Assembly (NCBI GenBank): GCA_965223665.1
Contig: OZ245011.1
Coordinates: forward strand, 2,144,001 to 2,208,000
Source of the DNA: Nitrospinaceae bacterium
GTDB taxonomy: Bacteria; Nitrospinota; Nitrospinia; Nitrospinales; Nitrospinaceae
Direction of reading: 5' to 3'
DNA length: 64,000 bases
Positions within the stretch are counted from its first letter, which is position 1; the number at the start of each line of letters is the position of its first letter. Under the pieces are notes generated by a model. That model ran no database searches. It worked only from the letters and a program-made list of their open reading frames with translations, and was not told the DNA's origin. Position numbers and translations under genes: made by a program. Positions 1 to 64,000 of the stretch are shown here, in pieces.

Positions 1-869
1 TCCCCAATCTCATCCAGAAACAAAGAACCCTGCGCACTACAGCGTTCGAACAGTCCGGTATAATCCGCCACCGCACCGGTAAAGGCTCCTTTACAATGAC
101 CGAACAGTTCCGATTCAATCAAGGTTTCCGGAAATTGCGACAGGTTGATGGCCATAAAAGTATCATTAAAGTTATGAGTAAAAACTCCTTTTTTCGGATC
201 GTACGGAATGTAAGCGGAACGGCCAATGGCAGAGGCGGCGGCCCCTTTCCCTGTTCCGGTTTCCCCTAACAGCATGGTTGAAAAGTCATCCATTCGATTC
301 CACAGATGGTTTTCATAAATGCGCACGTCATGGGTGAATACATTATTCCATAAAGACCATCGGAGCTTTTTCATGGAGGGACTGTTTCCCGTCAGCGTCC
401 TAGAAATAAAATGAAATGCCCGGCGAAATTGGTAGAAAATGCCGATGTATCGAATCGCCGTCTCCTCCTCAAAGCCCCGCTCTATTAATTCCCGCAGCAT
501 GGATTTGGCAAACCGGGTATATTGCCGGAAAGTGGAAGGATTGGATACGGACTGAATCAGCTTTTCAATGTCCGGTACGTACCGCCTATAAATATGGAAC
601 AGAAACGCATACTCCAACAGTTGGCGGTCTTCTTCGGAATAACTTGCCAGAACCACCTTCCCCTGTTTTTCCAAACGCGTTAACCGGTCATTCAAAGGTT
701 CAAAAAACGCCTCCATGAAATGCATGGGTTGTCGTTTTTTGGGAGGCTTCTCGTTAAAAAAATTATTCTTCAGAACATTCCATTCATCACTGAAGGGATT
801 GGTGAATATGATTTCCGCCGCAAGGGTAAAGAATTTTTTATCTTCCGCTTTAAGCTGATTTCTTTTCAT
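1..869 (-). CDS. Sigma-54-dependent transcriptional activator (bacterial enhancer-binding protein), runs off window start
   Basis: Not in ORF track. Manual translation from ATG at 869 (MKRNQLKAEDKKF...) gives Walker A GETGTGKG, ESELFGHCKGAFTGA and LFLDEIG motifs. Confidence 0.92.
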   Translation of the reverse strand, partial: MKRNQLKAEDKKFFTLAAEIIFTNPFSDEWNVLKNNFFNEKPPKKRQPMHFMEAFFEPLNDRLTRLEKQGKVVLASYSEEDRQLLEYAFLFHIYRRYVPDIEKLIQSVSNPSTFRQYTRFAKSMLRELIERGFEEETAIRYIGIFYQFRRAFHFISRTLTGNSPSMKKLRWSLWNNVFTHDVRIYENHLWNRMDDFSTMLLGETGTGKGAAASAIGRSAYIPYDPKKGVFTHNFNDTFMAINLSQFPETLIESELFGHCKGAFTGAVADYTGLFERCSAQGSLFLDEIG

Positions 870-910
870 TATTTCTTCCTATTGAGATCTTTGCGTCAGT
901 TAGAAAAAAT

Positions 911-1065
911 AAAACCCCTGAAGGTGAATCCCCCCAGCCGCGGCCCCCGGCCGCTGGGAAATTAATTTTCTTAAGGTAACTTTTAGTGCTTATGGTCTTT
1001 CAATTTTTGAAAATCTTTATTGCTTCCAATCGCTAGATTGGAAAAGAGGGAGCACATCGGTCTCC
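911..1065 (+). repeat. Long form of REP-like palindromic repeat
   Basis: AAAACCCCTGnnGGTGAATC... start, CCAATCGCTAGATTGG hairpin, ...AAAAGAGGGAGCACATCGG end. Homologous copies at ~29003-29150, ~44064-44210 and ~51528-51690. Confidence 0.8.
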
Positions 1066-1246
1066 GTCTTTATCTCTATTGTATTTGGTTAAATAATCTA
1101 ACTTAGGCAAAGATTTCCTTCCTGCACAACACTATACAAATAATGCATATATTATATACAATTTTTGCATATATTGCCATTCAACCTCTTCTGCTCCCAG
1201 TGTGCCAACTCCTTAGTTTTATGGAGCTTTTAAGGTTTACGCGTCT

Positions 1247-1261
1247 TGGCACAGTCTTTGC
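1247..1261 (+). promoter_or_regulatory. Sigma-54 (-24/-12) promoter of the lipid operon
   Basis: TGGCAC-AGTCT-TTGC matches the RpoN consensus, ~40 nt upstream of the first gene and divergent from a GAFTGA activator. TGCATATATT direct repeats at 1144 and 1165 are candidate UAS. Confidence 0.85.
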
Positions 1262-1302
1262 CTAGTGTTCTATGAGTATCGTTATTATTTTTTTCATGGA
1301 CT

Positions 1303-2271
1303 ATGATGGCAAGGAACTTACATCCCAGTAAACAGGCAACTCCTTACAGTACGCAGAAGTCTGCTTTTGGTTGGGGTTTTTATTTGTTACTGACTTGCCT
1401 GATCTCTACAGCAGTGGGATTGAGTTTATCCGTTTCTGAAAACTTACTGCTCTGGTTTCCGGGGCAATTGATTTTAGCGGTGGCTTTGCTGCAGTGGTTC
1501 ATTCTTTTGCACGAGTCCGGTCATTACACTTTGTTCCCTGAAAAAATCTGGAACCACGTGACCGGTCATCTCGCTTCCCTGTTTTCTGCAATCCCTTTTT
1601 ATTCCTGGAGTCAGGTTCATCATCTTCATCATGTATGGACCGGTTGGCAGGACCTCGATCCCACGACTGAAACGTTGGTTCCAAAAAACCTTTCAGCGTG
1701 GAAGCGAAGTTTCATCAATGTCTGCTGGAAATTTCACATCCCTGTATTCGCAATTATTTATCGATTTCAAAACTTCTGGAATTTGCGTCGCCTTGAAAAA
1801 TTCATGGGTTCTTCCAAACGCTTAAAGAAAATGCGATGGAATTCTTTAGCGCTGCTTTTGATTTACGGATTGCTGGGCTATCAATTGGAGCCGGAAAAAA
1901 TTTTGCAGCTTGTCGGACTGGCCCTGCCGCTCACTTTATTACTGCAGGAAACCATTTTACTCAGTCAGCACACGCACATTCCTATGCAACTGAGCCATGG
2001 AAAAGAGGTCGCACCGTTTTCTCATAGCCAGCAAGTGCAGTTTACTCGATCGCTGTTGTTTCCCAAATGGGTATCCCAATGGATTCTGTTTTCATTTGAT
2101 CAACATGAATTGCATCACAAGTATGTTCACGTTCCGGGCTACCGATTACAACAAGTGGCAGACAGACAGACTCAATCCATGAAATGGTATCCGTGGGTAA
2201 AAGAGGTTCGGAAAATTCCCGGTGAAATTTTCCTTTTTAAAAATCGTCAACAATCACAAATAAACTTATGA
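1303..2271 (+). CDS. Membrane fatty acid desaturase family protein
   Basis: His boxes HESGH, HHLHH and HELHH; hydrophobic segments. Confidence 0.9.
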   Translation: MMARNLHPSKQATPYSTQKSAFGWGFYLLLTCLISTAVGLSLSVSENLLLWFPGQLILAVALLQWFILLHESGHYTLFPEKIWNHVTGHLASLFSAIPFYSWSQVHHLHHVWTGWQDLDPTTETLVPKNLSAWKRSFINVCWKFHIPVFAIIYRFQNFWNLRRLEKFMGSSKRLKKMRWNSLALLLIYGLLGYQLEPEKILQLVGLALPLTLLLQETILLSQHTHIPMQLSHGKEVAPFSHSQQVQFTRSLLFPKWVSQWILFSFDQHELHHKYVHVPGYRLQQVADRQTQSMKWYPWVKEVRKIPGEIFLFKNRQQSQINL

Positions 2272-2882
2272 GTTCACTATTTAATTCCAGCACATTAGCA
2301 AATCCCGATCCTAACGTGGTGACACTGTTTCTGCTGATCACGTTCATCGCTTCGGGAGTTTTATATTCTGCATGGATGCTGAGCCCACTTTCCAAACCAT
2401 TTAACACTCCTGTGGATGGAGGAAGAACCTTCCGCGGTAAAAGAATTTTCGGAGACAATAAAACCTATCGCGGTTTTACAGGAATGGCTTTGGCAGTGGG
2501 GTTGATGTTTTTACTTTTCGGTTGGTTTCAAGAAAGAATTCCCGGATTAGCCTCCCTCGGCATGTGGCCTTTAAGTCCATTCGCTTATGCTGCGCTCGGC
2601 ATTTGGGTCGGGCTTGGTTTCATGGCCGGAGAGTTGCCCAACTCCTTCTGCAAACGGCAACTCAACATTCCTCCGGGATATGCCGCCGCATCCCCGGGAT
2701 GGCGCGTTCTCTTCCTCTTTACAGATCGTGTGGATTCCATCCTGGGAATGATGGTGGCATTAAGCATGATGGTTCCGGTTCCCGTGCAAACCTGGTGGAC
2801 CGTTCTTATTGTAGGACCGGCAATTCACCTGGGTTTCAGTGCGCTGCTGTTTCTCTTAAAAGTCAAAAGGCGGTTCGCATGA
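2268..2882 (+). CDS. CDP-archaeol synthase (CarS/DUF46)-like cytidylyltransferase
   Basis: PVDGG..RGKRIFGDNKTYRGF, GELPNSFCKRQLNI.PG and DRVDS motifs; multi-pass membrane protein. Confidence 0.8.
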   Translation: MSSLFNSSTLANPDPNVVTLFLLITFIASGVLYSAWMLSPLSKPFNTPVDGGRTFRGKRIFGDNKTYRGFTGMALAVGLMFLLFGWFQERIPGLASLGMWPLSPFAYAALGIWVGLGFMAGELPNSFCKRQLNIPPGYAAASPGWRVLFLFTDRVDSILGMMVALSMMVPVPVQTWWTVLIVGPAIHLGFSALLFLLKVKRRFA

Positions 2883-5595
2883 ATTTAGCAATTTTTAAAT
2901 CTCCGACTATAGACAAAGCGCTTTCATCTTTCATTGATTTGTCACAAGCGGATCAATTGAAAAATGCAGGAGGAAAAGCTGAAGGATTGTATCAAGCCAT
3001 GCAACTGGGTCTCACTGTACCCAAAGGGTTTGTTATTCCCAACGAAGTGTTTCTGGATTTTTTAGAAACTCACCGATTGAACGACTTTATTCAGAATACG
3101 CTGAAACATTTGGATTGGCAGAATCTTCAGGAAGTCAAACAGGCCAGCGAAAGAATACGGAATCACATTCTGCAAACTGGATTGGATGCCGAACTTGAAG
3201 CACAGTTGAATCACTGGCAGGAAACCCGTTTACCTCAGTTTCCTCTGGTAGTGCGCAGTTCTGCAGTTGGTGAAGATTCCGGGCAAAACTCGTTCGCCGG
3301 TCAACTCGATTCTTTTTTAAATATTCACTGTCAAACGGATCTGCATCAGGGATTGCTCAAATGCTGGGCGTCTTACTGGTCGGAGCGGGCTTTGTTGTAT
3401 CAACATCATAAGCAAGTCTCGTTAAAGGGAATGGCCGTAGTGGTTCAGGAACAGGTCGACTCTCAAATTTCAGGTGTTCTTTTCACTAAAGATCCGGAGC
3501 AAGCGGAAGCACATGATGCGCCCATGCGACTGGAGTACTGCTTCGGGTTAGCAGATCAATTGGTTTCCGGAGATATTCATCCGGGACATATCTCGATTGC
3601 TTCTTCGAAACCGAAGTGGGAAGAACTGGAATCACCGGAGCAGAGTCAAGAGAACGGCAATTCCCAAAAACTATCTGCAAAAACTATTCTGAAGTTACGC
3701 CAGATTGGAAAAACACTGGAGCAGGAAAAACAATGCCCGCAGGACATCGAGTGGACTCTTGGTAAGGATGGGCAAATTTATGTCCTGCAGTCGCGGCCGA
3801 TAACGCACTTCCCCGGTCAAACCAAAACTGCTGAGCAAGTTCATTGGTCGAATGCCAATATTAACGAAAACTTTCCGGAGCCGGTCACTCCCTTTGTGTA
3901 CTCGTTTGTCACGGAAGGATACTACCACTACTTTAAAAATTTAGCGCTGTGCCTGGGAGTGACTCCGCAAAAAGTAGAAGCCATGGAGTTTCCCTTGCAG
4001 AACTTAATCGGAGCGCATGGCGGCCGGTTGTATTACAACCTGACTCATATTCATCAGGTTTTAAAGCTGGCTCCTTTTGGAAACAGAATGGTGGAAGCGT
4101 TTGACCAGTTTGTGGGAGCCGAGTCTCTGAATAAAAATAAAACTTCGCAATCTATCTTATCCAGTTTCAAGAAAAGAACGGCCGATTACCTGGAAGTGGT
4201 TCGCATTGTTTCTAAAGTCATTCGACAATACGCATTCATTTCCCGCCGTGTGAATACTTTTGAAACCAGAGTGGATGTTTTTTCCAGCAACACCACTCCG
4301 GAATCTTTAAAAGAAAAAACACTTGATCAGTTGAAGGATGACTTAGCGGCGTTTCTAAATATCCGCTTCCATGAATGGAAAAACGCTTCTCTGGCCGATA
4401 CGGCGGCGATGGTCTGTTACTGGACCTTGCAGAAAATTCTTTCAAAAGAATTTCCAGGAGATCATCAGGCGAGTCTTCACAATTCGCTGCTAAAAGGTCT
4501 TCCCGATTTGGTCAGCAATCAACCGATCATTGAATTATGGAAACTATCAAAAGTGATCACTGACGATTCCAGGCTTTTAAATTTATTTCAGAAAAAAAAC
4601 TCAGAGGATCTGCTGATAGCAATCGAAACTGATCCGGAGCTTTCTAACTTCAAATACCGGTTTCACAAGTTTCTCAATGATTGGGATTTCGTAAATCCGG
4701 TGAACTGATGCTCACCATCCCCAGCTTTCAGGAACAACCGATAGAGGTTATCGACCTGTTGAAAGTTTATCTCGATGTAAAAGGAGACTCTCCCCTGGAA
4801 AAGCTGCATCAACTGGAAAAAGATCGCATTCAAAAAACTGAAGAAGTGTTAGCCGCGATCGCCGGGAAAAAAGGTTTGGGAAAGGTTTTTGGAAAATTGA
4901 AAGCACGAGCGGTTCGGTTGTTAGTGAAAGCCACTCATGGATCGATTGCCTTTCGGGAACGGGTTCGATTAAAACAAGCGCTGCTATATAACCGACTTCG
5001 CGGTGTTCTCCTCGCCATGGGTCAACAACTGGTTGCTGAAGGCTGCTTCAAACATCAAACGGATATTTTTTTCCTGACTTACAGAGAGATCCTAGACTTT
5101 ATTTCAGGAAAAACTTTTTTACCGAACGGGATTCAATCACTGGTCGACCTGAGAAAAAAAGACCACGCAACGCAATCGCAATTCAATCCGCCAGACGATT
5201 TTACACTTCCCCGCGGTCACTATTATTCCAACAATTCTATTTGCGAACAACCCTGCGACTCGACCCATTCACAGAATTCTTTAAAAGGTACCGGTGCTTG
5301 CGGTGGAACCATTATTTCCAGGGCCACCCTTCTCGACAACTCCGGACAGGCGCATCTTATTTCTTCCGGAGACATTTTAGTCACTCAACAAACGGATCCG
5401 GGTTGGGGACCTATTTTTTATTTGATTAAAGGTTTGGTGATTCAACGAGGCGGGATGCTTTCTCACGGCGCTATTTTGGCGAGAGAATTTGGCATTCCCA
5501 CGGTGGTAGGCATTCAGGATGCCATGCAGCGCATTCCAAACCATTGCCAACTTTCAGTAGATGGAGATCAGGGCATTGTTAAGATCATCGATTGA
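2879..5595 (+). pseudogene. PEP/pyruvate-binding + PEP-utilizing mobile domain enzyme (rifampicin phosphotransferase/PEP synthase-like), split by a frameshift near 4685
   Basis: N-part has GGKA, VRSSA.GED....SFAGQ and PQDIEW. C-part has TDPGW and GGMLSHGAILAREFGIP. The junction GAT TGG GAT TTC is one G short of DWGFR. ATG at 2879 overlaps the upstream stop (ATGA). Confidence 0.8.
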
Positions 5596-6403
5596 AACCT
5601 TGCATCAGTACAGGAAAGAACGCCTGTCCCTTCTGCCTTGGGGGTGGGTGGTGTCATTCCTCGCCATGGCGGGCATTGGAATTCATCATCCCCCTCAAGC
5701 TCCTCAATTTTTACTTCAGGTGTTCACACTCATCGGTCTCATTTTTCAATTCCGATTGTGGGATGATTTGAGCGACTTGAGTCCGGACCGCCTGAACCAT
5801 CCTTACCGCGTCTTATGCCAGTCCTCTACACTCACTCCTTTTTATTTTGCGTGGGCCGTTTTGTTTGCCGCCAATTTAACGGCCATCGGGATTCTAACAA
5901 ACAGTCTCATTAACCTGTCTCTGTTTCTATTACTGAATATTTTCTTTTATGGATGGTATAGGATTCGCGGCCATTTTAATTTTTCTCCCTTGGTCCGCTC
6001 GCAAATCATTCTGCTGAAATACCCGGTATTTTTATTATTGATCACACCCCTTGCTTCGACCGCCTGGAGCCCCTCATTTATTCTATCGAGCCTGCTGGTT
6101 TTGATTTGCTTTTCTGTTTTTGAAATTCTGCACGACCCCAAGTTAACAGCGCAAAAAAACGCCGGAAACTTTTTGATAAGTGATTTGAGTTTATTTTGTT
6201 CGGTTCTTTTTTTTATGGGATTCCATTTCTTCAACGAAACCCCACTGGTGAGTTGGTCGATATGGAGTCTTGCAATTATCAGCGGTCTATTGTTTATCAA
6301 TCACGGCATTCGAAAATGGGATCAACCGTTAACCCTGGGATACGGAGTTTTTGTATTCGGTTTTTTAACTTTGTGTGCCTGTTATATAGGAAATTTATCA
6401 TGA
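5561..6403 (+). CDS. UbiA prenyltransferase-like membrane protein
   Basis: RLWDDLSDLSPDRLNHPYR Asp-rich motif; many TM helices. Confidence 0.7.
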   Translation: MEIRALLRSSIETLHQYRKERLSLLPWGWVVSFLAMAGIGIHHPPQAPQFLLQVFTLIGLIFQFRLWDDLSDLSPDRLNHPYRVLCQSSTLTPFYFAWAVLFAANLTAIGILTNSLINLSLFLLLNIFFYGWYRIRGHFNFSPLVRSQIILLKYPVFLLLITPLASTAWSPSFILSSLLVLICFSVFEILHDPKLTAQKNAGNFLISDLSLFCSVLFFMGFHFFNETPLVSWSIWSLAIISGLLFINHGIRKWDQPLTLGYGVFVFGFLTLCACYIGNLS

Positions 6404-7359
6404 GCCAATATGAAGCCTTACTGCCTTCCACTCAATTTGAAAATATAAATTGTTACCTTTGCGGGGAAGCCGCCTGCCGACACCTCACTTATGCAGAAGA
6501 CGATTTAACCGGAAAGGAAGGTCGCTTCCAGTTTGTGGTTTGTGATGGCTGCGGGCTGGCTTACCAAAAACCCCGCGTGAAGTTGGAACACATTGGAGAA
6601 TTTTATGATGACGAGTACATTGCGCATCAGAAACAAACAGACTGGGGAGTTTTAACACCCCTGTACAACTACGCGATGGGAAAACTTGACCGCGACAAAT
6701 TTAAAATTGTCGAATCCTATGTTTCCCTCAATCCATCGAGCGAGGTATTGGATGTCGGCTGCGGGGCAGCAACTTTTTTACAAAAACTAAAATCGCAGAC
6801 CGGCAGTTCCGTCACTGGGGTCGACTTCAAGGATCTGTCGCATCTGCCGGGAATGAAGGGGGTCGACTTTCGAAAGGGACTTTTCTATGAGCAGGAGTTT
6901 GCCGAGAACCAATTCGATCTCATTACCCTTTGGCATTTTTTAGAACACGATTATGATCCCCTTCGTTCCCTCCAGTTTGCCCGCAACATTTTAAAACCGT
7001 CCGGCAGCCTGGTCATTGAAGTTCCGCGGCTGGACAGCCTGTCTTTCCATTTGTTCAAAGAGCGTTGGCCGGGGTTGCAGGCGCCACAGCATACCGTGTT
7101 GTTTGACCGGGCGACTTTTATACAAACTGTGAAACAGGCGGGATGGGAGGTTCTGGACTATCTACCCTACGGCGCGTTTCCCGCCTATTTCTATTTGTTT
7201 TCCGGGTTGGCATTTAAATTTTTGAAAGGCAAAGGACTCAATCTTTCCAAAGCGATGTTGCCCTACTTTCTGGGACAGGTACTCCTCAGCCCCATTATGT
7301 TGTTTGAAAAACATTTAAACCTGTCTATGCAAACCCTGATCTGCAGGAAACCATCATGA
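6400..7359 (+). CDS. Class I SAM-dependent methyltransferase with N-terminal Cys (Zn) motif
   Basis: CYLCG...CDGCG, VLDVGCGAA, FDLITLWHFLEH. Start reassigned to ATG 6400 (ATGA overlap). Confidence 0.88.
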   Translation: MSQYEALLPSTQFENINCYLCGEAACRHLTYAEDDLTGKEGRFQFVVCDGCGLAYQKPRVKLEHIGEFYDDEYIAHQKQTDWGVLTPLYNYAMGKLDRDKFKIVESYVSLNPSSEVLDVGCGAATFLQKLKSQTGSSVTGVDFKDLSHLPGMKGVDFRKGLFYEQEFAENQFDLITLWHFLEHDYDPLRSLQFARNILKPSGSLVIEVPRLDSLSFHLFKERWPGLQAPQHTVLFDRATFIQTVKQAGWEVLDYLPYGAFPAYFYLFSGLAFKFLKGKGLNLSKAMLPYFLGQVLLSPIMLFEKHLNLSMQTLICRKPS

Positions 7360-8135
7360 CCGCAAAACAAACGACACTACAGAATTCCATATCAGCACCA
7401 AGCTTTGGGTACCAGTTGTACAACTGGTTCCGTATCGCTATAACATTTTTAATCATGACCATCGGGTGTCTGGCCATGCTGTTGGTGGCACTGGTCACAG
7501 GCTTTCAGGCAAGAAGATTTTATTCGGAGAAAATGGCTCGCCACCTGGGCCTGATGGTTCTATGGGTTTGGGGAGTTCGACTCCGTATTCACAAACCTTA
7601 TGAAGGTCCCGCGGGACAGGTCGTTTATATTTCAAATCATACCTCCTCACTTGATGTATTTGCCTTGATCTCGCTGGGGCTGCCCAATAGCCGATTTTTT
7701 CTCAGCGGCTTTCTTAGAAGATACATTCCCATGGGAATCATGGGCTATTTGATAGGCATCTTTTATACCTGCCCGCAATCCCAACCTGAGAAAAGAAAAA
7801 AAATTTTTCAGCGCGCGCATCGCATTTTAAAGAAAACGAAAGAGTCGGTTTATCTGAGTCCGGAAGGCCGAGTGGTGACCAATGGAGAAATCGGCCACTT
7901 TAATAAAGGCAGTTTCCACCTGGCCACCAGTCTGCAAGCGCCTCTGGTTCCTTTTTTTATAAAGATACCTGAAGAAATGAATTTTGGAAGGGAATGGCGG
8001 ATTGGTTCGGGAACGGCGGACATATATTTTGAACCGCCTATTCCCACCCGCGATTGGAAACTGGAAGACCTGGAACAAAACCGAGACACGGTAAGAAATT
8101 TATTTATTGAATTGAACCAGAAATATAGAGGGTGA
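7356..8135 (+). CDS. Lysophospholipid (PlsC-type) acyltransferase
   Basis: NHTSSLD and SPEGR motifs, FNKGSF. Confidence 0.9.
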   Translation: MTAKQTTLQNSISAPSFGYQLYNWFRIAITFLIMTIGCLAMLLVALVTGFQARRFYSEKMARHLGLMVLWVWGVRLRIHKPYEGPAGQVVYISNHTSSLDVFALISLGLPNSRFFLSGFLRRYIPMGIMGYLIGIFYTCPQSQPEKRKKIFQRAHRILKKTKESVYLSPEGRVVTNGEIGHFNKGSFHLATSLQAPLVPFFIKIPEEMNFGREWRIGSGTADIYFEPPIPTRDWKLEDLEQNRDTVRNLFIELNQKYRG

Positions 8136-10615
8136 ACATCATGCAGCAAAATACTTTACGGAAGGAAAACCCAGTTTTGCAAACACCGGTAACCGTGGAA
8201 AATTCTCTCACCATAGGGAACGCACTCATGTGGAAAGATTTAATGTTACCCGATGATATCCAACCGCATCCCGGAAAACCACACGCCACCATAAAATCAA
8301 TTCTTCTGACCGGTGCTACAGGTTTTTTGGGTTCGCATTTGCTGCATACGTTAGCAAAGGCCACCACCGCCAAAATCTATTGCCTGGTGCGTCCGCGAAA
8401 AAATCAATCTCCTTTAGAGCGCATCGAAGCTTCCTTAAAAGATTATGGGCTATACGTTGAACAACTTATGAAGCGGGTGATTCCCGTCGCAGGGGATATA
8501 CGCCGTGAAAACCTGGGGCTTTCTCCGTTTTTATATGAAAGATTGTCTACAGAAGTGGATCGAATTTACCATACTGCCGCCACGGTGAACTGGGTGTTTC
8601 CTTACCGCGGTTTAAGGGAGAGCAATGTGCAGGCAACGAAGCGGCTTCTTCATCTGGCGTGCAGAAACAAAACCAAGAATTTTTATTTCATTTCCTCCAT
8701 CGGCGTTTGTTATACGGCGAGCGGCCCAAACCATATAACGGAAAATGAAAATATGATTCCGTACTTGAATGAAATTCCTTTGGCCTATGCACAAACCAAA
8801 TGTGTCTCGGAAGCTTTAGTTCGTCAGGCCGGCGAACGCGGACTGCCTGTTTCCATTTTTCGTCCGGGGCTCATTTCCGGAAACACTCAATCCGGGAAGT
8901 CCAACACCGATGATATTTTTTCCAGAATATTAAAAGCCTGCATCGAAATGGGGTCCGCTCCGGATTTGGACTGGACGCTGGATTATTGTCCGGTGGATTT
9001 TGTTGCGGATACCGTAGTGCAATGCTCTTTAGATAAAAACTCCCAAAACAAAACGTTTCACTTAATCAACCGAGAGTGCAGCCATTGGGGGGAACTCATC
9101 CTCTGGTTGAATTGTAATGGCTACCCGGTGCGGCTGGTTTCTTATTCAGAGTGGGAAGCGCAATTAAAGAAAAGCATGAAATCCTCAGAACATATTTTGT
9201 ATCCGCTGCGGAGCTTTTTCTTCGAAAAACCGGAGCTGCTTAAGGGGATGACTCTGCCTGAGTTTTATCAGAAAAAAAATTTGGAGAAAGTGAGTAGTAA
9301 CAACACCGAGCAAACCTTGAATACTCTGGGTCTCACCTGCCCTCCCCTGAATACAGTTTTAATGAATTCTTACCTGGCAACCTTTGTCGAAAACGACTTC
9401 ATACAAAAACAAGGACAACATGAAATGGAATCACAAATAAATATTTCAGAAACTTCCAATAACGAAATTTTTCAAAAGTACCTGAGGCATCATTTTCGAG
9501 ACGGCTCTTTAAGAATTCAAAGCATCGATTCCCCCAAGGAGGAACCCAGGTACAGCATCCTCTCCGAGTTGGTTTCAATGAAAACGGGGAAGTCGGTGGG
9601 ATTGCAAAAATACCATTTAAAATTGAAAAGTATTTTCAAGCAAACTCCAGGCCAACTGAATCTCTTCGTTAAGAGTAAGGCAGAAGATAAAGTCGTGCTT
9701 GCCACCGCTCAGAAAATTGCTTCGGTCTGCGGCGAACCCATGGGCGATCTATTCGCAAAATATCATGACCGGCTGGGGTTCACGCAAACGCATCAACGGG
9801 AGTTACACATTTACCAGCAGGACGATCCGAGATTCCGCAAACACACTCCCACCATTTACGGAATTTTGAACGATGACAAAACGAAAAGTTGGAAACTGCT
9901 CATGGAAGACCTGCAGGGTCTTGCCATGATGAATTCCGTAGAGAACAATACCGTCTGGCTGCCCCTCCATTTACAAGCCGTGGTTCAAGGGTTAGCGCAA
10001 CTGCATTCTATTTGGTGGAGACGAGAAGAGGAACTGAAGCGGCAACCCTGGCTGGAAGCTCCTCTCACCTCCATGGAAAGAATTCAAATGAATGACCTTT
10101 GGAAAGGTTTAGCGCATCACGCCCATCCGTTTTTTAAAACGTGGGGTGGAGAAAGTTTAACCGCCACCCACAAACATTTAATCAAAACCTTACCTCAGTG
10201 GTCCGGATTTCTGAACCAGTCGCCACAAACTTTAATTCATAACGATTTTAATCCGCGCAATCTGGCACTTCGCATCACACCGGAAGGATTTAAATTATGT
10301 GCGTACGATTGGGAACTGGCTGGATTGGGAATTCCACAACATGATCTTGCCGAATTTCTGTGTTATGTGTTGCCACCGGATTGTCAAAAGAAGGAAGTTC
10401 TAAAATGGATCCACCTGCATCAGGAATGTTTAGAGACCCTCACCGGTGAGTCTATCAATTTTTCCACGTGGCTCAAGGGATTTCAGGTTTCTTTATTCGA
10501 TTTATTAATTCATCGCTTCTCGGTTTACACCCTGGTGCACCGGTTCCATCCCCAACCCTACTTACCTCGAATCTTAAATACCTGGCAAAGGCTCCATGAT
10601 TTATTACTTAATTAA
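8132..10615 (+). CDS. Thioester/fatty-acyl reductase (extended SDR) fused to an APH/choline-kinase-like domain
   Basis: LLTGATGFLG, YAQTK and RPGLISG in the N-half; HNDFNPRN and YDWE in the C-half. Confidence 0.85.
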   Translation: MNIMQQNTLRKENPVLQTPVTVENSLTIGNALMWKDLMLPDDIQPHPGKPHATIKSILLTGATGFLGSHLLHTLAKATTAKIYCLVRPRKNQSPLERIEASLKDYGLYVEQLMKRVIPVAGDIRRENLGLSPFLYERLSTEVDRIYHTAATVNWVFPYRGLRESNVQATKRLLHLACRNKTKNFYFISSIGVCYTASGPNHITENENMIPYLNEIPLAYAQTKCVSEALVRQAGERGLPVSIFRPGLISGNTQSGKSNTDDIFSRILKACIEMGSAPDLDWTLDYCPVDFVADTVVQCSLDKNSQNKTFHLINRECSHWGELILWLNCNGYPVRLVSYSEWEAQLKKSMKSSEHILYPLRSFFFEKPELLKGMTLPEFYQKKNLEKVSSNNTEQTLNTLGLTCPPLNTVLMNSYLATFVENDFIQKQGQHEMESQINISETSNNEIFQKYLRHHFRDGSLRIQSIDSPKEEPRYSILSELVSMKTGKSVGLQKYHLKLKSIFKQTPGQLNLFVKSKAEDKVVLATAQKIASVCGEPMGDLFAKYHDRLGFTQTHQRELHIYQQDDPRFRKHTPTIYGILNDDKTKSWKLLMEDLQGLAMMNSVENNTVWLPLHLQAVVQGLAQLHSIWWRREEELKRQPWLEAPLTSMERIQMNDLWKGLAHHAHPFFKTWGGESLTATHKHLIKTLPQWSGFLNQSPQTLIHNDFNPRNLALRITPEGFKLCAYDWELAGLGIPQHDLAEFLCYVLPPDCQKKEVLKWIHLHQECLETLTGESINFSTWLKGFQVSLFDLLIHRFSVYTLVHRFHPQPYLPRILNTWQRLHDLLLN

Positions 10616-10665
10616 GAAGCACAATTAATTTCAAATCTGATTTATTTTTGATAGAATGACTGGTT

Positions 10666-11148
10666 ATGAAACGAATCTTGTTTACATTGCTATTGGCTGT
10701 GGTTCTTTGGGGTGGGATTGTGGCGGAGGGTGCGCTCGCGGCGGACCGGAATTACACGATCACAAACTGCAACCGTAAAAAACTGTGGGAGGATGTATCT
10801 AGCCGCATCCAGGTTCACAAACCCGAATTGATTGAGTACCTTAAAGAAAACATTAAATCCGATAAAGAAAGACCCCAATTAAGCGAATCCGATTACAAAG
10901 TTATTGAGGAATTTGACAAAAGTATTCAATGGCACGTCTCGGAATGTATTTTATTTATGAGAGAAGCCAATCAATTAATCGATTCCATTTATAAAGTTAA
11001 TTCTGAAAATGCCGACAATATTTCTTGGTATTTTATTGATTTATTTTCACGAAAAGATATCCCTTACATAAGACTTTGGAATAGGAATACTGAAAAAAGA
11101 TCCTTTTCCTTTAACTTTTCTCCTTTAGAACCTGAAAAAATTTATTAA
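10666..11148 (+). CDS. Secreted two-Cys immunity-like protein, copy 1
   Basis: Sec signal peptide (..ALAA/DRNY), NC.R..LW and W..SECIL motifs shared by 12 paralogs; 38-nt convergent overlap with an SLT remnant. Confidence 0.8.
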   Translation: MKRILFTLLLAVVLWGGIVAEGALAADRNYTITNCNRKKLWEDVSSRIQVHKPELIEYLKENIKSDKERPQLSESDYKVIEEFDKSIQWHVSECILFMREANQLIDSIYKVNSENADNISWYFIDLFSRKDIPYIRLWNRNTEKRSFSFNFSPLEPEKIY

Positions 11149-11370
11149 TCTTGACTTTCAAGGGCTTTGATAAATATTTTTTAAAAATTTCATATTTTTT
11201 ATCCATCCCTTCCCCTTCATTTTTCACAGCCATCTTCCTAACATCGTTCATCATTTTTTTCCCGAGCATAAATTCACTGATCACAAATGCGAATCGATTG
11301 TTGGTTTTGTCATAATCATCCCAAAGATACTTGAATAAATATGCTTCCACCAACTTGATTTGCTCAACAA
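11111..11370 (-). pseudogene. Orphan C-terminal fragment of an SLT-tailed ejection-like protein
   Basis: VEQIKLVEAYLF..LW..Y.KT.N..AFVI.EF matches the C-terminus of 12393..15701; there is no N-terminal part. Confidence 0.8.
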
Positions 11371-11404
11371 TTCCAAATTTCCCTTATTAAACTTTTGAGA
11401 GAGG

Positions 11405-11448
11405 ACCGATGTGCTCCCTCTTTTCTAAAGAGGGCTGGGGTGATTCAC
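11405..11448 (-). repeat. Short REP-like palindrome (left flank of DUF559 gene)
   Basis: CCCTCTTT-TCT-AAAGAGGG hairpin with GTGATTCAC; inverted relative to the copy at 11854-11916. Confidence 0.8.
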
Positions 11449-11478
11449 ATTTTCATGGGTTTTCTATAAAATTGTTTT

Positions 11479-11880
11479 ATGAACACCTCAAGAAATCCGA
11501 AACCTAGAGTTCCCTATAAAACTTCTTTAAAAGAAAAAGCACGACACTTACGCAACAACCCGACTCCCGCTGAGAAATTATTCTGGAACACTCTTCGTAA
11601 AATGCCCTTTTATTAAAAGAGAATTTTTAATCGGCAAAAACCCATCGGCCCTTACATTGTTGACTTTTTCTGCTATCAGCACAATCTTATCATCGAAATT
11701 GATGGCAACACTCATGCTCCCGATGGAAAAAGCTCTCTTGATATTAAGCGAACCCAATACCTGAAATCTTTAGGATATCGGGTTATTCGATTTTACAACC
11801 AGGATGTTTTAAACAATATCGATGGTGTCATGTTAGTTTTAGAGAAAGAACTCAAAACCCCTGGAGGTGAATCACCCTAG
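11479..11880 (+). pseudogene. DUF559 (Vsr-like) endonuclease with internal stop
   Basis: Manual translation: ARHLRNNPTPAEKLFW...*...FNRQKPIGPYIVDFFC...IIEIDGNTH...RTQYLKSLGYRVIRF. In-frame TAA at 11614-11616. Confidence 0.88.
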
Positions 11881-11916
11881 CCCTCTTTAGAAAAGAGGGA
11901 ACGCATCGGCTTCCCA
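11854..11916 (+). repeat. Short REP-like palindrome (right flank of DUF559 gene)
   Basis: AAAACCCCTGGAGGTGAATCACCCTAGCCCTCTTTAGAAAAGAGGGG; supplies the last codons of the DUF559 ORF. Confidence 0.8.
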
Positions 11917-11947
11917 ATCAGAATTATTTTTGATACAATTGGTAGTT

Positions 11948-12430
11948 ATGAAACGAATCTTGTTTACATTGCTATTGGCTGTGGTTCTTTGGGGTGGGAT
12001 TGTAGTGGAATCTGCGCTGGCGGCAGACCGGAACTACAAAATCGAAAACTGCGATCGCAAAAAACTATGGGAAGGTTTTTCAATTGAACTGCAAATTGAA
12101 AAACCGGAACTGATCGAATTTTTAGATAAATATGTTAAACCTACAAAAGAAGCTCCTAAATTAAACGAATCCGACTACAAAGATATTGAACAGTTTGACC
12201 AAAAATTTCAATGGAATGTTTCTGAGTGTATATTATTTTTTAAAGAAGCAAATCAATTAATAAATTCTGTCTATGAATTGGACAATAAGCAAGCTACTAA
12301 TATTTCTTGGGTGTTTACTTATTTATTTTCAAGAATGGACATCCCCTATGTCGACTTTTACAATAGAACTACGGACAAATGGTCTTTTACCTTTAACTTT
12401 GCGCCTTTAAGGCAAGGAAAAACTTATTGA
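11948..12430 (+). CDS. Secreted two-Cys immunity-like protein, copy 2
   Basis: Close paralog of copy 1; ATG 11948; 38-nt overlap with the 3' end of 12393..15701. Confidence 0.8.
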   Translation: MKRILFTLLLAVVLWGGIVVESALAADRNYKIENCDRKKLWEGFSIELQIEKPELIEFLDKYVKPTKEAPKLNESDYKDIEQFDQKFQWNVSECILFFKEANQLINSVYELDNKQATNISWVFTYLFSRMDIPYVDFYNRTTDKWSFTFNFAPLRQGKTY

Positions 12431-15400
12431 TACCCTTTTGCTTGTCCCCATCTAAATACTTACTAACAATTTCATATTTTTCGTGATCTCCTTTTTTCTT
12501 AATTTTTTTTGCCTGTTCCCTAGCTCTTTCTATCGCAGACTTTCCGTATAAAAACTCTCCAATCACAAAGGCCAAAGGATTTTTGGTTTTGTTGTATTTC
12601 TTCCACAACCGACCAAACAAATACGCTTCCACCAACTTGATTTGCTCAACCGGGTTTTTCATGACATCGTCAACGTTAAAGTTCAATCCCTCCACCTTCA
12701 ACAGGTTCACCGCATCCACCATGGTCTGCACCTTCGGTCGGGTCAGTTGGAACAAGCCTTTCTCTCCAGTTGACTTCACCAACTTCGGGTTGAGTCCCGA
12801 TAACATCTGCCCCAATGCACCCAACGTCCTATTGATCTGCCGGTCCGCCACCTCATATTCAAAGGGCGCGGTCTTGGTGACTTGATCAAAACTTTGAATG
12901 ATCTCCCGCTCACTATTAAAACTCACAGCACCCACTTTCCAATCCCCTTGCTGCGCGAACAATTCCGGAGCGCGGCCTTGTTTATCGCGGATAATTCCAT
13001 CGATCAAATTCCCCACCGGTGCGCGAGCCCCTTGTGGAAGGCTGTTTAACATTTCATCTTTTCCGTCCTTTAAGGTTTCCCCGGTCATTCGATACGCATT
13101 TTCGGCCAATACCGTCAGATTATATACCGTACCCTCCGTAAACATCAGGTAATCTCCCAGGCGCACTTTACCTTCTTCCCCTTCCATTTCCTCTTTGAAA
13201 ACTTCCAAAGATTCTTCATCCATTCGCATGACCTTCGGAGCTTTCTTATGAGCCAACGCCTTGTGGACCACCGTCGGCGGCTTGTTTCCATCCGCTATTA
13301 TTTGTTGAACTCCTCCGGCGGGCGTCAGGGCATCCAGCGGAAAAAATTTCGATACACTTTTACCGATCACATCGGCGACGTGTTCATTTTGCACAAGTTC
13401 TCCCTTACCGTTCCAAACCATGATCGCTTTCCGGTCCTGCTGCAAACGTGCTTCATAAACTTCGGCAATGTTTTGCATGGTCAGTTCTTTGTTTTCCCGT
13501 TTGAGTTTTTCCCCAATGGCATTACGCATACTCTCCGGAAGAGCGATCAGGTCCTTCACAAACACCTTCTTGTCCCCTACATTGACATAGGAAGAAAGAA
13601 TCTCCTTGTTCGTCAACTCAACTATCCGGCGGCTGACACCATTTATAAATACTTTGTCATGAAACAGACTATTCATGTAATAAGACATTTCTTTTTCACT
13701 GGGTTCCCGACCTAATTTTTCCTTAAAGTTTTTAAACTTAATTCCTAAAAAAGCATTGGCTCTATCGAAAACATTTTTACGAGTTTCCCGACCCAGGCCA
13801 TTGGCTTTAGCAATGCCCGACAACTTGTTTTGAAAGTTCGCCTTTTTTTCAAGAGAGCTTTCGGACTGAACCGTCTTTTGCCATTGTTTAAAGTTATCCA
13901 CCGTCCAATGTTTTTGAATCAGTTCGTTCAGTCGGGTCTCATCAAACACTTCTTCAAAGGAGCCGCCCTCTGACAATACTTTTTGTAAAACGTCCGTCAA
14001 GACCACGTTTCTAAACTCCGGGTCAAAGTTCACCGACTCCACTTTTTGGCTTAGCGTTCGCAACAGATTCAGTTTATTTTGCAACCGCGTTTTCACCACA
14101 TTGATATCCCCAACCTGCTGTACCTCTCCCTGTTCCGAGTTTTGAACGATTCGTTGATCTTCCTGAATCCCTCCTATAAATTCGTATAGCTTCGAGCGAA
14201 ACTTTCCTTTTTCGTAATGATTCACATCGAATTGATACGCGAAGTTTTTCGCGGGATCCCGGTCACTTAACAAAATGTTATCCACCCATCCCCCAACGGT
14301 TCGGGATTCCTGCTTCAACACGTAATGAGAATTTTCTTCTTTCGCCGATTCCTTAACTTGACCCTGAGACGCAATATCATTTTGGGTAGAGACCAATGTG
14401 GCGGCAGTTCCATCTGCACTGTCTTCTTCAAGGTTCACATCCAGCGAAGTTTTAAACGGCCGTCCGTCATCCACCGCCAATACCGCCTTCCCCGTGAATT
14501 GAGGGGGTTGAAACTCCGGGTCACCCTGCGTGCGCTCTTTGAGTTGCGCCTTCATTACCTGCTTCGTTTTTTCATCTAAAGAATTAAAATCCGGATGGTA
14601 ATGCAAATCCACCAGCGTGGGACTCGTCGGACTGTCCCAAATAAACTTGAAAACCTTCTCACTGTTATCATAGTTCAGTTTTAATTGTTTTCGCTTCTCC
14701 TCCAGATTCCGATGCACCAGTAACTGCCGGGTCATCTCCAACTCTTCCGGATCATCAATATGCCGGAGTTCCTCCTGTTGCTCTTCTTCCGGCAAGGACT
14801 CCAGCACCACCACATTGTGCTGAGCTTTTTCCAGAGTCACCCTTTCCTTAATCCGCGCTTCCAGTTGCGCTTTGTCGGTTTTGACAAACTTGTTTTGATT
14901 CTCCTTAAAAAATTGCTCCGCCTCTTCCCCTTGCTGGCGGTCCAGTAAGCCGTTAACCACACTCAGGGCCACCGCTTCTTCAATATTGGCGGTTTCCGCC
15001 TGGTCCCGTTCCTCACTCCACTCCATCGCCACTTTCATTTGACCCATGGTTCGGTACAAACTCACAATGTGTTTTTCTCTTCCATCAACATCGAGCGGAT
15101 TATCACGTATCGCTTTCAGCAAAGCGGCACGCGTGTGCTGGTAATCCTGAATCAGAGCCCGTTTCCGCTGAGTTTCTTCATACACTCCAGCCCGTTGAAA
15201 CAAATCTGCAAATTTTTGTTTTAAAATGGGCTCATACTCTTTCCGCACATACGACCGCATACCCCCTAACGCATTTTGGAGAGCCTGAAATTTTTCCGAG
15301 GCCGTATCCAATCCGTACTTTTCCATGAGTTCCGGATCCGTCGTGACGGTGGCACTTTCACTTGTAGTCGTATCAGCCGGTTCGAACAAAGGTTTTACGA

Positions 15401-15701
15401 TCTTAACAAGCGCATCCGTGTAGCCAAAACTCCTCTCTCCTTTCAAGGGAGCCAACGTTTTCATTACACTTTCTACATACTCGGTCGTCGCTTTATCTGC
15501 TTTCATTACGGATTGACCATCCGACCTGCGTCTTTGCACGTCCATGAATACAGCCGCTTCGCCTAAAGTGTCACTGAGTGCGGCCAGATTGCGCACTTTC
15601 GCTCCACCGACCAGTTCCGGCGTGACATTCAAACGCAACTGGCCGCCCCCAAGGGATTGGGGATTCACGGTGGGGTTATTTAACGCGGGGATTTTGGGCA
15701 T
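12393..15701 (-). CDS. Large ejection/internal-virion-like protein with C-terminal degenerate SLT domain
   Basis: Position downstream of capsid genes; helical N-part starting MPKIP; C-terminal SGLNP...GEKGLFQL...NPVEQI SLT-like motifs; AGGTGA RBS before ATG 15701. Confidence 0.65.
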   Translation of the reverse strand: MPKIPALNNPTVNPQSLGGGQLRLNVTPELVGGAKVRNLAALSDTLGEAAVFMDVQRRRSDGQSVMKADKATTEYVESVMKTLAPLKGERSFGYTDALVKIVKPLFEPADTTTSESATVTTDPELMEKYGLDTASEKFQALQNALGGMRSYVRKEYEPILKQKFADLFQRAGVYEETQRKRALIQDYQHTRAALLKAIRDNPLDVDGREKHIVSLYRTMGQMKVAMEWSEERDQAETANIEEAVALSVVNGLLDRQQGEEAEQFFKENQNKFVKTDKAQLEARIKERVTLEKAQHNVVVLESLPEEEQQEELRHIDDPEELEMTRQLLVHRNLEEKRKQLKLNYDNSEKVFKFIWDSPTSPTLVDLHYHPDFNSLDEKTKQVMKAQLKERTQGDPEFQPPQFTGKAVLAVDDGRPFKTSLDVNLEEDSADGTAATLVSTQNDIASQGQVKESAKEENSHYVLKQESRTVGGWVDNILLSDRDPAKNFAYQFDVNHYEKGKFRSKLYEFIGGIQEDQRIVQNSEQGEVQQVGDINVVKTRLQNKLNLLRTLSQKVESVNFDPEFRNVVLTDVLQKVLSEGGSFEEVFDETRLNELIQKHWTVDNFKQWQKTVQSESSLEKKANFQNKLSGIAKANGLGRETRKNVFDRANAFLGIKFKNFKEKLGREPSEKEMSYYMNSLFHDKVFINGVSRRIVELTNKEILSSYVNVGDKKVFVKDLIALPESMRNAIGEKLKRENKELTMQNIAEVYEARLQQDRKAIMVWNGKGELVQNEHVADVIGKSVSKFFPLDALTPAGGVQQIIADGNKPPTVVHKALAHKKAPKVMRMDEESLEVFKEEMEGEEGKVRLGDYLMFTEGTVYNLTVLAENAYRMTGETLKDGKDEMLNSLPQGARAPVGNLIDGIIRDKQGRAPELFAQQGDWKVGAVSFNSEREIIQSFDQVTKTAPFEYEVADRQINRTLGALGQMLSGLNPKLVKSTGEKGLFQLTRPKVQTMVDAVNLLKVEGLNFNVDDVMKNPVEQIKLVEAYLFGRLWKKYNKTKNPLAFVIGEFLYGKSAIERAREQAKKIKKKGDHEKYEIVSKYLDGDKQKGINKFFLALKAQS

Positions 15702-15815
15702 AAAGTTCACCTGAGTTGAGTGTTACACGGTTTGTTTGAAATTTCCTAAAAAAAGTTTCGATTACAATGTTTATTCCATTGACATCATTTTCAAAGAGTC
15801 CTATATTATTCACAT

Positions 15816-15942
15816 GCCGCCTCGTGCTCATCCCTCCTCTGCAGTCTCACTGGATGTGATTTAGTTTGGGATTGCTTATGAAGCAGGGATGTCAGGTCCA
15901 GGGACATCTAAGGCGTTTGTGGGGGCGCTTTCGCGAGGCGGC
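15816..15942 (+). ncRNA. Putative structured ncRNA, unit 1 (type A)
   Basis: TTGACA(15779)-17-TATATT promoter; closing stem GCCGCCTCGTG/CGCGAGGCGGC; three internal hairpins; loop CTGGAT complementary to loop GTCCAG. Confidence 0.75.
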
Positions 15943-16100
15943 TCCGGATTCTCTCCTTCCCCATTTATTCTAATTTTGATTCTTACAATCATTTAGAAAA
16001 CTCGGGGTTACCTGCTGGTAGATTTTCGGAAAGTGGTTCCATTTTCGTTTTCCGAACAGTTAGTATTGACACGATCATTGAATAATCCTATAGTAATCAT

Positions 16101-16230
16101 AAGCCGCTTCGTGCTCTGCCATCAAGAGCATGCTGACTAGGTTATTTTTTTCAGTATAGCTTTGGAAAGTAGGGGCATCCAGTCTAGGGGTGCCTGAAGT
16201 GTTTGTGGGGGCACTTCCTTGGAGCGGTTT
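16101..16230 (+). ncRNA. Putative structured ncRNA, unit 2 (type B)
   Basis: TTGACA(16066)-17-TATAGT; closing stem AAGCCGCTTC/GGAGCGGTTT; loops CTAGGT/GTCTAG complementary. Confidence 0.72.
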
Positions 16231-16293
16231 AAATTTCGTTTTCCGAATATTTAGTATTGACACGATCATTTAAAAATCATATATTATTAACAT

Positions 16294-16423
16294 GCCGCTT
16301 CGTGCTCATCCCTCCTGGATAATCTCACTGGACGCGTTATCATTGGGGTTATCTACCAAGCAGGGGTGTCAGGTCCAGGGACATCTAAGGCGTTTGTGGG
16401 GGCGCTTTCGCGAGGCGGCTCCA
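16294..16423 (+). ncRNA. Putative structured ncRNA, unit 3 (type A)
   Basis: TTGACA(16257)-17-TATATT; same fold; loops CTGGAC/GTCCAG; closing stem followed by TCCA. Confidence 0.75.
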
Positions 16424-16581
16424 GATTCCCTCCTTCCCCATTTATTCTAATTTTGATTCTTACTATCATTTAGAAAACTCTGAATTCCCTGCAGGTGGAA
16501 TTTCAAAAAGTGGCTCAAATTTCGTCTTCCAAAAAAAAAATGGTATTGACACGATCATTGTAAAATCATATATTATTCATA

Positions 16582-16705
16582 AGCCGCTTCGGACTCTAAC
16601 GCCAGGGACTTTACTGACTAGGCCTTAATTCAGTATTAGTTTCGACAGGAGGGACATCAGGCCTAGGGATGTCCAAAAGTGTTCGGGACACTTTACGAAG
16701 CGGTT
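16582..16705 (+). ncRNA. Putative structured ncRNA, unit 4 (type B)
   Basis: TTGACA(16546)-17-TATATT; closing stem AGCCGCTTCG/CGAAGCGGTT; loops CTAGGCCT/AGGCCTAG (8-bp complementarity). Confidence 0.75.
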
Positions 16706-16769
16706 GATATATTTCTTCTTCCGAATTTCTTGTTGACACGATCATTTAAAAATCATATATTATTCACAT

Positions 16770-16896
16770 GCCGCCTCGTGCTCATCCCTCCTGGGTAATC
16801 TCACTGGACGCGTTATCTTTGGGGTTACTTGTGAAGCAGGGATGTCAGGTCCAGGGACATCTAAGGCGTTTGGTGGGGGCGCTTTCGCGAGGCGGC
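16770..16896 (+). ncRNA. Putative structured ncRNA, unit 5 (type A)
   Basis: TTGACA(16733)-17-TATATT; same fold; ends 45 nt from the stop codon of the convergent 1112-aa gene. Confidence 0.75.
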
Positions 16897-16941
16897 TCCG
16901 GATTCTCTCCATCCCCTTTTATCTAATTTTTATTCTTACAC

Positions 16942-19900
16942 TCAATTAGAAATCTCGGAATTTCCTGCTGGTGGGTTTTCAGAAAGTGGTTCCATTTTTC
17001 CCTTCTTCACTTTATTTTTTATGTAGTTTCCGGACTCAGGAAAACTACTTCTAACTGTATAAAATGTCTCCTTTTCTTCTATAAGTTCTAGAACGGCTAT
17101 TTTTCCCTTACCATTTCTTTTAACTATAATCACGGCTCCATTAGATTTTTGATAAAGCGCTTCAGTATAATTTTTTGTAATATCATAAACAAATTCAGTA
17201 AGGTTTTTGTACTCTGGAAAGTCCCTAAGAATCTTTTCAACTCTGTTAGGGGTTGCCTCAATATGGATACGACCAAAATCATTATCACCTACTTGAAATC
17301 TAATTTTATGTGCCGGAACTTTTCTTCCAGACGGAGTATACATTTCTTTCATTTCCCCAAAGTCGATTCCCCCATCCGGTGATTCCACAAAAGCCTTCGG
17401 GCCCATTCGGATGGAGCCTCTTTCGGAGCGGAGCCACTCGGGAACGGCTTCTACAAAACCGGAACGTTTGACTTCTTTTATGAACTCGACCAGGTGTTTT
17501 ACCCCTTTGCCGGTCAGTTCAAACGCTTCGCCCATGGCTCCGCCTTCGACCACGTTCTTCAGGGCTTTTTCCAGTTCGCTGTCGTCGATTTTCGAGGCCA
17601 GGAAATCGGTAAGAGGATTACGCAGTTCGGGGGCCATTTCGTTGAACAGGTTGGAAAGGTTCTGATCCCGATCCACCGTCAGCAAGTCCGCCGCGATGCC
17701 CGCGATCACGTTCCCGGAACTAAAAAATTCTTTCGACAACACCGCATTTCCCTTGGCAAAGATTCTACGACTGACCAGAAATCCCAACGCAAACGAAAAC
17801 AGTCCGCGAGCCATTTGCACGCCGGGGTTGCTGGAGGCTTCCATCCGCTCCATTTCTATGGGCATGCGTCCGCCGATTCCCCAGTCGTCCAGCCATTCCT
17901 GAACTGTGGTGTTACCGATTTTCAAATCCCGCAGGTCCTGTCCCAGCTCCGTCACCAGAGTCAACAAATTGATCGCCGCATCTTTCGTTCCACCGACGAC
18001 AATGTTCTCGGCCTGGCTCAATAAGCTTTCTTCCCGCCGAAGTTCGGTGTTATCCATACCTGCCAATCGAATTTTAAAATCTCCTCCAAGGGCAACGCCA
18101 TTCGCAAGAGTGACCTGCTTCCCCTGAGACTGAAGTTCTTTTACAAAGATTTCTTTTTTCTCCGGCGGCAATTGCAATAGATTCACGTATTCCTCAAAAC
18201 TGATGTCCTGTTTATTAAACCGGGCATTTTCTCTCAGGGTTTTGTTCTGACTCAAATGGGTCGCAAAATCAGGGATCGATAACTCGATGTCCGTTCCGGG
18301 ATTTAGTGAATTCAATTGCGAGGCAAGGTCGGGAACATTTTGAATAAGATCTTTAAGGTCCAATCCTTCAGTCTCCAGAGCCTGTTGAAACGTTTCCCGA
18401 TTAATAAACACTTTTGGCGTTTGGCTCCCGAAAACCTCAGGATGGTTTTCAACCACTTCTCCTATGTACTGCTTCACTCTTGCGCGGGCGACTCCCTCCG
18501 GCGGCACATCTTTGACCGCTTCATGAATATCCTCCAACATTCTTTTCGTGAGAATAGGCTGATTCGGGTTCGGCTCTGTTCGCTGAGGCAGTCTCAATGG
18601 GGAATTGCCTGTGGAGACCCGGGTCCCTTCGATGAGCGCATTTTCCGGAGAATTATTTTTTATACTATTCCTGGGTAATGGTGGACTTATGGTTTTACTG
18701 GTCCCCTTTGAAGATTTTGGCATCACTTTTTTCAATATCAATTGGGGAACTCCTTCGGCAAATGCTTTATACACCGCATCCGTGGCTTTATCCAATACCT
18801 GTTGTAACCGCTGGGTCGGCGATAACAAAGATCCGGGTTTTTGGGGATCGGATTCCACCGCCATTTCTTTACCCAATTCACTGAAAAATGACTGTAAAAC
18901 ATTTTTTTCCATTTCTTCCGTGATCCCCTGGCTGGTCTGATTGATAGCCTTCAGTAATTTTTTTCCTTTTTTACTGGTCAAAAATGTTTTGATTCCATCC
19001 GAGATATATTTTTTGGAAGCTTTGGAGAGCGGTTTGGTAAAAATCTTCCCGCCAAAAAATTCTACCGCCGCATTGATGGTAGCCACATTGAAGGCAATCG
19101 GTTTGGCCAATTCCATAGAGGTTCCATTCATTACCAGTTCAGCAATCGTCGTTCCATATTGGGTTTTCCAGGTATCGTACGCATCACCGCCTCTGATTCC
19201 CAACCCAAACCCCGTCAAACCGAAAGCCGGTAACGTGACGGCTTCTTCGGGAAGAAAATTGAGTCCCGGAAAATTTCCCAGAATCAGGGATAACTCCACA
19301 CCCGCCAGTGCTCCCGTAAAACCGCCTGTCAACAATTCAGGAGATTTGTGTGCGATATTTGTAAATACTTCCGCGACATTAAAAACCGTTCCGGTCCCCT
19401 TGTTTTGACCCATTAACCGTTCCAAATTTTTAATTTTGTTGAGTGCGGCATCAAATTCTTCCTGGGTGCGACCAGGCTGACTCATGTAATTGCCAATTTC
19501 TGCCCGCTTTCGAAAATAGCCAACAAACTTCATCGCTTTGCCCACATCAATCACGCCTTTTTCAAACACACCTAATTTCCCGACCCTGCCAAAGTCCATT
19601 GAAAAATAATTGAAGTCTTCGGTCATCTTCTTCTGCAATACAGTAGTATCTTTGAAAACCTCTGCGGTCCTTTGGTGATTCCATTCCTTTTGGGCATTTT
19701 GGAAATCGTTTTTTATGATTTCAACCGGTATATCCAGTTTGCGCGATAGAAACTGGATTTGCGCCGCATGTTCCGGAGACACTGAAGAAGAAACCAAAGT
19801 GAATGGGTTTTCCGGCTGTTCATTACGAATAGAACGTTTCAATCCCATAGCGCCATCATAGAACGCGCCAAGTCCTAATCCTCTATCTTCGGATTGTTTG

Positions 19901-20280
19901 TCAAAAACAACTTCTTCCAGAACAGTGGGTGGCCCCACTTGGGCATGCACCTCCCCCTGAGACGGGTTGGACGGAAGATCGCTTTCACCGGTCCCCGGTT
20001 CATTGACATTCAGTCGATTTCCCTGATTACCAAAGTCACCTTTCATTCCTGCATCAAATGGCTCGGTTGAAGACGAGCTATTCGAGCGGCCTAAAGAAGC
20101 CAATTGAACGGGGTCCCCTTCAGAGGGTTCTGTGGAAGGTTCGTTGCCCTCGAATCTCTGTCCAGGATTCGGTGGGTTTAATGGAGATTCTAAAGTATCA
20201 GTATCTTCATCGATGGAGTCCGCTTCTACTGAAACGGAGGATGCCCGTGAAGTGGGTTGTTTTTTAATTTTGATGCCCAT
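16942..20280 (-). CDS. Large ejection/internal-virion-like protein with putative C-terminal BECR-fold (PBECR-like) RNase domain
   Basis: Acidic disordered N-terminus and Gly/Ala-rich hydrophobic helices. C-terminal ~140 aa (IRFQVGDNDFGRIHIE...IAVLELIE...YTVRSSF) resembles phage barnase/colicin-E5-like nuclease domains, recognised by eye. Confidence 0.55.
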   Translation of the reverse strand: MGIKIKKQPTSRASSVSVEADSIDEDTDTLESPLNPPNPGQRFEGNEPSTEPSEGDPVQLASLGRSNSSSSTEPFDAGMKGDFGNQGNRLNVNEPGTGESDLPSNPSQGEVHAQVGPPTVLEEVVFDKQSEDRGLGLGAFYDGAMGLKRSIRNEQPENPFTLVSSSVSPEHAAQIQFLSRKLDIPVEIIKNDFQNAQKEWNHQRTAEVFKDTTVLQKKMTEDFNYFSMDFGRVGKLGVFEKGVIDVGKAMKFVGYFRKRAEIGNYMSQPGRTQEEFDAALNKIKNLERLMGQNKGTGTVFNVAEVFTNIAHKSPELLTGGFTGALAGVELSLILGNFPGLNFLPEEAVTLPAFGLTGFGLGIRGGDAYDTWKTQYGTTIAELVMNGTSMELAKPIAFNVATINAAVEFFGGKIFTKPLSKASKKYISDGIKTFLTSKKGKKLLKAINQTSQGITEEMEKNVLQSFFSELGKEMAVESDPQKPGSLLSPTQRLQQVLDKATDAVYKAFAEGVPQLILKKVMPKSSKGTSKTISPPLPRNSIKNNSPENALIEGTRVSTGNSPLRLPQRTEPNPNQPILTKRMLEDIHEAVKDVPPEGVARARVKQYIGEVVENHPEVFGSQTPKVFINRETFQQALETEGLDLKDLIQNVPDLASQLNSLNPGTDIELSIPDFATHLSQNKTLRENARFNKQDISFEEYVNLLQLPPEKKEIFVKELQSQGKQVTLANGVALGGDFKIRLAGMDNTELRREESLLSQAENIVVGGTKDAAINLLTLVTELGQDLRDLKIGNTTVQEWLDDWGIGGRMPIEMERMEASSNPGVQMARGLFSFALGFLVSRRIFAKGNAVLSKEFFSSGNVIAGIAADLLTVDRDQNLSNLFNEMAPELRNPLTDFLASKIDDSELEKALKNVVEGGAMGEAFELTGKGVKHLVEFIKEVKRSGFVEAVPEWLRSERGSIRMGPKAFVESPDGGIDFGEMKEMYTPSGRKVPAHKIRFQVGDNDFGRIHIEATPNRVEKILRDFPEYKNLTEFVYDITKNYTEALYQKSNGAVIIVKRNGKGKIAVLELIEEKETFYTVRSSFPESGNYIKNKVKKGKMEPLSENPPAGNSEISN

Positions 20281-20343
20281 AATATTTTGATTCCAAATTT
20301 GTATTGATTTAATTATCTCGACGTGGCAAAAAGATTTTTATTT

Positions 20344-20871
20344 TTAACTGGAACCCATCTTTTTGACCAGGTCCATAAAATTGTTATTAGATCCCAATCT
20401 GGCGGCGCTTCCCAACAACGTATTGGCGAAGGCAAAGTCCGGCCGTTCTTGATCTGAACTGAACTGCAATAGTTGCGCATTGGCCCGGGCGTTATACTCG
20501 CTGATCTGATGCTCGAACACGCGGCGCTTGGTGTTGTCGCGAATCGTTCCCACATCGAATTCGCCGATGATACCGGTATCGGACATCAACTCCGCCGGTG
20601 TGCCGAAAGTCATGTCTATTCCCTGCGAGGCCAGTGCCGCTTTTTGGGCTCCCACGGTTTGTTTGATTTTTCGTCGATGGTCAAACTCTGCCTGTTTGCC
20701 GACACGTCGAGTATCTTTAATCCGCTCTTGCGCAATCTGTTGATTGTGTCTGGCGATTTGTGCCTGCATGGCCAGGCTGTCTTTTTTCGCCTGACTGGCG
20801 GCCCGATTGCCAAACGCGTTGCTCAATGCGCTTCCCACTGTCGTTGCAACAATCATTGCCGGGTGACACAT
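20344..20871 (-). CDS. Internal virion (ejection) protein, T7 gp14-like position
   Basis: MCHP start, Ala/Gln-rich helix, G.QKAALASQGID..FGTP motif typical of podophage virion core proteins; strong RBS. Confidence 0.72.
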   Translation of the reverse strand: MCHPAMIVATTVGSALSNAFGNRAASQAKKDSLAMQAQIARHNQQIAQERIKDTRRVGKQAEFDHRRKIKQTVGAQKAALASQGIDMTFGTPAELMSDTGIIGEFDVGTIRDNTKRRVFEHQISEYNARANAQLLQFSSDQERPDFAFANTLLGSAARLGSNNNFMDLVKKMGSS

Positions 20872-20989
20872 ATGATTTACTCCTTTGTTATAAAATCTCT
20901 TTTATTCGCAATTGGCTTTTATCCACCGCGAATTCAACTTTCAAAAAAACGTGGGCCAACCTTGCACAATGCAGGCCAGCCCACTTGTA

Positions 20990-21151
20990 TCAAAACAGCT
21001 TGCGCAAAGGTTTTACTTTATTCACGCTGTCTTTGGATTTTTCAACGGGCTTCATCCATGAACCCAATTGCTTTTCATTCTTGATGGTAAACACGTCGCC
21101 TACTTCGCGAAGCTTCCCGAAGTAGCCGCGTTGCACTGCTTTCACTTTCAT
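20990..21151 (-). CDS. Small phage head-associated protein (53 aa)
   Basis: Not in ORF track. MKVKAVQRGYFGKLREVGDVFTIK...SWMKPV; AAGGAG RBS. Confidence 0.7.
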   Translation of the reverse strand: MKVKAVQRGYFGKLREVGDVFTIKNEKQLGSWMKPVEKSKDSVNKVKPLRKLF

Positions 21152-21200
21152 ACAATCACTCCTTATTATTAATGAGGTTTATGAATGATAAACGCAGTGA

Positions 21201-21590
21201 TTAATAACTGTTCTGGTTACCACCGGTGATACCCGCGGTTACGGTATAGGTCGGACTGGTGCCGCCGAGGGTATAGTTCAAGCGGACGTAGCGTTCATCG
21301 GTACCATGGGGCACATAGTTCATACTCAATCGGTCCCCGGCAACTCCACCCGACACGCTGGTCGATTCCACAACGGTGGCTGAAGAAAATGAATCGTTGT
21401 CATCAACTTCCAAATCTACTTGCAGGGTTGGGGAAGTTCCACCAGCATCCACCGTCAGCTGAATCACAATAGGAATGGGTACACCGACGCCGATATCCCG
21501 GGCTACACCTAAATCCAATACATTTGCAGAGGCACCGCTAACGGTTAACGCCTGGTCCTCTGAAAAGATCGCTTCTTTGTCTAATATCAT
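21201..21590 (-). CDS. Capsid cement/decoration protein (Bbp16-like)
   Basis: MILDK..FS..QA.T....SANVLDLG...RYVRLNYT; directly follows the major capsid gene. Confidence 0.8.
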   Translation of the reverse strand: MILDKEAIFSEDQALTVSGASANVLDLGVARDIGVGVPIPIVIQLTVDAGGTSPTLQVDLEVDDNDSFSSATVVESTSVSGGVAGDRLSMNYVPHGTDERYVRLNYTLGGTSPTYTVTAGITGGNQNSY

Positions 21591-21644
21591 TTTTAAATCT
21601 CCTAATATTTATTTCGTTTTGTTATTTTTTATCACGCGATGGAG

Positions 21645-22652
21645 TTAAACAATTTGCGCTTCAGTGTTAAGAATCGCTTCACACTCGCGAACCGGCATAC
21701 CGCGGTAGGTCATGACTTCGCGTCCGCCAACTTCCATCGGACGCAATCGCGCAAAACTACTGGTGGTCGAAGCGGTTGGAGTAGAGGCAGCATCCAAAGC
21801 TTCCAGCACATCTTTGTTACAATAGATAGCCGCACGGCCGTTAGTGACGGTGCGCTGATATAACGCATAGTAGGCCTGCCGCATGAATTTATAGATGTCG
21901 ACGTTACCCGCCTGCAGTTCAGACACATCAATATTGGCAATGCGCGCGATGTAACGGTAATCACGAACCGACAATCCTAAATCCCAACAGAATTTTTCCC
22001 GGTGCACATCGTACACGGTTCCATCCGGATTAGTTTTAGTCACCTTTCCTTTATCCTCACGATCCAACCCGGCTTTGGTGCCTTTGGGGTAGATGCCATG
22101 ACAGGTGCGTTCGCCCCAAACCACAAACCACACGCTGGTGTTGTCCGATCCGGTTCCACCGGCATCGATGATCTGACCGGAAGTTTCGTTACCGCTGAGC
22201 GCACTGAAGCGAGGGGCAAAGCCCATAAACTTTTCAGGGTCAGTTCCAGTGTCACCATAAAACACGGTGCTGGCCATGGTGTTGTTCATGCCTTCGATAA
22301 ATCCGGAAGATTCATTGAGGCGGAACTGTCCCGGATTTTTTGCCAACTTAACAAGTTTTGAGTCAATCTCACTCCACGCTTCCAGCATTCCGGTGGTATC
22401 TTCCACCTGCTTGTTGGTGGTTTTGGTGGGTTGCACACCCTGGTACAACAACCGCCACACGCCGGCAGGAATACCGGTACGCACGGTGGTTAAATGCTTG
22501 GTGCCGTTGTTGCATTCCATCACAATCATATCTTCCAGGATCGGATTGGTTTGGCTCATCTGTTCGATGATCGCTGCGGTGATGCCGCCCATGCCGTCCT
22601 GTTGTTTATACAAATCCATCAGGGTTAAATAGGTATTTCCTAATGTTGCCAT
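21645..22652 (-). CDS. Major capsid protein (Bbp17-like, HK97 fold)
   Basis: TLMD.YK, NPILEDM..MECNNGT.H.TTVRTGIP, WDLGLSVRDYRYIARIANID, G.PVR..EAILNTE. Confidence 0.92.
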   Translation of the reverse strand: MATLGNTYLTLMDLYKQQDGMGGITAAIIEQMSQTNPILEDMIVMECNNGTKHLTTVRTGIPAGVWRLLYQGVQPTKTTNKQVEDTTGMLEAWSEIDSKLVKLAKNPGQFRLNESSGFIEGMNNTMASTVFYGDTGTDPEKFMGFAPRFSALSGNETSGQIIDAGGTGSDNTSVWFVVWGERTCHGIYPKGTKAGLDREDKGKVTKTNPDGTVYDVHREKFCWDLGLSVRDYRYIARIANIDVSELQAGNVDIYKFMRQAYYALYQRTVTNGRAAIYCNKDVLEALDAASTPTASTTSSFARLRPMEVGGREVMTYRGMPVRECEAILNTEAQIV

Positions 22653-22671
22653 GTTCTTTTTCTCCTATGAA

Positions 22672-22716
22672 CAAAAAAGCCCGGCCCTTGAGCGCGAACG
22701 CATCAAGAACCGGGCA
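22672..22716 (-). terminator. Intrinsic terminator-like hairpin immediately upstream of the capsid RBS
   Basis: Minus strand GCCCGGTTCTTGA-T-GCG-TTCG-CGC-TCAAGGGCCGGGC-TTTTTT. Confidence 0.65.
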
Positions 22717-22754
22717 TCGTGGTTACGGTGGTCCCGTTCAGTTAATGAGTATTC

Positions 22755-22889
22755 CTACTCGGCTAAATTTTCTACCTTTTCAATTTTCACCTTGCGGGAA
22801 ATCGACCCAACGTGAAAATCCACGCGAATGGAACCGGTGAACTTTTTTAACATCAGGTCGCGTATTAACTGAACCAGTTGATGAAACAT
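22755..22889 (-). CDS. Small 44-aa protein (DUF2292/YezD-like pattern)
   Basis: Not in ORF track. MFHQLVQLIRDLMLKKFTGSIRVDFHVGSISRKVKIEKVENLAE; TAATG coupling to the scaffold stop. Confidence 0.6.
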   Translation of the reverse strand: MFHQLVQLIRDLMLKKFTGSIRVDFHVGSISRKVKIEKVENLAE

Positions 22890-23629
22890 TAATAGGTGTT
22901 TCCTTTTTCGTTAGGGTAAAGGATTTCGGCGGGACTTTTCGCCTGGTTGCCCGTGCGGGAACCGGATACATATCCATCCTCGCTGAGACCTTTACCGACA
23001 CGATACAGAAAGCGAATGAACTCCGGATGGTCACCTATGCCTAACTCCTCAGACAGCACTTGCAGTTGAGACCACGGTCGGCCTCTTTCATCCACATAGG
23101 GTTTGCCATGAGGACTCATCAAGGGCTTGCCGTTTTTATCCAAGGCGGGCGGGCTGAACCGGTCCATCGCTTGCTTAGCGACTCCCAGCTTTCCCGATAA
23201 ATTATCGCCGCCGATTTCGCTATCGGCTTTGACGGTATCTATCCACTGAGTTCGCTCCTGTTCAAAAGCATGATCTTCCATTTCCATCAAACGGTCCTGG
23301 ACATTGAAAAAATAATCAACGCCCGCTTGCGTTTGCTGTTGCGTTAAGCCATAACTGTTGGCCAACTCGGAAATTTCATTAAAATGCTCCTGATTCATTT
23401 CCACCCCTTCGGGAATATTAAACGGCTCGTAATAATCGAGCGTTCCTTCTTTTCCATGAAAGTCTTCCTTCTCCCGGGGGGAATTGTCTCCGGCGGGTTG
23501 AGTGTCGCCGGTGTCGTGGCTGCCTCCATCTTCTTTGTACAAGATAGAAGCGGCCGTTTCATCACCTACCGATTGAGTGTTATTTTGTTCGGTCGGATAC
23601 AGTATTTCGGCTGTCATAAAATTCTCCAT
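22889..23629 (-). CDS. Capsid scaffolding protein
   Basis: Position between portal and capsid; LTQQQTQ, W......DSEIGG, GIGDHPEFIRFLYRVGKGLSED, C-terminal SPAEILYP. Confidence 0.8.
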   Translation of the reverse strand: MENFMTAEILYPTEQNNTQSVGDETAASILYKEDGGSHDTGDTQPAGDNSPREKEDFHGKEGTLDYYEPFNIPEGVEMNQEHFNEISELANSYGLTQQQTQAGVDYFFNVQDRLMEMEDHAFEQERTQWIDTVKADSEIGGDNLSGKLGVAKQAMDRFSPPALDKNGKPLMSPHGKPYVDERGRPWSQLQVLSEELGIGDHPEFIRFLYRVGKGLSEDGYVSGSRTGNQAKSPAEILYPNEKGNTY

Positions 23630-23909
23630 ACAATTTAAATAATTCCATCGGATCTACTTCCGAGATTTCATCTTGTATTTTCAAACCGACATTGCGCATG
23701 CCCTCGTTCAGGTACGTGGTGGAATTGCCGGTGAACGTGGTTTTGAACATGTAGCAACTTTCTAAAATTCTTAGAAGGAAGCGCCGGCCCGCAGGCAATT
23801 TCAACAGTTCCTTGATGTCTTCCTGAGCTCGGGCCTTCCGTAGCGCGGATTGTTTTTCTTCTTCCCGCCGCAGTCGTTCCCGTTCTTCCATGTAACTTTT
23901 GTTGGGCAT
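23580..23909 (-). CDS. Bbp19-like phage protein
   Basis: L....P.GRRFL..IL........TF......T..NEG.RNVGL motif directly after the portal gene. Confidence 0.8.
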   Translation of the reverse strand: MPNKSYMEERERLRREEEKQSALRKARAQEDIKELLKLPAGRRFLLRILESCYMFKTTFTGNSTTYLNEGMRNVGLKIQDEISEVDPMELFKLYGEFYDSRNTVSDRTK

Positions 23910-23910
23910 A

Positions 23911-25569
23911 CTAATTTCCGGTTAACATTTGTTTAATATCGGTCAACGCATTGGCACCTCCGGTGTCGGTCTCCGAAAGTGTCTTCGCTGCGTCGGCCGT
24001 TTCCATCATGCCCTGCATCTGCTGCATCATGGCTTGTTGTTGATCTTCTTTCTTACGAATGAGCGCGACTTGTTCATTGGCGACGATCACATGGGAAGGC
24101 ACCCCATACATATCCGCCAATTCGTCGACCAGAACATCAAAATTAACTTTGCCGGTTGCACGTGGAAAAAGCTGACTGATAGAACCCACGGAACCCAGCA
24201 AACGCTCAATCCCGTTGATGCCTACCGACTTCTGCGCCTGGGCCAACATGCCGACGAACTCAACGGTTAGATCCATGCCGGACATTTCCTGCGGAATCGG
24301 TGGGAACAAATCATTCTCCATGGCCAACTCAAAAGCGATGTCTATGAGCGGACCACCGATTTCGTTCTGCCCGCGCTCCAGCACCGGTCCCAGGATCAGC
24401 AACTTCTCGGAATGTTTTTCCTCGATTTCACGAGCCGTGACTTGACGCCGATCCGACAGCGCGATCATTTGAAACAAATCGGTAAAGAAAGTCGTTCGGA
24501 TTCGATCCCGAATATCCTGAATGTCCAGGAGGATAGGATTCAGATCAACGTTCACTTCGAACGCGGTTCGAATCCCACCTGCCGGATGGTTCTGGTCATA
24601 AAAGGTTTTACCACCGGGCAGGACATCGCTCGAATCCTTCAACGAAGAAGGTATCTGCAACGGCGGATCGGTTTTATAATCGATGGCATTGCTTTTCTTC
24701 AACTGGTCGAACTGCAACTGTTGAATACTGCCCAACGCCTGCATGCCGGGACCGTGGCCGTAAATATCCTGACCTCGGGTGACCCATCGGGGAACCAGAC
24801 CGGGAAAATTACGATACCCGCTCTCCCGCAAAAACTTGTCCTTCTCGTTGGTCTTGGCTTCATAGTGCACCGACATGAAGGGCATGTTTTTATTGTCATG
24901 CTTTTTATGATCGCGTTCTCGACGCGGCTCGATGGCATGGATCACCGTCACCCAATCGTCATAGCGACCGTTGTTGTAACGATCCTTGACGCGCTGGCTG
25001 ACGTTTTCCAATCCATATTCCTGAACCAACGCCGCCACCTGCATATCAAACTCGCGGTAGAGCGTATCCACTTCGCCGCGATTATTGTTGGCGATGTAAT
25101 ACTCTCCCACGGTTTGAGGATGGAGGCGGATGACATCTTTAAAGTCGCGTGTCACCACGGCGCTGGCGGTGCCGAACGCACCGCGCTCTTCATACATTCC
25201 ATGAAGAACGCGATACGTATTGGATCCGTTGAATATGGCCATCAAAACGTCGCGAGCCGCATCCATCCATTGACGGATGGGCCCGAACTTTGCACGATCT
25301 TTGTCCGGAGAACCCAGGCGGAACCAATTCTTTGCAGGGCTGGTTTCTCCGGCCATTTCCCCCGCAGCCAACACTCCTAACGCATGACTCGCAGTTTCAT
25401 CGATAATCTCGTTGAAGTCCCGTTTCTTGTTCCGTTCGGTGGTTAAGAACCGACCGCTCACCGGAAGAAGGTGCGAGCTGATACTGCGGTACACACTGTC
25501 GAAGGTCGACCGTTCCGTCTTCATCGATTTCAATCGTCTGTTATGGTACTCTCGTTTTGATTCTGCCAT
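23911..25569 (-). CDS. Portal (head-tail connector) protein, Bbp21/T7 gp8-like
   Basis: 552 aa; TSPAKNWFRL, VPRW.....D.YG.GPGM.ALG, TAREIEEK..EKLLILGPVLER. Confidence 0.93.
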   Translation of the reverse strand: MAESKREYHNRRLKSMKTERSTFDSVYRSISSHLLPVSGRFLTTERNKKRDFNEIIDETASHALGVLAAGEMAGETSPAKNWFRLGSPDKDRAKFGPIRQWMDAARDVLMAIFNGSNTYRVLHGMYEERGAFGTASAVVTRDFKDVIRLHPQTVGEYYIANNNRGEVDTLYREFDMQVAALVQEYGLENVSQRVKDRYNNGRYDDWVTVIHAIEPRRERDHKKHDNKNMPFMSVHYEAKTNEKDKFLRESGYRNFPGLVPRWVTRGQDIYGHGPGMQALGSIQQLQFDQLKKSNAIDYKTDPPLQIPSSLKDSSDVLPGGKTFYDQNHPAGGIRTAFEVNVDLNPILLDIQDIRDRIRTTFFTDLFQMIALSDRRQVTAREIEEKHSEKLLILGPVLERGQNEIGGPLIDIAFELAMENDLFPPIPQEMSGMDLTVEFVGMLAQAQKSVGINGIERLLGSVGSISQLFPRATGKVNFDVLVDELADMYGVPSHVIVANEQVALIRKKEDQQQAMMQQMQGMMETADAAKTLSETDTGGANALTDIKQMLTGN

Positions 25570-25772
25570 TAGGGTGCCAATATACTTTTTCCCGTATTGA
25601 GTGAACTGTCATCAATACCGGAAGTTCCGGTTAATAAAGTGGATCGTTGTCCCTTTCCGACTCTTCCGCGTCGCCTTCTTCGTAACGAAGTGCCCAACTC
25701 ACTGGAGGGAGCCTTGGCCAACTGCGGCGGAGGTGGAGGGGGAGGAGGAGGGGGAGGAGCGCCACCACACAT
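25569..25772 (-). CDS. Small Pro/Arg-rich virion assembly protein (T7 gp7.3-like position)
   Basis: MCGG, poly-Pro, RRRRRGR...STLLTG; immediately upstream of the portal gene. Confidence 0.7.
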   Translation of the reverse strand: MCGGAPPPPPPPPPPPQLAKAPSSELGTSLRRRRRGRVGKGQRSTLLTGTSGIDDSSLNTGKSILAP

Positions 25773-25776
25773 AATG

Positions 25777-26136
25777 TTATCTCCTTGATTTTAAGAGCGA
25801 GGAATCGCTCGGGTTAGTATTGGGATTATCCATCCCGGTAGGACTACTGAGTAACGTGGGCCGAGGCGTTGCCAGAGACCGGGCCCGCGCTTTACGTTTC
25901 TTTAATACGGCTTGCACATCCGGATTCGGAGTTTTATTTTGATTTTGGGTCGCACCGACAATATTTTGAAACGATGAATTATTTCCGATTTGAGGACCTC
26001 TTACCACATCGACAACGCTTTTCACCTGAGAAAACGGGTCCAAAGGCATTCCTGTTGCGCGGCTGACTTCGGAAAGCCCACCCGTGGCGATTCCTGCGCC
26101 CACTCTAAAAATTGTTCCAAACGTGCCACCACACAT
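25777..26136 (-). CDS. Small basic protein related to 25569..25772
   Basis: MCGG start, KKRKARAR...RPTLLSSPTG; AGGAGA RBS. Confidence 0.65.
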   Translation of the reverse strand: MCGGTFGTIFRVGAGIATGGLSEVSRATGMPLDPFSQVKSVVDVVRGPQIGNNSSFQNIVGATQNQNKTPNPDVQAVLKKRKARARSLATPRPTLLSSPTGMDNPNTNPSDSSLLKSRR

Positions 26137-26251
26137 AATTTTTCTCCTATGGTTTAAAAGCGTTATTGCCCCATTCGGTTTAAATTTAAGAGGATAAAAC
26201 TATTTTGAATTTACCGTTGCTTCCCGCCGCCAATTATTATAAAAAGTAGTT

Positions 26252-26731
26252 ATGAGACCGATCTTGATGACATTTGTAGTTGTTGGCTTGCTATTAGGCA
26301 GCGCCTCTTTGGGAAGTGCCGCTGATCAGAATTACATTATCGAGAACTGCGATCGCGAACAACTTTGGGCGGAAATTTTGAAGGATATTCGTTGGCGCGC
26401 CCCGGAAGAAACCAAGTTCATTGAAGAACATATTCAACCAACCAAAAATCGCCCCAAGCTGAGTGAAAAAGATTACCAAGACATCGAGAAAATGGATAAA
26501 GACATTCGCTGGTATGCCTCCGAATGCATTTTGCTAATGAAAGAAATCAATAAATTTTTGGGGGCGATTCATTCTAAAAACCCCAATATGGGTTCGCGGT
26601 TAGCCTTTACAATTGATGGGACCTTAGTTAAATTTGAAATCCCATTTGATAGATCCTTCAATCGACAAAATAACCTTAAACCTTTCTTTGAATTTAAATA
26701 TTACCTTTATATGCCTTTCGGAAAGCTTTAA
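26252..26731 (+). CDS. Secreted two-Cys immunity-like protein, copy 3 (orphan)
   Basis: Paralog family motifs; followed only by a ~25-nt remnant of an SLT gene 3' end. Confidence 0.8.
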   Translation: MRPILMTFVVVGLLLGSASLGSAADQNYIIENCDREQLWAEILKDIRWRAPEETKFIEEHIQPTKNRPKLSEKDYQDIEKMDKDIRWYASECILLMKEINKFLGAIHSKNPNMGSRLAFTIDGTLVKFEIPFDRSFNRQNNLKPFFEFKYYLYMPFGKL

Positions 26732-26808
26732 GATATTCTGCCGGGGATAAGTTATTCAGGCCTGGTTATTTAGTCTTGATTGATATCTGTGTGATATAAA
26801 ATTTGGTT

Positions 26809-27288
26809 ATGAGACCGATCTTAATTTTATTAATAGTTACCGGCTTACTTATGAGTGTGCCACAAACCGGAAACGCTGCCGATCAGAATTACATTATTGA
26901 AAACTGCGACCGGGAATGGCTTTGGGCTGAAATTTTGAAAGACATTCGCTGGCGAGCACCGGAAGAATCTAAGTTTATTGAGGAACATATTAAACCCACC
27001 AAAAATCGCCCAAAGCTTACAGAAAAGGACTTCCGGGATATCGATAAAATGGACAAAGAAATCCGTTGGTATGCCTCCGAATGTATTTTACTGATGAAAG
27101 AAATTAATGAATTTTTGGGGGCTATTCATTCTAAAAATTCCCGAATGGGATCACGATTAGCATTTACAATTGATGGCACTTTAAATAAGTACGATATTCC
27201 TTTTTTCAGGGATTTTAATAGAGAAAACAATCTAAAACCATTTTTCAATTTTAGGTATTATCTTTATAAGCCTTTCGGAAAGCTTTGA
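26809..27288 (+). CDS. Secreted two-Cys immunity-like protein, copy 4
   Basis: Very similar to copies 3, 8 and 12; 38-nt overlap with the SLT pseudogene. Confidence 0.8.
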   Translation: MRPILILLIVTGLLMSVPQTGNAADQNYIIENCDREWLWAEILKDIRWRAPEESKFIEEHIKPTKNRPKLTEKDFRDIDKMDKEIRWYASECILLMKEINEFLGAIHSKNSRMGSRLAFTIDGTLNKYDIPFFRDFNRENNLKPFFNFRYYLYKPFGKL

Positions 27289-28187
27289 GATATTCTGCCG
27301 GGGATAAATCGTTCTTATTTGGTCGTGTATTCATGAATGTAAGCTTTTAAACTTCATTAATTTTATCTCCTGCTCCCTTACCCAGAGTATTTTCGGCTTC
27401 CTCTCTCGCTTTTTCTACATCATTCGCCCCTATTTTGTACTCCAATACCATGAACCCGATCCGATCATCCACATATTTATAACGTTTCCAACCATCAAAA
27501 AATAATGCTTGTCCTGCAATGATATTGGCTTCATTTTTATCGCGAATTTCTTTGGAGGTGAAACCCGTATTTAGATTTTTGGCGATTAAATCTGCTGTTT
27601 TTTTAACTATTTGCATCAATCCGGAAGCTGTGGAATTTGGATTTTTTACTTTTTGCCTGAAACTGGATTCAATTTGAATTAACGATTTTGTGATTCGACT
27701 CGCTTCTTGAATAGGAACCGGATAACTAAATTTCTTATGAGTTTTAGCGGTAATTAAATCCCACCGAATGTTTGACCTCCTTCACCGTACCGAATTTATA
27801 ATTGGGATTAAATTTTCCCTGCTGAACGGGTGGCTGGCTCGGACCTTTCGGTGCATTGACGATGGCCTGCTGCATTGCCCAGTCCATTTGCGGGTTGCCG
27901 GTGGCCAAGGAGTCCGGACTGCCGGGTAGCGGTTTGTTGGGATCCTCGGTGTTGTATAAAATACCGGGATCAATCGATCTCTCCGAGGCTGGTAGACTTT
28001 CCTTAGCCGTGAAGTCTTGACTCAATAAAGTCGGTCTTCGATTTCTTCGTCTTCCTTTTTTAGTGCCAACCCGGCGGTCATCCTTTTTTCCGGAGCCATC
28101 TCCGTAAAGGATTTCCGCCATCTCTTCCCATCTTTCCCGCTCTTGCAGATTGGATCTGCCATATCCGCTTAAATTAATTCTTCCCAT
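27251..28187 (-). pseudogene. Short SLT effector pseudogene (near-identical to 43108..44037)
   Basis: Shared MGRINLS...AEILYG N-terminus; +1 frameshift near 27760 and nonsense codon at 27347; the 3' frame still ends KAYKDNT. Confidence 0.85.
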
Positions 28188-28258
28188 TTATTTCCTCATG
28201 TCAGCGATAATTTTTAGCCAATTCTTTAAGGTCAATTGATGTGATTGAATATTTAGTT

Positions 28259-28510
28259 GTGAGACCGATACTGATGATATTTGTAGTTGCCTATTTAATT
28301 ATGGGTGAGCCGCACATCAGGCACGCTGCCGACCAGAATTATATTATTGAACACTGCGACCGGGATGGGCTTTGGATTGAGATTTAAAAGACATTCGCTG
28401 ATGCGATAATGTTTCTGGCTGACGAAAGAAATCAATAAAATGATCTTGGATATTCATAAAAAGAATACAGGAATATCAATTGTAACCGGTCTTGTTATTA
28501 AAAGGTTCCG
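28259..28510 (+). pseudogene. Degraded immunity-like gene, copy 5
   Basis: GTG RPILMIF...AADQNYIIEHCDRDGLW then stops and a deletion; later KEIN-like and IHKK-like remnants. Confidence 0.7.
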
Positions 28511-28935
28511 GAGCCTAAGGCTGTTATTTTTCGCAGAGGATGCGGTAGAGCCGGCCCCGCCTCAACTCCAGTTGGCCACAAAATCTCATTTTCGAGATTA
28601 TAGGAGATCGATTCTACTGAGCCGAACATAAAGTTTTAGGTTGCCCGAACTATTTAGTTTTTATACCTTATCATTATACCAAGACTTACCCCGTTTGTCT
28701 GATTTTTTTTAAAGTTTAAATTAAATTCGAGGCGGGTTTTAAATTAGAAAACCACCGCTTTTTTTAAAGCCAATGGTGGGAGATAACTCCCTCTAGCGAA
28801 AGAGGCAGCATTCATTCTCGATGGCAGCGTGACGCTGCACTCAAATTTTATTAGCGATGTGTTGTCTTGCAAACTGGATCCTCAGAAACTTTTCATCATT
28901 TGATGCTTCCTCCAGATTATAATTTTGAACGATGG

Positions 28936-29150
28936 CCCATGTATTCCCTCTTTTTTAAAGAGGGTCAGGGTGATTCACCGCCTGGGGTTTTAAGAATAAG
29001 GAAAAATCCCCCCAGCCCGCAGGCCAACGCCTGCCAGTAAAATTCATTTTCGGAAATGTTTTGCCATCAAGATATCTCCAGAAACTTTACGAATATTCCT
29101 GTTGCACCCAATCGCTGGATTGGGAAAGAGGGAACGCATTGATCTTCGTC
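28936..29150. repeat. Inverted pair of REP-like repeats (short reverse + long forward)
   Basis: CCCTCTTT..AAAGAGGG..GTGATTCACC..GGGGTTTT followed by the long form with CCAATCGCTGGATTGG. Confidence 0.75.
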
Positions 29151-29269
29151 CATTATTTTTCTCTAAAGGTCAACTTAACTTACGGAATTGTTCTGTGGAT
29201 TCGGCATTCGCAACCGATCATCGCGAATTAAATTTGCCTCCAATCGCTAGATTGGTATAATCATTAGTT

Positions 29270-29752
29270 ATGAAGCGAATCTTGTTTACATTGTTAATGG
29301 CTGTGGTTCTAATTGGTGGGATTGTGGTGGATGGTGTGCTGGCAGCCGACCGGGACTACAAAATCAAAAACTGCCAACGCACTAAAGTGTGGCCGGAGAT
29401 ATTGGATCATATTCGTTTAGGCAATCCAGAGTTAAAAGATTTTATTGAAAAAAACATCAAACCGACTCGGGAAGATCCATTATTGAGCAAGGACGACTTT
29501 CAAGAAATTGAACGGTTGGATAAAAACATTCAGTGGTATGCCGCCGAGTGTGTCCTTCTAATGAAGGAAATAAATATCTTAGTCAAAGCAGTTCATGAAG
29601 TAGATCCTGAAGAAACATTTTTTATTGCCAATCCAATTTATAGAATACTTGGAAAACTTAAAATTCCTGTTATAGTAAACTCCAAGGGAGTTAATGATCT
29701 TGCTGTTTTCTCTTTTAACTTCTCTCCTTTTTCTCCGGAAGAAACTTATTAA
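29270..29752 (+). CDS. Secreted two-Cys immunity-like protein, copy 6
   Basis: Family motifs; closest to copy 7; 38-nt convergent overlap. Confidence 0.8.
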   Translation: MKRILFTLLMAVVLIGGIVVDGVLAADRDYKIKNCQRTKVWPEILDHIRLGNPELKDFIEKNIKPTREDPLLSKDDFQEIERLDKNIQWYAAECVLLMKEINILVKAVHEVDPEETFFIANPIYRILGKLKIPVIVNSKGVNDLAVFSFNFSPFSPEETY

Positions 29753-30448
29753 CCATTTCTTTAATTTCATTTGGTATTTTTTGCAGGACCAATTCAAAGT
29801 TTATTTTTTTTCCTACATTTTGTCCATTTACATTCTTTAAAATCCGGTCCATGGGTTTTTCTCCAAGAAAAAAATTAATTAAAGCAAACCCAAAAGGATT
29901 GTCCGTATTGTTATTATATAGAGGCTTATAATATTTGGTTAACAACCAAACCGCTCCCTCGATGTTTTCGAAGTTGTTGTTGAGGATGTCTTTCTCTGAA
30001 TAGCCCAGGTCACTTTTGGTGGCGATGATCTTCGCCTGCCGTGGCGTGAGCGCCATCGGCCCACGAGGAATCTCCTTATCCCGCACTTTCCATTTCACTT
30101 CCGACCGGTCCATCGCTAACTGCTCGAACAATTTCCGCCTTTCTCGAGTGACGGGTTTCGATTGATATGAACTCCCACCCAAAGACACATCCACCGCCTC
30201 GGCCCCTGCGAAAACCCTGCTTCTATTGCTTTGAACACCGAATCGAGATCGGTATTTTTTGAAGAAGAGAAAGCAAACACGTTTTGGATCGCTTCTGAGG
30301 TTTTACTTTTCCATTTTGCCGACCCGGTTCGCGGCAGGGTATAGCGCATCTCCATTATATTTTGATAGGTGATCGATTTGCCCTGCTCCATTAATCGGAA
30401 ACCGATGGCTTCCAAACCATCCTCCGAAAGGTGCAGCCCTTCACCCAC
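29715..30448 (-). pseudogene. Orphan, frameshifted C-terminal part of an SLT-tailed ejection-like protein
   Basis: Two overlapping ORFs (30116..30448 and 29715..30194); KWKVRDKEIPRGPMALTPRQA..NIEGAVWLL aligns with the C-terminus of 31009..34293. Confidence 0.7.
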
Positions 30449-30563
30449 TGCATTTATATTTTTTTCTATAGATCGAATTTCATTTTGCCGCCGATTCGAT
30501 ATTTTAAATAAATGAAAGAAAATTAATTTACCTCCAATCGTTAGATTGATATAATTACTGGTT

Positions 30564-31046
30564 ATGAAACGAATCTTTATTACAATTATAATGGCTGTGG
30601 TTCTATACGGTGGGATTGCGGTGGAATGTGCGGTGGCGGCAGACCGGAACTACAAAATCGAAAACTGCAACCGCAAAAAAGTCTGGACGGAGGTTTTTGA
30701 TTATATTAATTGGAATAATCAGAATCTTAAAGTATTTATAGAAAAGAATATAAAACCTACCAAAGAGGATCCAAAATTAACTGAAGATGACTACAAGCAA
30801 ATTGAACAACTGGATAAAAATATTCAGTGGTTTGCATCTGAATGCGTTCTATTAATGAAGGAAATCAATGTTTTGATAAAGGCAGTACATGAAGTTGATC
30901 CAGAACAAACTTTTTATATTGCTAATATAATTGAAAAAAATCTAAATAAGGAACAAATTCCATCATTGTGGAACTCTAAAGGTGTAAATGATCTAGCGGT
31001 TTTCTCTTTTAACTTTGCTCCCTTTTCTCCGGAAAAAAATTTTTAA
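30564..31046 (+). CDS. Secreted two-Cys immunity-like protein, copy 7
   Basis: Family motifs; 38-nt convergent overlap. Confidence 0.8.
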   Translation: MKRIFITIIMAVVLYGGIAVECAVAADRNYKIENCNRKKVWTEVFDYINWNNQNLKVFIEKNIKPTKEDPKLTEDDYKQIEQLDKNIQWFASECVLLMKEINVLIKAVHEVDPEQTFYIANIIEKNLNKEQIPSLWNSKGVNDLAVFSFNFAPFSPEKNF

Positions 31047-34000
31047 TTAATCTTTTATAGTTTTCTGGTGCTGTCTCGATAACTAAATCTAGTTTTAATT
31101 TTGTTCCTTTTGCACTTCCTTCCACCTTTTTCTGAGCTTCACTCATTAATTTATCCCCAACCAAATAATGCATTAACGCAAAGCCCATTGGATTATCGGT
31201 TACATCCCTGTAAAAAAGTAAATAATAATTTACCAATAGCCACGTGGCTCCTGCAATATTTTTTCTCGGGTCCGTTAAAATATCATCTACCGAATAATTC
31301 AAACCACTTTCTTTAGCAATTATTTCAGCCTGCCTTCGTGTCAAGCCCATTACTCCCTGTGGAATTTGTTCGTCTCGGACTCCCCATTTTATACGGGAAG
31401 ATTCGTTGGCCATTTTTAAGAGTACAGTTTTCCATGGCCCAAGGTTCACTCCCGTATTGTCTTTATTGCGACTCAATCCTTCGTTGATGACTGCCGCCAC
31501 AGAATTCGCATCTCTCAAATCAAACTTGGCAGGTTGCGGCTGCGCCTTGTTTCCTCGCTGCGCGAACAGTTCCGGAGCGCGGCCTTGTTGTTTATCGCGG
31601 AGGATGTTATCGAGTAAACTTTCTACTTTCCGGACCGCCTTCTCGGAAACTTGTTTTCTTACATCCTTCAGAATCTCACTTTTACTCTGTTTCAATTGTT
31701 CTGCCGACATGCGAAAAGCGCTTTCTACCGGGAACGTTATGTTCTTCAACTGATTGCCGTCAATCATCACATAATCGTTCCGCGCAAACTTCCCCTGCTT
31801 TTCATCAAACACATCACGGAACCCGGCCCAGGCCGCTGCATCCAACTTCCCTATGATCACTTCCGAGTTCTGTTGTGTTCGTGGATCACCGGGATTCAAA
31901 TTACGCTGCTTTCCCTGCTCAATGAGCTTCTTAAGTTTCTGCGAAAATCCCTGACCGCGCACAATCCCCTGTGGAGTGTATGTTTCATCGATAACTTCGC
32001 CGATGCGCTCTCTTGCGATCACCGCTCCCGAAGGATCTTTCACCGGTTTTAAAGTTCGATCGCTGGAAAACTTTTCCAGGAACATCCGACCCAGGTTTTC
32101 CCGTGTAATCAGAATTCCCTTCCTCTTCAATTCCCTTCGCATCGCCCCCAGGGTCGGTCCCGGCAGAGAATCAATATCTCGGACTCTCACCTTTTTGTCA
32201 TCCACCCAAACATAAGCCAATGGTTTCTGTTCTTCATCTAACTCGGAATAAAATTTGCCGGGCCCTATATGGTGCAACCCCTCCAAATGCACCCGATCGT
32301 TCAGTAAACTTTCCGCAAAAAATCTCTGGTCGCTTTCCGTAAACTTTGGACCCGCTTTTCTTTTGATACGGGCAAACTCTTTTTGCAAAGTATGCTTCGC
32401 AGTATCAATCGATTCTTTAGGAACCAGGGAAATTAAAGGAACGGTTTCAAGGGAGTGTTCAAACATCTCATTGAAAGCATTTGGATCGACTGCGTTAATA
32501 ATCTGAGTCCATTCATTATAATTTTTTTCATTCAATTGAGATTTCACCCAGTCATTCAGTTGAGATTCTGTATAGTTATACTCCGATTGAATTGCAAGAG
32601 GCACAATAGTCTTCATCATATGGGCAAACCCAACCTCCTGATAATTGTCCCCAATGTCTTCCTTTTCAAGCCTCCTTGCAATTGCCTGCACCAGATTGAT
32701 TTTCTTTTGATACTGCTCCTTCACTCTTTGTCGATCCGCAACATTTTGCAGCTGACCCGGATTCTAGATCAGCCGATGGTCTTCCTGCATTCCATTTAAA
32801 AATTCTGAAAGGACCGGGTCAAATTTATTGTATTGATGAACACCGGAGCCGAAGTACAGGGAAAACTTATTCTGCAGATTCGGGTTATCCGACGTGGCCA
32901 AATCCATCAAAGGCTTATAAGCGTTTGCCTCCTTTTGCAGTTTGAGTAACAACTCATCTCTTTTCCGGTTCGCATTGTTTTGCTCAGAAGTTCCCCCTGC
33001 CGGAACAGCTCCCTGTGTAAAATCCTCCGGGTTGATTTCCGTCGACAGTGAAACCGGTTGGCCTCGGTCCACGGCCAATTCAGCATGACCGGTAGCTTCA
33101 GGGGAAAGCGGGGGTTGTGTACCTTTCAACCGGAACTCGATAATTTCTTCCAAAGCCTCTTGGGTTTCTTTACTGACGAGAGGCCATTCCGATCGCTTTT
33201 TCAAATCGGTCAACGAGGGAACTACCGGGCTTTCGGCAGCAAATTGAAACAAGGATTCCTCATTCTCGTATTTGGCGGTATATTCTTTTAACGTGTTTGT
33301 GTATTGTTGGTGATCCCTTAACTTTTCAGTCATCTTCCGTTCTTACGGATCGTCAATATTCCGGAGAGCTTCCTGTTGTTCTTCCTCCGTCAGGGACTCC
33401 AGCGCTGCCACATTGTGCTGGGCTTTATTCATCACCACCTGCTCCCGGATTCTCGCTTCGAGTGGTTCCGTATCGTTCGTTTTAAATTCTTTTTTATGCG
33501 CGGTAAAATATTCCTGCGCTTCTTCAGGTTGTTCGGATTTCAACATACTTTCAATCACCGTCAGGTTCACCCGCTCCAACACTTTTCCCTTTTCCGCAGC
33601 GACCCGTTCATCGCTCAATCCCATCGAAACCTGCAACATTTCAATGGAGCGGTTGATGACCTCAATTTCATCTTCGATCACTTGAGAATCTAAAGGATTT
33701 TTTCGAATCGATTCCAGAGAGGTGCGCGCCGTGTTCTGGTGATTTTGAATTACAGACCGTTTCCATTGCACTTCTTCATAGTCCCGCATTCCATCCAACA
33801 ACCGGGAAATTTTCTTTTCCAGAATCGGTTGGTATTCTTCGCGCAAATACTGCGGCATCTCGGCAAAACCTTTTCGTAGAGCCTGGAAATTTTCCGAGGA
33901 CGAATCCAACTGATACGTTTCCAACAGTTCCGGATCCGGGTCTGCAAAGTCTACGGGTGTTCCATCGGAAGGCTGATCCAACAAAGTTATAAATCTTTGA

Positions 34001-34293
34001 AACGCGTGTGCGAACCCGAAACTCTTTTCACCTTTTAACGACGCCATGCCCTCACGCACCTCACCCGCGGCCCCGGTGAGCGCTTTCTCCATTTTCATGA
34101 TCGATTGAGTATCACGCCGCTGTCGCTGCACATCCATGAACACCGCCGCTTCGCCCAGGGTGTTGCTGAGCGCATCCAGGTTACGCACTTTCGCTCCGCC
34201 AACCAGTTCCGGAGTCACATTCAATCGCAACTCCCCGCCCCCTAACGACTGCGGCTGTATTGTCGGATTATTAAGATGAGGTATTTTTGGCAT
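31009..34293 (-). pseudogene. Paralog of 12393..15701 (ejection-like protein with SLT-like C-terminus) with two in-frame stops
   Basis: Three ORFs in one frame, broken by TAA at 33343 and TAG at 32764. Colinear with the paralog (MPKIP..LGGG.LRLNVTPELVGGAKVRNL; GRAPELFAQ). C-terminal ANESS...GVMGL. Confidence 0.85.
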
Positions 34294-34325
34294 TAAGGTC
34301 ACCTGAGTTGAAAGTTTTATTCATT

Positions 34326-36452
34326 TTATTTTTTACTTTGAGTATTGGGTTTACTTTTTCCTTGAGAAGATCGAAACTCGTCTAATGAAATTTTCCCAAC
34401 CGGATTACTCGGATTAAATTCAACAGCATCGATTAATTTTCCATCCTCGAGGAAATAAAATACATAATCCTCAAGTGATATCTCTACTCGCGTTCCCTGC
34501 TTTAAATTATCTAGTTCCTCGGAAAGACCAGGAAGAAAGTTATCCAATTTTTTCTTTGCAGTTCCATTTTCTCTAATATAATTTTTAAACCGATCTCCTT
34601 CTATTGAAACCGTTCCCATCTCATTTTTTTCGCCCAAATCAGAAATAAATTCTTTGAATTTTTCGGGATACTTTTCTCTCGCTTTTGAATTTCTGATTAT
34701 TAAAAGTAAGGTGATCTGAAAGTTATTAGAGTTTATCTTTTTTAATCTTTGGCTGGCCGTTTCTGACTTTGAGCCTGTTATTGAGGGAGTATTTGATGGA
34801 TTTGCAGCGTCCCGTTGTATTTTTTCTACTTGTTTTTTTAATTGGCCTTTGAGAGGAACCGTAACAGGTGCCGTGGTCACTCCTTTTTTAAAGCCTTTCT
34901 TTGCCGCTTTTATCGCACGTATCAACAAATCATTAACATTTTTTTCAGACGAGAACGAAGTTCCTCTCTTTGCCAGAGTTCCATCCTCCTCAGCTCCTAA
35001 AATGATTCCCAAATCTTCCGCCCCGGCGGTTAATAGTTCATTCACCGTAGTTTTTTCGGTTCCTTCCAGGGTTTCCATTGCAATGTTTTTGAGTAATGTA
35101 CGTGCTTTGCGTCCCTTATTAGAGGCTAAATAAGTTTTTAATTCTTCTAAGAGTACATTTTTGGTGGCCTCTCCGATGCGTTTTGAAGCCACTCCCCCGG
35201 GAATCAAATCAAACCCTGTCATGAGAAAGGCCATCCCCTCCGCCACCTCTTTCGCCACATCTCGTTTAATGCCTCCCATTATCAAATCGACTACGAGGAT
35301 GCCGCGTTGCATTTTCCAGTTATCTCTGGCACTGACCACCTTGTAAGTAATTCCCGCTGCGGTAAGACCCGCAGGTAAGGCCAATGGCCCCGTCTCCGCA
35401 GCTGCGAATGCGCCAATCGCAAATCCCGCTCCTACCTGTTGGTCTATTCGAAGCCATTGCTGTCCCCAATCAATGAACGTACTTATTCCTAAATTAGCCA
35501 GACTGTCCGGGCCTTGGTTAAAAGCAATATGATTATTGAGGTTTTCTACTTCTTTTTTTATTTTTATCAACTCTTCTTCAGAAATATCACCCTCAAAAAA
35601 TCTGTTCCCAATTTCCGATTTTTTAAAATTTAGAGACGATACCTCGTTAGCCTTTTTAGCCAAGTCCCAAAAGGCTTCCATTCCGGATAAATGTTTTAGT
35701 TCCTCCAGGGAAAGAGAGTTTGGCGGCAAGCTTTTATAAAATTCTTTAGTAAGTTGAAATAATTTCAATATGTGTGTCGTTTCTAATTCTTCATATTTTT
35801 GTTTCGCCATTTCCGGAAGGCTCAAAACTTTAGACAATTTCCACTTTGTCCTACGCTGATATTTTTCTACATTCCTGACATATTTTTCAGCGTCTTCCTC
35901 GGACAGTTGGGGTTCCCATTTTTTTACCAAGGAGCGGATTTTATCTAATCTTTCCTGATCTGACTCTTTCCTACCCTCTAACCACGGGGACAGAAACTCA
36001 AGAAGCGGATCGTTATTATTCTGTTTTTCTGAAGCACCTTCAAGGAGACCGTTCGGCTCTTCTTTTTCTCCTGATAAATTCCCTGCAGAAGCGGAACTGG
36101 AACTTTCGCTAGTCATTGCGCCCTGTCCCGCCTGGGCCAGCAGGGTGCCTGCAGAAGGATCGGGCGCAGGGTCGGTTTCGCTGCTAGATGCCGGGTTTTC
36201 CTCGGTGAAGTTTGCCGGATCTGTCAAACCCTCTTCATCCCCTCCGCCTAAGAAATTAGAGGATTGGGAATTCTCCGGGTTTACCAGCGATGCCAGTTGA
36301 TTTGGATTCTCTTCGGATTCCAGCGAAGAATCGGAGGTGTCCAATTTCGACTCACTAACTCCGGCTTTCTGAGACGATGCCTTTCCTATGACCTTCCCGG
36401 ATGATGTGGGGTTTGCAGTTTTTATAGAATCCACCATAGAGCTTATACTCAT
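34326..36452 (-). CDS. Ejection-like protein, paralog of the N-terminal two-thirds of 16942..20280, lacking the nuclease-like domain
   Basis: Shared QLASL, K.AEIGN/K.SEIGN, D.WK.Q.G, K..L.S.KG.K and E.S..D[FY] segments. Confidence 0.65.
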   Translation of the reverse strand: MSISSMVDSIKTANPTSSGKVIGKASSQKAGVSESKLDTSDSSLESEENPNQLASLVNPENSQSSNFLGGGDEEGLTDPANFTEENPASSSETDPAPDPSAGTLLAQAGQGAMTSESSSSASAGNLSGEKEEPNGLLEGASEKQNNNDPLLEFLSPWLEGRKESDQERLDKIRSLVKKWEPQLSEEDAEKYVRNVEKYQRRTKWKLSKVLSLPEMAKQKYEELETTHILKLFQLTKEFYKSLPPNSLSLEELKHLSGMEAFWDLAKKANEVSSLNFKKSEIGNRFFEGDISEEELIKIKKEVENLNNHIAFNQGPDSLANLGISTFIDWGQQWLRIDQQVGAGFAIGAFAAAETGPLALPAGLTAAGITYKVVSARDNWKMQRGILVVDLIMGGIKRDVAKEVAEGMAFLMTGFDLIPGGVASKRIGEATKNVLLEELKTYLASNKGRKARTLLKNIAMETLEGTEKTTVNELLTAGAEDLGIILGAEEDGTLAKRGTSFSSEKNVNDLLIRAIKAAKKGFKKGVTTAPVTVPLKGQLKKQVEKIQRDAANPSNTPSITGSKSETASQRLKKINSNNFQITLLLIIRNSKAREKYPEKFKEFISDLGEKNEMGTVSIEGDRFKNYIRENGTAKKKLDNFLPGLSEELDNLKQGTRVEISLEDYVFYFLEDGKLIDAVEFNPSNPVGKISLDEFRSSQGKSKPNTQSKK

Positions 36453-36648
36453 AGCACCTTCCCTATCGCCGGAGTTCTTCGTTGAGTGTGCATGGGCGGA
36501 AAGTCCTCGCGATAATTTGTTTTAAGGGTTCGTCATTTAGTTTTAATTTTATTTTCCATGAAGATTAAGATCTCAATTAATATGGGTAAAAAAATTGGGA
36601 ATAGCAGGTTCTTCTGTTATTACGTAATTTCTAAAAACTATTAAGGAT

Positions 36649-38139
36649 TTAACTTTGAAAAATCTTTCTATTTTTTAATGCGTTGTAGTTTCGGCGTTCG
36701 TTTTGGGAGCCGGCGGTTCCAAAGGCGGACTTTTTAAACGCTACCGGATAGGCAAAGGTGAGTGCCAACGCATCGCCACGATTCGGCGAAGCCAGCCCGC
36801 GTTCCTTCATCTGCTCTTTACTTTCCAGTTGAATTTTTCCATCGGGTCTTGGTACGGTTTCGGGTCCGATTAAATCCTGATACAACACATCATCTTTCGG
36901 AATTGCCCCGCCCTCCTGCAGCCATTTCTTAACACCGCCCCACATTTCGGCCCGCTTGTTTAAAAACCCTGCATCGTTCGCCTTCTCCCCAAACCATACC
37001 AACTGCCAGTTGCGCTGCATGGTTCTGCCGGCGCTCACTATACCTGTCCCATAACCGGCATCGACAAATACGGCATCGGCTTGAAGCTCGTCTTCCAACC
37101 GGGCAATGAGGTTGGCCACTTGAATATCGTTGTCGTTTTTGGGAATGGTCCGCAGTATTTTAAAATATAATCCCTGCCGCATGGCGATGACCAGTTCATC
37201 GTCGCCACCCCAGGCGGGATCGCAGGCAATAATCTTCGGCGCATAATTGTATTGCTCCGGTTTTAGATGCTTGCCCAGTGCCGCGTCCACCCACTCTGTT
37301 GAAATAAACTGCCTGGCCGAAACTGCGGGAAACATGCCGCGCACGCGGACTTTAACGAAATCCGAATCCTCTCCGTAATCGTCAATCCATTTTTGAATTT
37401 TGGCTTTGTTGGTGATGGCCACCTGTCGCGAGTCGATTTGATAACTTTTCCAACGGTGGCGAAAGCGTCGCCAGCATTCGCGGAAGCGCCCGGTGTTGCG
37501 AGTGGGATTTCCAAACGCGGCCCAGATCATTTCGGTATCGCTGTCGGTGAGCGCGCCTTCGGACACCTCCCAAATTGCATCGGGAATGGCCGAGCCTTCA
37601 TCAAAGATGAGAAGAATCCGTTTGCCTTTATTGTGCAAGCCGGCAAACGCCTCGCTCCGTTTCTCCGACCAGGGAATAATATCCATGCGCCAGGTCTTGG
37701 CGTGATCAGGATCCACCGAATGATAACTGGTCGCTTCCAACTGGAAGAAACTTTTGTAAGCACTGAGGCGATGCCACTTTTCCAACTCCGCCCAGGTTTT
37801 GGTCTTCAATTGATTCTCTGTATTCGCGGTGACCACGCCGCGAGTGTCCACTTTGGTGGTCATGCCCCAGTCGATGACCCACGCCACCAGTGCAGATTTC
37901 CCGACACCATGTCCCGAGGCGACAGCAATTTGGATCGCTTCACCGGGAGTGAGCAACCCGTCGCGGATTTCTTTCAGCACTTGAATTTGCCACGGTTCGG
38001 GTCCGGTGTGATCTTTCAGTTCGCCTTCACCCCACGGGTAGGCAAACAAAACGTACGCGTAAGGGTCATGTTCGAACTCGGCGATGGCATCGATGAGTTG
38101 ATCGAGCGTTTCCAGTTCCTGTTCAATCACTGCTGGCAT
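36649..38139 (-). CDS. terL: Terminase large subunit
   Basis: ASGHGVGKS Walker A, IFDEGS Walker B, FGNPTRNTGRF, DPAWGGDD, SPNRGDALALTF. Likely start MPAVIEQ at 38139. Confidence 0.95.
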   Translation of the reverse strand: MPAVIEQELETLDQLIDAIAEFEHDPYAYVLFAYPWGEGELKDHTGPEPWQIQVLKEIRDGLLTPGEAIQIAVASGHGVGKSALVAWVIDWGMTTKVDTRGVVTANTENQLKTKTWAELEKWHRLSAYKSFFQLEATSYHSVDPDHAKTWRMDIIPWSEKRSEAFAGLHNKGKRILLIFDEGSAIPDAIWEVSEGALTDSDTEMIWAAFGNPTRNTGRFRECWRRFRHRWKSYQIDSRQVAITNKAKIQKWIDDYGEDSDFVKVRVRGMFPAVSARQFISTEWVDAALGKHLKPEQYNYAPKIIACDPAWGGDDELVIAMRQGLYFKILRTIPKNDNDIQVANLIARLEDELQADAVFVDAGYGTGIVSAGRTMQRNWQLVWFGEKANDAGFLNKRAEMWGGVKKWLQEGGAIPKDDVLYQDLIGPETVPRPDGKIQLESKEQMKERGLASPNRGDALALTFAYPVAFKKSAFGTAGSQNERRNYNALKNRKIFQS

Positions 38140-38647
38140 CTTTTGCTTTCTGCAAACGTTCGGCGATGCGGTCGGCAAGGCCGTGTTTAAAATCGACTTC
38201 GTGCTTTTGCACAAACATTCCCAGGTGGTCTGCCAGAATTTTTAAGGAACGAATTTTATCGTGAAGCTTGAACTTGATGGTGCTGCCTTTGTCGTTCAAG
38301 GTGGCGTTGATTTCAGCGACAGCGGCCATTTGTTCGCGGGACAGTTTATCTTTAGCAATCATCGTCGCTTCATGCGAGTTCCAGTCTAAGTAGTCCCCAA
38401 CATTGGCAAACGCGACGTTGACCAATTCATCGAGAACGCGATCCTGTGTGATCTCCGTTCGCTGCGACAATTTGGCCTTGCCTTTTTGAATCGCTTTCTG
38501 AATTTCCGGCAATGCCATAAGCTTCCCCACGTTGGGTCCGGCAAACTTTTTGGCGTATCCGGCGCGGATGTAGGCTTGCGTGGCATTTAAATCCACCAGG
38601 TACTCTTCCACAAACCGCTCCTGCTTTAACGATAATTTTTTAGCCAC
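38123..38647 (-). CDS. terS: Terminase small subunit
   Basis: KQERFVEEYLVDLNATQAYIRAGY, IKFKLHDK...L..HLGMF. Confidence 0.93.
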   Translation of the reverse strand: MAKKLSLKQERFVEEYLVDLNATQAYIRAGYAKKFAGPNVGKLMALPEIQKAIQKGKAKLSQRTEITQDRVLDELVNVAFANVGDYLDWNSHEATMIAKDKLSREQMAAVAEINATLNDKGSTIKFKLHDKIRSLKILADHLGMFVQKHEVDFKHGLADRIAERLQKAKDASSD

Positions 38648-38685
38648 TGCTTTAACGTGAAATTGATGTGATATAATATTTAGTT

Positions 38686-39165
38686 ATGAGACGGATCTTG
38701 ATTTTATTGATAGTTTTCGGCTTACTTATGAGTGGGCCACAAATCGTAAACGCTGCCGACCAGAATTACATTATTGAAAACTGCGATCGCGAGTACCTTT
38801 GGACGGAAATTTTGAAGGATATTCGTTGGCGCGCACTGGAAGAAGCTAAGTTTATTGAGGAACACATTCAACCTACCCCAAACCGTCCAAAACTTACAGA
38901 AAAGGACTTCCGGGACATCGATAAATTGGACAAAAAAATCCGTTGGTACGCCTCCGAATGTATTTTGCTGATGAAAGAGATCAATGAATTTATGAGTGCT
39001 ATTCATTCTAAAAAACCCAATATGGGTTCTGAACTGGCATTTGAAGTTGATGGTACTTTAAACAAGTTCGACATCCCTTTTTTTAGACATTTTGATCGAG
39101 AAAATGATTTTAAACCTTTTTTCGAATTTAAGTATTATCTTTATAAGCCTTCCGGAAAGCTTTAA
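38686..39165 (+). CDS. Secreted two-Cys immunity-like protein, copy 8 (orphan)
   Basis: Near-identical to copies 4 and 12; only a short SLT 3' remnant follows. Confidence 0.8.
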   Translation: MRRILILLIVFGLLMSGPQIVNAADQNYIIENCDREYLWTEILKDIRWRALEEAKFIEEHIQPTPNRPKLTEKDFRDIDKLDKKIRWYASECILLMKEINEFMSAIHSKKPNMGSELAFEVDGTLNKFDIPFFRHFDRENDFKPFFEFKYYLYKPSGKL

Positions 39166-39198
39166 GATATTCTGCTACCTGTGATAAAATGCTTTGTT

Positions 39199-39687
39199 AT
39201 GAGACAAATCTTTTCGACAATTATGTGTTTATTTTTTTTAGTTGTCCTACCTCACATTGTCCACGCCGGAGATGGAGGTTATGATATTGAGAACTGCGAT
39301 CGGGGAAAAATTTGGCCATTAATTCTATCTGACATGAAACGCCTGGACCCTAAAACCGCAAATTATATTGATCAAAATATTCAACCCTCGAAAAAACGGC
39401 CCACCTTAACGGTGGCGGACTACAAAGAAATCGATAAATTTCCGGAACCCTATCGCAAAGATATTTCTGAATGCATTCTGCTGATGAAGGAAATCAATCA
39501 ACTGATCCTGACAATCCATAAGAAAGATACCGAAATATCAATAATAACTAGTCTTGATATTGAACAGTTCCTTGGCATGCATGAAATTCCATTTATTTAT
39601 TTATGGAATTCCCAAAAAAAACTCATCACCTTCACTTTTGATTTCACAACGGTGAAAACTTTATTGCTAGGTCGCGAAAGTTACTAG
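39199..39687 (+). CDS. Secreted two-Cys immunity-like protein, copy 9
   Basis: ENCDR..IW, SECILLMKEIN; 44-nt overlap with the SLT gene. Confidence 0.8.
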   Translation: MRQIFSTIMCLFFLVVLPHIVHAGDGGYDIENCDRGKIWPLILSDMKRLDPKTANYIDQNIQPSKKRPTLTVADYKEIDKFPEPYRKDISECILLMKEINQLILTIHKKDTEISIITSLDIEQFLGMHEIPFIYLWNSQKKLITFTFDFTTVKTLLLGRESY

Positions 39688-40681
39688 GCACCGGTTTCCC
39701 TTGCCTCACCAAATTTAAAACATACCTGAATTGCCTTAAATACTTTCTTGTTTGAAGCGGCATTTTCTTTTCTACCTTAGCAATTATCTCTTCATCTCCT
39801 TGGTTTCCTTTTATTAGGACATTTGTACGCGCCCTATTAATTGCTTCTATTCCTGCGTTATACTCCATGGCAACAAACCCTAAATAATCATCTGTGCCCT
39901 TCCACCTTCGGGCCATGTCTTTAAAAATGAGCCATTTGGCCGCTCGGACATTAGACGCAGGATCCTTAGTGATTTGAGTTTGCGTCAAATTTAACATAGC
40001 TGATTTTGTATTTACTATATCTCCCGCCGTTTTTGGCATTATCTGCATTAATTGTCTTGCCCCTTTAGAACTTGGTTGGTTATTTTTTCCAACATCGGTT
40101 TCTAAATGCGCAATAGTGATCAATATATCTCCCACATCTTTTTCAGAAAAGTCCTTGGGAATCTCCATTCCTGATTCGCCTGCAATGACACGAATCGATT
40201 TGTAGGTATTAGGAGCATAGTTTTTTACTCCTTTTTTTATATTGTTCTTAACAGTGGATGAGCTATCAAAAACTAAATTTGGTGTGTAATATTTAGAAGG
40301 ATCATATTTCGTTGCAGTCAATTTTTTAGGACTCTGGCCTTTCGGTGCGTTGACGAGGTTTTGCTGCATAGCCCAGTCCATTTGAGCGTTACCGCTGCCG
40401 AGGGCACTGGGACTTAATGGATGCGGTTTTGTATGATCCTCGGTGTTGTACAAAATACCGGGATCAATGGTCCTCTCCGATGGTGGCAGACTTCCCTCTG
40501 TGGTTAAACCTCCATTCAATAATGTTGGTCTTCGATTTCTTCGTCTTCCTCTTTGGGTGCCAACCCGGCGGTCATCCTTTTTTCCGGAGCCATCTCCGTA
40601 AAGAATTTCTGCCATCTCTTCCCATCTTTCCCGACTCGGGAGATTGGAACTACCATATCCGCTTAAATTAATTCTTCCCAT
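39644..40681 (-). CDS. Short SLT (lytic transglycosylase) effector-like protein A
   Basis: HLET...SSKGARQLMQIMPKTA...EYNAG; conserved ~110-aa N-terminus; no signal peptide. Confidence 0.85.
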   Translation of the reverse strand: MGRINLSGYGSSNLPSRERWEEMAEILYGDGSGKKDDRRVGTQRGRRRNRRPTLLNGGLTTEGSLPPSERTIDPGILYNTEDHTKPHPLSPSALGSGNAQMDWAMQQNLVNAPKGQSPKKLTATKYDPSKYYTPNLVFDSSSTVKNNIKKGVKNYAPNTYKSIRVIAGESGMEIPKDFSEKDVGDILITIAHLETDVGKNNQPSSKGARQLMQIMPKTAGDIVNTKSAMLNLTQTQITKDPASNVRAAKWLIFKDMARRWKGTDDYLGFVAMEYNAGIEAINRARTNVLIKGNQGDEEIIAKVEKKMPLQTRKYLRQFRYVLNLVRQGKPVPSNFRDLAIKFSPL

Positions 40682-40755
40682 TTTTTATCCTTGTTCTAAA
40701 AATAACTTTTTAGCCACTGCTTTAACGTGAAATTGATGTGATATAATATTTGGTT

Positions 40756-41229
40756 ATGAGACGGATCTTAATTATATTTGTAGTTGTTGGCTTATTTATA
40801 AGTGGACCACAAATCGGAAACGCTGCCGACCAGAATTACATTATTGAAAACTGCGACCGCTCTATATTGTGGCCAGCCATATTGAAAGACTTAGAAACTC
40901 GTGATCCTTCGGCATCCGATTTTGTTAAAAACAATGTTAAAATTCCAAAAGAAAAACCCAGATTGACAGCCGATGAATTAAAGCAAATTCAATATTTTGA
41001 TCCGAAATTACATTGGCATGTTTCGGAGTGCATATTGTTGATGAAAGAAATTAATCAATTTGTTTCTGCAGTACATAAGTTTGGATATTCAAGAAGTTGG
41101 GATGTATCAATGGAAATCGAAGGCACATTAAATATTTATGATATCCCTTTTATTTCCATATGGGATAAAACCAAAAAATTTGTATTCTTTGTCAATTTTT
41201 CAAAATTAAGGCCACATAAAAACTTTTAA
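40756..41229 (+). CDS. Secreted two-Cys immunity-like protein, copy 10 (orphan)
   Basis: Family motifs; its N-terminus is identical to copy 12 and its C-half is divergent. Confidence 0.8.
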   Translation: MRRILIIFVVVGLFISGPQIGNAADQNYIIENCDRSILWPAILKDLETRDPSASDFVKNNVKIPKEKPRLTADELKQIQYFDPKLHWHVSECILLMKEINQFVSAVHKFGYSRSWDVSMEIEGTLNIYDIPFISIWDKTKKFVFFVNFSKLRPHKNF

Positions 41230-41246
41230 AAATTTTCTCAATCATA

Positions 41247-41726
41247 ATGAAAACCAAACTAACTATAATTTCGTTAATTCTTATCTGTTTCTTATTTTCT
41301 GGAACCCGGTTTGGGAATGCGGCGAATCGAAATTATCGCGTTGAAAATTGCAGCCGGGCCCAACTGTGGCCGGAAATACTGAAAGATTTGAAATGGCGTG
41401 ATCCGGAAACCGCTGAGTTCATCGATAAAAATATCAAGCCTGTCCAAGAACGCCCTCAACTGACCGATGAGGACTATCAACAAATTGAACGGTTTGATAA
41501 AAGGATTCATTATTTTCTATCCGAGTGCATGCTTTTGATTAAAGAAGTAAATGTGTTGATTAAGGAGGTCCATAAAATTGATCCCAATAAAACTTGGGCG
41601 GTTGGAGATGAAATTAGAGGAACCCTAGACAAGTATGAAATTCCTTTTGATTACAAATATACAAAAAAAGATGAATTTATTTTTTATGTCATTTTTGCGC
41701 CTTTAACGCCGGGCGAAACCTTTTAA
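41247..41726 (+). CDS. Secreted two-Cys immunity-like protein, copy 11
   Basis: ENCSR..LW, SECMLLIKEVN; 38-nt overlap. Confidence 0.8.
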   Translation: MKTKLTIISLILICFLFSGTRFGNAANRNYRVENCSRAQLWPEILKDLKWRDPETAEFIDKNIKPVQERPQLTDEDYQQIERFDKRIHYFLSECMLLIKEVNVLIKEVHKIDPNKTWAVGDEIRGTLDKYEIPFDYKYTKKDEFIFYVIFAPLTPGETF

Positions 41727-42591
41727 GATAATTCTGTGTTTCCTGCGGCATAAACTGTATTACCTTATCTATTTTTTGATTTGCTCCAACTCCAAACTTA
41801 TTTACCGCTTTTCTCCTTGCCTCTTTCACCGCATTTGGGCTTGAATTATACTCAATGATCGAAAATTCTAATCGGTTATCCACTCTTGGATAGCGTCTCC
41901 AAATATCACTAAACAACAACCACTTGGTTGCCCGAATGTTTGAAGCTGAGTCATTTAAAATTTGTTGTTGCGATAAATTTAATCCGCTTTGATTGGCAAT
42001 TCCCTGGGCAGTTCCCGGCATGATCTGACCCAAGCCTTTGGCTCCCATTGGACTGGTTTGACCGGGCACAAAACTGGATTCTAATTCCACGATGGTTTTA
42101 ATAATTCGAGCTGCGTCTCTATTAGTAAACCCTGTGGGAATTTTTACATCCGGTTCACTCGTTATTATTTCAATAGATTTCTTAACCTCCTTCACCGTAC
42201 TGAATTTATAATTGGTATTAAATTTTCCCTGCTGACCGGGTTGCTTGCTTTGGCCTTTCGGGGCGTTGACCAGGTTCTGTTGAATAGCCCAGTCCATTTG
42301 AGCATTGCCACTGCCGAGGGCACTGGTGGGAAGAGGTTTATCCGGGTTCTCTGTGTTGTACAAAATACTTGGATCAATCGTCCTCTCTGAGGCTGGAAGA
42401 CTTTCCTGTGCGGTTAAACCTCCATTCAATAACATTGGTCTTCGATTTCTTCGTCTTCCTCTTTGGGTGCCAAGCCGGCGGTCATCCTTTTTTCCGGAGC
42501 CATCTCCGTAAAGAATTTCTGCCATCTCTTCCCATCTTTCCCGACTCGGGAGATTGGAACTACCATATTCACTTAAATTAATTCTTCCCAT
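41689..42591 (-). CDS. Short SLT effector-like protein B
   Basis: ELESSF.P...SPMGAKGLGQIMPGTA...EYN...PQETQNY. Confidence 0.88.
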   Translation of the reverse strand: MGRINLSEYGSSNLPSRERWEEMAEILYGDGSGKKDDRRLGTQRGRRRNRRPMLLNGGLTAQESLPASERTIDPSILYNTENPDKPLPTSALGSGNAQMDWAIQQNLVNAPKGQSKQPGQQGKFNTNYKFSTVKEVKKSIEIITSEPDVKIPTGFTNRDAARIIKTIVELESSFVPGQTSPMGAKGLGQIMPGTAQGIANQSGLNLSQQQILNDSASNIRATKWLLFSDIWRRYPRVDNRLEFSIIEYNSSPNAVKEARRKAVNKFGVGANQKIDKVIQFMPQETQNYLKRFRPALKAQK

Positions 42592-42665
42592 TTTCTATCC
42601 TTGTTCTAAAAATAACTTTTTAGCCACTGCTTTAACGTGAAATTGATGTGATATAATATTTGGTT

Positions 42666-43145
42666 ATGAGACGGATCTTAATTATATTTGTAGTTGTTGG
42701 CTTATTTATAAGTGGACCACAAATCGGAAACGCTGCCGACCAGAATTACATTATTGAAAACTGCGATCGCGAGTATCTTTGGGCTGAAATTTTGAAAGAC
42801 ATTCGCTGGCGCGCTCCGGAGGATGCTAAGTTTATTGAGGAACATATTCAACCTACCAAAAATCATCCAAAGCTGACAGAAAAGGACTACCGGGACATCG
42901 ATAAAATGGACAAAGCAATTCGTTGGTACGCCTCCGAATGCATTTTGCTGATGAAAGAAATCAATGAATTTTTGGGTGCTATTCATTCTAAGAACTCTGA
43001 TATTGCTATGGGTTTAACCTTTGAGATTGATGGAACCCTAAACAAATTTGATATACCGTTTTTCAGGCACTTTAATCGAGAAAATGAATTTAAACCTTTT
43101 TTTGAATTCATGTATTATCTTTATAAGCCTTCCGGAAAGCTTTGA
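42666..43145 (+). CDS. Secreted two-Cys immunity-like protein, copy 12
   Basis: Family motifs; 38-nt overlap. Confidence 0.8.
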   Translation: MRRILIIFVVVGLFISGPQIGNAADQNYIIENCDREYLWAEILKDIRWRAPEDAKFIEEHIQPTKNHPKLTEKDYRDIDKMDKAIRWYASECILLMKEINEFLGAIHSKNSDIAMGLTFEIDGTLNKFDIPFFRHFNRENEFKPFFEFMYYLYKPSGKL

Positions 43146-44037
43146 GATATTCTGCCGGTGATAAATCGTTCTTATTCGGTCGTGTATTCATGGATTTCAG
43201 CTTCAAGACTTCCTTAATCTTGTTTCCTGCTCCCTGACCAAATGATTTTTCAGCTTCCTTTCTCGCTTTTTTTACATCATTCGCCCCTATTTTGTACTCC
43301 AATACCAGAAACCCGATTCGATCATCCGCCTTATCATAGCGTTTCCAGCCATCAAAAAATAAAACCTGTCCGGCAATGATATTAGCTTCATTTTTATCCA
43401 AAATATCGGTTTTGGTAAAACCCGTATTTAGATTTTGGGCAATTAAACCTGCTGTCCCATCAAGTATCTGCATCAATCCGGAAGCTGTGGAGTTTGGATT
43501 TTTTACTTTTGGCCTAAAACTGGATTCAATTTGAATTAACGATTTTGTGATTCGACTCACCTCTTGAACAGGAACCGGATAACCAAATTTCTTATGGGTT
43601 TTAACGGTAATTAAATCCACCAAATGTTTGACCTCTTTCACCGTACCAAATTTATAATTGGTATTAAATTTTCCTTGCTGACCGGGTTGCTTGCTTTGGC
43701 CTTTCGGTGCGTTGACGATTGCCTGCTGCATAGCCCAGTCCATTTGCGGGTTACCGCTGCCGAGGGCGCTGGGGGGAAGAGGTTTATCCGGGTTCTCTGT
43801 GTTGTACAAAATACTTGGATCAATCGTCCTCTCTGAGGCTGGAAGACTTTCCTGTGCGGTTAAACCTCCATTCAATAATGTTGGTCTCCGATTTCTTCGT
43901 CTTCCTTTTTTAGTGCCAACCCGGCGGTCATCCTTTTTTCCGGAGTCATCTCCGTAAAGAATTTCTGCCATCTCTTCCCATCTTTCCCGACTCGGTGGAT
44001 TGGAACTACCATATTCACTTAAATTAATTCTTCCCAT
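43108..44037 (-). CDS. Short SLT effector-like protein C
   Basis: QIESSFRPKVKNPNSTASGLMQI...EYKIG. Confidence 0.85.
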   Translation of the reverse strand: MGRINLSEYGSSNPPSRERWEEMAEILYGDDSGKKDDRRVGTKKGRRRNRRPTLLNGGLTAQESLPASERTIDPSILYNTENPDKPLPPSALGSGNPQMDWAMQQAIVNAPKGQSKQPGQQGKFNTNYKFGTVKEVKHLVDLITVKTHKKFGYPVPVQEVSRITKSLIQIESSFRPKVKNPNSTASGLMQILDGTAGLIAQNLNTGFTKTDILDKNEANIIAGQVLFFDGWKRYDKADDRIGFLVLEYKIGANDVKKARKEAEKSFGQGAGNKIKEVLKLKSMNTRPNKNDLSPAEYLKAFRKAYKDNT

Positions 44038-44063
44038 TTTCTATCCTTTAATTAATTCCCGGA

Positions 44064-44448
44064 ATGTGAATCACCCCAGCCCGGCCCCCGGCCGGCAGGA
44101 ACATTCTTTTGCGATGATTTAATTTCAATGCTATATCTTCACAAAGTTTTCGAGGATTATAGTTGCCCCCAATCGCTAGATTGGAAAAGGGGAGCGCATT
44201 GGCTTCCCATTTTTATATTTGCTTCTAAAAGTAAAATTTGAGAACAGTTTCTGTCGATTCAATGTTCGCCACCGATCAGCGCAAATGAAAGTTGCCGCCA
44301 CGGCGAGTGAGTGCCCCCAATCGCTAGATTGGAAAAGAGGGAGCACATCGGCTTCCATAGAAACTCAACGCAAATGAAAGTTGCCGCCACGGCGAGTGGT
44401 GAATCACCCTGACCCTCTTTAGGAAAGAGGGAGCACATCGTTTTCCCC
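44064..44448 (+). repeat. Cluster of REP-like repeats plus a 30-bp direct repeat
   Basis: One long form and two short/partial forms; CGCAAATGAAAGTTGCCGCCACGGCGAGTG at ~44280 and ~44369. Confidence 0.75.
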
Positions 44449-44657
44449 TGCGTCATATTCTCCAAAAGACAAAATCTGAGTTTGAAAATTTTCTGAAGAT
44501 TCCCTTCTATATATAGAACAAACTCACTTCCCTTTCTTAGATCACTGATCGGTATTCCGCCAGTTCAGGAAGCGGGCCCAAAGGCGGCGCAGCCAGCGTT
44601 TCAGTTTTTGCCAAAATCCGGGAGGGTCTTCTTGGGGTTTTCTATTTTGCCAGGGCA

Positions 44658-46775
44658 TCAGTTCATTCCATTTTCAAAGAGGAGTAATAAGTCTATGTCT
44701 GTATTCCAGAACGGTCCCGGTACGGTCGGGCCGCTTAAAACCATCACTGCGTTCGGCGTCACCACCAGCGGAACGTTGCCCACCAATACAAAGCTGGATT
44801 GGCCGGCGCTGTAATCCATTGGTGAATTGGCACTCAAAACCGCGGCCACGTCTCCATCCACCCAGGGATGTTTGTTTTGCTCCAAAACTGAACTGACCGC
44901 CAAAGCCAACGTGATATCTCCCGCAATTTCCGGGTGACGGTTCATTAACATTCCGGCCTGAGGTGTCAATTCCAGATCCACATTGCCGGCAATCGAATAC
45001 GCGCCGAACGCACTCATTCCGGATTGTGGGGTGAGGGTGACGGAAACGGTTCCGTCGATGGAGGGATGGATTTGAACGTCCATCACCGATGCGGCCTCAA
45101 ACTGGCTGGTCACGTTGCCATCAATCGAAGGATGAATATTAAAATCGAAAATTCCTTCGGCAGACAGGGTTAAGGGAATATTGCCGCTCAACGACGGATG
45201 AATGTTTTTCACAAATGTGGACAGCGGTGTGATGTCCAACGGAACCGATCCGGTCAAATTCAAATGTTGATTGTATTGCTCGATTCCATCCGGGGAGAGA
45301 GTGACCATTACATTGCCGACGACGGAAAAATCAAAATGCGCGGTCATGATCGCCGCGGGTGTAACGTCGGCAGTGACGTTGCCGGTAATGGAGTAACTTG
45401 CCGCAGGAGTGCCGACGGTAATGGATGGAGTTTGCGTGATCGTATTTAAAATTTGGAAAGACTCTTGTCGGGCTAGACGGAACTCAATGACATCAGTATC
45501 CACTGTGTCTGCATCGACGATCTTAATGACAAACTCAACTTCGGTTTCGTCATTGCCGGCAAAGGTGATTTTCTTACCCTGCCAATCGTTCTCCATCACG
45601 TATCCGGTGGCAAACGTGCCCGAACCTAAACGCTGAGTACTGTTTTCGAGATCCGTGATATTCGAACTCAATACGAGTTGGGCAACCGAAGAAGCATTGG
45701 TCACGCCACCCCAGGAACCTGAATTTAATCGTCGTTGCAATGAAAGCGCATCGACAGCACCATTAGCCGTTGCACACTTCACCAGGAAGCGCAACCGAAC
45801 TGTGGTTTCCGCTTGGAGAGTAATGTCTGTGTTCAATGCGGCTTTAAATGTAGCTGCCGACTCCGAGCCGTCGTCATTAATAAAACGAAATGAATGTTGA
45901 TCCAATACTGGTTCGTCAACGGTTATGCGTGGGGTTTGGGTGTAGGCATCGAGGGCAGTGGACCCGTCGTAAACACGAAAATCGATGGTGTCTAAATCCG
46001 CGACTTCCTGAGGTCGAATCCAAAAACAGAATTCCACTTCGGTGTGTTCGCTAGCGGCTAAAGTAATCGCGGCGGCTTGTCCGTCAGATTCGTCAAACTC
46101 ACCGGCTTTAAACGTTCCGGTTCCTCCAAGTTGGTCGGTGGTTGCAGTGCCATTCGAAATATTAGGTGAACCAATAGACCGAGCAATCGAGGAAGCACCG
46201 TCAACGCGAGTGTAAGTTCCACTGGAGTGACTGCGATACAAAGTAGGCGTGAACGTAATTCCGGAACCGCCCGTTTCCTGAACGACAAACCGTAAGCGCA
46301 CCGGGACATCTGTCGAATGGTTGATGCTGGTATTTTCTGTTGCCAGCCAGGTTGCGGTGGTTTCGCTTCCATCGGTATCTCTAAATCGGAACCCGGTCTG
46401 ATCCAGTGTAGCGGATACAGCGTTGACCGTAATAGTTTGGCTGGAACTGTTGGTGGCGGCACCGCCGTTGTTGTTATCGATAACGCGGATGCGAACCGCA
46501 TAAGTCCCGGCGGTGTTGCAGGTAATGGTCTGGGTGTGCTCCAGCTCATCCCCTAAATTGGAGAGCGTGTTGGTGGGCGTGGTGAGTGCCGCGCCACTGG
46601 AGGGAATGTTCACCCAGGTGCTGGTGCCCTGGTCCCACTGCCAGATCATGTTGTAATCCCCACCGCCGTGATTGGACAGAGTGACCTGCCCTCCCATGGT
46701 AAACGTTTGGCCTTCGTTTAGATTCGGGTCGCTAGTGGGTTGAGTTAAGCTGACACTGGTTACGGTTTTAGCCAT
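44658..46775 (-). CDS. Thr/Ser-rich beta-repeat structural protein (Ig-like/fibre-like)
   Basis: Two ~170-aa repeats (LDQ..FRF...DGSE..AT..A..NT.I...VRLRF) and about nine ~23-aa I.GNV...LTP repeats. Confidence 0.6.
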   Translation of the reverse strand: MAKTVTSVSLTQPTSDPNLNEGQTFTMGGQVTLSNHGGGDYNMIWQWDQGTSTWVNIPSSGAALTTPTNTLSNLGDELEHTQTITCNTAGTYAVRIRVIDNNNGGAATNSSSQTITVNAVSATLDQTGFRFRDTDGSETTATWLATENTSINHSTDVPVRLRFVVQETGGSGITFTPTLYRSHSSGTYTRVDGASSIARSIGSPNISNGTATTDQLGGTGTFKAGEFDESDGQAAAITLAASEHTEVEFCFWIRPQEVADLDTIDFRVYDGSTALDAYTQTPRITVDEPVLDQHSFRFINDDGSESAATFKAALNTDITLQAETTVRLRFLVKCATANGAVDALSLQRRLNSGSWGGVTNASSVAQLVLSSNITDLENSTQRLGSGTFATGYVMENDWQGKKITFAGNDETEVEFVIKIVDADTVDTDVIEFRLARQESFQILNTITQTPSITVGTPAASYSITGNVTADVTPAAIMTAHFDFSVVGNVMVTLSPDGIEQYNQHLNLTGSVPLDITPLSTFVKNIHPSLSGNIPLTLSAEGIFDFNIHPSIDGNVTSQFEAASVMDVQIHPSIDGTVSVTLTPQSGMSAFGAYSIAGNVDLELTPQAGMLMNRHPEIAGDITLALAVSSVLEQNKHPWVDGDVAAVLSANSPMDYSAGQSSFVLVGNVPLVVTPNAVMVLSGPTVPGPFWNTDIDLLLLFENGMN

Positions 46776-47175
46776 GGTCCTCCACTTTTACAACTTTGAG
46801 ATAACAACGTTTTTCGCCCTGGGCGTATAAGTCATTGAGAGTGTCAATGTCCAGTTGCCGACGCGGCCAGACAACACAGGAAATGGGCTTGCAGGACCGC
46901 CCGCCCTTCTCCTGTTGGCCGCACTTGAGTGTGTCTTGATTCAAATGCTCGCAGGAAGTGCCCACCGGCCCGATCAACGGCATAGCCTGACAACATAACG
47001 CCTGACATTTTTCGGTGGGGCACCGCACCTGACCGTTTTCATCTTCCACATACCCCTGCACTTCGTACTGCTGGCCGTCTTTATCGACAAACTTCATTTG
47101 GTCCCAGTTTTCGGTACGCAGTACGACGTACGAGTATTGTGCGGAACTCTCTGTCTCCGTTGGGGGGATTGACAT
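46768..47175 (-). CDS. Cys-cluster protein, YkgJ (CxxCxxCC)-like
   Basis: CPTEKCQALCC...CEHL...KC...KPISCVVWP. Confidence 0.6.
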   Translation of the reverse strand: MSIPPTETESSAQYSYVVLRTENWDQMKFVDKDGQQYEVQGYVEDENGQVRCPTEKCQALCCQAMPLIGPVGTSCEHLNQDTLKCGQQEKGGRSCKPISCVVWPRRQLDIDTLNDLYAQGEKRCYLKVVKVEDHG

Positions 47176-47195
47176 ATAAGATTCGCCGAGTGTTC

Positions 47196-47507
47196 TCAGG
47201 AAAATTTATGAAGTTTAGCTCGGCGATCATCCGCCGCAACAGCGGTGTTATCCAAAGCCAAAGTCAATTGGTGCATCGCCAGCGCGGTGTTAATAGCATC
47301 TTGGGTTTTCGTTACCTGCTCCGAGGTTGCTGTGCCGCCATCGGTGAACAGTTGATCGGCCAATTCCTGATCGGACAAGGTTCCCTTGACTTCCTGCAGG
47401 TCTTTGTATTCCTCTTCAGCCTGAGCAAGGGTCACTAAAATCTGCTTACTGTGCTGTTCTAACCTGCGAACCACATCCGGCCATTTCATTTCACTTGAGT
47501 AAGGCAT
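47196..47507 (-). CDS. Hypothetical helical phage protein
   Basis: AGGAG RBS; tightly packed operon. Confidence 0.6.
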   Translation of the reverse strand: MPYSSEMKWPDVVRRLEQHSKQILVTLAQAEEEYKDLQEVKGTLSDQELADQLFTDGGTATSEQVTKTQDAINTALAMHQLTLALDNTAVAADDRRAKLHKFS

Positions 47508-47525
47508 AATTTATTTTGACTCCTG

Positions 47526-47954
47526 TTATTCCGCAGAGATTTGCGGGGTGATGTCGTAAGTATCGCCATCGTTTAAGGTATATGGTCCGTTACCGTCTAC
47601 TTCAATCGCAAGGATTCGCGCCGTTCCTGTGCCTGCGGGCTTCGTTGCAATGAAATATCCATATATACTTCCGGAGTAATTGCCGCCCGATGGTGAAAAC
47701 TGCTGAACGGCGTAGGTCATGGGATTGGCCGAGGTCCAACTACCATCAGTAAGCGTCTTGCGTGCATAGCCCCCGCCGGTAGGTTCTGTGATGGTAGCTT
47801 CCGTGATGGTGTCCCCAGGAGCAGAATTTGTAAACAGACCCAATTCCAGATCGGCTCCTCTATCGGTGTTAGTGTTAAACGTTGAAACGTTTTCGGCGGA
47901 CAAGGCTAAATCTAAAAAAACCTGTTCCCCTTCATTGGGCACAAATCCGGGCAT
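47526..47954 (-). CDS. Phage structural protein (fibre/spike-associated type)
   Basis: LGLFT..P.D......TEPTGGGYARK.LT...W pattern common in phage structural modules; GGAGG RBS. Confidence 0.6.
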   Translation of the reverse strand: MPGFVPNEGEQVFLDLALSAENVSTFNTNTDRGADLELGLFTNSAPGDTITEATITEPTGGGYARKTLTDGSWTSANPMTYAVQQFSPSGGNYSGSIYGYFIATKPAGTGTARILAIEVDGNGPYTLNDGDTYDITPQISAE

Positions 47955-47965
47955 ATCTTTACCTC

Positions 47966-48259
47966 CTATTCGTTAACCGCAACCGCGTGCGGGATTAAAT
48001 GTTCTCGTGGTATTTCTCGATATTCTCGCGGGTCCGGTCCCTCGAATTCGGGATGGGTGACCAAATCGTTAGTGAAAATCACTTCGTAACCTTTGCGCGC
48101 CATGATGCGTTGAAAGCTGGCGGGGTCATCGTTCTCTCCCACTCGCCCTCTAAAGTTGAACTGTCCGGATGGCTCGCCCTGACCGGGCATAAACTGGTGC
48201 TGTCCTTCCGCCTCGCTCTCGTTTTCTTTTTTCTTTGAAGTTTCCAAATAGCAAAACAT
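47966..48259 (-). CDS. Hypothetical protein
   Basis: Abuts its neighbours in the operon; AGGAG upstream. Confidence 0.55.
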   Translation of the reverse strand: MFCYLETSKKKENESEAEGQHQFMPGQGEPSGQFNFRGRVGENDDPASFQRIMARKGYEVIFTNDLVTHPEFEGPDPREYREIPREHLIPHAVAVNE

Positions 48260-48658
48260 TTATCTCACTCCTGCGGTTAAAGTTATGTTGGTATTAGATC
48301 CTGCGAGCCGGGCCGCCTCTATTCGTATGGCATCGAATCCACTAGGGTATAACAGAAACCAGCCGCGGGTCCCCGACGGCAAAGTCGTCAGGTCGCTACT
48401 GGCGCCGATCAGGACGCCTTCCGGCGTGGTGTAATCGGTCGGAGTGGAATACAACACGCTCCAGGCGCCGCTTTTTTGGGCTCGTGCCGAAATGACAAAT
48501 TGATCAAGATCGGTGGTGTCGGAAAGGATTTGCACAAAGAGGGCATAACGGTAGAGGATCCGTATATCCTTGATGACAGTTAGAGATTCGTCTTCCAACA
48601 CCACCGATGCGGAGACGTATTCTATCGGCTGCGATTTATATCCGTCGTGATTCGACAT
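48260..48658 (-). CDS. Hypothetical beta-rich phage protein
   Basis: GAGGAG RBS; abuts the next ORF. Confidence 0.6.
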   Translation of the reverse strand: MSNHDGYKSQPIEYVSASVVLEDESLTVIKDIRILYRYALFVQILSDTTDLDQFVISARAQKSGAWSVLYSTPTDYTTPEGVLIGASSDLTTLPSGTRGWFLLYPSGFDAIRIEAARLAGSNTNITLTAGVR

Positions 48659-48694
48659 TCTATATGTTGACTCCTCGCTTGAAGATCGCGGTTA

Positions 48695-49024
48695 TCATTG
48701 ACAGCATGGACCGTGAACATCCATAGCCAGTTGGTTTTCTAATCCGGAAACGTATTGGGTGTGTTTGATGAAATCGGCCTTGTTCAAGCAGGACAGCATT
48801 TCCTGATCGACCACCCCGCTGTTTAAGTATTGCCATTCGATGAAGGGTCGTTGAAACCTTCGAGGCTTTGAAGATACCTGGCTCCACGTGAACCGATCCG
48901 GGTGCCGGGAAGTTTCCACTTGCGAAGTGGCCAGGCGCTGTTGGCACGCATAACTTTCGATGGCATAGTAAACGGCAAAACAAATGCTGTAGACAATCAC
49001 TGCCATTAAAAGGAAACGTTTCAT
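48695..49024 (-). CDS. Hypothetical protein with N-terminal TM/signal segment
   Basis: MKRFLLMAVIVYSICFAVYY; ATGA overlap. Confidence 0.5.
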   Translation of the reverse strand: MKRFLLMAVIVYSICFAVYYAIESYACQQRLATSQVETSRHPDRFTWSQVSSKPRRFQRPFIEWQYLNSGVVDQEMLSCLNKADFIKHTQYVSGLENQLAMDVHGPCCQ

Positions 49025-49227
49025 GATCGCGGCACCCCGACCTTATTGACGGGTTTGTCCTTAGGGTTGGAATGAGGTGAGTTTTTCAGTAAATTCCGTT
49101 CCTTTAAGTCGCTTTTCCCTGAGGTCCTTCCATAAGACTGGCGGCTGCCGAGCCAGGCCGCATAAAGCAACAAAACCGTGATGGAAATTATCACTACGAC
49201 TAAAGCTTCGACCATTCCTGCCTCCAC
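49021..49227 (-). CDS. Small single-TM protein
   Basis: Hydrophobic helix followed by a basic tail; overlaps neighbours. Confidence 0.45.
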   Translation of the reverse strand: MEAGMVEALVVVIISITVLLLYAAWLGSRQSYGRTSGKSDLKERNLLKNSPHSNPKDKPVNKVGVPRS

Positions 49228-49427
49228 TCTTCATCTTTGGGATCCGGGAACATCACGTCCAGCGTTTGTCTCACCGATTCCGAAACATTGGTAGACCCCG
49301 GTTGGTTCTTGCGAATCGAATCTTCGTTTTGCCAGAACTGGTCCCAGTAGATTTTGCTGAGTTGTTGTCCCGAGAGGACATCTTTCACGGTTCCGTCGGG
49401 ACGCTTGACGCGAACTTCATAAAACAT
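49200..49427 (-). CDS. Hypothetical protein
   Basis: MFYEVRVKRPDGTVK..LS...LSK.YW; first gene of the minus-strand run. Confidence 0.55.
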   Translation of the reverse strand: MFYEVRVKRPDGTVKDVLSGQQLSKIYWDQFWQNEDSIRKNQPGSTNVSESVRQTLDVMFPDPKDEEWRQEWSKL

Positions 49428-49624
49428 GGAAAACCCTGTAAGGAATCAGAATTCAGGCGGGCCGCACTCACACGTTCGCCCAATACTCTATTAATTTACA
49501 AGGTTTCGAAACAAAATGTAATGGAAGGGATAAGTGGAAGTTGGTTGTGGAAGTAATTTATGAATGTTTCACAAGGAACGTAACGTATCAGATAATTTAA
49601 ATATAAGATTCTAGAGGGTGATAC

Positions 49625-49805
49625 CCCCAGCCCTCTTTAAAAAGGAGACCTTTGCGTAAGTCAGAAAAAATAAAACCCCTGAATGTGAATCACCCCGACC
49701 CTCTTTAGGAAAGAGGGCGAACATGGGTTTCCAGTTTTTAATTAGACCTGTTTGTTCAATAATCCTTGCTTATGCAAGGCTCTCTTTAAAAAGAGGGAGC
49801 ACATC
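49625..49805 (+). repeat. ~180-bp composite REP-like repeat, copy 1
   Basis: Near-identical to 59745-59924. Confidence 0.85.
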
Positions 49806-49870
49806 TACTTTTATTTTTATGTTTTCTTCTGAAGGAAAAATCCGGAAAGCTATTTCATTGAATTTTGTAT

Positions 49871-51712
49871 TCATTCTTTTGATTTAGGTTTTTGGCGGCG
49901 GATGTGTTCGAGGTTTTTTTGGATGGCCAGGACGTTGGCGTGGTCTTTGCCAAAGGCGGTTTTGAAAATGGCCAACGCGTTTTCAAAATATTCCGTGGCG
50001 ATTTTAGAGTTGCCTTTCATGTACCAGGCGCCGGCCAGGGTGCTCCAATGAAACCCCATCTTCGGATGACTTTTTCCATAAGTGACTCTATCGATGTCCA
50101 TTGCCTTTTCATAATACTCGATCGCTTTGTCCTGATCGCCCTTGCTGCTCCAGGCCACTCCCAGATGGTTCCAGCGTGCGGCCAGGTTGGGATGATCTTC
50201 CCCATAAGTTTTAATATCACTGTTCAAAGCTTTTTCTAAATACTCGATGGCTTTGTCAAAATTCTCTTGTGCACCGTAGGCCGATCCCAGGTTGTTCCAG
50301 TCGGCCGCCACATGCGGATGCTCTTCGCCAAAGTTTTTGAGATCGCTCGCCAGAGCTTTTTCATAATACTCGATGGCATTTTTGTAATTGCCTTTATCCT
50401 GCCAGGCGGTGCCCAGGTTGTTCCAACTGGTGGCCACTCGCGGATGTTTTTCTCCAAACGTTTTCTGGTTGACGGCTAACGCTTTTTCGAAAAACTCAAT
50501 GGCCTTATCGTACTTTTCTTTTTTGGCCCACACTTCACCAAGATGCGTCCACCTTATGGCCAGCTTGGGATGGTCCGGATCATACGTTTTCAGATCACTC
50601 GCCAACGCTTTCTCGTAATACGGAATGGCTTTGTCGTAGTTGCCTTTTCTCTCCCAGGTCATTCCGAGGTTGTTCAGGTTGGTGGCGATGCGTGGATGAT
50701 CTTCGCCATAGTTTTTGATATTGCTGGTCAGGGATTTATTAAAAAACTGGATCGCCTGTTCCAGGTTGCCCTTGTCTCTCCAGGCTTCTCCCAGGTTATT
50801 CCACGCCATGGCGATGAGAGGATGATCGGCACTGTGAGATTTTTTTAAATTTCTAACGGACCTGCCGTAATACTGAATGGCCTTATCGTAGTTACCGAGT
50901 TTTTTAAAAAGAAAACCGTTGGCGTTGGCATACAACGCATTGTCCTGGGCCAGTTGGGCCGCACTTTCCAAATGCTGCAGCGCCTGTGCGTATCTGGCCT
51001 GCTCGCTGTAAATTTTTCCCAGTCGGTAATGAACTAAAGCCTCATCGTCTTTACTGGGGAGTCGTGTTGGATGTCCCACCAATTCCTGCAACAGCTTTTC
51101 TGCTTCGGAGGTATCGCCTTTTTTCAAGGCCTGCCCGGCCAGTTTCAATTGTTCGGATGAAAACTGTTTTTCGAATTTCTGGAGATCGGTGTGAGTGTCT
51201 TTCAATAGCTGAATGTGATCTTCCAGGGAATTTTGCAAATCGACTTGTTTGCTTTGAATGGCGTGCATTTGCAATTGCAGGACTTTCATTCCTGCAAGGC
51301 TTTTACCGCGCGCCTCATTGATCTCAGCGCGAATTTCGGATTCGCGTTTTTTGAGAGTCGCCAGGTGCTGTCCCAAGGTGATTTCATAGACAATTTTTTT
51401 TTCTTCCGCGGGTGGGGTTCCATCAATGGGGTTGCCGCGAACCGGCTTGCCGGATCCTTGAGCCCAGGAAAGACTAACGGAACTTAAGGAGATCATTATA
51501 AAAAGGAGAAGAGTAATCAGAAAATATAAAACCCCTGGAGGTGAATCACCCCGACCGCGGGGAAGGCCCCGCCACCTGCATTTCATCTTCGATGGGTTCC
51601 ATCGATTTCTTAAATCCATCGACTTTTGGAAATCCTTTTTGCCTCCAACCGCTAGGTTGGGAAAGAGGGCGAACATGGGTCTCCGATTATTTTCTGTATT
51701 TGATTGTTCCAT
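49871..51712 (-). CDS. TPR-repeat protein (42-aa kinesin-light-chain-type repeats); start uncertain
   Basis: Repeats HP..A..WNNLG.AW..KG.YDKAI.YYEKAL; first ~60 codons traverse a REP-like element. Confidence 0.85.
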   Translation of the reverse strand: MEQSNTENNRRPMFALFPNLAVGGKKDFQKSMDLRNRWNPSKMKCRWRGLPRGRGDSPPGVLYFLITLLLFIMISLSSVSLSWAQGSGKPVRGNPIDGTPPAEEKKIVYEITLGQHLATLKKRESEIRAEINEARGKSLAGMKVLQLQMHAIQSKQVDLQNSLEDHIQLLKDTHTDLQKFEKQFSSEQLKLAGQALKKGDTSEAEKLLQELVGHPTRLPSKDDEALVHYRLGKIYSEQARYAQALQHLESAAQLAQDNALYANANGFLFKKLGNYDKAIQYYGRSVRNLKKSHSADHPLIAMAWNNLGEAWRDKGNLEQAIQFFNKSLTSNIKNYGEDHPRIATNLNNLGMTWERKGNYDKAIPYYEKALASDLKTYDPDHPKLAIRWTHLGEVWAKKEKYDKAIEFFEKALAVNQKTFGEKHPRVATSWNNLGTAWQDKGNYKNAIEYYEKALASDLKNFGEEHPHVAADWNNLGSAYGAQENFDKAIEYLEKALNSDIKTYGEDHPNLAARWNHLGVAWSSKGDQDKAIEYYEKAMDIDRVTYGKSHPKMGFHWSTLAGAWYMKGNSKIATEYFENALAIFKTAFGKDHANVLAIQKNLEHIRRQKPKSKE

Positions 51713-51890
51713 TATCTTTTGTTATGCAAAGAACCCTTCATGAAAGGGGGAGCACATCCACTTTGTTTAAATACTTGTTGTATAGGGTTCATTGCAGAGT
51801 GATAGGAGACACTCTGGCAAAAGGGAATAATTTTATAAAACCCCTGGCGGCAAATCCCTCCAGCTCGGCCCCCGGCCGATTGGAAAATTG
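51528..51890 (+). repeat. REP-like repeat cluster
   Basis: Long form 51528-51690 plus partial copies at ~51735-51760 and ~51837-51890. Confidence 0.7.
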
Positions 51891-52051
51891 ATTTACGATG
51901 AGCTAATTTCAATTCCATATCTTCACGAAGCTTTTTAATATTACTTCTACTTCTATCCACTAATTTAAAAAAGTGAAGTTTGATTCGTTTTTTCTTTTCT
52001 GTTTTTTCTCGGGGGCCGTTGCTAACCACATGCAAGTTCATATAAGGAACT

Positions 52052-53539
52052 TCATTTTTTTGGGAGGCGATCCAGGTAGTACTTCACATCATTATACTTA
52101 TGGTTAAGCCCGAAGTTTTGGTAAATCCCGGCGGCTTCTTGATAATTGACCAGAGCAGAATCATAATTGTTTTGCAGATCATAGGTATAACCGAGGTTGA
52201 ACTTTCGGTCCGCCACTTTGGGATGGTTGTTACCAAAAGTGTCTATATCGCTGGCCAGGGCCTGCTCAAAATAATCTAAGGCCTTCGGGTAATCTTCCTT
52301 ATCTCTCCATGCGGCACCCAGGTTATTCAATCCGACCGCAACTAAAGGATGCCCGGCACCGAGGGATTTTTTCCAGCTTCCCAGAGCTTTGGTGTAATAA
52401 TCGATGGCTTTGTCATAGTTTCCCTGGAGTCGGCACACTTCGCCCAGGTTGTTTTGATTGGTCGCCACCTGGGGATGCTCATCTCCATAGACCTGAACAT
52501 TGATGTCCAGCGCAGACTGATAATATTCGGTGGCCAAATCGTATTCGCCTTTGGCCCGGTAAGCGTCCCCCAGGTTGTTTCGATTCAATGCGACTGCAGG
52601 ATCTTCTTCCCCCAGATTTTTCACATTACTGTTGAGGGCTTTTTGATAATACTCCACCGCTTTATCGAGGTCTCCTTTATCCTGCCAAACGTCTCCCAGG
52701 TTGTTCCAGTTGGTGGCAATTTTAGGGTGGTCTTCCCCGTATACCTTGATATTGCCGGCCAGCGCTTTTTCATAAAATTCAATGGCCTTATCGTACTGAC
52801 CTTTGCTTTTCCAGGCTAACCCCAAATTGTTCATTCCCGTAGCAATGTCTGGGTAATCATCGCCCTCGCGGATCCGCCAGCTTTCGGTCGCCTTTTCATA
52901 AAACTCGATGGCTTTATCGTAATAACCCAGTGTCGAGTAAAGAATCCCAGTTTCGTTCGAATACAAACCGTCTCCCGGATCCAATTGAGCGGCTCGTTCA
53001 AAGTTTTTCAACGCTTCCGGATAATTCACTTCATCATCGGCCATTTTGGCTAGCCGGTAATGTCCCACCGCCAGTTTTTCGACGGCAGCCAACAAGTCTT
53101 TATTTTCGATCACTTCTTTAATGAGTTTTTTAGCTTCTTCGAGATCGCCCTTTTCCAGGGCCTGGGTGGCGCGGTCCATCTGACCGGATGAAAACAGATC
53201 CTTGAACTTTTGCAGGTCTTCGTTAGTGTCTTGCAGTTGCTGGATGCGTTGCTGATAAGATTCTTCCAGGTTTTCCTGTTTCGCCTGAATACCACTCAAT
53301 TCCATTTCCAATCCATGAATCCGGGCACGGTCTTTTCCATGCTCACGTTCCAGTTCAGCGCGAATCTGGGCTTCCCGTTTCTGCAAAAAATCATGGTGTT
53401 GTTCCAGGGTGATGCCGGTGTAAATGATTTTGTCGCGGCCAATCTTATCTTCGCCGACTTTATCGCCTCCTACCTGGTCCCCTTGCACCGAATGACCCAA
53501 AGGCGGAACATTTTTTTCTGAGGTTTTGTCGTCACTCAT
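52052..53539 (-). CDS. TPR-repeat protein with N-terminal GDK pentapeptide repeats
   Basis: GDQVGGDKVGEDKIGRDKI, then a coiled-coil (ITLEQH..) and 42-aa TPRs. Confidence 0.9.
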   Translation of the reverse strand: MSDDKTSEKNVPPLGHSVQGDQVGGDKVGEDKIGRDKIIYTGITLEQHHDFLQKREAQIRAELEREHGKDRARIHGLEMELSGIQAKQENLEESYQQRIQQLQDTNEDLQKFKDLFSSGQMDRATQALEKGDLEEAKKLIKEVIENKDLLAAVEKLAVGHYRLAKMADDEVNYPEALKNFERAAQLDPGDGLYSNETGILYSTLGYYDKAIEFYEKATESWRIREGDDYPDIATGMNNLGLAWKSKGQYDKAIEFYEKALAGNIKVYGEDHPKIATNWNNLGDVWQDKGDLDKAVEYYQKALNSNVKNLGEEDPAVALNRNNLGDAYRAKGEYDLATEYYQSALDINVQVYGDEHPQVATNQNNLGEVCRLQGNYDKAIDYYTKALGSWKKSLGAGHPLVAVGLNNLGAAWRDKEDYPKALDYFEQALASDIDTFGNNHPKVADRKFNLGYTYDLQNNYDSALVNYQEAAGIYQNFGLNHKYNDVKYYLDRLPKK

Positions 53540-54474
53540 TCGCTTTCATTCAGCACCGAGTATTCACGCAATGGATCGAGATAAGTTTTTACATCTTTCA
53601 CCAAATGATCCAACCCGAATTTCTGGTAGGTCGCTAAAGCTCTTTCGTAATATTGCAAAGCGGTGGGGTTTTTCTCTAAAAACTCATACATAAATCCAAG
53701 ATTAAAACAGCGGTCTGCAATCTTCAGATGATCTTCCCCAAAGTTTTTGAGATCGATGGACAAAGCTTTTTCATAAAACTTCACTGCCTTTTCGTATTGG
53801 CCCAGTGCAAAGAAAAGGTACCCTGTATTTTCCAGATACAATATTTTATCCGGAACCAGTTGGATGGCGCTTTGAAAATAGTCCAGGGCTTTGGGGTAGT
53901 CGAAATCGTTCTCGGCCAGTCGACCAATCTGGAAAGCGACTTCAGCCGCCTGCAGCTTGAACTGGTCTAACGGTTTATCCGGGTGAGCGATAAAGGTCAG
54001 ATAATGATCCAAAGCCTGTTGGAAAAGATTTTCAGCCTTTTCTGTTTTACCTTCGTTGAGAAGAGCTTCCGCTTCATTAAGCTGTCCCTTTGGAATCGTG
54101 GGTTGCCGCTCTAATGCTTCCATTGCTTCGGCCAAATAAGTTTTGGTTTTTGGCAAATCGTTTTCGATATGCTTGAGCCGATCGAGGGTCAGGTTTAAAA
54201 TATTTTCCAGGAAATCAATTTCTTTATCATCTCGGAGATCCCCTTTGGCATATTCCTTTTCCAGCTCCTTTTGGACCTGGTGAATTTCTCTCTCCAACTC
54301 CTTCTTGTGACCGGCCAGTGAGACTCCCGTTATATTATTTCCCAGACTCGCATCCCCACTGTAAATATCTTCTTGAACATGATCTCTATAAAACTTGATT
54401 CTTCGAGTCAAAGAAAGGGTTGCCCTTTTCTTAAAAGGAACCTGGATATTCCGGGATTTCATATTTTTAGCCAT
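53536..54474 (-). CDS. Shorter TPR-repeat paralog
   Basis: Same coiled-coil + TPR layout; C-terminus DVKTYLD.L similar to 52052..53539. Confidence 0.85.
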   Translation of the reverse strand: MAKNMKSRNIQVPFKKRATLSLTRRIKFYRDHVQEDIYSGDASLGNNITGVSLAGHKKELEREIHQVQKELEKEYAKGDLRDDKEIDFLENILNLTLDRLKHIENDLPKTKTYLAEAMEALERQPTIPKGQLNEAEALLNEGKTEKAENLFQQALDHYLTFIAHPDKPLDQFKLQAAEVAFQIGRLAENDFDYPKALDYFQSAIQLVPDKILYLENTGYLFFALGQYEKAVKFYEKALSIDLKNFGEDHLKIADRCFNLGFMYEFLEKNPTALQYYERALATYQKFGLDHLVKDVKTYLDPLREYSVLNESE

Positions 54475-54556
54475 TACTTAATTCCTAACATAACTTTAAA
54501 ACATTAATCACTTTTCACCGGTCAGGGGGGAACATTCCCACCTCAACGGAGATCTC

Positions 54557-55099
54557 TTATATTAAGGCCAAAGCAAAGCCGACCAGTTTGCCGATCTTTT
54601 TCGCAATGGGTACTGCTTTCTCATAAATGCTGGTCACCTTATCCGCTAAACTTGCGGTTTTTTCTACGGTGGTATTCACTTTTCCTAAAAACCCTTCCGC
54701 GCCTTTCACGAAATCTGAGACCTTATGGGTCGCTTCTTCAGAAGCCGCTTCACCAACTTCTACGGACTCGACACTTTCTTTAGCAGTTTTCAAATCTTTC
54801 AGTTGGCTGGTGGCTTCGAGAATCAAATCATTTTTGTCGTCATCGTTTACATCTTCTGAGTTCATTATTTCAGTGCGGATTCCTTCTATGAGAACTTTTA
54901 ATTCCTCCATTCCGTCGACAGTCTCTTTTTTGGCTTCTGGTTTTTCGAACCAGGTTTGCGAAATATTGTGGGTAATTTTATTACCGCCAATTTTATCGCC
55001 CATAATTTTATCGCCGCCGACTTTATCCCCCTGGATAATGTCACCACCCGCGGATATATTACCGCCAGCTGAAATACCGCCTTTATTTTCGTCGCCCAT
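54557..55099 (-). CDS. Helical protein with N-terminal Gly-rich SAGG/GDK repeats
   Basis: GGISAGGNISAGGDIIQGDKVGGDKIMGDKIGGNKI; AGGAGA RBS; hydrophobic C-terminus. Confidence 0.8.
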   Translation of the reverse strand: MGDENKGGISAGGNISAGGDIIQGDKVGGDKIMGDKIGGNKITHNISQTWFEKPEAKKETVDGMEELKVLIEGIRTEIMNSEDVNDDDKNDLILEATSQLKDLKTAKESVESVEVGEAASEEATHKVSDFVKGAEGFLGKVNTTVEKTASLADKVTSIYEKAVPIAKKIGKLVGFALALI

Positions 55100-55618
55100 G
55101 TTTACTTTCTCCTGTGAAAGTTTTTTTTACAGACTGTTTTTATCCAAATAGTTTTGGGAAAAACTGAATGTTTTCAGGAAATTCCATTTCAACTTAATAG
55201 GATCCCCATCCGGTGGGCGAAACTGCCAATCCTTTTACCTCTTGCAAGGGCTACCTAAAAGGACTGTTCCTATATTCGATATTTATCAAAACATACTCCT
55301 TTCAATTTTGAGGTGCAAGAGTAAATTCCTGATCTTTTTAACTATCGAGGCCTTTATTTTAATGGGTTTACGTAAGGGTTTAATTCTCAAACACTTCCCC
55401 TTAACCGGGGCGCTTCTATATATATAAATTTAATTCAGGATTAGGACTCGATGAGGTTAGCCGTGCGTTGGGATAGGGAGAAAAATGGGGAAAGATCTTC
55501 TTTTCGAAGGGCGGGGGTATTAAACTTGAGCGGGGTTTCTTTTCAAAAATTCTGAAAACTTAAAAGCTTTTTAGATTTTGGATCTGGTTCAAGTGGGAGG
55601 GAAAAACTGGGAACGCTG

Positions 55619-55876
55619 TTATTTGTTTTGGCTGATCTCTTTATCTTGTTCTTCTGAGGAAATTTTTACCTCGTCCCAATGATCAATAATCTGGTGCGCA
55701 ATACTTTCCAAATTCGAATGCGGCCCATAACCTCCGGGGCAAGACCAAAGCGGTTGTTTTTCTCCATGAAGGTAAGCTTCAAATTTTACCAACCTGTCAA
55801 TATGAACCTCGCCCACTTTCTGGTTTTCATAAATTTCCACTTGATGCCCTTTGTAGGCAAACAACTTTTTATTCAT
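55619..55876 (-). CDS. Hypothetical protein
   Basis: GAGGAGG RBS before MNKKLFAY. Confidence 0.6.
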   Translation of the reverse strand: MNKKLFAYKGHQVEIYENQKVGEVHIDRLVKFEAYLHGEKQPLWSCPGGYGPHSNLESIAHQIIDHWDEVKISSEEQDKEISQNK

Positions 55877-56533
55877 AGACTGCCCCTCCTCTGTATTCAC
55901 AGGCGCGCTATTAAAAAATGAACTCGAAGTTTAATTTCAAAATATTCTTATGAATTTCTAAAACACTTCCAACAATTTAAGTTTAGGATAAAATTGGTCC
56001 ACCATTTTCCAACCCACTTAAAGCGCCTCTTGAGACATTGGTTGGTATGAGTCACGGGGATTCATTGAGTTTGAGTGGACCCAACAGAACTTAAGCTCAA
56101 ACTTAAAATTTCATATTTTATAGCAATCCAATATTTTTGATAAAACGAACCTATAAAAAAAAATATCGGAATCTACTAGGTTTATACCACAAAAAGGGCT
56201 TACGTTTCCTTAATTTTTGAAAAATTTTTATTTTGATTTTCAAAAAAATTCCTAACACAAAAAAGTTATTTATTTTCAAATACTTGTAAAGGCGTAATTT
56301 AGAGATAGATAATTGAAATAAACCGATTCAGTTCCTGCTCACCCCAAACAAACTATTCGAATCAAATATTTTAAATGTCCCTCGAATATAGTAGATAATT
56401 TTATTAGGTTTAAGAATATGGTTCTTCTCCACATTACCCTGATGTTAATAATGAGGCTTTTCGTTATTATGTGACAACCCAATCGTAAAACTGGGAGCGG
56501 TTCAATTTAATTTTTTACTCGCAGCAGGTACTC

Positions 56534-57190
56534 ATGAATTTCATGTTTCTGATCCGGTGGATCCCTCCAAAAATACTGTCGGCCCAGGCCAGGAAGCCAA
56601 GGGGTTTTCTGGGTCGTTATTTAATGAAGAATATTTTTATTAATAACAACGCCGACCTGAATGCATTTATAAAGGAAAACCTGGGCTTAAAGTCCAACGA
56701 TCACGTTTTAGAAATCGGATTTGGACCCGGGCGACTCATTCACGCCATGGCGAAAACAGTTTCTGAGGGAGTCATTGAAGGAATCGATTTTTCCCGCGTG
56801 ATGCATGAGGAAGCAAGTGCTTTTAACCAGGAGTCCATTGCTTCGGGAAAGGTTCAGCTGCATTCGGGAAATTGTGAAAGCCTCCCTTTTTTAGACCAAA
56901 CGTTTCATAAACTCTGCTCCGCCAACACTCTTTACTTTTGGAAGGATCCCTTACCCTACTTTCAAGAGATGTATCGTGTCCTCAAACCCGGAGGAAGCCT
57001 GGTGATTGGGTTTCGTGATGATGAGCAAATGAAACCGCTGCGGTTGGACCGTACGGTATTTAATACCTACACTCAGGATGAAGTGAAGAACCTGCTTTCC
57101 CGAGTCGGGTTTCAGGAAATCGACATTAAAAGCAAAATCGGGAAGCCCTTTGACTCGCTTTGCGCGGTAGGAACCCGGCAAAACCAATAG
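56534..57190 (+). CDS. Class I SAM-dependent methyltransferase
   Basis: VLEIGFGPG, GIDFS, RVLKPGG. Confidence 0.9.
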   Translation: MNFMFLIRWIPPKILSAQARKPRGFLGRYLMKNIFINNNADLNAFIKENLGLKSNDHVLEIGFGPGRLIHAMAKTVSEGVIEGIDFSRVMHEEASAFNQESIASGKVQLHSGNCESLPFLDQTFHKLCSANTLYFWKDPLPYFQEMYRVLKPGGSLVIGFRDDEQMKPLRLDRTVFNTYTQDEVKNLLSRVGFQEIDIKSKIGKPFDSLCAVGTRQNQ

Positions 57191-57835
57191 GAATTCCAAT
57201 ATATTTTTGGCATAACAAATTAATTTCATGGTTTTTTTTCCACCCTTTAGAAAAATGTTGTGAATCCAATCTACATTTTTCTGGTTAAGGAACACCTCGA
57301 TTCACACCCTTATTTAATTAAAGTTCAGGGTTTTCCCAGGGGGTTCCAGGAAAATTAAGATTGAGTTTTCTGTTTTTACGGAGAATGATCCAATAAGACG
57401 TTGACCTGTAACCTATTTTAGCTGAAACTGGAAAACAAAAACGTATTAATTGTTCCGATATTAAGGGGGCTTATTTTTGAAGGAACTCCCCAGAGTTCAT
57501 TTGAAAAGGTAGAAATATCGGATAAAGAAGTTTAGGTAAATTAGAAAGGAAAAGAGAGAAACAAGGAAAATTGGATTTTTTCATAATTTTCTAAGGGGGG
57601 GAAGGTAAAGTCACCTTCTCTATAGACGCGCCTACAACTCATTACCTTGTTTTTTGCGGTTATAGTTTAATTCCGGAGGGACTGTGTAATTTTTCCGGGA
57701 ATAGATTCTAAAACTCAAGGTCTTTAATTCACTCTAAAGCTGCTCCCCTAAATAGAAATTCGTAATTCCGGCTCAAATTGTTTAGTGAGCGATTCGTACA
57801 CTATCAATAACAATTATTAGAATATATAAAATCAA

Positions 57836-58843
57836 ATGACCCAGGAAACCGCTGAAAGAGTTATACCTACTGAATTTACTGATCGTGTTTGCAACATCCT
57901 TATCGTTTGTATTAAAGGAATGCGGGACCAGCTTCTCATCGAAGATCCTTTAAACCAAAAATTAGAACAGTTAGAAAAAGTCATCCGTAAAGCTGCCCGT
58001 ATCGGCCAAATGACGGATTTAGGTAAAGCCATTGAAGATTTCTTCAAGGGTAAAAAACTGGAGAGCCAGTTTAAAGAATCAGAGAAAGAAGAAACCAAAA
58101 CCATTGTTCTTAGCATGGTGGGCGTGCTCAAAGAGGTGGTGGGCAATTTGGGAAGTTGCGACGATCATTTTGATGACTATATTAAAAAGATCGATGCTGC
58201 CGAAGACCTGAAAGATATTTTAGAAATCAAAAAACACCTCACCGATGAAACGCAAAAAATCAAAGACAGCACACAAAGCCTGAGAAAAGATTTAGAGAAT
58301 AGTCACCAAACCATTGAAGAGCTTACCAAAAGACTGGAGGACTCCAAAAATGAAAGTATGGTCGACGCGCTCACCAAAACCTTAAACCGGGCGGCGTATA
58401 ATTTGAAAATCAGCCATGCGTTACGCCAGTTCAAATTGACTCAAAAAACAAGTGTGCTGATGGTTTGCGATATCGATCATTTCAAAAAGTTCAATGACAC
58501 CTACGGTCACAAACTGGGAGACAAAGTGCTTTGTGCCGTGGCCTCTTCCATTCAAGGGAGTGTCCGCAAATCAGACGATATCTTTCGCTATGGAGGTGAA
58601 GAGTTTGTGGTCTTGTTGGGAGAATGTCCGCTGGAAGTGGGAAAACGCATTGCTGAAAAAATTCGTTCCACTATTGAGGGGGATTACCTGGTGCATCAGG
58701 AAGAAAAAATTTCCGTCACCATCAGTATCGGCGTGACTGCCCTCAAACCGGAAGACACTGAGGAATCGTTTTTTGAGCGTGCCGATAAAGCCATGTACCG
58801 CGCAAAAGAAGAAGGCCGCAACCGGATAGAAATCGAAAAGTAA
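57836..58843 (+). CDS. Diguanylate cyclase (GGDEF domain)
   Basis: DALT...NR, DIDHFKKFNDTYGH..GD, RKSD I-site, RYGGEEF. Confidence 0.95.
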   Translation: MTQETAERVIPTEFTDRVCNILIVCIKGMRDQLLIEDPLNQKLEQLEKVIRKAARIGQMTDLGKAIEDFFKGKKLESQFKESEKEETKTIVLSMVGVLKEVVGNLGSCDDHFDDYIKKIDAAEDLKDILEIKKHLTDETQKIKDSTQSLRKDLENSHQTIEELTKRLEDSKNESMVDALTKTLNRAAYNLKISHALRQFKLTQKTSVLMVCDIDHFKKFNDTYGHKLGDKVLCAVASSIQGSVRKSDDIFRYGGEEFVVLLGECPLEVGKRIAEKIRSTIEGDYLVHQEEKISVTISIGVTALKPEDTEESFFERADKAMYRAKEEGRNRIEIEK

Positions 58844-59027
58844 TTCCAGAAAATCCACTGGCCTTCAAAAAGTTTCCACCTTCTTTCTTTTGAAAACCCT
58901 CTTCTTACCCATAGATTTTTAGAATGGCTGAAGGCCCGGGCTCGTCCTATTTTTTTCTTTATTCCCCCCGTTTTTTTTATACAATTAATCTCACAAGTGT
59001 TATCGCCTTCAGGGAGAGTATGGGTTT

Positions 59028-59675
59028 ATGAATGAAACCCCGATAAAAATTTTTATGGTGGACGACCATAACCTGTTTCGAGACTGTTTGAGTGACGCGC
59101 TGAAAAACCGGGGTGGAGACATTGAGGTTGTGGGTCAGGCACAGGATGATCAAGGCCTGCTGCAAAAGATCAAAGATTCAGGATGCAATATCATCCTGCT
59201 GGACATCATCATCCCGGGTTGTGATTCTTTGGATCTTTTGAAAACCTTTAAAATCGAATTCCCCGATACACCGGTTCTGGTATTGAGTTCCCACTCGGAG
59301 GAAAAATTTGGTCCCCGGTATTTAAAAGCAGGAGCTTCCGGGTATTTTTGCAAAATGGATACTCTGGATGAACTGATAGACAGTGTCCTCAAAGTGAAGA
59401 GCGGGCAAATTGCCATCAGTTCTTCCCTTTCCAACCTGATCGTTCAAAGTAGTTTGAATCAGAAACAACCTGAAAGTCATGATATTTTATCGGACCGCGA
59501 ATTTCAGGTGATGTGTTTAATGGGGTCCGGTCTCCAGTTATCGGAAGTGGCCGAGCGGCTCCACTTAAGTCCTAAAACCGTGAGTGGCTACCGGTGCCAG
59601 ATTTTAGAAAAAATGGGATGGAAAAATAACGCGGAAATGATGCGTTATACCATTGAAAACGATTTGGCGTTTTGA
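59028..59675 (+). CDS. NarL/LuxR-family response regulator
   Basis: VDDH, LLDI receiver; LSDREFQV...LHLSPKTV HTH. Confidence 0.93.
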   Translation: MNETPIKIFMVDDHNLFRDCLSDALKNRGGDIEVVGQAQDDQGLLQKIKDSGCNIILLDIIIPGCDSLDLLKTFKIEFPDTPVLVLSSHSEEKFGPRYLKAGASGYFCKMDTLDELIDSVLKVKSGQIAISSSLSNLIVQSSLNQKQPESHDILSDREFQVMCLMGSGLQLSEVAERLHLSPKTVSGYRCQILEKMGWKNNAEMMRYTIENDLAF

Positions 59676-59744
59676 CGATTATTCCGGGAAACTCATTTAT
59701 CTTCCTCACTTCCTAAATTTAAGAAAACCCCTGAAGGTCAATCA

Positions 59745-59924
59745 CCCCAGCCCTCTTTAAAAAGAGACTTTTGCGTAAGTCAGAAAAAATAAAACCCCTG
59801 AATGTGAATCACCCCGACCCTCTTTAGGAAAGAGGGCGAACATGGGTTTCCAGTTTTTAATTAGACCTGTTTGTTCAATAATCCTTGCTTATGCAAGGCT
59901 CTCCTTTAAAAAGAGGGAGCACAT
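59745..59924 (+). repeat. ~180-bp composite REP-like repeat, copy 2
   Basis: Near-identical to 49625-49805. Confidence 0.85.
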
Positions 59925-60202
59925 TAACTCCCCCATTTAATATTTTTTGTGTTCTATTCAGAAATTCCACCTATGTGACGGTCCAGTTTATCTTTTGCCT
60001 TCCTCATTCTATTGATCCTCCAAAATTCAAAACCCTTGATTTTTGCGTACTTAATAATTTTTGCCATCCAATTCCCTGTCATCAATCAAGCCAAATTCCG
60101 GTACCCCTTTTATCGAATTCTTTATAAATTTCTATACGACCCGAAAGTTGGGTCATTACTTAAAAACCTGGAGATGAAAATTTAAAAAGGAGTGACAACA
60201 CA

Positions 60203-60607
60203 ATGAAAAGAATATTCTCAATGCTCGCGGTTTTAGTGGTTTTTGGTTTCTCCACCGGTGCGTTCGCTAACAACTCAGTGAGCATTACCAAACCCGCAGA
60301 TGGTGCCACCGTTTCCGGACCGGTTGAAGTCTGTCTGGAAACTCATGGTGTCGAAGTGGAACCTGCAAAAAAAGGCGTGAACGATGGAAAAGGACATCAC
60401 CATATTCTCATCGATGTCGACCTCCCCGGAGATTTGAGCAAACCTATCGGAAAAGACGCCAACCATGTGCATATGGGCGATGGTTCCACCTGTAAGACTT
60501 TAGAATTGAGTGCAGGAAAACACACCATTCGTGCTTTGTTTGCAAAGGGAAATCATGTTCCTTATAGCCCTGCAATCACAGCAACGGCGACCATAACGGT
60601 GAAGTAA
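60203..60607 (+). CDS. DUF4399-like secreted protein
   Basis: Signal peptide, P.DGATV, GHHHILID, H.GDG, L..GKHT. Confidence 0.8.
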   Translation: MKRIFSMLAVLVVFGFSTGAFANNSVSITKPADGATVSGPVEVCLETHGVEVEPAKKGVNDGKGHHHILIDVDLPGDLSKPIGKDANHVHMGDGSTCKTLELSAGKHTIRALFAKGNHVPYSPAITATATITVK

Positions 60608-60687
60608 TTCTCCAAAGTCGACACGGAGTCGAAATGGGAGGGTATGGAGAAACTTCTTCGTTTTAATTTTTTACCTGGAGAATCGTC

Positions 60688-61260
60688 ATGAAAGCTAAAT
60701 CACTTGGTATGAAAGTAGTGGGTATGGCCATGCTGTTACTTCTCCTGGCGGCTAACTCTGCCTGGGCCAATAGAGGGAACGGCCCAGCCAGAGCATCCGC
60801 GGACATTTTTGGCTGTACCGAAGATAGTCCCGTAGAAGGAACGGCAAAACTTCGTGAACGGGTTTCCGAAGAAGGCGTCAAGCAAATTGAAATTAATATG
60901 CTGGTGAAAGGTTTAGAAGACGGAAAACATGCGGTTCATATTCATGAAGCTGCATCTTGTGAACCTTGCGGATCTGCATTGGGGCACTTCGATCCCGGCC
61001 CTAATGGAAACAGCAGCCCGGATGGCAACCATCCGTTTCATATGGGGGATCTTGAAAATATAGATTCCGGTCACGGTGTGGGTACATTACAAACCACCAC
61101 GACACGGGTCACCCTTTCAGATGGACCGTTAAGTTTGTTTGATGAAAATGGAAGTTCTTTCATCATTCATATTAACGAAGATACTTATTGTCCTGATGGA
61201 GTTGTCAGTGGATGCGCCGGAGGCGGAAGAGCCGCCTGCGGAATCATTTATCCAGATTAG
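60688..61260 (+). CDS. sodC: Periplasmic Cu/Zn superoxide dismutase
   Basis: HAVHIHE, GHFDP, HMGDL.NI, IIH..ED, GGRAACGII. Confidence 0.92.
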   Translation: MKAKSLGMKVVGMAMLLLLLAANSAWANRGNGPARASADIFGCTEDSPVEGTAKLRERVSEEGVKQIEINMLVKGLEDGKHAVHIHEAASCEPCGSALGHFDPGPNGNSSPDGNHPFHMGDLENIDSGHGVGTLQTTTTRVTLSDGPLSLFDENGSSFIIHINEDTYCPDGVVSGCAGGGRAACGIIYPD

Positions 61261-61351
61261 GTTTTGCTTTAATAGCAAAACCGGAGCCGGAGAAAACGCG
61301 CTTTTGCCCCTTGTTTTCTCCGGTTTTCTTTAGGTGAAGCGAAACCAAACT

Positions 61352-61385
61352 AAAGCCCTCCTGGCTTCCCGGGAGGGCTTTTCTT
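61352..61385 (+). terminator. Intrinsic terminator after sodC
   Basis: AAAGCCCTCC-TGGCTTCCCG-GGAGGGCTTTTCTTT. Confidence 0.8.
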
Positions 61386-61621
61386 TATCCTTCCGTCTTG
61401 CTATTTTCACCCAAACCGAAAAAACTCAACCCTTTCAAGCCGGCATACCTGGCCAATTTTCATTAAAAAAGAGAGTCGTTCCCGATAATTGCTGTTGATA
61501 TAATGGGAAAAGGGTACATATTGACCACGAAGAAAAAAAATGAGAAACTTCGACACATACGCACATAAATATTGGACTGGGAATTCTTAAAACTAGACTT
61601 TCAAATTCAATCGGCACTTGC

Positions 61622-62044
61622 ATGAAAAAACCCTTTAAAAAATTACTTACCGGAACGATAGGTCTTCTGATTGTCAGTATTGTTGGATTTCCTTCTTACC
61701 TGACAGGTCAGCACCGCAAATTAACCATTGTGCAGCCGTTCCACAACCAGGTTGTCAAAAGTCCGGTGACCATTTGCATGGAAGTAGAAGGTTTGGGGTT
61801 AGAACCGGCAAAACGAGGCGTTCGAGAAGGTTACGGGCATCACCATATCCTGTTTTCCTCCTTACCGGCGGACTTGAGTCAACCTATTGGCAAAAACGAA
61901 GCCATTCACGTTTCGGACGGATCCAAATGCAAAGAAGTCGACCTCATTCCCGGTCAACACATTATCCAATCTTTGTTTGCCTACGGGGACCACACTCCGT
62001 ATAACCCGCTGGTTCACGATAAAGTTCTCATCACAGTCGAATGA
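61622..62044 (+). CDS. DUF4399-like secreted protein, paralog
   Basis: EPAK.GV..G.GHHHIL..LP.DLS.PIGK shared with 60203..60607. Confidence 0.8.
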   Translation: MKKPFKKLLTGTIGLLIVSIVGFPSYLTGQHRKLTIVQPFHNQVVKSPVTICMEVEGLGLEPAKRGVREGYGHHHILFSSLPADLSQPIGKNEAIHVSDGSKCKEVDLIPGQHIIQSLFAYGDHTPYNPLVHDKVLITVE

Positions 62045-62087
62045 ACTTCCCCAAAGCCAACCTTTCTGGCGCTGACTTCTCAATGAA

Positions 62088-63545
62088 TTGGAACGAAGTC
62101 CTGTGTTTTCTTTCCTAAAAATATTTTCGCGGTGGTCCATTCGTTTAAAATTTGCGGTCTGTTCTATTCTGACTCTTATTCTGATGACCCTGTTCATCTG
62201 GTTTTACTTCTCCCAAAAACAGGAAACGTTTGCCCTGCAAATTATGAAAACCCAAATTGAGGAAACCGCGCTGGTGCTTTCCGCATCGATTGGCGCCGGC
62301 TATAAACATCTCGACTTCGCCGCCATCAACGCATCCCTGAAAGGAATGGTAAAAAATCCGAATCTAGTCTACCTGGGAATTTTCAATACAAACGACAAAC
62401 CCACTTCCACTTTTAATCCCCGCAAACTGGAATTGAATTTTCAGGAAATGATCCACCATAAAACTCCCATCACGGAAGGAGAGGTCTATTATATTGCAAC
62501 GCCCATTCAATTTGAGAATGAAGTTTTTGGAAACCTGCTGATCGGGTACTCTCTCGAAGAAATTCATGAGCAGATAAGAACGAATACCTTTCAGGGTTTG
62601 TTCATCTGTCTGGCTCTGCTTCTTATCAGTACTCTTTTAATTATTTTTATCAGCCAGATCATCACGAAAAATATCAGCAAATTGAAAGACGCGGCCAAAA
62701 GCTTTGTCCCGGGGCGCAAATACAATTCCATTTCCATCCAGAGCGAAGATGAAGTGGGAGAACTGTCTACGGCGTTTAACCATTTGACTTCCGAGATCAA
62801 CTCGGTAGTCAAAAATCTGGAGACAAAAAATCAGGAGCTGGGGGACTTTATCAATATCGCTTCCCACGATATCAATGAACCGCTGGTCGATATCGCCAAC
62901 ATTCGCGACCTGATGGAAACTTCCGTTTCCATGTCCACGGTCGAAGCGACGAATCAGAAATACAGCAATTATCTGGAAACGATGCAAACGCCGCTCAAAC
63001 GAATTCGGCGACTGCTGACCGATCTTTTGAAATACTCTTACGTCATGGTGGAGACGGATTATCAGTTTCAATCGGTTCCACTGGAAAACCTTATTGAAAA
63101 AGTGATTTCGGAATTGGATGTTCAAATTAAAAAGTGCTGTGCCAATATTGAGGTGGGACCGATGCCCACCATTGAAGCTCATCCGTTTCACATTCAACAG
63201 GTGTTTACCAATTTGATCAGCAACTCCCTAAAGTTTCAGGAAAGGAATGCGGCTCCCCTGATACAAATCAATTCCGAAACGTTTGAAGACAAAGATGGAA
63301 AGACTCACTGCAAGATTTCAGTTCAGGATAATGGAATTGGTTTCGACAGCGATAAAGTTCAAGATGTGTTTAAACCGTTAGTCCGTCTGACCCCCAAAAG
63401 CGATTACGAAGGAACCGGCATGGGACTTTCCATTTGTAAACGGATCATAGAACGCCATGGAGGCACCATCACCGCCGAGAGCTCTCCCGGCCACGGCGCC
63501 AGGTTCATCATCACTTTGCCTACCCGACAACAACCCGCGGCCTGA
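62088..63545 (+). CDS. HAMP-domain sensor histidine kinase
   Basis: Two TM helices, DEVGEL..AFN HAMP, ASHDINEPL H-box, NLISNSLKF, DNGIGF, GTGMGLSIC. Confidence 0.93.
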   Translation: MERSPVFSFLKIFSRWSIRLKFAVCSILTLILMTLFIWFYFSQKQETFALQIMKTQIEETALVLSASIGAGYKHLDFAAINASLKGMVKNPNLVYLGIFNTNDKPTSTFNPRKLELNFQEMIHHKTPITEGEVYYIATPIQFENEVFGNLLIGYSLEEIHEQIRTNTFQGLFICLALLLISTLLIIFISQIITKNISKLKDAAKSFVPGRKYNSISIQSEDEVGELSTAFNHLTSEINSVVKNLETKNQELGDFINIASHDINEPLVDIANIRDLMETSVSMSTVEATNQKYSNYLETMQTPLKRIRRLLTDLLKYSYVMVETDYQFQSVPLENLIEKVISELDVQIKKCCANIEVGPMPTIEAHPFHIQQVFTNLISNSLKFQERNAAPLIQINSETFEDKDGKTHCKISVQDNGIGFDSDKVQDVFKPLVRLTPKSDYEGTGMGLSICKRIIERHGGTITAESSPGHGARFIITLPTRQQPAA

Positions 63546-63804
63546 CACCCCAAACCATTTTAACGGAAATAGGATATTAAGTTTGAAAGCTTTTATCAGT
63601 CGGTTTCGCATGGCTTTTTTGACCCAAAAATAATTCAAAATTGTGCTGGCATATTGGCATTCTCTGAATTACTCTTACAAATAGATTAAGACAGCAACCC
63701 CGGAGAGAGGCCCTTAAATAAGGGTAAAACGCTATATGGGCTGATCGCCAGCGAACCTTTTATAGAACATTGGCAACACCCATTGCAGGACCTATATTTA
63801 AATT

Positions 63805-64000
63805 ATGAAAGCCAATTATACCTGGAAAGATTATTGCCAAAGTATTGATGACGCGCTTTTAGACGACAACCTGGAACTGTTTCAATGCGCCATCGAGGCA
63901 GTCGAATTATTTATTATCGACCACTGCGAAAAGTTTCCACAAAACCTGTTTGCGGAGCTCATCCACCTCATCCAGCGTCATAAATTTTTTAAGTTCACGG
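63805..64000 (+). CDS. Hypothetical protein, partial
   Basis: Open frame MKANYTWKDYCQ... to the window end. Confidence 0.5.
   Translation, partial: MKANYTWKDYCQSIDDALLDDNLELFQCAIEAVELFIIDHCEKFPQNLFAELIHLIQRHKFFKFT

Follow-up and report, generated by a model that had tools for sequence, protein, structure and literature searches.

The window analysed here, a stretch of 64,000 nucleotides from a Nitrospinaceae bacterium (G000; GCA_965223665.1), contains the virion module of a BPP-1/T7-like podophage in which SLT-fold C-terminal modules and convergently oriented partner genes travel together as units. The reading we favour, to which we would give a probability of about one half as a whole, is that the element descends from a BPP-1/T7-like short-tailed phage and now resides in the chromosome of a genus of this marine nitrite-oxidiser lineage, and that the partner proteins act in the periplasm, by analogy with a known phage system, as inhibitors each cognate to an injected domain that cuts the cell wall. 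The observations of the first-pass annotation that led us to the locus are confirmed by the analysis and its interpretation, a domesticated head module turned effector and immunity locus, is partly supported.

All virion genes of the window are found on the minus strand and the gene set that has been kept comprises DNA packaging, head and ejection functions and, in G000, tail genes too. The small terminase gene terS (38123-38647; PF03592, E 2.1e-33) is intact in both G000 and G001, the genus's one other species, and is overlapped by the probable large terminase gene terL (36649-38214; dN/dS 0.044), which precedes the virion genes. This candidate has no Pfam family, matches phrog_5902 at 7e-67, a PHROG without functional label, has the Sf6 large terminase (gp2) as its best PDB sequence match at only E 0.019 and shares 50-63% identity with the gene in front of the portal on related viral contigs, and it is mainly because of its position that we regard it as a probable terL. 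The remaining head genes are matched by Pfam and PHROG families, namely the portal (23911-25569; PF12236, 4.3e-152; 47% identity to the BPP-1 portal), a Bbp19-like protein (23580-23909; PF25181, 2e-7), a scaffold/prohead protease-like protein (22889-23629; phrog_458, 2e-38; 30% identity to BPP-1 bbp18), the major capsid protein of the GP7 family (21645-22652; PF20911, 6.4e-130; 44% identity to BPP-1 and 96% to G001, dN/dS 0.037) and a Bbp16-type cement protein (21201-21590; PF21190, 4.5e-13; dN/dS 0.020). Just upstream of the portal are two small Arg-rich proteins of 67 and 119 aa (25569-26136), likely small internal head proteins, the shorter of which matches phrog_831 at 6e-9 and resembles BPP-1 bbp22 in its C-terminus.

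The element is however neither a head module only nor confined to positions 10666-49427, as had been proposed, since an adaptor (tubA; 41% identity to BPP-1 bbp14; phrog_394, 1e-39), a nozzle (tubB; 40% to bbp13; phrog_376, 8e-196), a tail fibre, a further ejection gene and the thirteenth of the partner paralogs are found 1-12 kb upstream of the window. Between these tail genes and the window part of the element lies a non-phage island of 11-12 kb (1-10615 in the window) that splits the element and is specific to G000; according to Pfam it holds the 5' portion of a gene for a sigma-54 activator on the minus strand and, on the plus strand, genes for a fatty-acid desaturase, a PPDK-like protein, a methyltransferase, an acyltransferase and a reductase. 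A counterpart is absent from the corresponding region of G001, and a search of that genome with the island's 827-aa protein gave nothing beyond a 22-bit match. On those related viral contigs that reach far enough the order is portal-scaffold-capsid-Bbp16-tubA-tubB, whereas in the element this order is broken, with tubA and tubB displaced in G000; neither gene was detected in the 98% complete assembly of G001, where the tail assembly may be absent. No integrase, repressor, replication (polymerase, primase) or endolysin/holin family was found by Pfam, PHROGs and NCBIfam among the approximately 50 ORFs of the element that were scanned in G000 (from -12.4 kb as far as +49.2 kb, with Pfam also run on the island and right flank), just as first noted. 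The competing idea of an att-flanked prophage with its other modules just outside the window holds in so far as there are such modules, but these are tail genes only, and no att repeats were found, the two element borders in G000 having no word of at least 13 nt in common.

A few further parts of the element have no assigned family. A 705-aa repeat-rich protein (44658-46775, minus strand; 92% identical in G001, dN/dS 0.072), possibly a fibre or adhesin, has no match in Pfam, PHROG, NCBIfam or PDB, and the seven small conserved ORFs next to it (135, 103, 142, 97, 132, 109 and 68 aa; 46768-49227, minus strand), 75-98% identical to G001 with dN/dS 0.02-0.22, have no family match in the PHROGs and Pfam scans; the last two, of 109 and 68 aa, begin with a hydrophobic segment as judged by hydropathy. 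A non-coding tandem repeat of 477 bp (15802-16989; 2.5 copies), likewise present in G001, contains a 55-nt element five times over, in which a -35/-10 pair on the plus strand comes close to the consensus.

The ejection genes of the window, all on the minus strand, include a gp14-like internal virion protein (20344-20871; PF24072, 3.4e-8; phrog_418, 9.5e-21) and two gp15-like proteins, one of 1112 aa (16942-20280; internal virion protein phrog_6651, 1.4e-8; 24% identity to a 710-aa paralog) and one of 708 aa (34326-36452; phrog_9880; 45% identity to a 711-aa protein of G001 and 23% to the 710-aa paralog). The SLT-type genes and fragments of the window number eight, and the division into four intact and four broken made at first sight was borne out when coordinates, stops and the frameshift were read. 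Intact are a gp16-like protein of 1105 aa whose C-terminal domain has the SLT fold (12393-15710) and three small proteins with a constant N-terminus and a variable SLT domain, of 345 aa (39644-40681; PF01464, 1.3e-8), 300 aa (41689-42591; 1.2e-11) and 309 aa (43108-44037; 1.3e-12). Broken are a second gp16-like gene (31009-34302) with an in-frame TAA at 33343-33345 and a TAG at 32764-32766, both covered by Logan contigs of X1 and X3 with no difference seen, whose G001 counterpart is intact (1151 aa; 79% identity within the first 315 aa); an orphan gp16-type C-terminal piece split between ORFs of 159 and 110 aa (29715-30448; 72% identity to a 326-aa ORF on G001 contig 9); an 80-aa orphan C-terminal fragment that lies downstream of the intact gp16-like gene (11111-11353; 59% identity to the end of a 1111-aa protein of G001); and a small-SLT pseudogene (27289-28190; 80-82% identity to 309-aa proteins of G001), in which three-frame reading shows that the frame shifts near codon 143 and that a stop codon comes too early. 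Decay in G000 has reached one gp16-like gene and one small SLT gene. The Pfam SLT cut-off of 21.3 bits is passed by the three small proteins only (34.8-47.8 bits), the large ones scoring 17.5 (the 1105-aa protein, PF01464) and 16.4, and the alignment profile of the small proteins finds MltC at 2.4e-6 with the catalytic Glu-Ser motif, which all three retain, aligned. The last 189 aa of the 1105-aa protein, as modelled by AF2, match MltF, MltE and MltC with TM 0.57-0.62, yet this protein has Q or L in place of the catalytic Glu, and the large gp16-like C-termini have Q, N, D, H or L at this position, most being without the canonical Glu-Ser.

The partner genes are paralogs of one another on the plus strand, each convergent to its SLT module. 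Of the twelve secreted paralogs first reported in the window, eleven are full-length by alignment and the twelfth is an N-terminal fragment of 48 positions with one internal stop (28253-28396; G000:C1:2172253-2172396), while a profile search of the genome gave 13 matches, all within or just upstream of the window. Those at 10666-11148 (38-nt 3' overlap) and 29270-29752 pair with the orphan C-termini at 11111-11353 and 29715-30448, respectively, those at 11930-12430 (38-nt overlap) and 30564-31046 are cognate to the 1105-aa protein and the broken gp16-like gene, those at 39181-39687 (44-nt overlap), 41247-41726 and 42660-43145 are cognate to the small SLT proteins of 345, 300 and 309 aa, and the one at 26803-27288 adjoins the small-SLT pseudogene; the paralogs at 26252-26731, 38686-39165 and 40750-41229 have no adjoining SLT gene. 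An N-terminal hydrophobic segment and exactly two cysteines in the mature part are found in 26 of 26 paralogs, whereas none of the ten small SLT proteins has either, and the AF2 model of the 42660-43145 paralog (pLDDT 83.3) is helical. We predict the partner, which is about 135 aa long, to be exported, helical and of the disulfide type, its two cysteines being invariant. A fold search with the model gave no match, inhibitor folds included. It should also be mentioned that 13 of 15 paralogs are acidic and all 15 SLT C-termini basic.

That each SLT module and its partner gene travel as a unit is in agreement with the anatomy of the cassettes. The first 113 residues of the small SLT proteins, a charged segment, are nearly invariant in all ten, the 5' arm being 85-92% identical in nucleotides (mean dS 0.32) as against 50-65% elsewhere, and the SLT gene and its paralog overlap at their 3' ends by 38 nt in 18 of 23 pairs and by 44 nt in two (none in three). 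Furthermore, an orphan C-terminus with its paralog follows downstream of each of the four full-length gp16-like genes and their own paralogs, two in each genome. Paralog identity tracks SLT-domain identity over 22 pairs (Pearson r 0.85, Spearman 0.60; observed correlation reached in 0 of 2000 Mantel permutations), but since such a correlation is expected for any co-duplicated genes it speaks for joint inheritance and not for interaction.

Capsid and paralogs occur in two of the 41 genomes searched, G000 and G001, and in none of the 19 other family members or the 20 genomes from the remaining order; in the searches made, the partner protein is restricted to this lineage. The cassettes were likewise not found in free phages, neither in 50,697 phage records, searched with one paralog, nor in the IMG/VR contigs scanned nor on the covered parts of 28 related viral contigs. 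The pattern expected of vertically inherited head genes with variable cassettes was seen, as G001 carries the element at this very site, between flanks that are syntenic on either side, and the cassette content varies. Synonymous divergence between the two species is 0.10-0.87 in 15 of 17 element genes, compared with 0.31-0.53 at the recA locus (four ORFs), 1.03-1.24 at the gyrB locus (two) and 0.98-1.10 in flanking genes, and neither species has a broken copy among the 17, whose dN/dS ranges from 0.002 to 0.22 and does not exceed 0.10 in 12 cases, as against 0.029 for recA and 0.027 for gyrB; the pairwise ratio is blind to whether selection still acts in both lineages. The portal, 99.8% identical, differs in one of 552 residues at a dS of 0.35 (dN/dS 0.002). 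These gene comparisons fit long vertical inheritance under purifying selection, which would make the element a particle locus that has been domesticated, or at any rate maintained by selection, and not a fresh prophage.

It may nevertheless be argued that the element is a prophage remnant in decay that no longer serves a function, that its low dN/dS reflects past and not current selection, and that the cassettes are the record of a bygone arms race over superinfection exclusion from the time when the phage was active. This would be in agreement with the two nonsense codons, the frameshift and the truncated pieces in G000, with the disrupted portal-to-tubB order, with the failure to find tubA and tubB in G001 and with the non-phage island, but it is made unlikely by the facts that all 17 compared genes are intact at a synonymous divergence comparable to recA and gyrB, that the portal has hardly changed, and that only redundant, duplicated modules are broken. 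A use as an interbacterial weapon, in which particles inject wall-lytic and perhaps RNase cargo and kill neighbours without the matching periplasmic immunity, likens the locus to a capsid-borne polymorphic toxin system such as the predicted MuF toxins. The likeness in anatomy that had been pointed out is real, comprising constant N-terminus, variable C-terminus, adjoining partner gene and orphan cassettes, and the Glu-Ser motif and above-cut-off SLT match of the three small proteins likewise favour this use; but the variable modules here are all of one fold and not an assortment of toxins, the canonical catalytic residue is missing from most modules of the large proteins, and no MuF domain was found by Pfam scans of the element ORFs. 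Moreover, only few copies of the ejection proteins of T7-like virions enter the cell, and their lytic transglycosylase serves local passage through the wall and not lysis; a few injected wall-cutting molecules would be a weak weapon. The RNase cargo originally envisaged comes down to a weak ESM Atlas lead (0.79-0.84) between the C-terminal ~180 aa of the 1112-aa protein and PBECR nuclease clusters, with no Pfam support even at E 10 and no adjoining partner gene. Toxin delivery by capsids of prophage remnants has been proposed before (PMC3482391; PMC5576092), but all in all we consider a weapon decidedly improbable here.

Co-divergence, linkage and compartment logic would be equally well explained if the paralog were instead a docking partner needed by ejection complexes of the same type, so that DNA from GTA-like particles enters only kin with a matching cassette. 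Such a lock and key accounts for partners retained beside SLT-fold domains without the catalytic residue and accords with the GTA-like hallmarks of structural-only genes, vertical descent and purifying selection. It is however very doubtful, since no case of a podophage ejection protein with a periplasmic receptor was found or is known to us, since the SLT-less paralogs (26252, 38686 and 40750) are more easily explained as stockpiled immunity, and since a lock and key diversifying together would evolve less easily than would mere escape from an inhibitor.

The favoured inhibitor reading has a parallel in T4 Spackle, a disulfide-containing helical bundle that resides in the periplasm and inhibits the tail lysozyme of T4 particles on their way in (PMC7677548), and the proposed blocking of an SLT module resembles that of the gp5 lysozyme. 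As several partners would face a probably inactive domain, given the missing catalytic Glu of the large gp16-like C-termini, a binder may suit these better than an enzyme inhibitor, or the pairing may serve another purpose. We infer that particles are produced, and the part of them that has to pass the wall of the target, comprising the gp15/gp16-like ejection proteins and the ~300-aa family, has been multiplied and diversified. Having no export signal, the SLT proteins should stay in the cytoplasm or capsid of their producer and would reach a periplasm only through ejection into another cell, where the exported partner, waiting in the resident periplasm, would bind and neutralise the matching incoming module. 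Entry of same-type particles would in this way be blocked or slowed, and escape by variant SLT modules, together with newly captured inhibitor genes, may have led to the arrays and orphan cassettes that this Nitrospinaceae genus now carries, built up by recombination within the constant regions.

The podophage genes of the window form one co-directional block on the minus strand, as seen from the ORF listing and the family scans, and the combination that marks a BPP-1-like virion is found together within it, namely a portal (PF12236, Pfam E 4e-152), a GP7 capsid (PF20911, E 6e-130), a Bbp16 cement protein (E 4.5e-13), Bbp19 (E 2e-7) and a gp14-like internal protein (E 3.4e-8). A scaffold/protease is recognised in the same block by the family scans, and when all ORFs were compared with BPP-1 by tblastn the capsid, the scaffold and the portal gave matches, the portal being 47% identical to that of BPP-1; the closest named phages are likewise BPP-1-like. 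The small terminase (terS, 38123-38647, minus strand) belongs to PF03592. The gene at 36649-38214 on the same strand has no Pfam family, finds the Sf6 large terminase as its best PDB sequence match at E 0.019 and matches the label-free phrog_5902 at 7e-67, and it is because of its position that we name it as the probable large terminase (terL). The gp14-like gene is followed by genes for proteins of 1112 aa (16942-20280, minus strand) and 1105 aa (12393-15710, minus strand), which we read as gp15-like and gp16-like and which are placed where T7-like phages carry gp15 and gp16. A second, diverged gp15/gp16-like pair is found on the minus strand between terL and portal, at 34326-36452 (708 aa) and 31009-34302, the latter being a single frame interrupted by a TAA and a TAG, both in-frame. 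Both nonsense codons are covered without any difference by the Logan contigs of runs X1 and X3, which derive from one sample that may be the assembly's own source, and the stops are therefore not long-read consensus errors; a frameshift at 27289-28190 lies outside the listed Logan contigs. A 705-aa protein has no match in Pfam, PHROGs, NCBIfam or the PDB and reaches an Atlas score of 0.83 to unnamed viral clusters.

The first-pass annotation placed this locus at 10666-49427, and although the observation is real, the element reaches beyond that span, with tail genes upstream of the window (C1:2144001-2208000 of the source genome; negative coordinates count back from its start). These are a tail adaptor (tubular A, -1594..-977; 41% identical to bbp14; phrog_394, 1e-39), a nozzle (tubular B, -4376..-1596; 40% identical to bbp13; phrog_376, 8e-196) and a tail fibre of 1007 aa (-11918..-8895) that matches phrog_1640 and is 38% identical to bbp9 in its N-terminus. 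Among them, in the 20 kb immediately upstream of the window (L018), are a GNAT gene and a gp16-like gene (-8295..-5614; 893 aa) that is truncated at the N-terminus and faces a convergent paralog of its own, a gene of the secreted family described below, at -8755..-8258. An island of 11-12 kb, from about -630 to 10615 (including L018:19373-20000), separates the tail genes from position 10666; it encodes a sigma-54 activator and a cluster of lipid type with a fatty-acid desaturase, a split PPDK-like pair, a methyltransferase, an acyltransferase and a reductase-kinase fusion, and it is found in the source genome (G000) only, with no counterpart in the genome of the sister species (G001). Sixteen of 28 viral contigs with a related capsid (at most 68% identical) have adaptor and/or nozzle downstream of the capsid and Bbp16, and neither the paralogs nor the small SLT genes occur in the covered parts of any of the 28; the gene order of the element has therefore been rearranged and the cassettes are additions. 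Left of the element, at L018:2262-3548 (-17738..-16452), a CBM96-domain protein is encoded whose C-terminus gives a weak and probably spurious tblastn match (E 1e-5) to the strand opposite VR2 of BPP-1 bbp36.

Taken together, the element has in common with BPP-1 (Rauchvirus) a homologous portal, Bbp19, protease/scaffold, GP7 capsid, Bbp16, adaptor, nozzle and gp14-like protein, and furthermore an SLT-bearing internal protein and the N-terminus of the tail fibre. It differs in that the ejection genes are duplicated, that about 11 kb of cassettes separates terL from portal, that the locus spans about 50-62 kb compared with 42.5 kb for a BPP-1-size genome, and that the adaptor and nozzle are displaced in G000 and were not found in G001 (98% complete) with those two as queries. 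It also lacks the DGR and cI/Cro of BPP-1, and integrase, excisionase, repressor, primase, polymerase, helicase and endolysin, all of which BPP-1 carries, gave no match to Pfam, PHROGs or NCBIfam among the element ORFs scanned, a scan that leaves small unannotated ORFs within the element. The absence of integrase, repressor, replication and endolysin genes that had been noted in the first-pass annotation thus holds from about -12.4 kb to 49.2 kb, and no att-like repeat was found either, with borders that share no word of at least 13 nt in G000, those in G001 sharing only three inverted words of 13-14 nt. There are no tRNAs within the window, and Rfam gave no match over its entire length. A 124-aa protein adjoining the fibre gene has one membrane segment and a coiled coil, and its 176-aa neighbour, present in G001 only, has a weak Rz-like spanin match (E 0.0013); these two may be what is left of a lysis module. 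At 48695-49227 there are two small ORFs with a membrane anchor. At the left border in G001 (L013:5607-7333), a gene with an HTH and a Peptidase_M78 (ImmA/IrrE-like) domain and a DUF4411 gene, both absent from G000, could be the remnant of a mobile-element regulator.

The search covered 41 genomes, namely G000, the one other species of the genus (G001), 19 further members of the family and 20 from elsewhere in the order, and it found the capsid and the paralog family in G000 and G001 only, both of which appear to be metagenome assemblies. Vertical inheritance of the head genes, as first envisaged, is in agreement with their synteny and dN/dS, since the element occupies the same site in G001, with the same flanking genes on both sides, and dN/dS is low in the virion genes. 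Between the two species dS is 0.10-0.87 in 15 of 17 element genes and 1.7 and 2.4 in the other two, compared with 0.31-0.53 at the recA locus (4 ORFs), 1.03-1.24 at the gyrB locus (2 ORFs) and 0.98-1.10 in four right-flank genes. The dN/dS estimates, which are pairwise and from these two species, come to 0.002 (portal), 0.020 (Bbp16), 0.037 (capsid) and 0.044 (terL); 12 of the 17 element genes stay at or below 0.10 and none exceeds 0.22, against 0.029 for recA and 0.027 for gyrB. This pattern, which is unlike that of a recent prophage, is the expected one for an element that the common ancestor already carried and whose virion genes have remained under selection.

The cassettes consist of an SLT-type gene or C-terminus on one strand and a facing paralog on the other. 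The count of eight SLT-type genes first reported, four intact and four broken, stands; the carriers are small SLT proteins of 300-345 aa and large gp16-like proteins of about 1100 aa with an SLT-type C-terminus. In all ten small proteins of the two genomes 113 N-terminal residues are nearly invariant, forming a charged region without hydrophobic segment or cysteine that ends at a VNAPKG motif, and past this point identity falls to 47-87% overall and to 47-61% between types in the SLT domain. At the nucleotide level the step is equally sharp, the 5' arm being 85-92% identical across the ten units compared with 50-65% elsewhere, and the low dS of this constant arm (mean 0.32, down to 0.06 inside one genome) together with its identity points to exchange or homogenisation through the arm. 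A search of 5.8 billion proteins returned 11 with this N-terminal region, all from these two genomes. Two head-region proteins of 67 and 119 aa, encoded upstream of the portal (25569-26136), both begin Met-Cys-Gly-Gly and have an Arg-rich stretch, and the T-L-L motif that comes after it is seen again in the constant N-terminus; the profile comparison by hhalign was not significant (probability 0.2-0.6%), and the Arg-rich TLL motif is a lead only. The large proteins show the same division, with N-termini 36-79% identical and C-termini 20-35% identical, and their N-terminus was found in just five proteins of the 5.8-billion database, two of which stem from metagenome contigs.

Every SLT-type 3' end is faced by a paralog gene on the opposite strand, the 3' ends overlapping by 38 nt in 18 of 23 pairs and by 44 nt in two, with no overlap in three. 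Each of the four full-length gp16-like genes that have a paralog (two per genome) is furthermore followed on its downstream side by an orphan, that is, a truncated C-terminal piece with its own paralog. Cassette content also varies between close relatives. On contig 9 of G001 (L017, 15,978 bp) the portal-proximal end is repeated at 96% nucleotide identity with a different cassette series, together with large TPR genes and an rve-type transposase, and this contig represents either a variant strain that was co-assembled or a partial second copy. Between 26000 and 44200 of the window, short-read contigs depart from the reference where cassettes begin or end and pick it up again elsewhere, from 43396 to 42207 with 6 letters between (4 of 4 runs), from 44158 to 28822 (3 runs) and from 42601 or 44047 to 28999 (one run each); these joins, whose flanking sides are 20-37 letters long, may reflect a population with further cassette orders or faulty joins at repeats. 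A scan of 38000-49900 gave 15 promoters and 15 terminators, which is uninformative, as both counts are within the range of shuffled sequence (20.0 +/- 5.0 and 13.5 +/- 3.9). Between the gp16-like and gp15-like genes, 15802-16989 is taken up by a non-coding tandem repeat of 477 bp (2.5 copies, 82% matches), which G001 has too; it has no conserved ORF and no Rfam match. In it a promoter-like 55-nt element, with TTGACA and TATATT separated by a 17-nt spacer, occurs five times between 15776 and 16784 on the plus strand, antisense to the virion operon.

With regard to the enzymatic domains, three small proteins match Pfam SLT (PF01464) at 34.8-47.8 bits against a cut-off of 21.3, and the catalytic Glu-Ser motif, aligned to MltC, is kept in the small proteins. 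The large C-termini fall under the same cut-off, at 17.5 and 16.4 bits, and their profile matches MltF at E 0.007 only. When the final 189 residues of the 1105-aa protein were modelled with AlphaFold (pLDDT 73), the best Foldseek matches were MltF, MltE and MltC (probability 1.00, TM 0.57-0.62, E about 6e-3), and 44 of the 45 matches listed are wall or chitin glycosidases, so that the large C-terminus does model as a lytic-transglycosylase fold. At the position aligned to the catalytic Glu, however, the large C-termini have Q, L, N, D or H, varying by copy and alignment, and some copies have a Glu one or two residues away. All 15 aligned C-termini are SLT-like, and there is no assortment of unrelated toxin domains. 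RNase cargo, which the first-pass annotation had envisaged beside the lytic domains, finds no support, since the family search yielded none. An ESM Atlas lead (0.79-0.84, below 0.9) to PBECR (Barnase-EndoU-ColicinE5/D-RelE-like) nuclease clusters concerns the C-terminal 180 or so residues of the 1112-aa protein, and Pfam lends it no support, as neither the last 186 nor the last 386 residues nor the G001 counterpart matched a nuclease family in Pfam at E up to 10. This C-terminal domain (16942-17502; L014:1120-2202 in G001) is 71% identical between the species, and its carrier in G001 is a hybrid protein of 1016 aa.

As for the facing proteins, 11 of the 12 secreted paralogs originally counted are full-length in the window, and the twelfth is a fragment of 48 positions (28253-28396). 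When the genome was searched with the profile, 13 matches came up, all within or just upstream of the window. One copy in G001 (contig C13, 189619-190074; profile positions 9-160) lies far from the element. All 26 full-length paralogs of the two genomes start with a hydrophobic segment and then an Ala-rich site, and all 26 have exactly two cysteines in the mature part; the sequence is conserved in its N-terminal half and variable in its last third. The AlphaFold model, with a pLDDT of 83 as a whole and of more than 90 in most of the mature part, is a helical bundle ending in a beta hairpin, and it resembles nothing solved, the best Foldseek match against the PDB being at E 1.5, the best of 48,161 chains in VIA-align reaching Z 5.5 to generic helical segments, and the best PDB sequence profile match being at E 0.78. 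A full HMMER scan of 1.84 billion representative proteins gave six 50%-identity clusters, all at E below 1e-30. No match was found in Pfam (10 copies), PHROGs or NCBIfam (one copy each) or by tblastn in the phage collection (one copy as query), and pattern scans, which can miss diverged relatives, found no paralogs in IMG/VR or JGI metagenome contigs and no small SLT proteins in the latter. Judged by these searches, the family is restricted to this small clade. Across 22 pairs, paralog identity correlates with the identity of the facing SLT domains (Pearson 0.85, Spearman 0.60; 0 of 2000 Mantel permutations as high), with the pair 26803/27347 and paralogs without neighbour left out; since the genes overlap physically, this shows duplication and divergence as a unit and not interaction. 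Thirteen of 15 mature paralogs are acidic, and the SLT C-termini are basic in 15 of 15. A complex prediction for the SLT domain of 43108-44037 with the mature paralog of 42660-43145 scored 0.00 in a run where controls were absent and is uninformative either way.

At the level of anatomy and evolution, the evidence thus supports a domesticated phage particle locus with polymorphic, immunity-like cassettes. The SLT carriers have no export signal and could hence reach a periplasm solely from outside, by way of ejection, and given that the carriers are unexported and the paralogs exported, the simplest model is that the paralog would be a resident periplasmic binder that neutralises the matching incoming SLT module. 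We give this reading a probability of roughly 0.5. The linkage, the orphans and the stockpiled solo paralogs would then reflect an escape-and-capture arms race. Interbacterial killing, which was the original proposal, is not supported, and a killing device seems distinctly unlikely to us: the small proteins keep their catalytic motif, but the catalytic residue is missing in most of the large-protein modules, which speaks against a lytic toxin; the partner may instead block a structural step and not catalysis. That the locus is a functionless remnant, in which broken genes such as 31009-34302 would simply be decaying, is unlikely as well, since dS and dN/dS are unlike those of a neutral remnant. 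A role of the exported paralogs as lock-and-key partners in uptake, for which their location in the periplasm would also be suited, we regard as very improbable.

The proposed resident binder may be compared with Spackle of T4. This periplasmic protein, a helical bundle with a disulfide, inhibits gp5, the tail lysozyme by which a superinfecting T4 enters (PMC7677548). In both cases a small exported protein of a resident element, here modelled as helical with a conserved cysteine pair, would oppose a wall-cutting domain that is brought by an incoming particle and whose carrier has no export signal of its own. No similarity between the two was found in sequence or fold, with no PDB sequence match below E 0.78 and Spackle not among the Foldseek or VIA-align rows, and they differ in several respects: the partner has about 135 mature residues compared with 75 in Spackle, its gene is linked to that of the presumed target with overlapping 3' ends, it occurs in 12-18 diversified copies per genome, and the presumed target is an SLT fold on podophage ejection proteins and not a T4-type lysozyme. 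The arrangement of the genes is that of the CDI/Rhs polymorphic toxins (Zhang et al. 2012, PMC3482391), with a constant N-terminus that switches sharply to a variable C-terminal module, a partner gene at the module 3' end, an orphan C-terminus and partner downstream of each full-length gene, and close relatives that differ in cassette content. Here, however, the variable modules are all of one fold, the partner gene is convergent and overlapping and not co-directional, the carrier is a phage ejection protein and not a secretion-system substrate, toxicity is only putative, and catalytic residues are absent from most of the large-protein modules.

For MuF proteins it has been proposed that prophage remnants deliver polymorphic toxins by way of the capsid (PMC3482391, PMC5576092). 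These proteins carry assorted toxin domains, are reported mainly in Firmicutes, and share with the present locus a phage packaging/head neighbourhood and a proposed capsid/ejection route into the target. Yet no Phage_Mu_F domain is among the Pfam matches of the SLT-bearing or neighbouring proteins, and the role of carrier falls to gp16-like ejection proteins and to an N-terminal region of 113 aa that is specific to the lineage. Gene transfer agents likewise have structural-only phage genes at a fixed chromosomal site, vertical descent and strong purifying selection, features that are seen here from the genes alone, but the ancestry is that of a podophage in this case, and we know of no gene transfer agent with arrays of ejection-enzyme/partner cassettes. 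The type VI glycoside-hydrolase effectors Tse3/Tsi3 and Tge/Tgi are wall-cutting, have no export signal and are encoded next to an exported cognate protector. The same logic of adjacent effector and protector genes would hold here, although the delivery machine is another one and the genes of our locus are convergent.

The locus resembles known kinds, namely Spackle-type exclusion, polymorphic toxin architecture and the domesticated prophage. A more far-reaching notion, which we consider tentative and rather unlikely, is that it represents a new delivery class of polymorphic effector system, with the ejection complex as interchangeable warhead and a lineage-specific periplasmic family of apparently new fold as shield. 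The warhead would then be made up of the domesticated podophage gp15/gp16-like proteins and the small head-borne SLT proteins, and the particles of a strain would enter or harm only cells without the cognate shield. Slow-growing marine nitrite oxidisers would in that case have made a kin-discrimination device out of the step by which a phage crosses the cell wall, and through the 38-nt antisense overlap, which is fixed, expression of the shield might be tied to that of the particle genes. The partner family, whose model is confident, is in any case a clean target for structure and binding work, and at least 20 cognate and non-cognate pairs provide a natural panel for a direct test of specificity.

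A limited search found no literature on such loci in this lineage of uncultured marine nitrite oxidisers, and the locus, podophage-derived and vertically inherited, is a candidate addition to the short list of domesticated phage machines. A contest over the ejection step is so far known from the single case of T4 Spackle and gp5, and the arrays found here show polymorphic-toxin architecture. If the proposed function is true, the wall-crossing step of phage genome ejection would be contested by modular, exchangeable enzyme/inhibitor pairs.

Follow-up and report, generated by a model that had tools for sequence, protein, structure and literature searches.

A tandem array of kissing-loop RNAs convergent to a putative RNase domain of a Nitrospinaceae prophage virion protein

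What are five small RNA genes, each behind its own near-consensus promoter, doing head-on to the 3′ end of a phage virion protein gene? The locus lies in a 64,000-nt stretch of a Nitrospinaceae bacterium genome (assembly GCA_965223665.1, contig OZ245011.1, positions 2,144,001-2,208,000 of the forward strand), referred to here as the window. An earlier note on this DNA had read the array as an RNA antitoxin or decoy, of type III-like or tRNA-mimic kind, for a virion-delivered nuclease, and had named a phi29-like packaging RNA as the other possibility.

Promoters, fold and distribution of the array RNA

The units follow one another in the order A-B-A-B-A, which is borne out by repeat families with a spacing of 476-478 nt and by alignment. 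Each is 120-130 nt in size and has one promoter, with a unit spacing of 187-289 nt. All lie on the forward strand. A1 has a TTGACA-17-TATATT promoter (15779-15807) that ends 8 nt ahead of where the closing stem P1 begins, an RNA core forming a P1-P2-P3-P4 four-way junction (15816-15942; 113 bits with our RNA model; loop L2 CUGGAU against L3 GUCCAG) and a 3′ extension (15943-16060). In B1, a TTGACA-17-TATAGT promoter (16066-16094) precedes a core at 16103-16228 (133 bits; CUAGGUU against AGUCUAG), and A2 comprises a promoter (16257-16285), a core (16294-16419; 120 bits; CUGGAC against GUCCAG) and an extension (16420-16537). The B2 promoter (16546-16574) and core (16583-16704; 101 bits) follow, with L2 CUAGGCCU and L3 AGGCCUAG able to form 8 bp. 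Last comes A3, with its promoter at 16733-16761, a core at 16770-16896 (123 bits), which leaves 45 nt to the convergent gene's stop codon, and an extension at 16897-17013.

All five promoters that had been predicted are present, each agreeing with the consensus at 11 of 12 positions. The pattern TTGACA-17-TATA(T/G)T has five matches in the 64-kb window, where shuffled sequence would give 0.02, and when 8 nt and GCNGC are added to it, the five forward matches in the 4.35-Mb genome all fall in the array (a control pattern gave 0). Across the four genomes in which we found this RNA, TTGnnn-17-TATAnT ends 6-8 nt 5′ of P1 in 14 of 15 units, and the spacer DNA around the promoters differs between RNA families. 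A consensus scan of the array found no canonical terminator.

The 3′ extensions of the A units record how the array arose. On its complementary strand, the A1 extension still encodes what is left of the final 23 codons of the neighbouring 1112-aa gene (TVRKTKMEPLSENLPAGNPEFSK, then a stop) and is therefore a relic of tandem duplication; the complement of the A2 extension holds a decayed version of that gene's 3′ end (FFWKTKFEPLFEIPPAGNSEFSK, then a stop), and the A3 extension is antisense to the gene's last 23 codons and stop from position 16942 on. The array grew by tandem duplication with gene fragments carried along, and because the duplicated units retain copies of the last 23 codons, the junction between RNA and gene is older than the array.

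The stems of the four-way junction, as described in the earlier note, are all found in place. Among the 11 units of this genus, 96.7% of the 330 cells for P1, P3, P4 and the kissing helix hold standard pairs, a share that falls to 35-44% when the partners are slid by one to three columns, and 12 of 30 pairs show changes on both sides. Shuffled alignments reached the observed covariation score or percentage of paired cells in 0 of 500 trials, and the number of double-changed pairs in 1 of 500, although related sequences may beat shuffles without any structure. Over all 15 units in the four genomes, P3 holds standard pairs in 105 of 105 cells and swaps GC for AU, AU for GC and UA for CG at four of its seven positions. 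Each of the 11 positions of P1 is paired in 12-15 of the 15 units, with P1 differing in sequence in the distant units; P2 varies in sequence, yet folds in all 11 units tested and, by inspection, in the distant units as well. G-U pairs are many (pair 74-96 in 10 of 11 units, for example) and are compatible with the promoter strand alone. Single-sequence folding energies are unremarkable (z from +0.35 to -2.78, the units of one run having begun 2 nt inside).

The contact between the loops of hairpins 2 and 3 is likewise maintained. Complementarity of L2 and L3 had been said to persist while their sequences change, and so it does: it extends over 6-8 nt in all 11 units of the genus, and in every one of the 15 units from the four genomes the two loops complement each other. 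For the five pairs at the core of the kissing helix, all 75 cells hold standard pairs, with swaps of UA and CG, GC and AU, and AU and GC. When the loops of single units were shuffled, the observed duplex was equalled in 1 to 128 of 2000 trials; as such single-unit tests are weak, the evidence for kissing is its conservation across units. A-type and B-type loops fall into two classes that pair poorly with each other in a cross matrix. Comparison of the units thus supports a compact four-way junction, P1 to P4, predicted to be closed by an L2-L3 kissing pseudoknot, and compensatory changes support all four helices and the kissing contact, in a set of only 15 sequences.

These comparisons bear on whether the array specifies an RNA at all. 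A DNA-level recombination or replication repeat, or a decaying duplication with an inherited structure, would fit growth by tandem duplication with gene fragments, and kinship can lift sequences above shuffle controls where no structure exists. Such an origin is nevertheless very improbable: the compensatory swaps separate lineages with little primary-sequence likeness, pairing collapses when partners are slid, the G-U pairs make the fold specific to the strand that carries the promoters, and promoter geometry is kept in nearly every unit. Moreover, the 52-aa frames of A2 and A3 are shortened in A1, and the B units have no matching start codon.

The proposal of a tRNA mimic had rested in part on type A stems that end in TCC(A/G). 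This end is present in A1, A2 and A3 and is lacking in the distant homologues and in the B-type units, except for two sister-genome units (g1 and g3) that carry TCC(A/G) after P1. With a tail that is not conserved, no gene called by ARAGORN in the window, and a contact made by the adjacent hairpins 2 and 3, where a tRNA joins its first and third hairpins (D-loop and T-loop), we abandoned the comparison. Two other candidates were set aside. The element CAGGGAUGU resembles a CsrA site, as in a CsrA sponge, but B-type units have AGGGG, P3 and the kissing helix explain most of the motif, and Rfam gave no Csr or Rsm match. The C-rich J1/2 of A units, which might mimic the 3′ end of 16S rRNA, is not kept in B or distant units.

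A further helix of 4 bp, P2a, is a candidate (CUGC/GUAG, CUCU/GGAG, UUCC/GGAG, CCCU/AGGG, CUCC/GGAG). In B-type and distant units it would close the arm of P2, and in A-type units it competes with P3.

The array had been suspected to fall outside known RNA families, and Rfam 15 indeed gave no match in the window at gathering thresholds. At E values up to 10, the region 15500-17200 gave two chance-level rows only, SNORD45 (16.7 bits against a threshold of 42) and, on the opposite strand, a cobalamin riboswitch (11.7 against 31.5), and no relevant match was obtained on the homologous loci. The 15 units come from 4 of the 120 Nitrospinota genomes searched, a small and related sample of two genera in one phylum in which the units of an array are duplicates and not independent. 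Model R1, run on 102 genomes of the order, hit only G000 and G001, plus a 28-bit partial match in G003 that has neither P1 nor promoter and was taken as chance; model R2, run on the 120 genomes of the phylum, hit only G025 and G034, plus a 22-bit partial match in G099. On the distant units R1 scores just 15-30 bits. The array had no match among 50,697 phage records in the distant mode of blastn, and pattern scans of viral contigs with f1-type and f3-type motifs found 0 stretches each. The same kind of scan gave 36 stretches in genome contigs, where scores above 100 bits with R1 occur on one Nitrospinaceae MAG contig only and the remaining 33 loci reach at most 21.8 bits, and 34 stretches in metagenome contigs, none above 17.7 bits. 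This structured RNA class is new and has no Rfam family.

The facing virion protein and its linkage to the RNA

The convergent gene (16942-20280, minus strand; phrog_6651, E 1.4e-8) codes for a 1112-aa internal virion protein in the T7 gp15 position of a BPP-1/T7-like prophage, and its product is probably ejected into cells. The last ~140 residues (16945-17358, minus strand, inner boundary approximate) form a mobile domain that is probably a BECR-fold, PBECR-like RNase.

That this C-terminal region is an RNase effector, as had been guessed, is plausible from several directions. Its look-alikes in the ESM Atlas carry PBECR1 or PBECR3 (score 0.92); a PBECR family is found on 12-14% of the members of the top clusters, and PBECR3 on 70-83% of the members of the clusters ranked 9-10 (score 0.90). 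An AlphaFold model of the domain (pLDDT 75.6, pTM 0.70) aligns best in VIA-align with CdiA-CT (7m5f_C, Z 6.0, rmsd 4.2, 104 aligned residues), next with colicin D (5znm_B, Z 5.9, and 1tfk_A, Z 5.3) and with 8ey4_A (Z 5.5), and then with RelE, ParE, HigB and YoeB toxins. The best matches span Z 4-6, all below 8, a range that may mean just a common arrangement. Most of the best 37 rows are RelE, ParE, HigB or CdiA-CT toxins, and a ToxN-type chain is absent from the 50 matches listed, unlisted families remaining possible. Foldseek returned nothing at E ≤ 0.001 with the domain model.

Pfam found no match on the domain, PBECR included, even at E 10. Of 10 homologues scanned, two give PBECR3 matches on the corresponding stretch that stay under the cut-off of 30 bits (28.4 and 19.3), and one carries PBECR1 elsewhere in the protein. 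A profile of the domain reached 607 clusters at E ≤ 1e-3, many of them within proteins of 2000-4700 aa, in line with the occurrence of PBECR domains in polyvalent proteins (Iyer, Burroughs, Anand, de Souza and Aravind 2017, PMC5512222). A PDB sequence search gave nothing (best E 1.9), no relatives were found in viral contigs with a 385-aa piece or a four-sequence alignment, and tblastn against phage records, with the domain from two genomes and a PBECR3-like relative, gave no match. An invariant arginine (KIR) is present. The histidine of a G(R/L)xH(I/L)E motif is kept in two f1 proteins and replaced by lysine in two f3 proteins, so the activity of the domain may differ or be lost in the latter. 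Individually weak but concordant, the models and the sequence comparisons make a BECR-fold RNase the probable identity of the C-terminal domain.

The array also sits where protein partner genes sit elsewhere in the locus, a positional analogy drawn in the earlier note that holds true. A lytic-transglycosylase-like domain forms the C-terminal part of six further proteins encoded on the minus strand. In every case a convergent gene, whose product is a signal-peptide protein of ~160 aa, overlaps the gene by 38 nt (44 in one pair).

Of the 120 Nitrospinota genomes, four have the domain, and in all four the RNA units are convergent to the domain gene, 45, 0, 5 and 3 nt past its stop codon. In two of these genomes it ends a protein of 1112 or 1016 aa located after a T7 gp14-like gene, and in the other two an unrelated protein of 464 or 480 aa; the domain alone is common to both kinds of protein (residues 236-374 of a 385-aa query). 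In G034 the shorter protein has a portal gene on one side and, on the other, a major-head gene of a different type, and in G025 it lies in a truncated remnant where the RNA promoters and structure are intact and no portal or capsid gene was found in the 20 kb examined. RNA structure, promoters and domain thus occur together in two unrelated protein and phage contexts, in keeping with the predicted link between RNA homologues and a nuclease-like domain. The RNA and the domain are genetically linked, and this linkage, which is new here, is the strongest support for a partnership. One unit is found away from the domain, a singleton in a sister genome. Its neighbour resembles only the upstream region of the 1112-aa protein. 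Immediately downstream of the singleton, and in the same orientation, is a HEPN-domain gene (Pfam HEPN, E 3.4e-6). Two other genomes have homologues of this HEPN gene but not the RNA (model matches there reach 9-10 bits at best), and no such gene is present in the genome studied here.

An alternative is that the array acts on the gene and not on its product. Promoters that run head-on into a toxin-bearing late gene could silence it in the lysogen through antisense RNA or transcriptional interference, and could also oppose read-through into the next gene past the array (12393-15710), the structure merely stabilising or terminating the transcripts. Every array is convergent and within 0-45 nt of the stop codon, the extension of A3 runs antisense to the final 23 codons, those of A1 and A2 resemble it in sequence, and the scan found no clear terminator between RNA and gene. 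Interference has, however, no need for a four-way junction or a kissing loop, both of which have been kept through many compensatory changes. The antisense extension is absent from B-type and distant-family units, a U-rich run after P1 in most B-type, Fb and H1 units could end transcription before the gene is reached, and the singleton faces no such domain. We consider this explanation unlikely, even though convergent placement as such is suited equally well to antisense control.

It is improbable, too, that the RNA is a host-directed or defence sRNA (an anti-CRISPR, antitoxin mimic, sponge or prophage regulator) whose place beside the domain is inherited synteny. High copy number and strong promoters would suit a sponge or decoy, and the layout of singleton and HEPN gene recalls what has been described for AbiF-RCd22 and for phage mimicry of ToxI. 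The linkage, however, spans two unrelated proteins and head modules, which is beyond simple synteny, and the pairing of RNA with HEPN gene is not repeated in the genomes discussed above. The host CRISPR array (a 32-nt repeat with 51 spacers) offers no better anchor: the units resemble its repeat no more than they resemble shuffled repeats (best local score 6-7 in five units against shuffled means of 7.2-7.7, with 253-298 of 300 shuffles at least equal), and none of the spacers matches the island beyond 15 nt. Rfam gave no CsrB/Rsm-type or abiF-motif match either.

A partnership could also be a positive one, in which the RNA serves the domain as cofactor, as folding or packaging chaperone, or as a pRNA-like ring or scaffold, and might be co-packaged. 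The mutual complementarity of L2 and L3 in every unit is also the property that lets the phi29 pRNA form rings, and in sequence it would look the same whether the loops meet within one molecule or between two. A-type loops pair poorly with B-type loops, which sets two classes apart, and the domain linkage is compatible with any partnership. On the other hand, neither pRNA nor any other Rfam family matches, and the element has a terminase small subunit gene (38123-38647; phrog_51, E 2.5e-36) adjoined by a 521-aa ORF that is its probable large subunit (phrog_5902, E 7e-67, a phrog with no named function), so that a pRNA-type motor is not called for. The element further has T7/BPP-1-type portal and capsid genes, the portal being of T7 type (Head-tail_con, E 4e-152). 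The RNA genes are intact in the G025 remnant, in which 20 kb showed no portal or capsid gene. The sigma-70 promoters, finally, suggest expression outside the late programme. The packaging RNA put forward in the earlier note is thus not upheld, and a positive role of any kind appears decidedly unlikely.

A possible immunity function

Our preferred reading is that the array RNA is an immunity factor, or antitoxin, for a virion-delivered RNase, and we give it a probability of about 0.45. The steps that we infer are that the domain cuts RNA, that the units are transcribed, and that the RNA physically binds the domain and neutralises it. Five copies of two sequence types would each be expressed from their own near-consensus sigma-70 promoter, with transcripts starting at or beside the first base of P1. 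Kissing over 5-8 bp between the loops of hairpins 2 and 3 would lock the junction, and the RNA would bind and block the RNase domain, as an inhibitor or as a substrate decoy, in cells that carry the element. Such cells would be protected during virion assembly and against incoming particles of kin. A stoichiometric dose would be supplied by several strong promoters, the copy number having been raised by tandem duplication. Retention of the RNA in a remnant with no portal or capsid seen is more what one would expect of a protective or addictive module than of a factor for assembly.

To our knowledge, immunity to known BECR toxins is conferred by proteins. For the PBECR domains of virions, the portions of PMC5512222 drawn on here mention no immunity partner.

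Put together, these elements allow a broader reading, which we hold more tentatively than immunity itself. The array would represent the first case of RNA-based immunity to a phage-injected toxin domain, with a 125-nt kissing-locked RNA that silences a BECR-fold RNase. The domain and its convergent RNA gene would form a cassette that moves between unrelated virion proteins, amplifies in tandem and leaves immunity copies behind as orphans, much as happens to the protein immunity genes of polymorphic toxin systems. On a larger scale, the whole island would be a delivery system derived from a podovirus, with a matching protector for each effector: periplasmic proteins for the six transglycosylase domains and an RNA for the single RNase domain.

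Should immunity prove to be the function, RNA antitoxins would reach beyond ToxN- and AbiF-type toxins into the very large BECR/PBECR world, to which the profile of this domain alone contributes its 607 clusters. The covariation support from 15 sequences makes the RNA class a clean subject for structural work, and the locus, with one domain, one small RNA and A/B loop specificity classes, offers a simple test of the role of a virion RNase domain. It also supplies a search rule, namely convergent, self-promoted RNA genes just beyond the stop codons of toxin-domain genes.

Comparison with known systems

In its working, the array RNA could be likened to a type III toxin-antitoxin system without being a member of one, an analogy that forms part of the immunity reading. 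In type III systems (ToxIN, CptIN and TenpIN), RNA antitoxins are described as binding RNase toxins, and the systems as occurring on mobile elements and prophages. Their antitoxins are pseudoknotted tandem repeats of ~36 nt, cut from one precursor and encoded upstream of the toxin in the same operon. Common to both is a tandem pseudoknotted RNA tied genetically to an endoribonuclease toxin, RNase activity and neutralisation being putative here. The array differs in that its units are of 120-130 nt with their own promoters, and in that its RNA genes are convergent to and downstream of the toxin gene. Its toxin domain, moreover, looks BECR-fold in the model (colicin D-, CdiA-CT- or RelE-like) and not ToxN-like, and it ends a large virion protein instead of standing alone as a free toxin.

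AbiF-RCd22, from a Clostridioides difficile prophage, is described as a structured ncRNA that neutralises an RNA-targeting toxin through direct RNA-protein contact. The sister-genome singleton is similar in that it precedes a HEPN-domain gene in the same orientation. By contrast, there is no match to the abiF motif of Rfam in the window or the homologous loci, the partner domain of the array is not Abi_2/HEPN, and HEPN homologues occur in two genomes with no RNA.

The phi29 pRNA is a phage RNA of ~120-170 nt with two complementary loops whose pairing is kept while their sequence changes, and the two loops of the array RNA likewise stay complementary through sequence change. The array RNA, however, is predicted to be a four-way junction, has no Rfam match, and is linked to a putative RNase domain and not to a portal, surviving in a remnant with no portal in 20 kb.

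Closest to the facing domain are protein toxins. PBECR domains are predicted RNases that virion proteins carry and, it is proposed, bring into the cell by injection (PMC5512222); the domain of the array lacks a Pfam PBECR match, and the portions of that paper used here do not mention an RNA partner for PBECR polyvalent proteins. Colicin D with ImmD and CdiA-CT with CdiI share with this locus a modular C-terminal RNase domain (putative here) whose partner is encoded right after it and moves with it as a cassette, and colicin D and CdiA-CT are also the best structural matches of the modelled domain. Their partner, however, is a protein, whereas here it would be RNA encoded on the opposite strand, and delivery would be by a phage particle.

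Promoter-bearing RNA units and their covarying fold

Five RNA units of two sequence types lie on the plus strand, in the order A-B-A-B-A, flanked by large minus-strand genes at 12393-15710 and 16942-20280. Every unit opens with TTGACA, a 17-nt spacer and TATA(T/G)T, matching the consensus at 11 of 12 positions. The window contains this pattern five times, where 0.02 would be expected; once GCNGC is required after it, the entire 4.35-Mb genome yields the five occurrences in the array and no others. A GC-rich strand starting 8 bases past the -10 box opens a fold of 122-127 nt, which comprises a closing stem (P1, 9-11 bp), a long hairpin (P2, 9-13 bp, loop of 12-17 nt), a hairpin with a 9-nt loop (P3, 7 bp) and a further hairpin (P4, 6-9 bp) whose loop end is always GGG(G/A). 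In every unit, loop 3 is complementary to the start of loop 2 over 6-8 nt. The array of self-promoted units and the loop complementarity described in the earlier note are thus upheld, as is its view that this is no known Rfam family: Rfam 15 gave 0 matches at gathering thresholds and, at E up to 10, two chance-level rows only.

That same Rfam result leaves the note's packaging-RNA alternative (phi29 pRNA-like) unsupported, and its tRNA-mimic proposal fares no better, ARAGORN finding no tRNA or tmRNA in the window. Readings as an RNA anti-CRISPR or a CsrA sponge are likewise not supported. Frames of 52 aa begin at the ATG of the second and third A units; because this frame is truncated in the first A unit and the B units have no start codon there, the units are unlikely to be coding. 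A U-rich run follows P1 in most B-type units, and also in the units Fb and H1, so that P1 may double as a terminator stem; the consensus scan found no canonical terminator.

Single-sequence folding energies are unremarkable (z +0.35 to -2.78, one of the runs taking each unit from 2 nt inside its start), so the case for structure is a comparative one. G001, the sister genome, carries five units in a syntenic array plus a sixth elsewhere. Across these 11 units (five from the window's genome, G000, and six from G001), P1, P3, P4 and the kissing helix form standard pairs in 96.7% of 330 cells, dropping to 35-44% once the partners are shifted 1-3 columns out of register. Both sides have changed in 12 of the 30 pairs, and the observed covariation score was matched by 0 of 500 shuffles, which bears out the covarying fold proposed earlier. 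P2, mis-registered by aligners between A and B types, folds in 11/11 units despite differing sequence (AUGCUGA/UCAGUAU, ACCUUGA/UCAGGGU, AAUCUCA/UGGGGUU).

Four far more distant units share this architecture, yet score only 15-30 bits with the first RNA model. With these included (15 units), P3 forms standard pairs in 105/105 cells, with GC↔AU, AU↔GC and UA↔CG exchanges, and the five core kissing pairs do so in 75/75, the helix occurring as CUGGA/UCCAG, CUAGG/CCUAG, CUAGA/UCUAG and CCGGG/CCCGG. The abundant G-U pairs are compatible with the promoter-bearing strand only. TTGnnn-17-TATAnT ends 6-8 nt upstream of P1 in 14 of the 15 units; the G001 singleton has TTGACA-15-TATAAT. To the extent that sequence allows, the existence of the RNA family, the design of its transcription units and its pseudoknot can be taken as established, and the pattern points to a genuine and new family of structured RNAs whose covariation is unusually clear; that the units have no RNA function whatever is very improbable. 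The loop complementarity would fit pairing within one molecule or between molecules alike, and a role as a positive partner or self-assembling scaffold seems decidedly unlikely.

Linkage to a mobile, probably RNase domain

The 1112-aa product of the gene at 16942-20280 and its 1016-aa counterpart in G001 have only their last 366 residues in common (71% identity), and the gene on the array's other side differs between the two genomes. When the last 385 residues were searched against 120 genomes of the phylum, two more genomes, from another family, proved to have the terminal ~135 residues, there at the ends of proteins of 480 aa (G025) and 464 aa (G034). In G034 this protein has a portal gene on one side and a major-head gene of different type on the other; the G025 protein sits in a truncated remnant beside terminase fragments and host genes. 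Unfiltered scoring of these loci with the RNA model gave three full-length matches in G025 and one in G034, all of them just beyond the gene's stop codon and on the other strand. From the four distant units a second model was built, which scores 127-144 bits on them and found no other full-length match phylum-wide, only a 22-bit partial one in the genome G099. A partial match in the genome G003 (locus L019, 1501-1592; 28 bits, positions 21-116) was taken as chance because P1, promoter and loop complementarity are missing.

The end of P1 lies 45, 0, 5 and 3 nt from the stop codon in the four genomes; the RNA genes are therefore convergent with the domain gene, and abut it, in 4/4 domain-bearing genomes, which represent two protein architectures and head modules unrelated to each other. 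The linkage to a nuclease-like domain foreseen by the earlier note thus recurs in homologues, and the RNA family is coupled genetically to what is probably an RNase domain delivered by virions. That the units exert antisense or interference control over the toxin-bearing gene is an unlikely reading of this arrangement, and a host-directed or anti-defence RNA whose synteny is merely inherited is to be doubted to a similar degree. On their 3' side the window's A-type units retain degenerate copies of the last 23 codons of the gene, which shows that the array, as judged from these remnants, grew through tandem duplication of a stretch that included the junction between RNA and gene.

In G001, the gp15-like ORF runs ~45 codons beyond the G000 stop point (locus L091, 1121-1260), its end coinciding exactly with the P1 3' end of the last RNA unit, while two inner array units still hold the G000-type '...FSK*' gene-end remnant. 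The family is based on 15 units from four related genomes; the sole outside record containing the array is a Nitrospinaceae MAG, and wider scans of phage records and of viral, genome and metagenome contigs, for the RNA or for the domain with its context, were empty.

Pfam and PDB sequence searches with the domain were blank, and Foldseek with its AlphaFold model (pLDDT 75.6) gave nothing significant. ESM-Atlas look-alikes fall in clusters with PBECR1 or PBECR3 (score 0.92-0.90). The model best matches CdiA-CT toxins, the colicin D tRNase domain, BrnT and many RelE/ParE/HigB/YoeB proteins at Z 4-6, where values under 8 can reflect a common arrangement. A profile search returned 607 clusters, many internal to 2000-4700-aa proteins, with sub-threshold PBECR3 on the homologous stretch in 2 of 10 scanned relatives. 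The same pattern is described for BECR RNase domains in the polyvalent virion proteins of phages (PMC5512222). Because the three weak, independent leads are concordant and fit that pattern, the domain is probably a BECR-fold RNase; the neighbouring RNase effector postulated earlier thus gains from look-alikes and toxin-like fold matches, and draws nothing from the Pfam, PDB and Foldseek searches. A caveat to this assignment is that a histidine kept in the 1112- and 1016-aa proteins is a lysine in the 480- and 464-aa proteins.

The G001 singleton is the one RNA locus away from the domain. It is convergent to a cluster that comprises an ORF of gp14-like size, an SLT protein and one of 1252 aa, whose similarity to the 1112-aa protein is confined to the latter's upstream region; the singleton may be an orphan copy. 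Immediately downstream of it, in the same direction, comes a 178-aa HEPN-domain gene (locus L092, 10224-10760, plus strand); this adjacency is unconfirmed, since homologues in two other genomes have no RNA and the gene is absent from G000. Also beside the singleton is a 2727-aa RHS/YD-repeat protein (L092, 1275-9458, minus strand) with a C-terminal colicin-E3-type 'Cytotoxic' domain (Pfam E 1.3e-12).

Partner genes in a podovirus-like island

Six other minus-strand proteins share a C-terminal lytic-transglycosylase-like domain (12393-15710, the 1105-aa protein left of the array; 29715-30194, 31009-32724, 39644-40681, 41689-42591 and 43108-44037). Each of their genes overlaps at its 3' end with a convergent gene, by 44 nt in one pair and 38 nt in the others; these convergent genes come from an 11-member paralogous family of ~160-aa proteins with an N-terminal signal peptide and conserved cysteines (plus strand; 10666-11148, 11930-12430, 26252-27288, 29270-29752, 30564-31046, 38686-39687, 40750-41726 and 42660-43145). 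This looks like an effector-partner cassette system, and G001 has the same design. The 1112-aa protein differs from these in its C-terminus and lacks a ~160-aa partner; since the RNA array occupies that position, the argument that it sits where protein partners sit elsewhere is factually right.

The island (window 11000-48000) has a G+C content of ~42-52% (about 45%) against 38% for the rest of the chromosome. Its minus-strand genes encode a terminase small subunit and probable large subunit, a T7-type portal, protease/scaffold, BPP-1-type capsid and cement proteins, a T7 gp14-like protein and the 1112-aa protein, a weak match to an internal virion protein family. It is best read as a podovirus-like prophage or a derivative of one, and may be a derivative rather than complete, because the island ORFs scanned gave no integrase, replication or tail-fibre matches. 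In G025 (locus L102, 11408-13106) and G034 (locus L103, 4666-6364), the terminase large subunit is three consecutive overlapping ORFs of 95, 129 and 377 aa, an identical split that suggests a conserved frameshift or intervening element, not random decay. Three adjacent TPR-repeat proteins (613, 495 and 312 aa; 49871-54474, minus strand) flank the island, and TPR proteins likewise flank the G025 remnant (L102, 14109-18106). A CRISPR array on G000 contig C1, outside the window (about 2689245-2692700; 32-nt repeat, presumably of type I-C), has 51 spacers, with no match to the window beyond 15 nt.

Proposed function and known RNA antitoxins

We favour, at a probability of roughly 45%, the reading that the RNA is an immunity factor or antitoxin for the RNase domain, which it would bind stoichiometrically. 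This is proposed because the RNA is compact and pseudoknotted with several strong constitutive-type promoters, is amplified by duplication in tight, cassette-like linkage to a toxin-type RNase domain, and is kept in a decayed element and as a possible orphan copy. What probability the readings considered here leave over falls to explanations outside them. There is a substantial chance that this would be the first case of immunity by RNA against an effector injected by a phage. The mode of action proposed for the RNA is similar to those of type III toxin-antitoxin pairs and AbiF-RCd22, whereas repeat size, the single precursor and gene order set the locus apart from type III systems. The locus type would thus be a variant on RNA antitoxins, in which the RNA family itself appears to be new.

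Follow-up and report, generated by a model that had tools for sequence, protein, structure and literature searches.

Why do several short lytic transglycosylases of the SLT type, encoded in a phage-derived region, begin with the same long leader, and could this leader direct them into the phage head? An earlier note on the region analysed, a stretch of 64 kb (hereafter the window), had proposed that the leader mimics head-assembly proteins through two strings, one resembling the scaffold and the other resembling two small genes before the portal. We examined both resemblances, the proteins that carry the leader and the genes that face them.

Leader-SLT genes in a podophage-derived region

The region represents the head and packaging part of an element derived from a BPP-1/epsilon15-like podophage, either a prophage or a domesticated particle. 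The minus strand encodes a major capsid protein of the epsilon15 gp7 type, the candidate docking partner (21645..22652; PF20911, E=6e-130), the portal protein (23911..25569; PF12236, E=4e-152) and the large and small terminases (36649-38214 and 38123-38647), with matches in this pair to PF03592 (E=2e-33) and phrog_5902 (E=7e-67). Also on this strand are a T7 gp14-like protein (20344-20871), a 1112-aa internal virion protein (16942-20280) and a 1105-aa protein with a C-terminal SLT domain (12393-15710) that is paired with a plus-strand gene at 11930-12430. The assignments across 12393..20871 are based on PF24072 (E=3e-8), phrog_418, phrog_6651 and PF01464 (E=0.003); the PF01464 match of the 1105-aa protein reaches 17.5 bits, below the curated cut-off of 21.3 bits. 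The leader-SLT genes sit among these head and packaging genes, and the terminase genes (36649-38647) separate them from the head genes.

Three leader-SLT genes are intact, all on the minus strand: a 309-aa protein with type A cargo (43108..44037; PF01464, E=1.3e-12), a 300-aa protein with type B cargo (41689..42591; E=1.2e-11) and a 345-aa protein with type C cargo (39644..40681; E=1.3e-8). Their three PF01464 scores, in ascending order, are 34.8, 44.6 and 47.8 bits, all above that cut-off. The earlier note had counted four short SLT proteins with a common leader. The leader strings are indeed found in all four genes, namely MAEILYGD at residues 23-30, DP[GS]ILYNTE at about 73-81 and GRRRNRRP[TM]LL (the 300-aa copy has RRPMLL instead of RRPTLL), but the fourth gene (27254..28187, minus strand) is a frameshifted full-length copy. 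Its 147-aa ORF (27744-28187) comprises the leader and 34 further residues, and the type A SLT domain resumes in another frame to about 27254. Relative to the 309-aa copy, tblastn over the two frames gives 81% identity for residues 1-140 and 82% for residues 141-309.

In the 309-aa copy, the leader spans residues 1-113 (43699-44037, minus strand), with AEILY at 43954-43968 and SILY at about 43801-43815. The copies diverge abruptly after NAPKG, as had been noticed: in a 12-copy alignment, the leaders are 81-93% identical to the first copy, against 44-87% for the whole proteins, and leader DNA is 84-96% identical next to divergent cargo. In the predicted structure of the 309-aa protein, residues 1-129 have pLDDT values below 50 and residues 133-309 are folded. 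The leader of about 113 residues is thus predicted to be intrinsically disordered, with short helices modelled at residues 17-27 and 74-77, over the motifs. E171, which we take to be the catalytic glutamate of the SLT domain, lies in an E-S/T motif (IESS, LESS or IET elsewhere) and is kept in at least 90% of the 12-copy alignment.

The Pfam scan identified no family, including MuF, in the leader region of any copy. The leader is hydrophilic and presents no signal peptide, membrane segment or other visible transport signal. It is confined to two genomes of one genus, both of which hold the capsid module, as expected of a leader tied to this capsid. The search for other cargo domains, which the earlier note had envisaged, found the leader on SLT domains only.

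The leader motif matches the conserved tail of the scaffold family

The 246-aa protein encoded between the portal and capsid genes (22889..23629, minus strand; phrog_458, E=2e-38) is best called scaffold-like, an identity based on gene position and on weak leads to the T7 gp9 family PF05396; no Pfam family was matched. PHROGs, like many phage records, give members of phrog_458 the label protease or endoprotease. The three strings reported for this protein were confirmed: TAEILYP at residues 6-12 (AEILY at 23597-23611), AASILYK at 26-32 (ASILY at 23537-23551) and SPAEILYP at 233-240 of 246 (AEILY at 22916-22930), all on the minus strand.

We compared this protein with 59 distinct homologues from other phages, drawn from 80 IMG/VR loci. 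All 59 present the motif [LMI][YF][GPDSKAN] within their last 14 residues, 1-9 residues from the C-terminus. The AEILY pentamer coincides exactly with this tail, the sole conserved tail motif of the family. Conservation of the motif among homologues, on which the earlier proposal depended, is therefore seen in the scaffold family; in the leaders, invariance of the motif columns says little because the copies are so similar to one another.

The same ending is found in a second virion family. It is present in 28 of 28 distinct sequences of the epsilon15 gp10-like family (PF21628), a family that we did not find in this element. Proteomics has detected the 111-aa gp10 in the epsilon15 virion, and its attribution to the outer capsid density is now described as doubtful (PMC9207676). 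Among the 1938 unique same-strand ORFs of the loci, [LMIF]Y[GP] occurs in the last 14 residues of 80, and 74 of these 80 belong to the scaffold or gp10-like families. A gp16-like internal protein (phrog_1145) keeps [VI]LYG in 30 of 32 sequences and, in three loci, presents AAEVLYG, which matches the scaffold tail of the same phage. Moreover, the residues flanking the scaffold and gp10-like motifs share 2.4 identical positions within genomes versus 1.91 across genomes, a value reached by 127 of 10000 shuffles of 15 distinct but related pairs. Since the tail is family-wide in both the scaffold and gp10-like proteins and largely confined to them among these ORFs, a shared docking peptide is a reasonable reading, one with a structurally solved precedent in phage 80alpha (PMC5644958).

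Within the genome, the exact pentamer is rare. Six-frame translation of the window contains AEILY six times, twice in the scaffold and four times in the leaders, and six-frame translation of the whole 4.35-Mb genome yields only these same six. The shorter string ILY occurs 18 times in window frames of at least 60 aa, 11 of them in the scaffold and the four leader genes. The leader carries two copies of the form [AP][ES]ILY[GN], at residues 24-28 and 75-78, and the scaffold carries three. The AEILY codons of scaffold and leader differ, and a recent DNA duplication can therefore be set aside.

We also ran an LY-motif profile, trained on other phages only, over 1,259,416 positions of the genome. 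The scaffold tail of this element ranked 1st and the N-terminal scaffold copies 8th and 9th, and the leader ranked about 25th. The leader AEILY motif scores 11.7 bits, with 21 unrelated genome positions above it, and the second leader copy, PSILYN, falls below 11 bits; none of the large internal proteins of the element presented an LY motif above 11 bits. One 11.7-bit match would arise by chance within 113 residues with a probability of about 0.002, a figure that loses force given the many proteins open to comparison. The leader motif is internal whereas those of the scaffold and gp10-like families are C-terminal, and the leader AEILY is identical to the tail motif of the element's own scaffold.

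The resemblance to the pre-portal genes

The two small genes before the portal contain the strings that had been reported. The 67-aa protein (25569..25772, minus strand; phrog_831, E=6e-9) has an arginine run and STLLTG, as RRRRRGR..QRSTLLTG, and a C-terminal KSILAP. The 119-aa protein (25777..26136, minus strand) has KKRKARAR..PRPTLLSSPTG..SSLLKSRR and matches phrog_831 at E=0.23 only; it is probably a diverged paralogue of that family. Sequences of phrog_831 present two short conserved motifs, one of the STLLTG type and a C-terminal one of the KTLLGQ type.

RPTLL is common to the 119-aa protein and the leaders, and R[PS]TLL[STN] occurs six times in the 4.35-Mb genome, including four times in this element. 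When the genome was ranked with a profile of the phrog_831 STLLTG motif, the 67-aa protein came 1st, but the 20 positions that scored above 10 bits included neither the leader nor the 119-aa protein. We rejected the leader as a phrog_831-type sequence: its PTLLNGG misfits the family profile, and no phrog_831 match was obtained even at E values up to 10. The idea that the leader mimics assembly proteins thus survives for AEILY, the family-wide tail, and is weak for RPTLL, which fails the profile test.

Secreted neighbours co-vary with the SLT domains

Each SLT domain faces a small convergent gene that encodes a secreted two-cysteine protein, a candidate inhibitor. The gene at 42660..43145 (plus strand) is convergent with that of the 309-aa protein and overlaps its 3' end. 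The 300-aa protein is paired with a gene at 41247..41726 (plus), whose product gave a helical model (pLDDT 81.5) that matched no known fold, and the 345-aa protein is paired with one at 39181..39687 (plus). Two such genes (26252-26731 and 26803-27288, plus) lie downstream of the frameshifted copy, and further unpaired paralogues are found at 38686-39165, 40750-41229 and 10666-11148. The arrangement extends to a 571-aa internal-virion-like protein with a C-terminal SLT domain (31009-32724, minus; PF01464, E=0.007, 16.4 bits, below the cut-off), paired with 30564-31046 (plus), and to an orphan SLT C-terminal fragment (29715-30194, minus), paired with 29270-29752 (plus).

Across the two genomes, we compared 18 convergent pairs and found that identity between SLT domains tracks identity between their neighbours (r=0.87; none of 2000 permutations reached this value). 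This co-variation could instead reflect plain linkage. Each genome has 12 neighbour paralogues; of these 24 genes, 6 are unpaired, and orphan SLT fragments also exist. The SLT-plus-partner cassette also ends large internal-virion-type proteins of 1105, 571 and 893 aa. It is likely that the convergent secreted helical protein is the cognate inhibitor of the SLT enzyme. The array presents the features of polymorphic toxins: a conserved N-terminus, a variable C-terminus, a sharp junction, a variant-matched neighbour and orphan cassettes. The modular architecture suggested by the earlier note is consistent with this layout and with the predicted disorder of the leader.

Proposed role of the leader and alternative explanations

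As the leader bears the peptide that ends the scaffold of this phage family, it is perhaps a head-loading tag. Judged from its sequence, we consider a virion-loading tag on polymorphic SLT effector/inhibitor cassettes plausible, at just under even chances. The motifs of the scaffold, gp10-like protein and leader would dock at one site inside the procapsid, either on the capsid protein or on the scaffold/core lattice, and through this site the leader would become incorporated into the head. On ejection of proteins and DNA, the SLT enzymes might leave with them and cleave peptidoglycan in the periplasm of the target, where resident inhibitors could neutralise matching variants, leading to superinfection exclusion or competition between strains.

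Alternatively, the leader might be a recombination handle, or an unrelated trafficking module, for swapping SLT/inhibitor cassettes. The scaffold likeness would then be due to chance or to an old fragment-duplication relic, and no head loading would occur. We regard this explanation as unlikely but credible. It would account for the sharp break after NAPKG, the similarity of leader DNA beside divergent cargo, the orphan cassettes and the unpaired neighbour genes. It also agrees with the modest profile rank of the leader and the failure of the TLL echo, and chance alone would be expected to give a shared pentamer somewhere among the proteins of a 64-kb window. However, AEILY falls on the only tail motif that the scaffold family conserves, it is repeated in both proteins and it is absent from the rest of the genome. 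In addition, the conserved N-terminus of polymorphic toxins is described as setting the mode of transport (PMC12226406), and the leader has no other visible transport signal.

The large internal virion proteins of T7-like phages are ejected, and the cassette that ends such proteins here argues against the short SLT proteins being lysis enzymes, i.e., endolysin paralogues whose leader regulates or delays activity and whose neighbours modulate lysis or protect the wall. The SLT domains do match endolysin-labelled families among others in PHROGs, and we recognised no separate lysis cassette in the parts of the element examined. Three intact copies and one broken copy, each with a variant-matched secreted partner, would nevertheless be unusual for endolysins, and the leader lacks a signal peptide or membrane segment; we find this explanation improbable. 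The remaining alternative, that LY[GP] marks head-associated proteins for processing or turnover, as a cleavage site or degron would, and is not a docking peptide, appears very improbable. The protease labels of the scaffold family favour it, as does the loss of the targeting peptide from T4 internal proteins to the prohead protease. Yet no protease family was detected in the scaffold or in the other ORFs scanned from the element, and T7-type podophages mature without a protease. Cleavage at the tail motif would also remove almost nothing because the motif is so close to the C-terminus.

Relation to known systems

The T4 capsid targeting sequence, about 10 residues long and located at the very N-terminus, sends non-structural proteins into the prohead, from which they are later ejected into the host, and is cut off internal proteins by the prohead protease. 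The head-loading reading of the leader resembles it in placing a motif-bearing N-terminal part on a proposed ejected cargo. We rejected a T4-type sequence as such, given the length of the leader, the positions of its motifs and the absence of a prohead protease among the ORFs scanned. In phage 80alpha, the scaffold and SaPI1 CpmB are described as having a common C-terminal helix-and-hook with a RIIK motif, by which both attach to one and the same site of the HK97-fold capsid protein within the procapsid (PMC5644958). Here too a short motif is common to different proteins: the scaffold, the gp10-like protein and the leader. Unlike RIIK, however, the motif is LY[GP], its leader copies are internal and doubled, and it is a candidate known from sequence; the cargo is an enzyme, unlike CpmB, a size-determining scaffold.

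MuF polymorphic toxins of temperate phages have a conserved N-terminus, variable C-terminal toxins and immunity genes, and phage delivery has been proposed for them (PMC5576092). Like these toxins, the proteins studied here are polymorphic and encoded in a phage packaging module. We did not classify them as MuF toxins: no copy contains a MuF (Phage_Mu_F) domain, and the leader is modelled as disordered whereas MuF is a folded head-morphogenesis domain. The cargo is also always SLT and would act in the periplasm, and the element is of podophage type and from a different host group. For the secreted neighbours, the nearest analogue is T4 Spackle, a periplasmic protein reported to block the gp5 tail lysozyme of incoming phages and thus to cause superinfection exclusion (PMC7677548). 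We found no sequence or fold relation between the two and, unlike Spackle, the neighbours form 12 paralogues per genome that are matched to enzyme variants. Finally, T7 gp6.7 is a small ejected core protein, encoded before the portal gene, that is described as using two short loops to bind both gp15 and the portal barrel (PMC11784390). It is comparable to phrog_831, which has the same gene position and two short conserved motifs. Our literature search, made by theme and not by motif, found no paper on the motif or on such cassette arrays.

Significance

Outside T4, P22 and T7, little is understood of how small or accessory proteins are directed to podophage heads. It is plausible that the proposed tag is a variant of already known capsid-targeting peptides. 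A doubtful but broader possibility is that the LY[GP] tail, about 6-8 residues long, serves as a general head ticket in BPP-1/epsilon15-like podophages, used by the scaffold, the gp10-like protein and the ejected proteins of some lineages, and was copied here onto a disordered leader. A phage-derived particle would thereby carry polymorphic, periplasm-acting transglycosylases, each matched by a secreted inhibitor, and would act as a capsid-based effector/immunity system for superinfection exclusion or strain competition. If LY[GP] is not a docking peptide, the region still holds an array of SLT/secreted-protein cassettes that is unusual and limited to one genus. If it is, the tail would account for the way in which, across a large phage family, the scaffold and the gp10-like protein make contact with the capsid, and LY[GP] would provide a short tag, open to testing, with which these capsids could be loaded with cargo. 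A phage-type particle with variant-matched wall-cutting enzymes and inhibitors would then constitute a new setting for effector/immunity arms races.

The host element and its head genes

The minus strand of the window carries, between about 12.4 and 47 kb, head and packaging genes of the BPP-1/epsilon15 podophage type. These encode the small (38123-38647, PF03592) and large (36649-38214) terminases, portal (23911-25569, PF12236, E=4e-152), Bbp19-like protein (23580-23909), scaffold-like protein (22889-23629, phrog_458), major capsid protein (21645-22652, PF20911, E=6e-130), Bbp16-like cement protein (21201-21590) and T7 gp14-like protein (20344-20871), all on the minus strand, as well as large internal-virion-type proteins. 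Pfam assignment of the flanking ORFs identified host-type genes on both sides (1-10.6 kb and from 56 kb). Adaptor and nozzle genes were found outside the window, immediately left of it (G000:C1:2132082-2143023), together with a GNAT protein, a 979-aa fibre-like protein and a protein of 893 aa that bears an SLT domain and has its own paired gene. Between this group and the head and core genes lies a block of about 10.6 kb (window 1-10615) that holds a sigma-54 activator and genes of lipid-metabolism type. The gene order is unlike that of epsilon15-like phages. No integrase or replication gene was seen for the element, which may be either a domesticated particle or a prophage that is still live. 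A purpose-built HMM found no gp10-like gene in the element.

Clusters of TPR-repeat proteins lie on both sides of the element (window 49871-54474 and G000:C1:2119865-2123175), and its left flank has two CBM96-domain proteins. Just upstream of the short SLT genes, a 705-aa protein (44658-46775) without a family match has visibly repeated segments and is possibly a protein of the fibre or surface type. A Met-Cys start is common to the gp14-like protein, the 67-aa (25569-25772) and 119-aa (25777-26136) pre-portal proteins, and their relatives in other phages.

A shared leader on short SLT proteins

The earlier note described four short SLT (PF01464) genes, beginning at 44037, 42591, 40681 and 28187, with a common N-terminal leader. 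The 113-residue leader is indeed present in all four and every string quoted was recovered in its place; the fourth gene, however, is frameshifted. Its ORF (27744-28187) is part of a full-length copy (27254-28187) broken near residue 140, whose SLT domain runs on in another frame with 82% identity to the 309-aa copy (43108-44037). Downstream of this frameshifted copy, two candidate-inhibitor genes are still intact. The abrupt divergence after NAPKG was also borne out: across 12 copies from this genome and the sister species, identity drops steeply at that point. In the AlphaFold model of the 309-aa protein, residues 1-129 have pLDDT below 50 and a confident SLT domain begins at residue 133; short helices at residues 17-27 and 74-77 lie over the leader motif regions. 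Twin-arginine export through the RR..TLL stretch of the leader was considered and rejected by eye, as this stretch lies near residue 50 with no hydrophobic core after it.

Six-frame translation of the 4.35-Mb genome contains AEILY only six times, twice in the scaffold and once in each of the four leaders. The codons differ among these copies, and the repeat is therefore kept at the peptide level and does not reflect a recent DNA copy. We detected no global homology between the leader and the scaffold, 67-aa or 119-aa proteins, which share only short local matches with it.

Distribution of the leader

The leader matched four sequences in this genome and nine in the sister species, two of the latter being halves of one stop-broken copy; the search covered 41 genomes of the order, and no other gave a match. 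A word-based search of 5.8 billion proteins yielded no relatives beyond the two genomes, and a tblastn search of 50,697 phage records no homologue. With a profile, HMMER found no true homologue outside the two genomes among 1.84 billion representatives. Additional HMMER matches (P0017, P0019) are long tandem-repeat proteins that we judged spurious on reading. The PHROG search, with E up to 10, returned phrog_19054 alone (E=0.086). The scaffold is present in both leader-bearing genomes at 93% identity, and thus these searches met no leader apart from the capsid module, a finding that the earlier note would have taken as refutation. The earlier note had further suggested looking for other C-terminal cargo domains behind the leader, and none emerged from the three large searches.

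A common tail motif in head proteins of related phages

The scaffold has few relatives in the databases; we aligned it with these and with a homologue from a Vibrio phage, and then fetched 80 IMG/VR loci. All 59 usable distinct scaffold sequences from these loci present [LMI][YF][GPDSKAN] within their last 14 residues, at 1-9 residues from the end. A second family, PF21628 Gp10-like (phrog_825, ~107 aa), was found to have a like ending in 28 of 28 distinct sequences, with the form A-x-x-L-Y-G as in the scaffold of the same phages (e.g., L021:12417-12740 and L078:4526-4858; also L013:14468-14779). Epsilon15 gp10 itself ends in ..AFYPDG... The motif [LMIF]Y[GP] occurs in the last 14 residues of 80 of the 1938 unique same-strand ORFs of the IMG/VR loci, and 74 of these 80 belong to the scaffold or gp10-like family. 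One report picked out the 111-aa gp10 of epsilon15 by proteomics of infectious particles, and considered its assignment to the outer 'staple' density probably wrong, a 130-aa protein fitting better (PMC9207676). This makes the gp10-like proteins components of the virion; their scaffold-like tail and the doubt over the place of gp10 suggest that they may be internal head proteins.

The motif extends to a third family. Of 32 sequences of the gp16-like internal protein (phrog_1145; L021:19367-20512 and 31 segments related to it), 30 have [VI]LYG near residue 120, and in three loci it reads AAEVLYG exactly as in the scaffold tail of the same phage. Motif flanks of scaffold and gp10-like proteins share 2.4 identical positions within a genome versus 1.91 between genomes (reached by 127 of 10000 shuffles), a signal overstated by its dependence on 15 pairs related to one another. 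Scaffold N-termini also carry short motifs: an E-x-L-L-Y/H type within the first 15 residues in 32 of 59 sequences, and a T-L-M-T type within the first 30 residues in 14 of 59, compared with 0 of 59 in residues 31-60. The latter resembles the STLLTG of the phrog_831 pre-portal protein.

Strength of the resemblance between leader and scaffold

A tail profile was built from other phages only (37 distinct octamers, with this genome and the sister species excluded) and run over the 3940 ORFs of the genome, a total of 1,259,416 positions. The scaffold tail of the element ranked first with 23.6 bits and the N-terminal scaffold copies ranked 8 and 9. The leader motif MAEILYGD scored 11.7 bits (rank ~25; 21 of the positions that score higher are unrelated), and the second leader motif copy scored below 11 bits. 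The chance of such a match in 113 residues is about 0.002, which is suggestive but short of overwhelming given the many proteins that a reader can compare. The exact pentamer identity between the leader and its own scaffold is outside what this profile captures.

The Arg-rich TLL echo proposed between the leader and the two small pre-portal proteins fared less well. The phrog_831 family strongly conserves a motif of the STLLTG type and has another, of the KTLLGQ type, at the C-terminus, and its profile placed the 67-aa gene first in the genome (19.4 bits); the leader and the 119-aa protein were both missing from the 20 genome matches above 10 bits. RPTLL is common to the leaders and the 119-aa protein only, and a looser pattern adds two unrelated genome matches. 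This echo is weaker than the AEILY link.

SLT genes are paired with secreted neighbours

Each SLT-bearing gene that we examined is convergent with a ~160-aa gene whose 3' end overlaps its own, and this holds alike for the short SLT genes and for the SLT ends of the large internal-virion-type proteins. The neighbour proteins possess a signal peptide and two invariant cysteines, with a conserved N-terminal half and a variable C-terminal half. There are 12 paralogues per genome (window 10666-43145, plus strand; loci L101-L104 of the sister species) and 18 pairs in all. SLT-domain identity correlates with neighbour identity (r=0.87; 0 of 2000 permutations), a correlation that linkage alone could produce. 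The neighbour model is helical (pLDDT 81.5) and has no recognisable known fold: Foldseek gave no match at E<=0.001, the PDB holds no match to the model, and the best VIA-align score (Z 5.9) is unspecific for helical proteins. Word and profile searches recovered 16 neighbour proteins, three of them on a pair of short metagenome contigs and the others in the two genomes; by these searches, the family does not extend beyond the lineage of the element. An orphan C-terminal SLT fragment (29715-30448), kin of a 571-aa protein, has its own paired gene. In the large SLT proteins, the variable part starts after a ..NG[AE]KG-type stretch that recalls the NAPKG junction of the short proteins.

Discussion

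In its architecture, the system is a polymorphic effector whose partners are matched to its variants. In polymorphic effector systems, according to one account, the delivery route is set by the conserved N-terminal part (PMC12226406). The context suggests only one such route here, the phage head, because the leader-SLT genes flank the terminase genes on either side and adjoin the portal genes, and because the leader lacks an export signal and bears a scaffold-tail peptide. The alternative that the leader is a recombination handle, its motif being incidental, strikes us as unlikely, though it deserves some weight. We give appreciably less to the proposal that the SLT proteins are lysis enzymes with a regulatory leader, and slightly less again to the motif being a processing or turnover signal; a small share is reserved for readings beyond these. 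A complex prediction of capsid protein with leader scored 0.00 in two runs in which the controls did not fold, and counts neither way.

Capsid-targeting peptides and scaffold-tail mimicry are already known. Phage-borne polymorphic toxins (MuF) have likewise been described (PMC5576092). Our full-text literature searches, directed at related themes rather than at the motif, found no paper on the motif or on cassette arrays. Three features appear to be new: the LY[GP] tail common to two families of head proteins in a large group of podophages, its presence on a leader predicted to be disordered, and the arrays of SLT/secreted-partner cassettes that such an element carries.

Known systems offer parallels for loading through the head. 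In 80alpha/SaPI1, where the structure is solved, two proteins with a common short C-terminal motif are reported to dock at one site, the N-arm of the capsid protein (PMC5644958), and the scaffold-tail peptide on the leader might dock in a comparable manner. The small T7 core protein gp6.7 reportedly uses short loops to bind the portal and gp15 (PMC11784390). Candidates for the docking partner of the leader are the capsid protein, the lattice of the scaffold and the core. We tentatively favour, at close to even weight, the reading of the leader as a virion-loading tag. It would load the SLT enzymes into the virion, from which they would later be ejected into the periplasm, and the secreted neighbours may then act in the manner described for T4 Spackle (PMC7677548).
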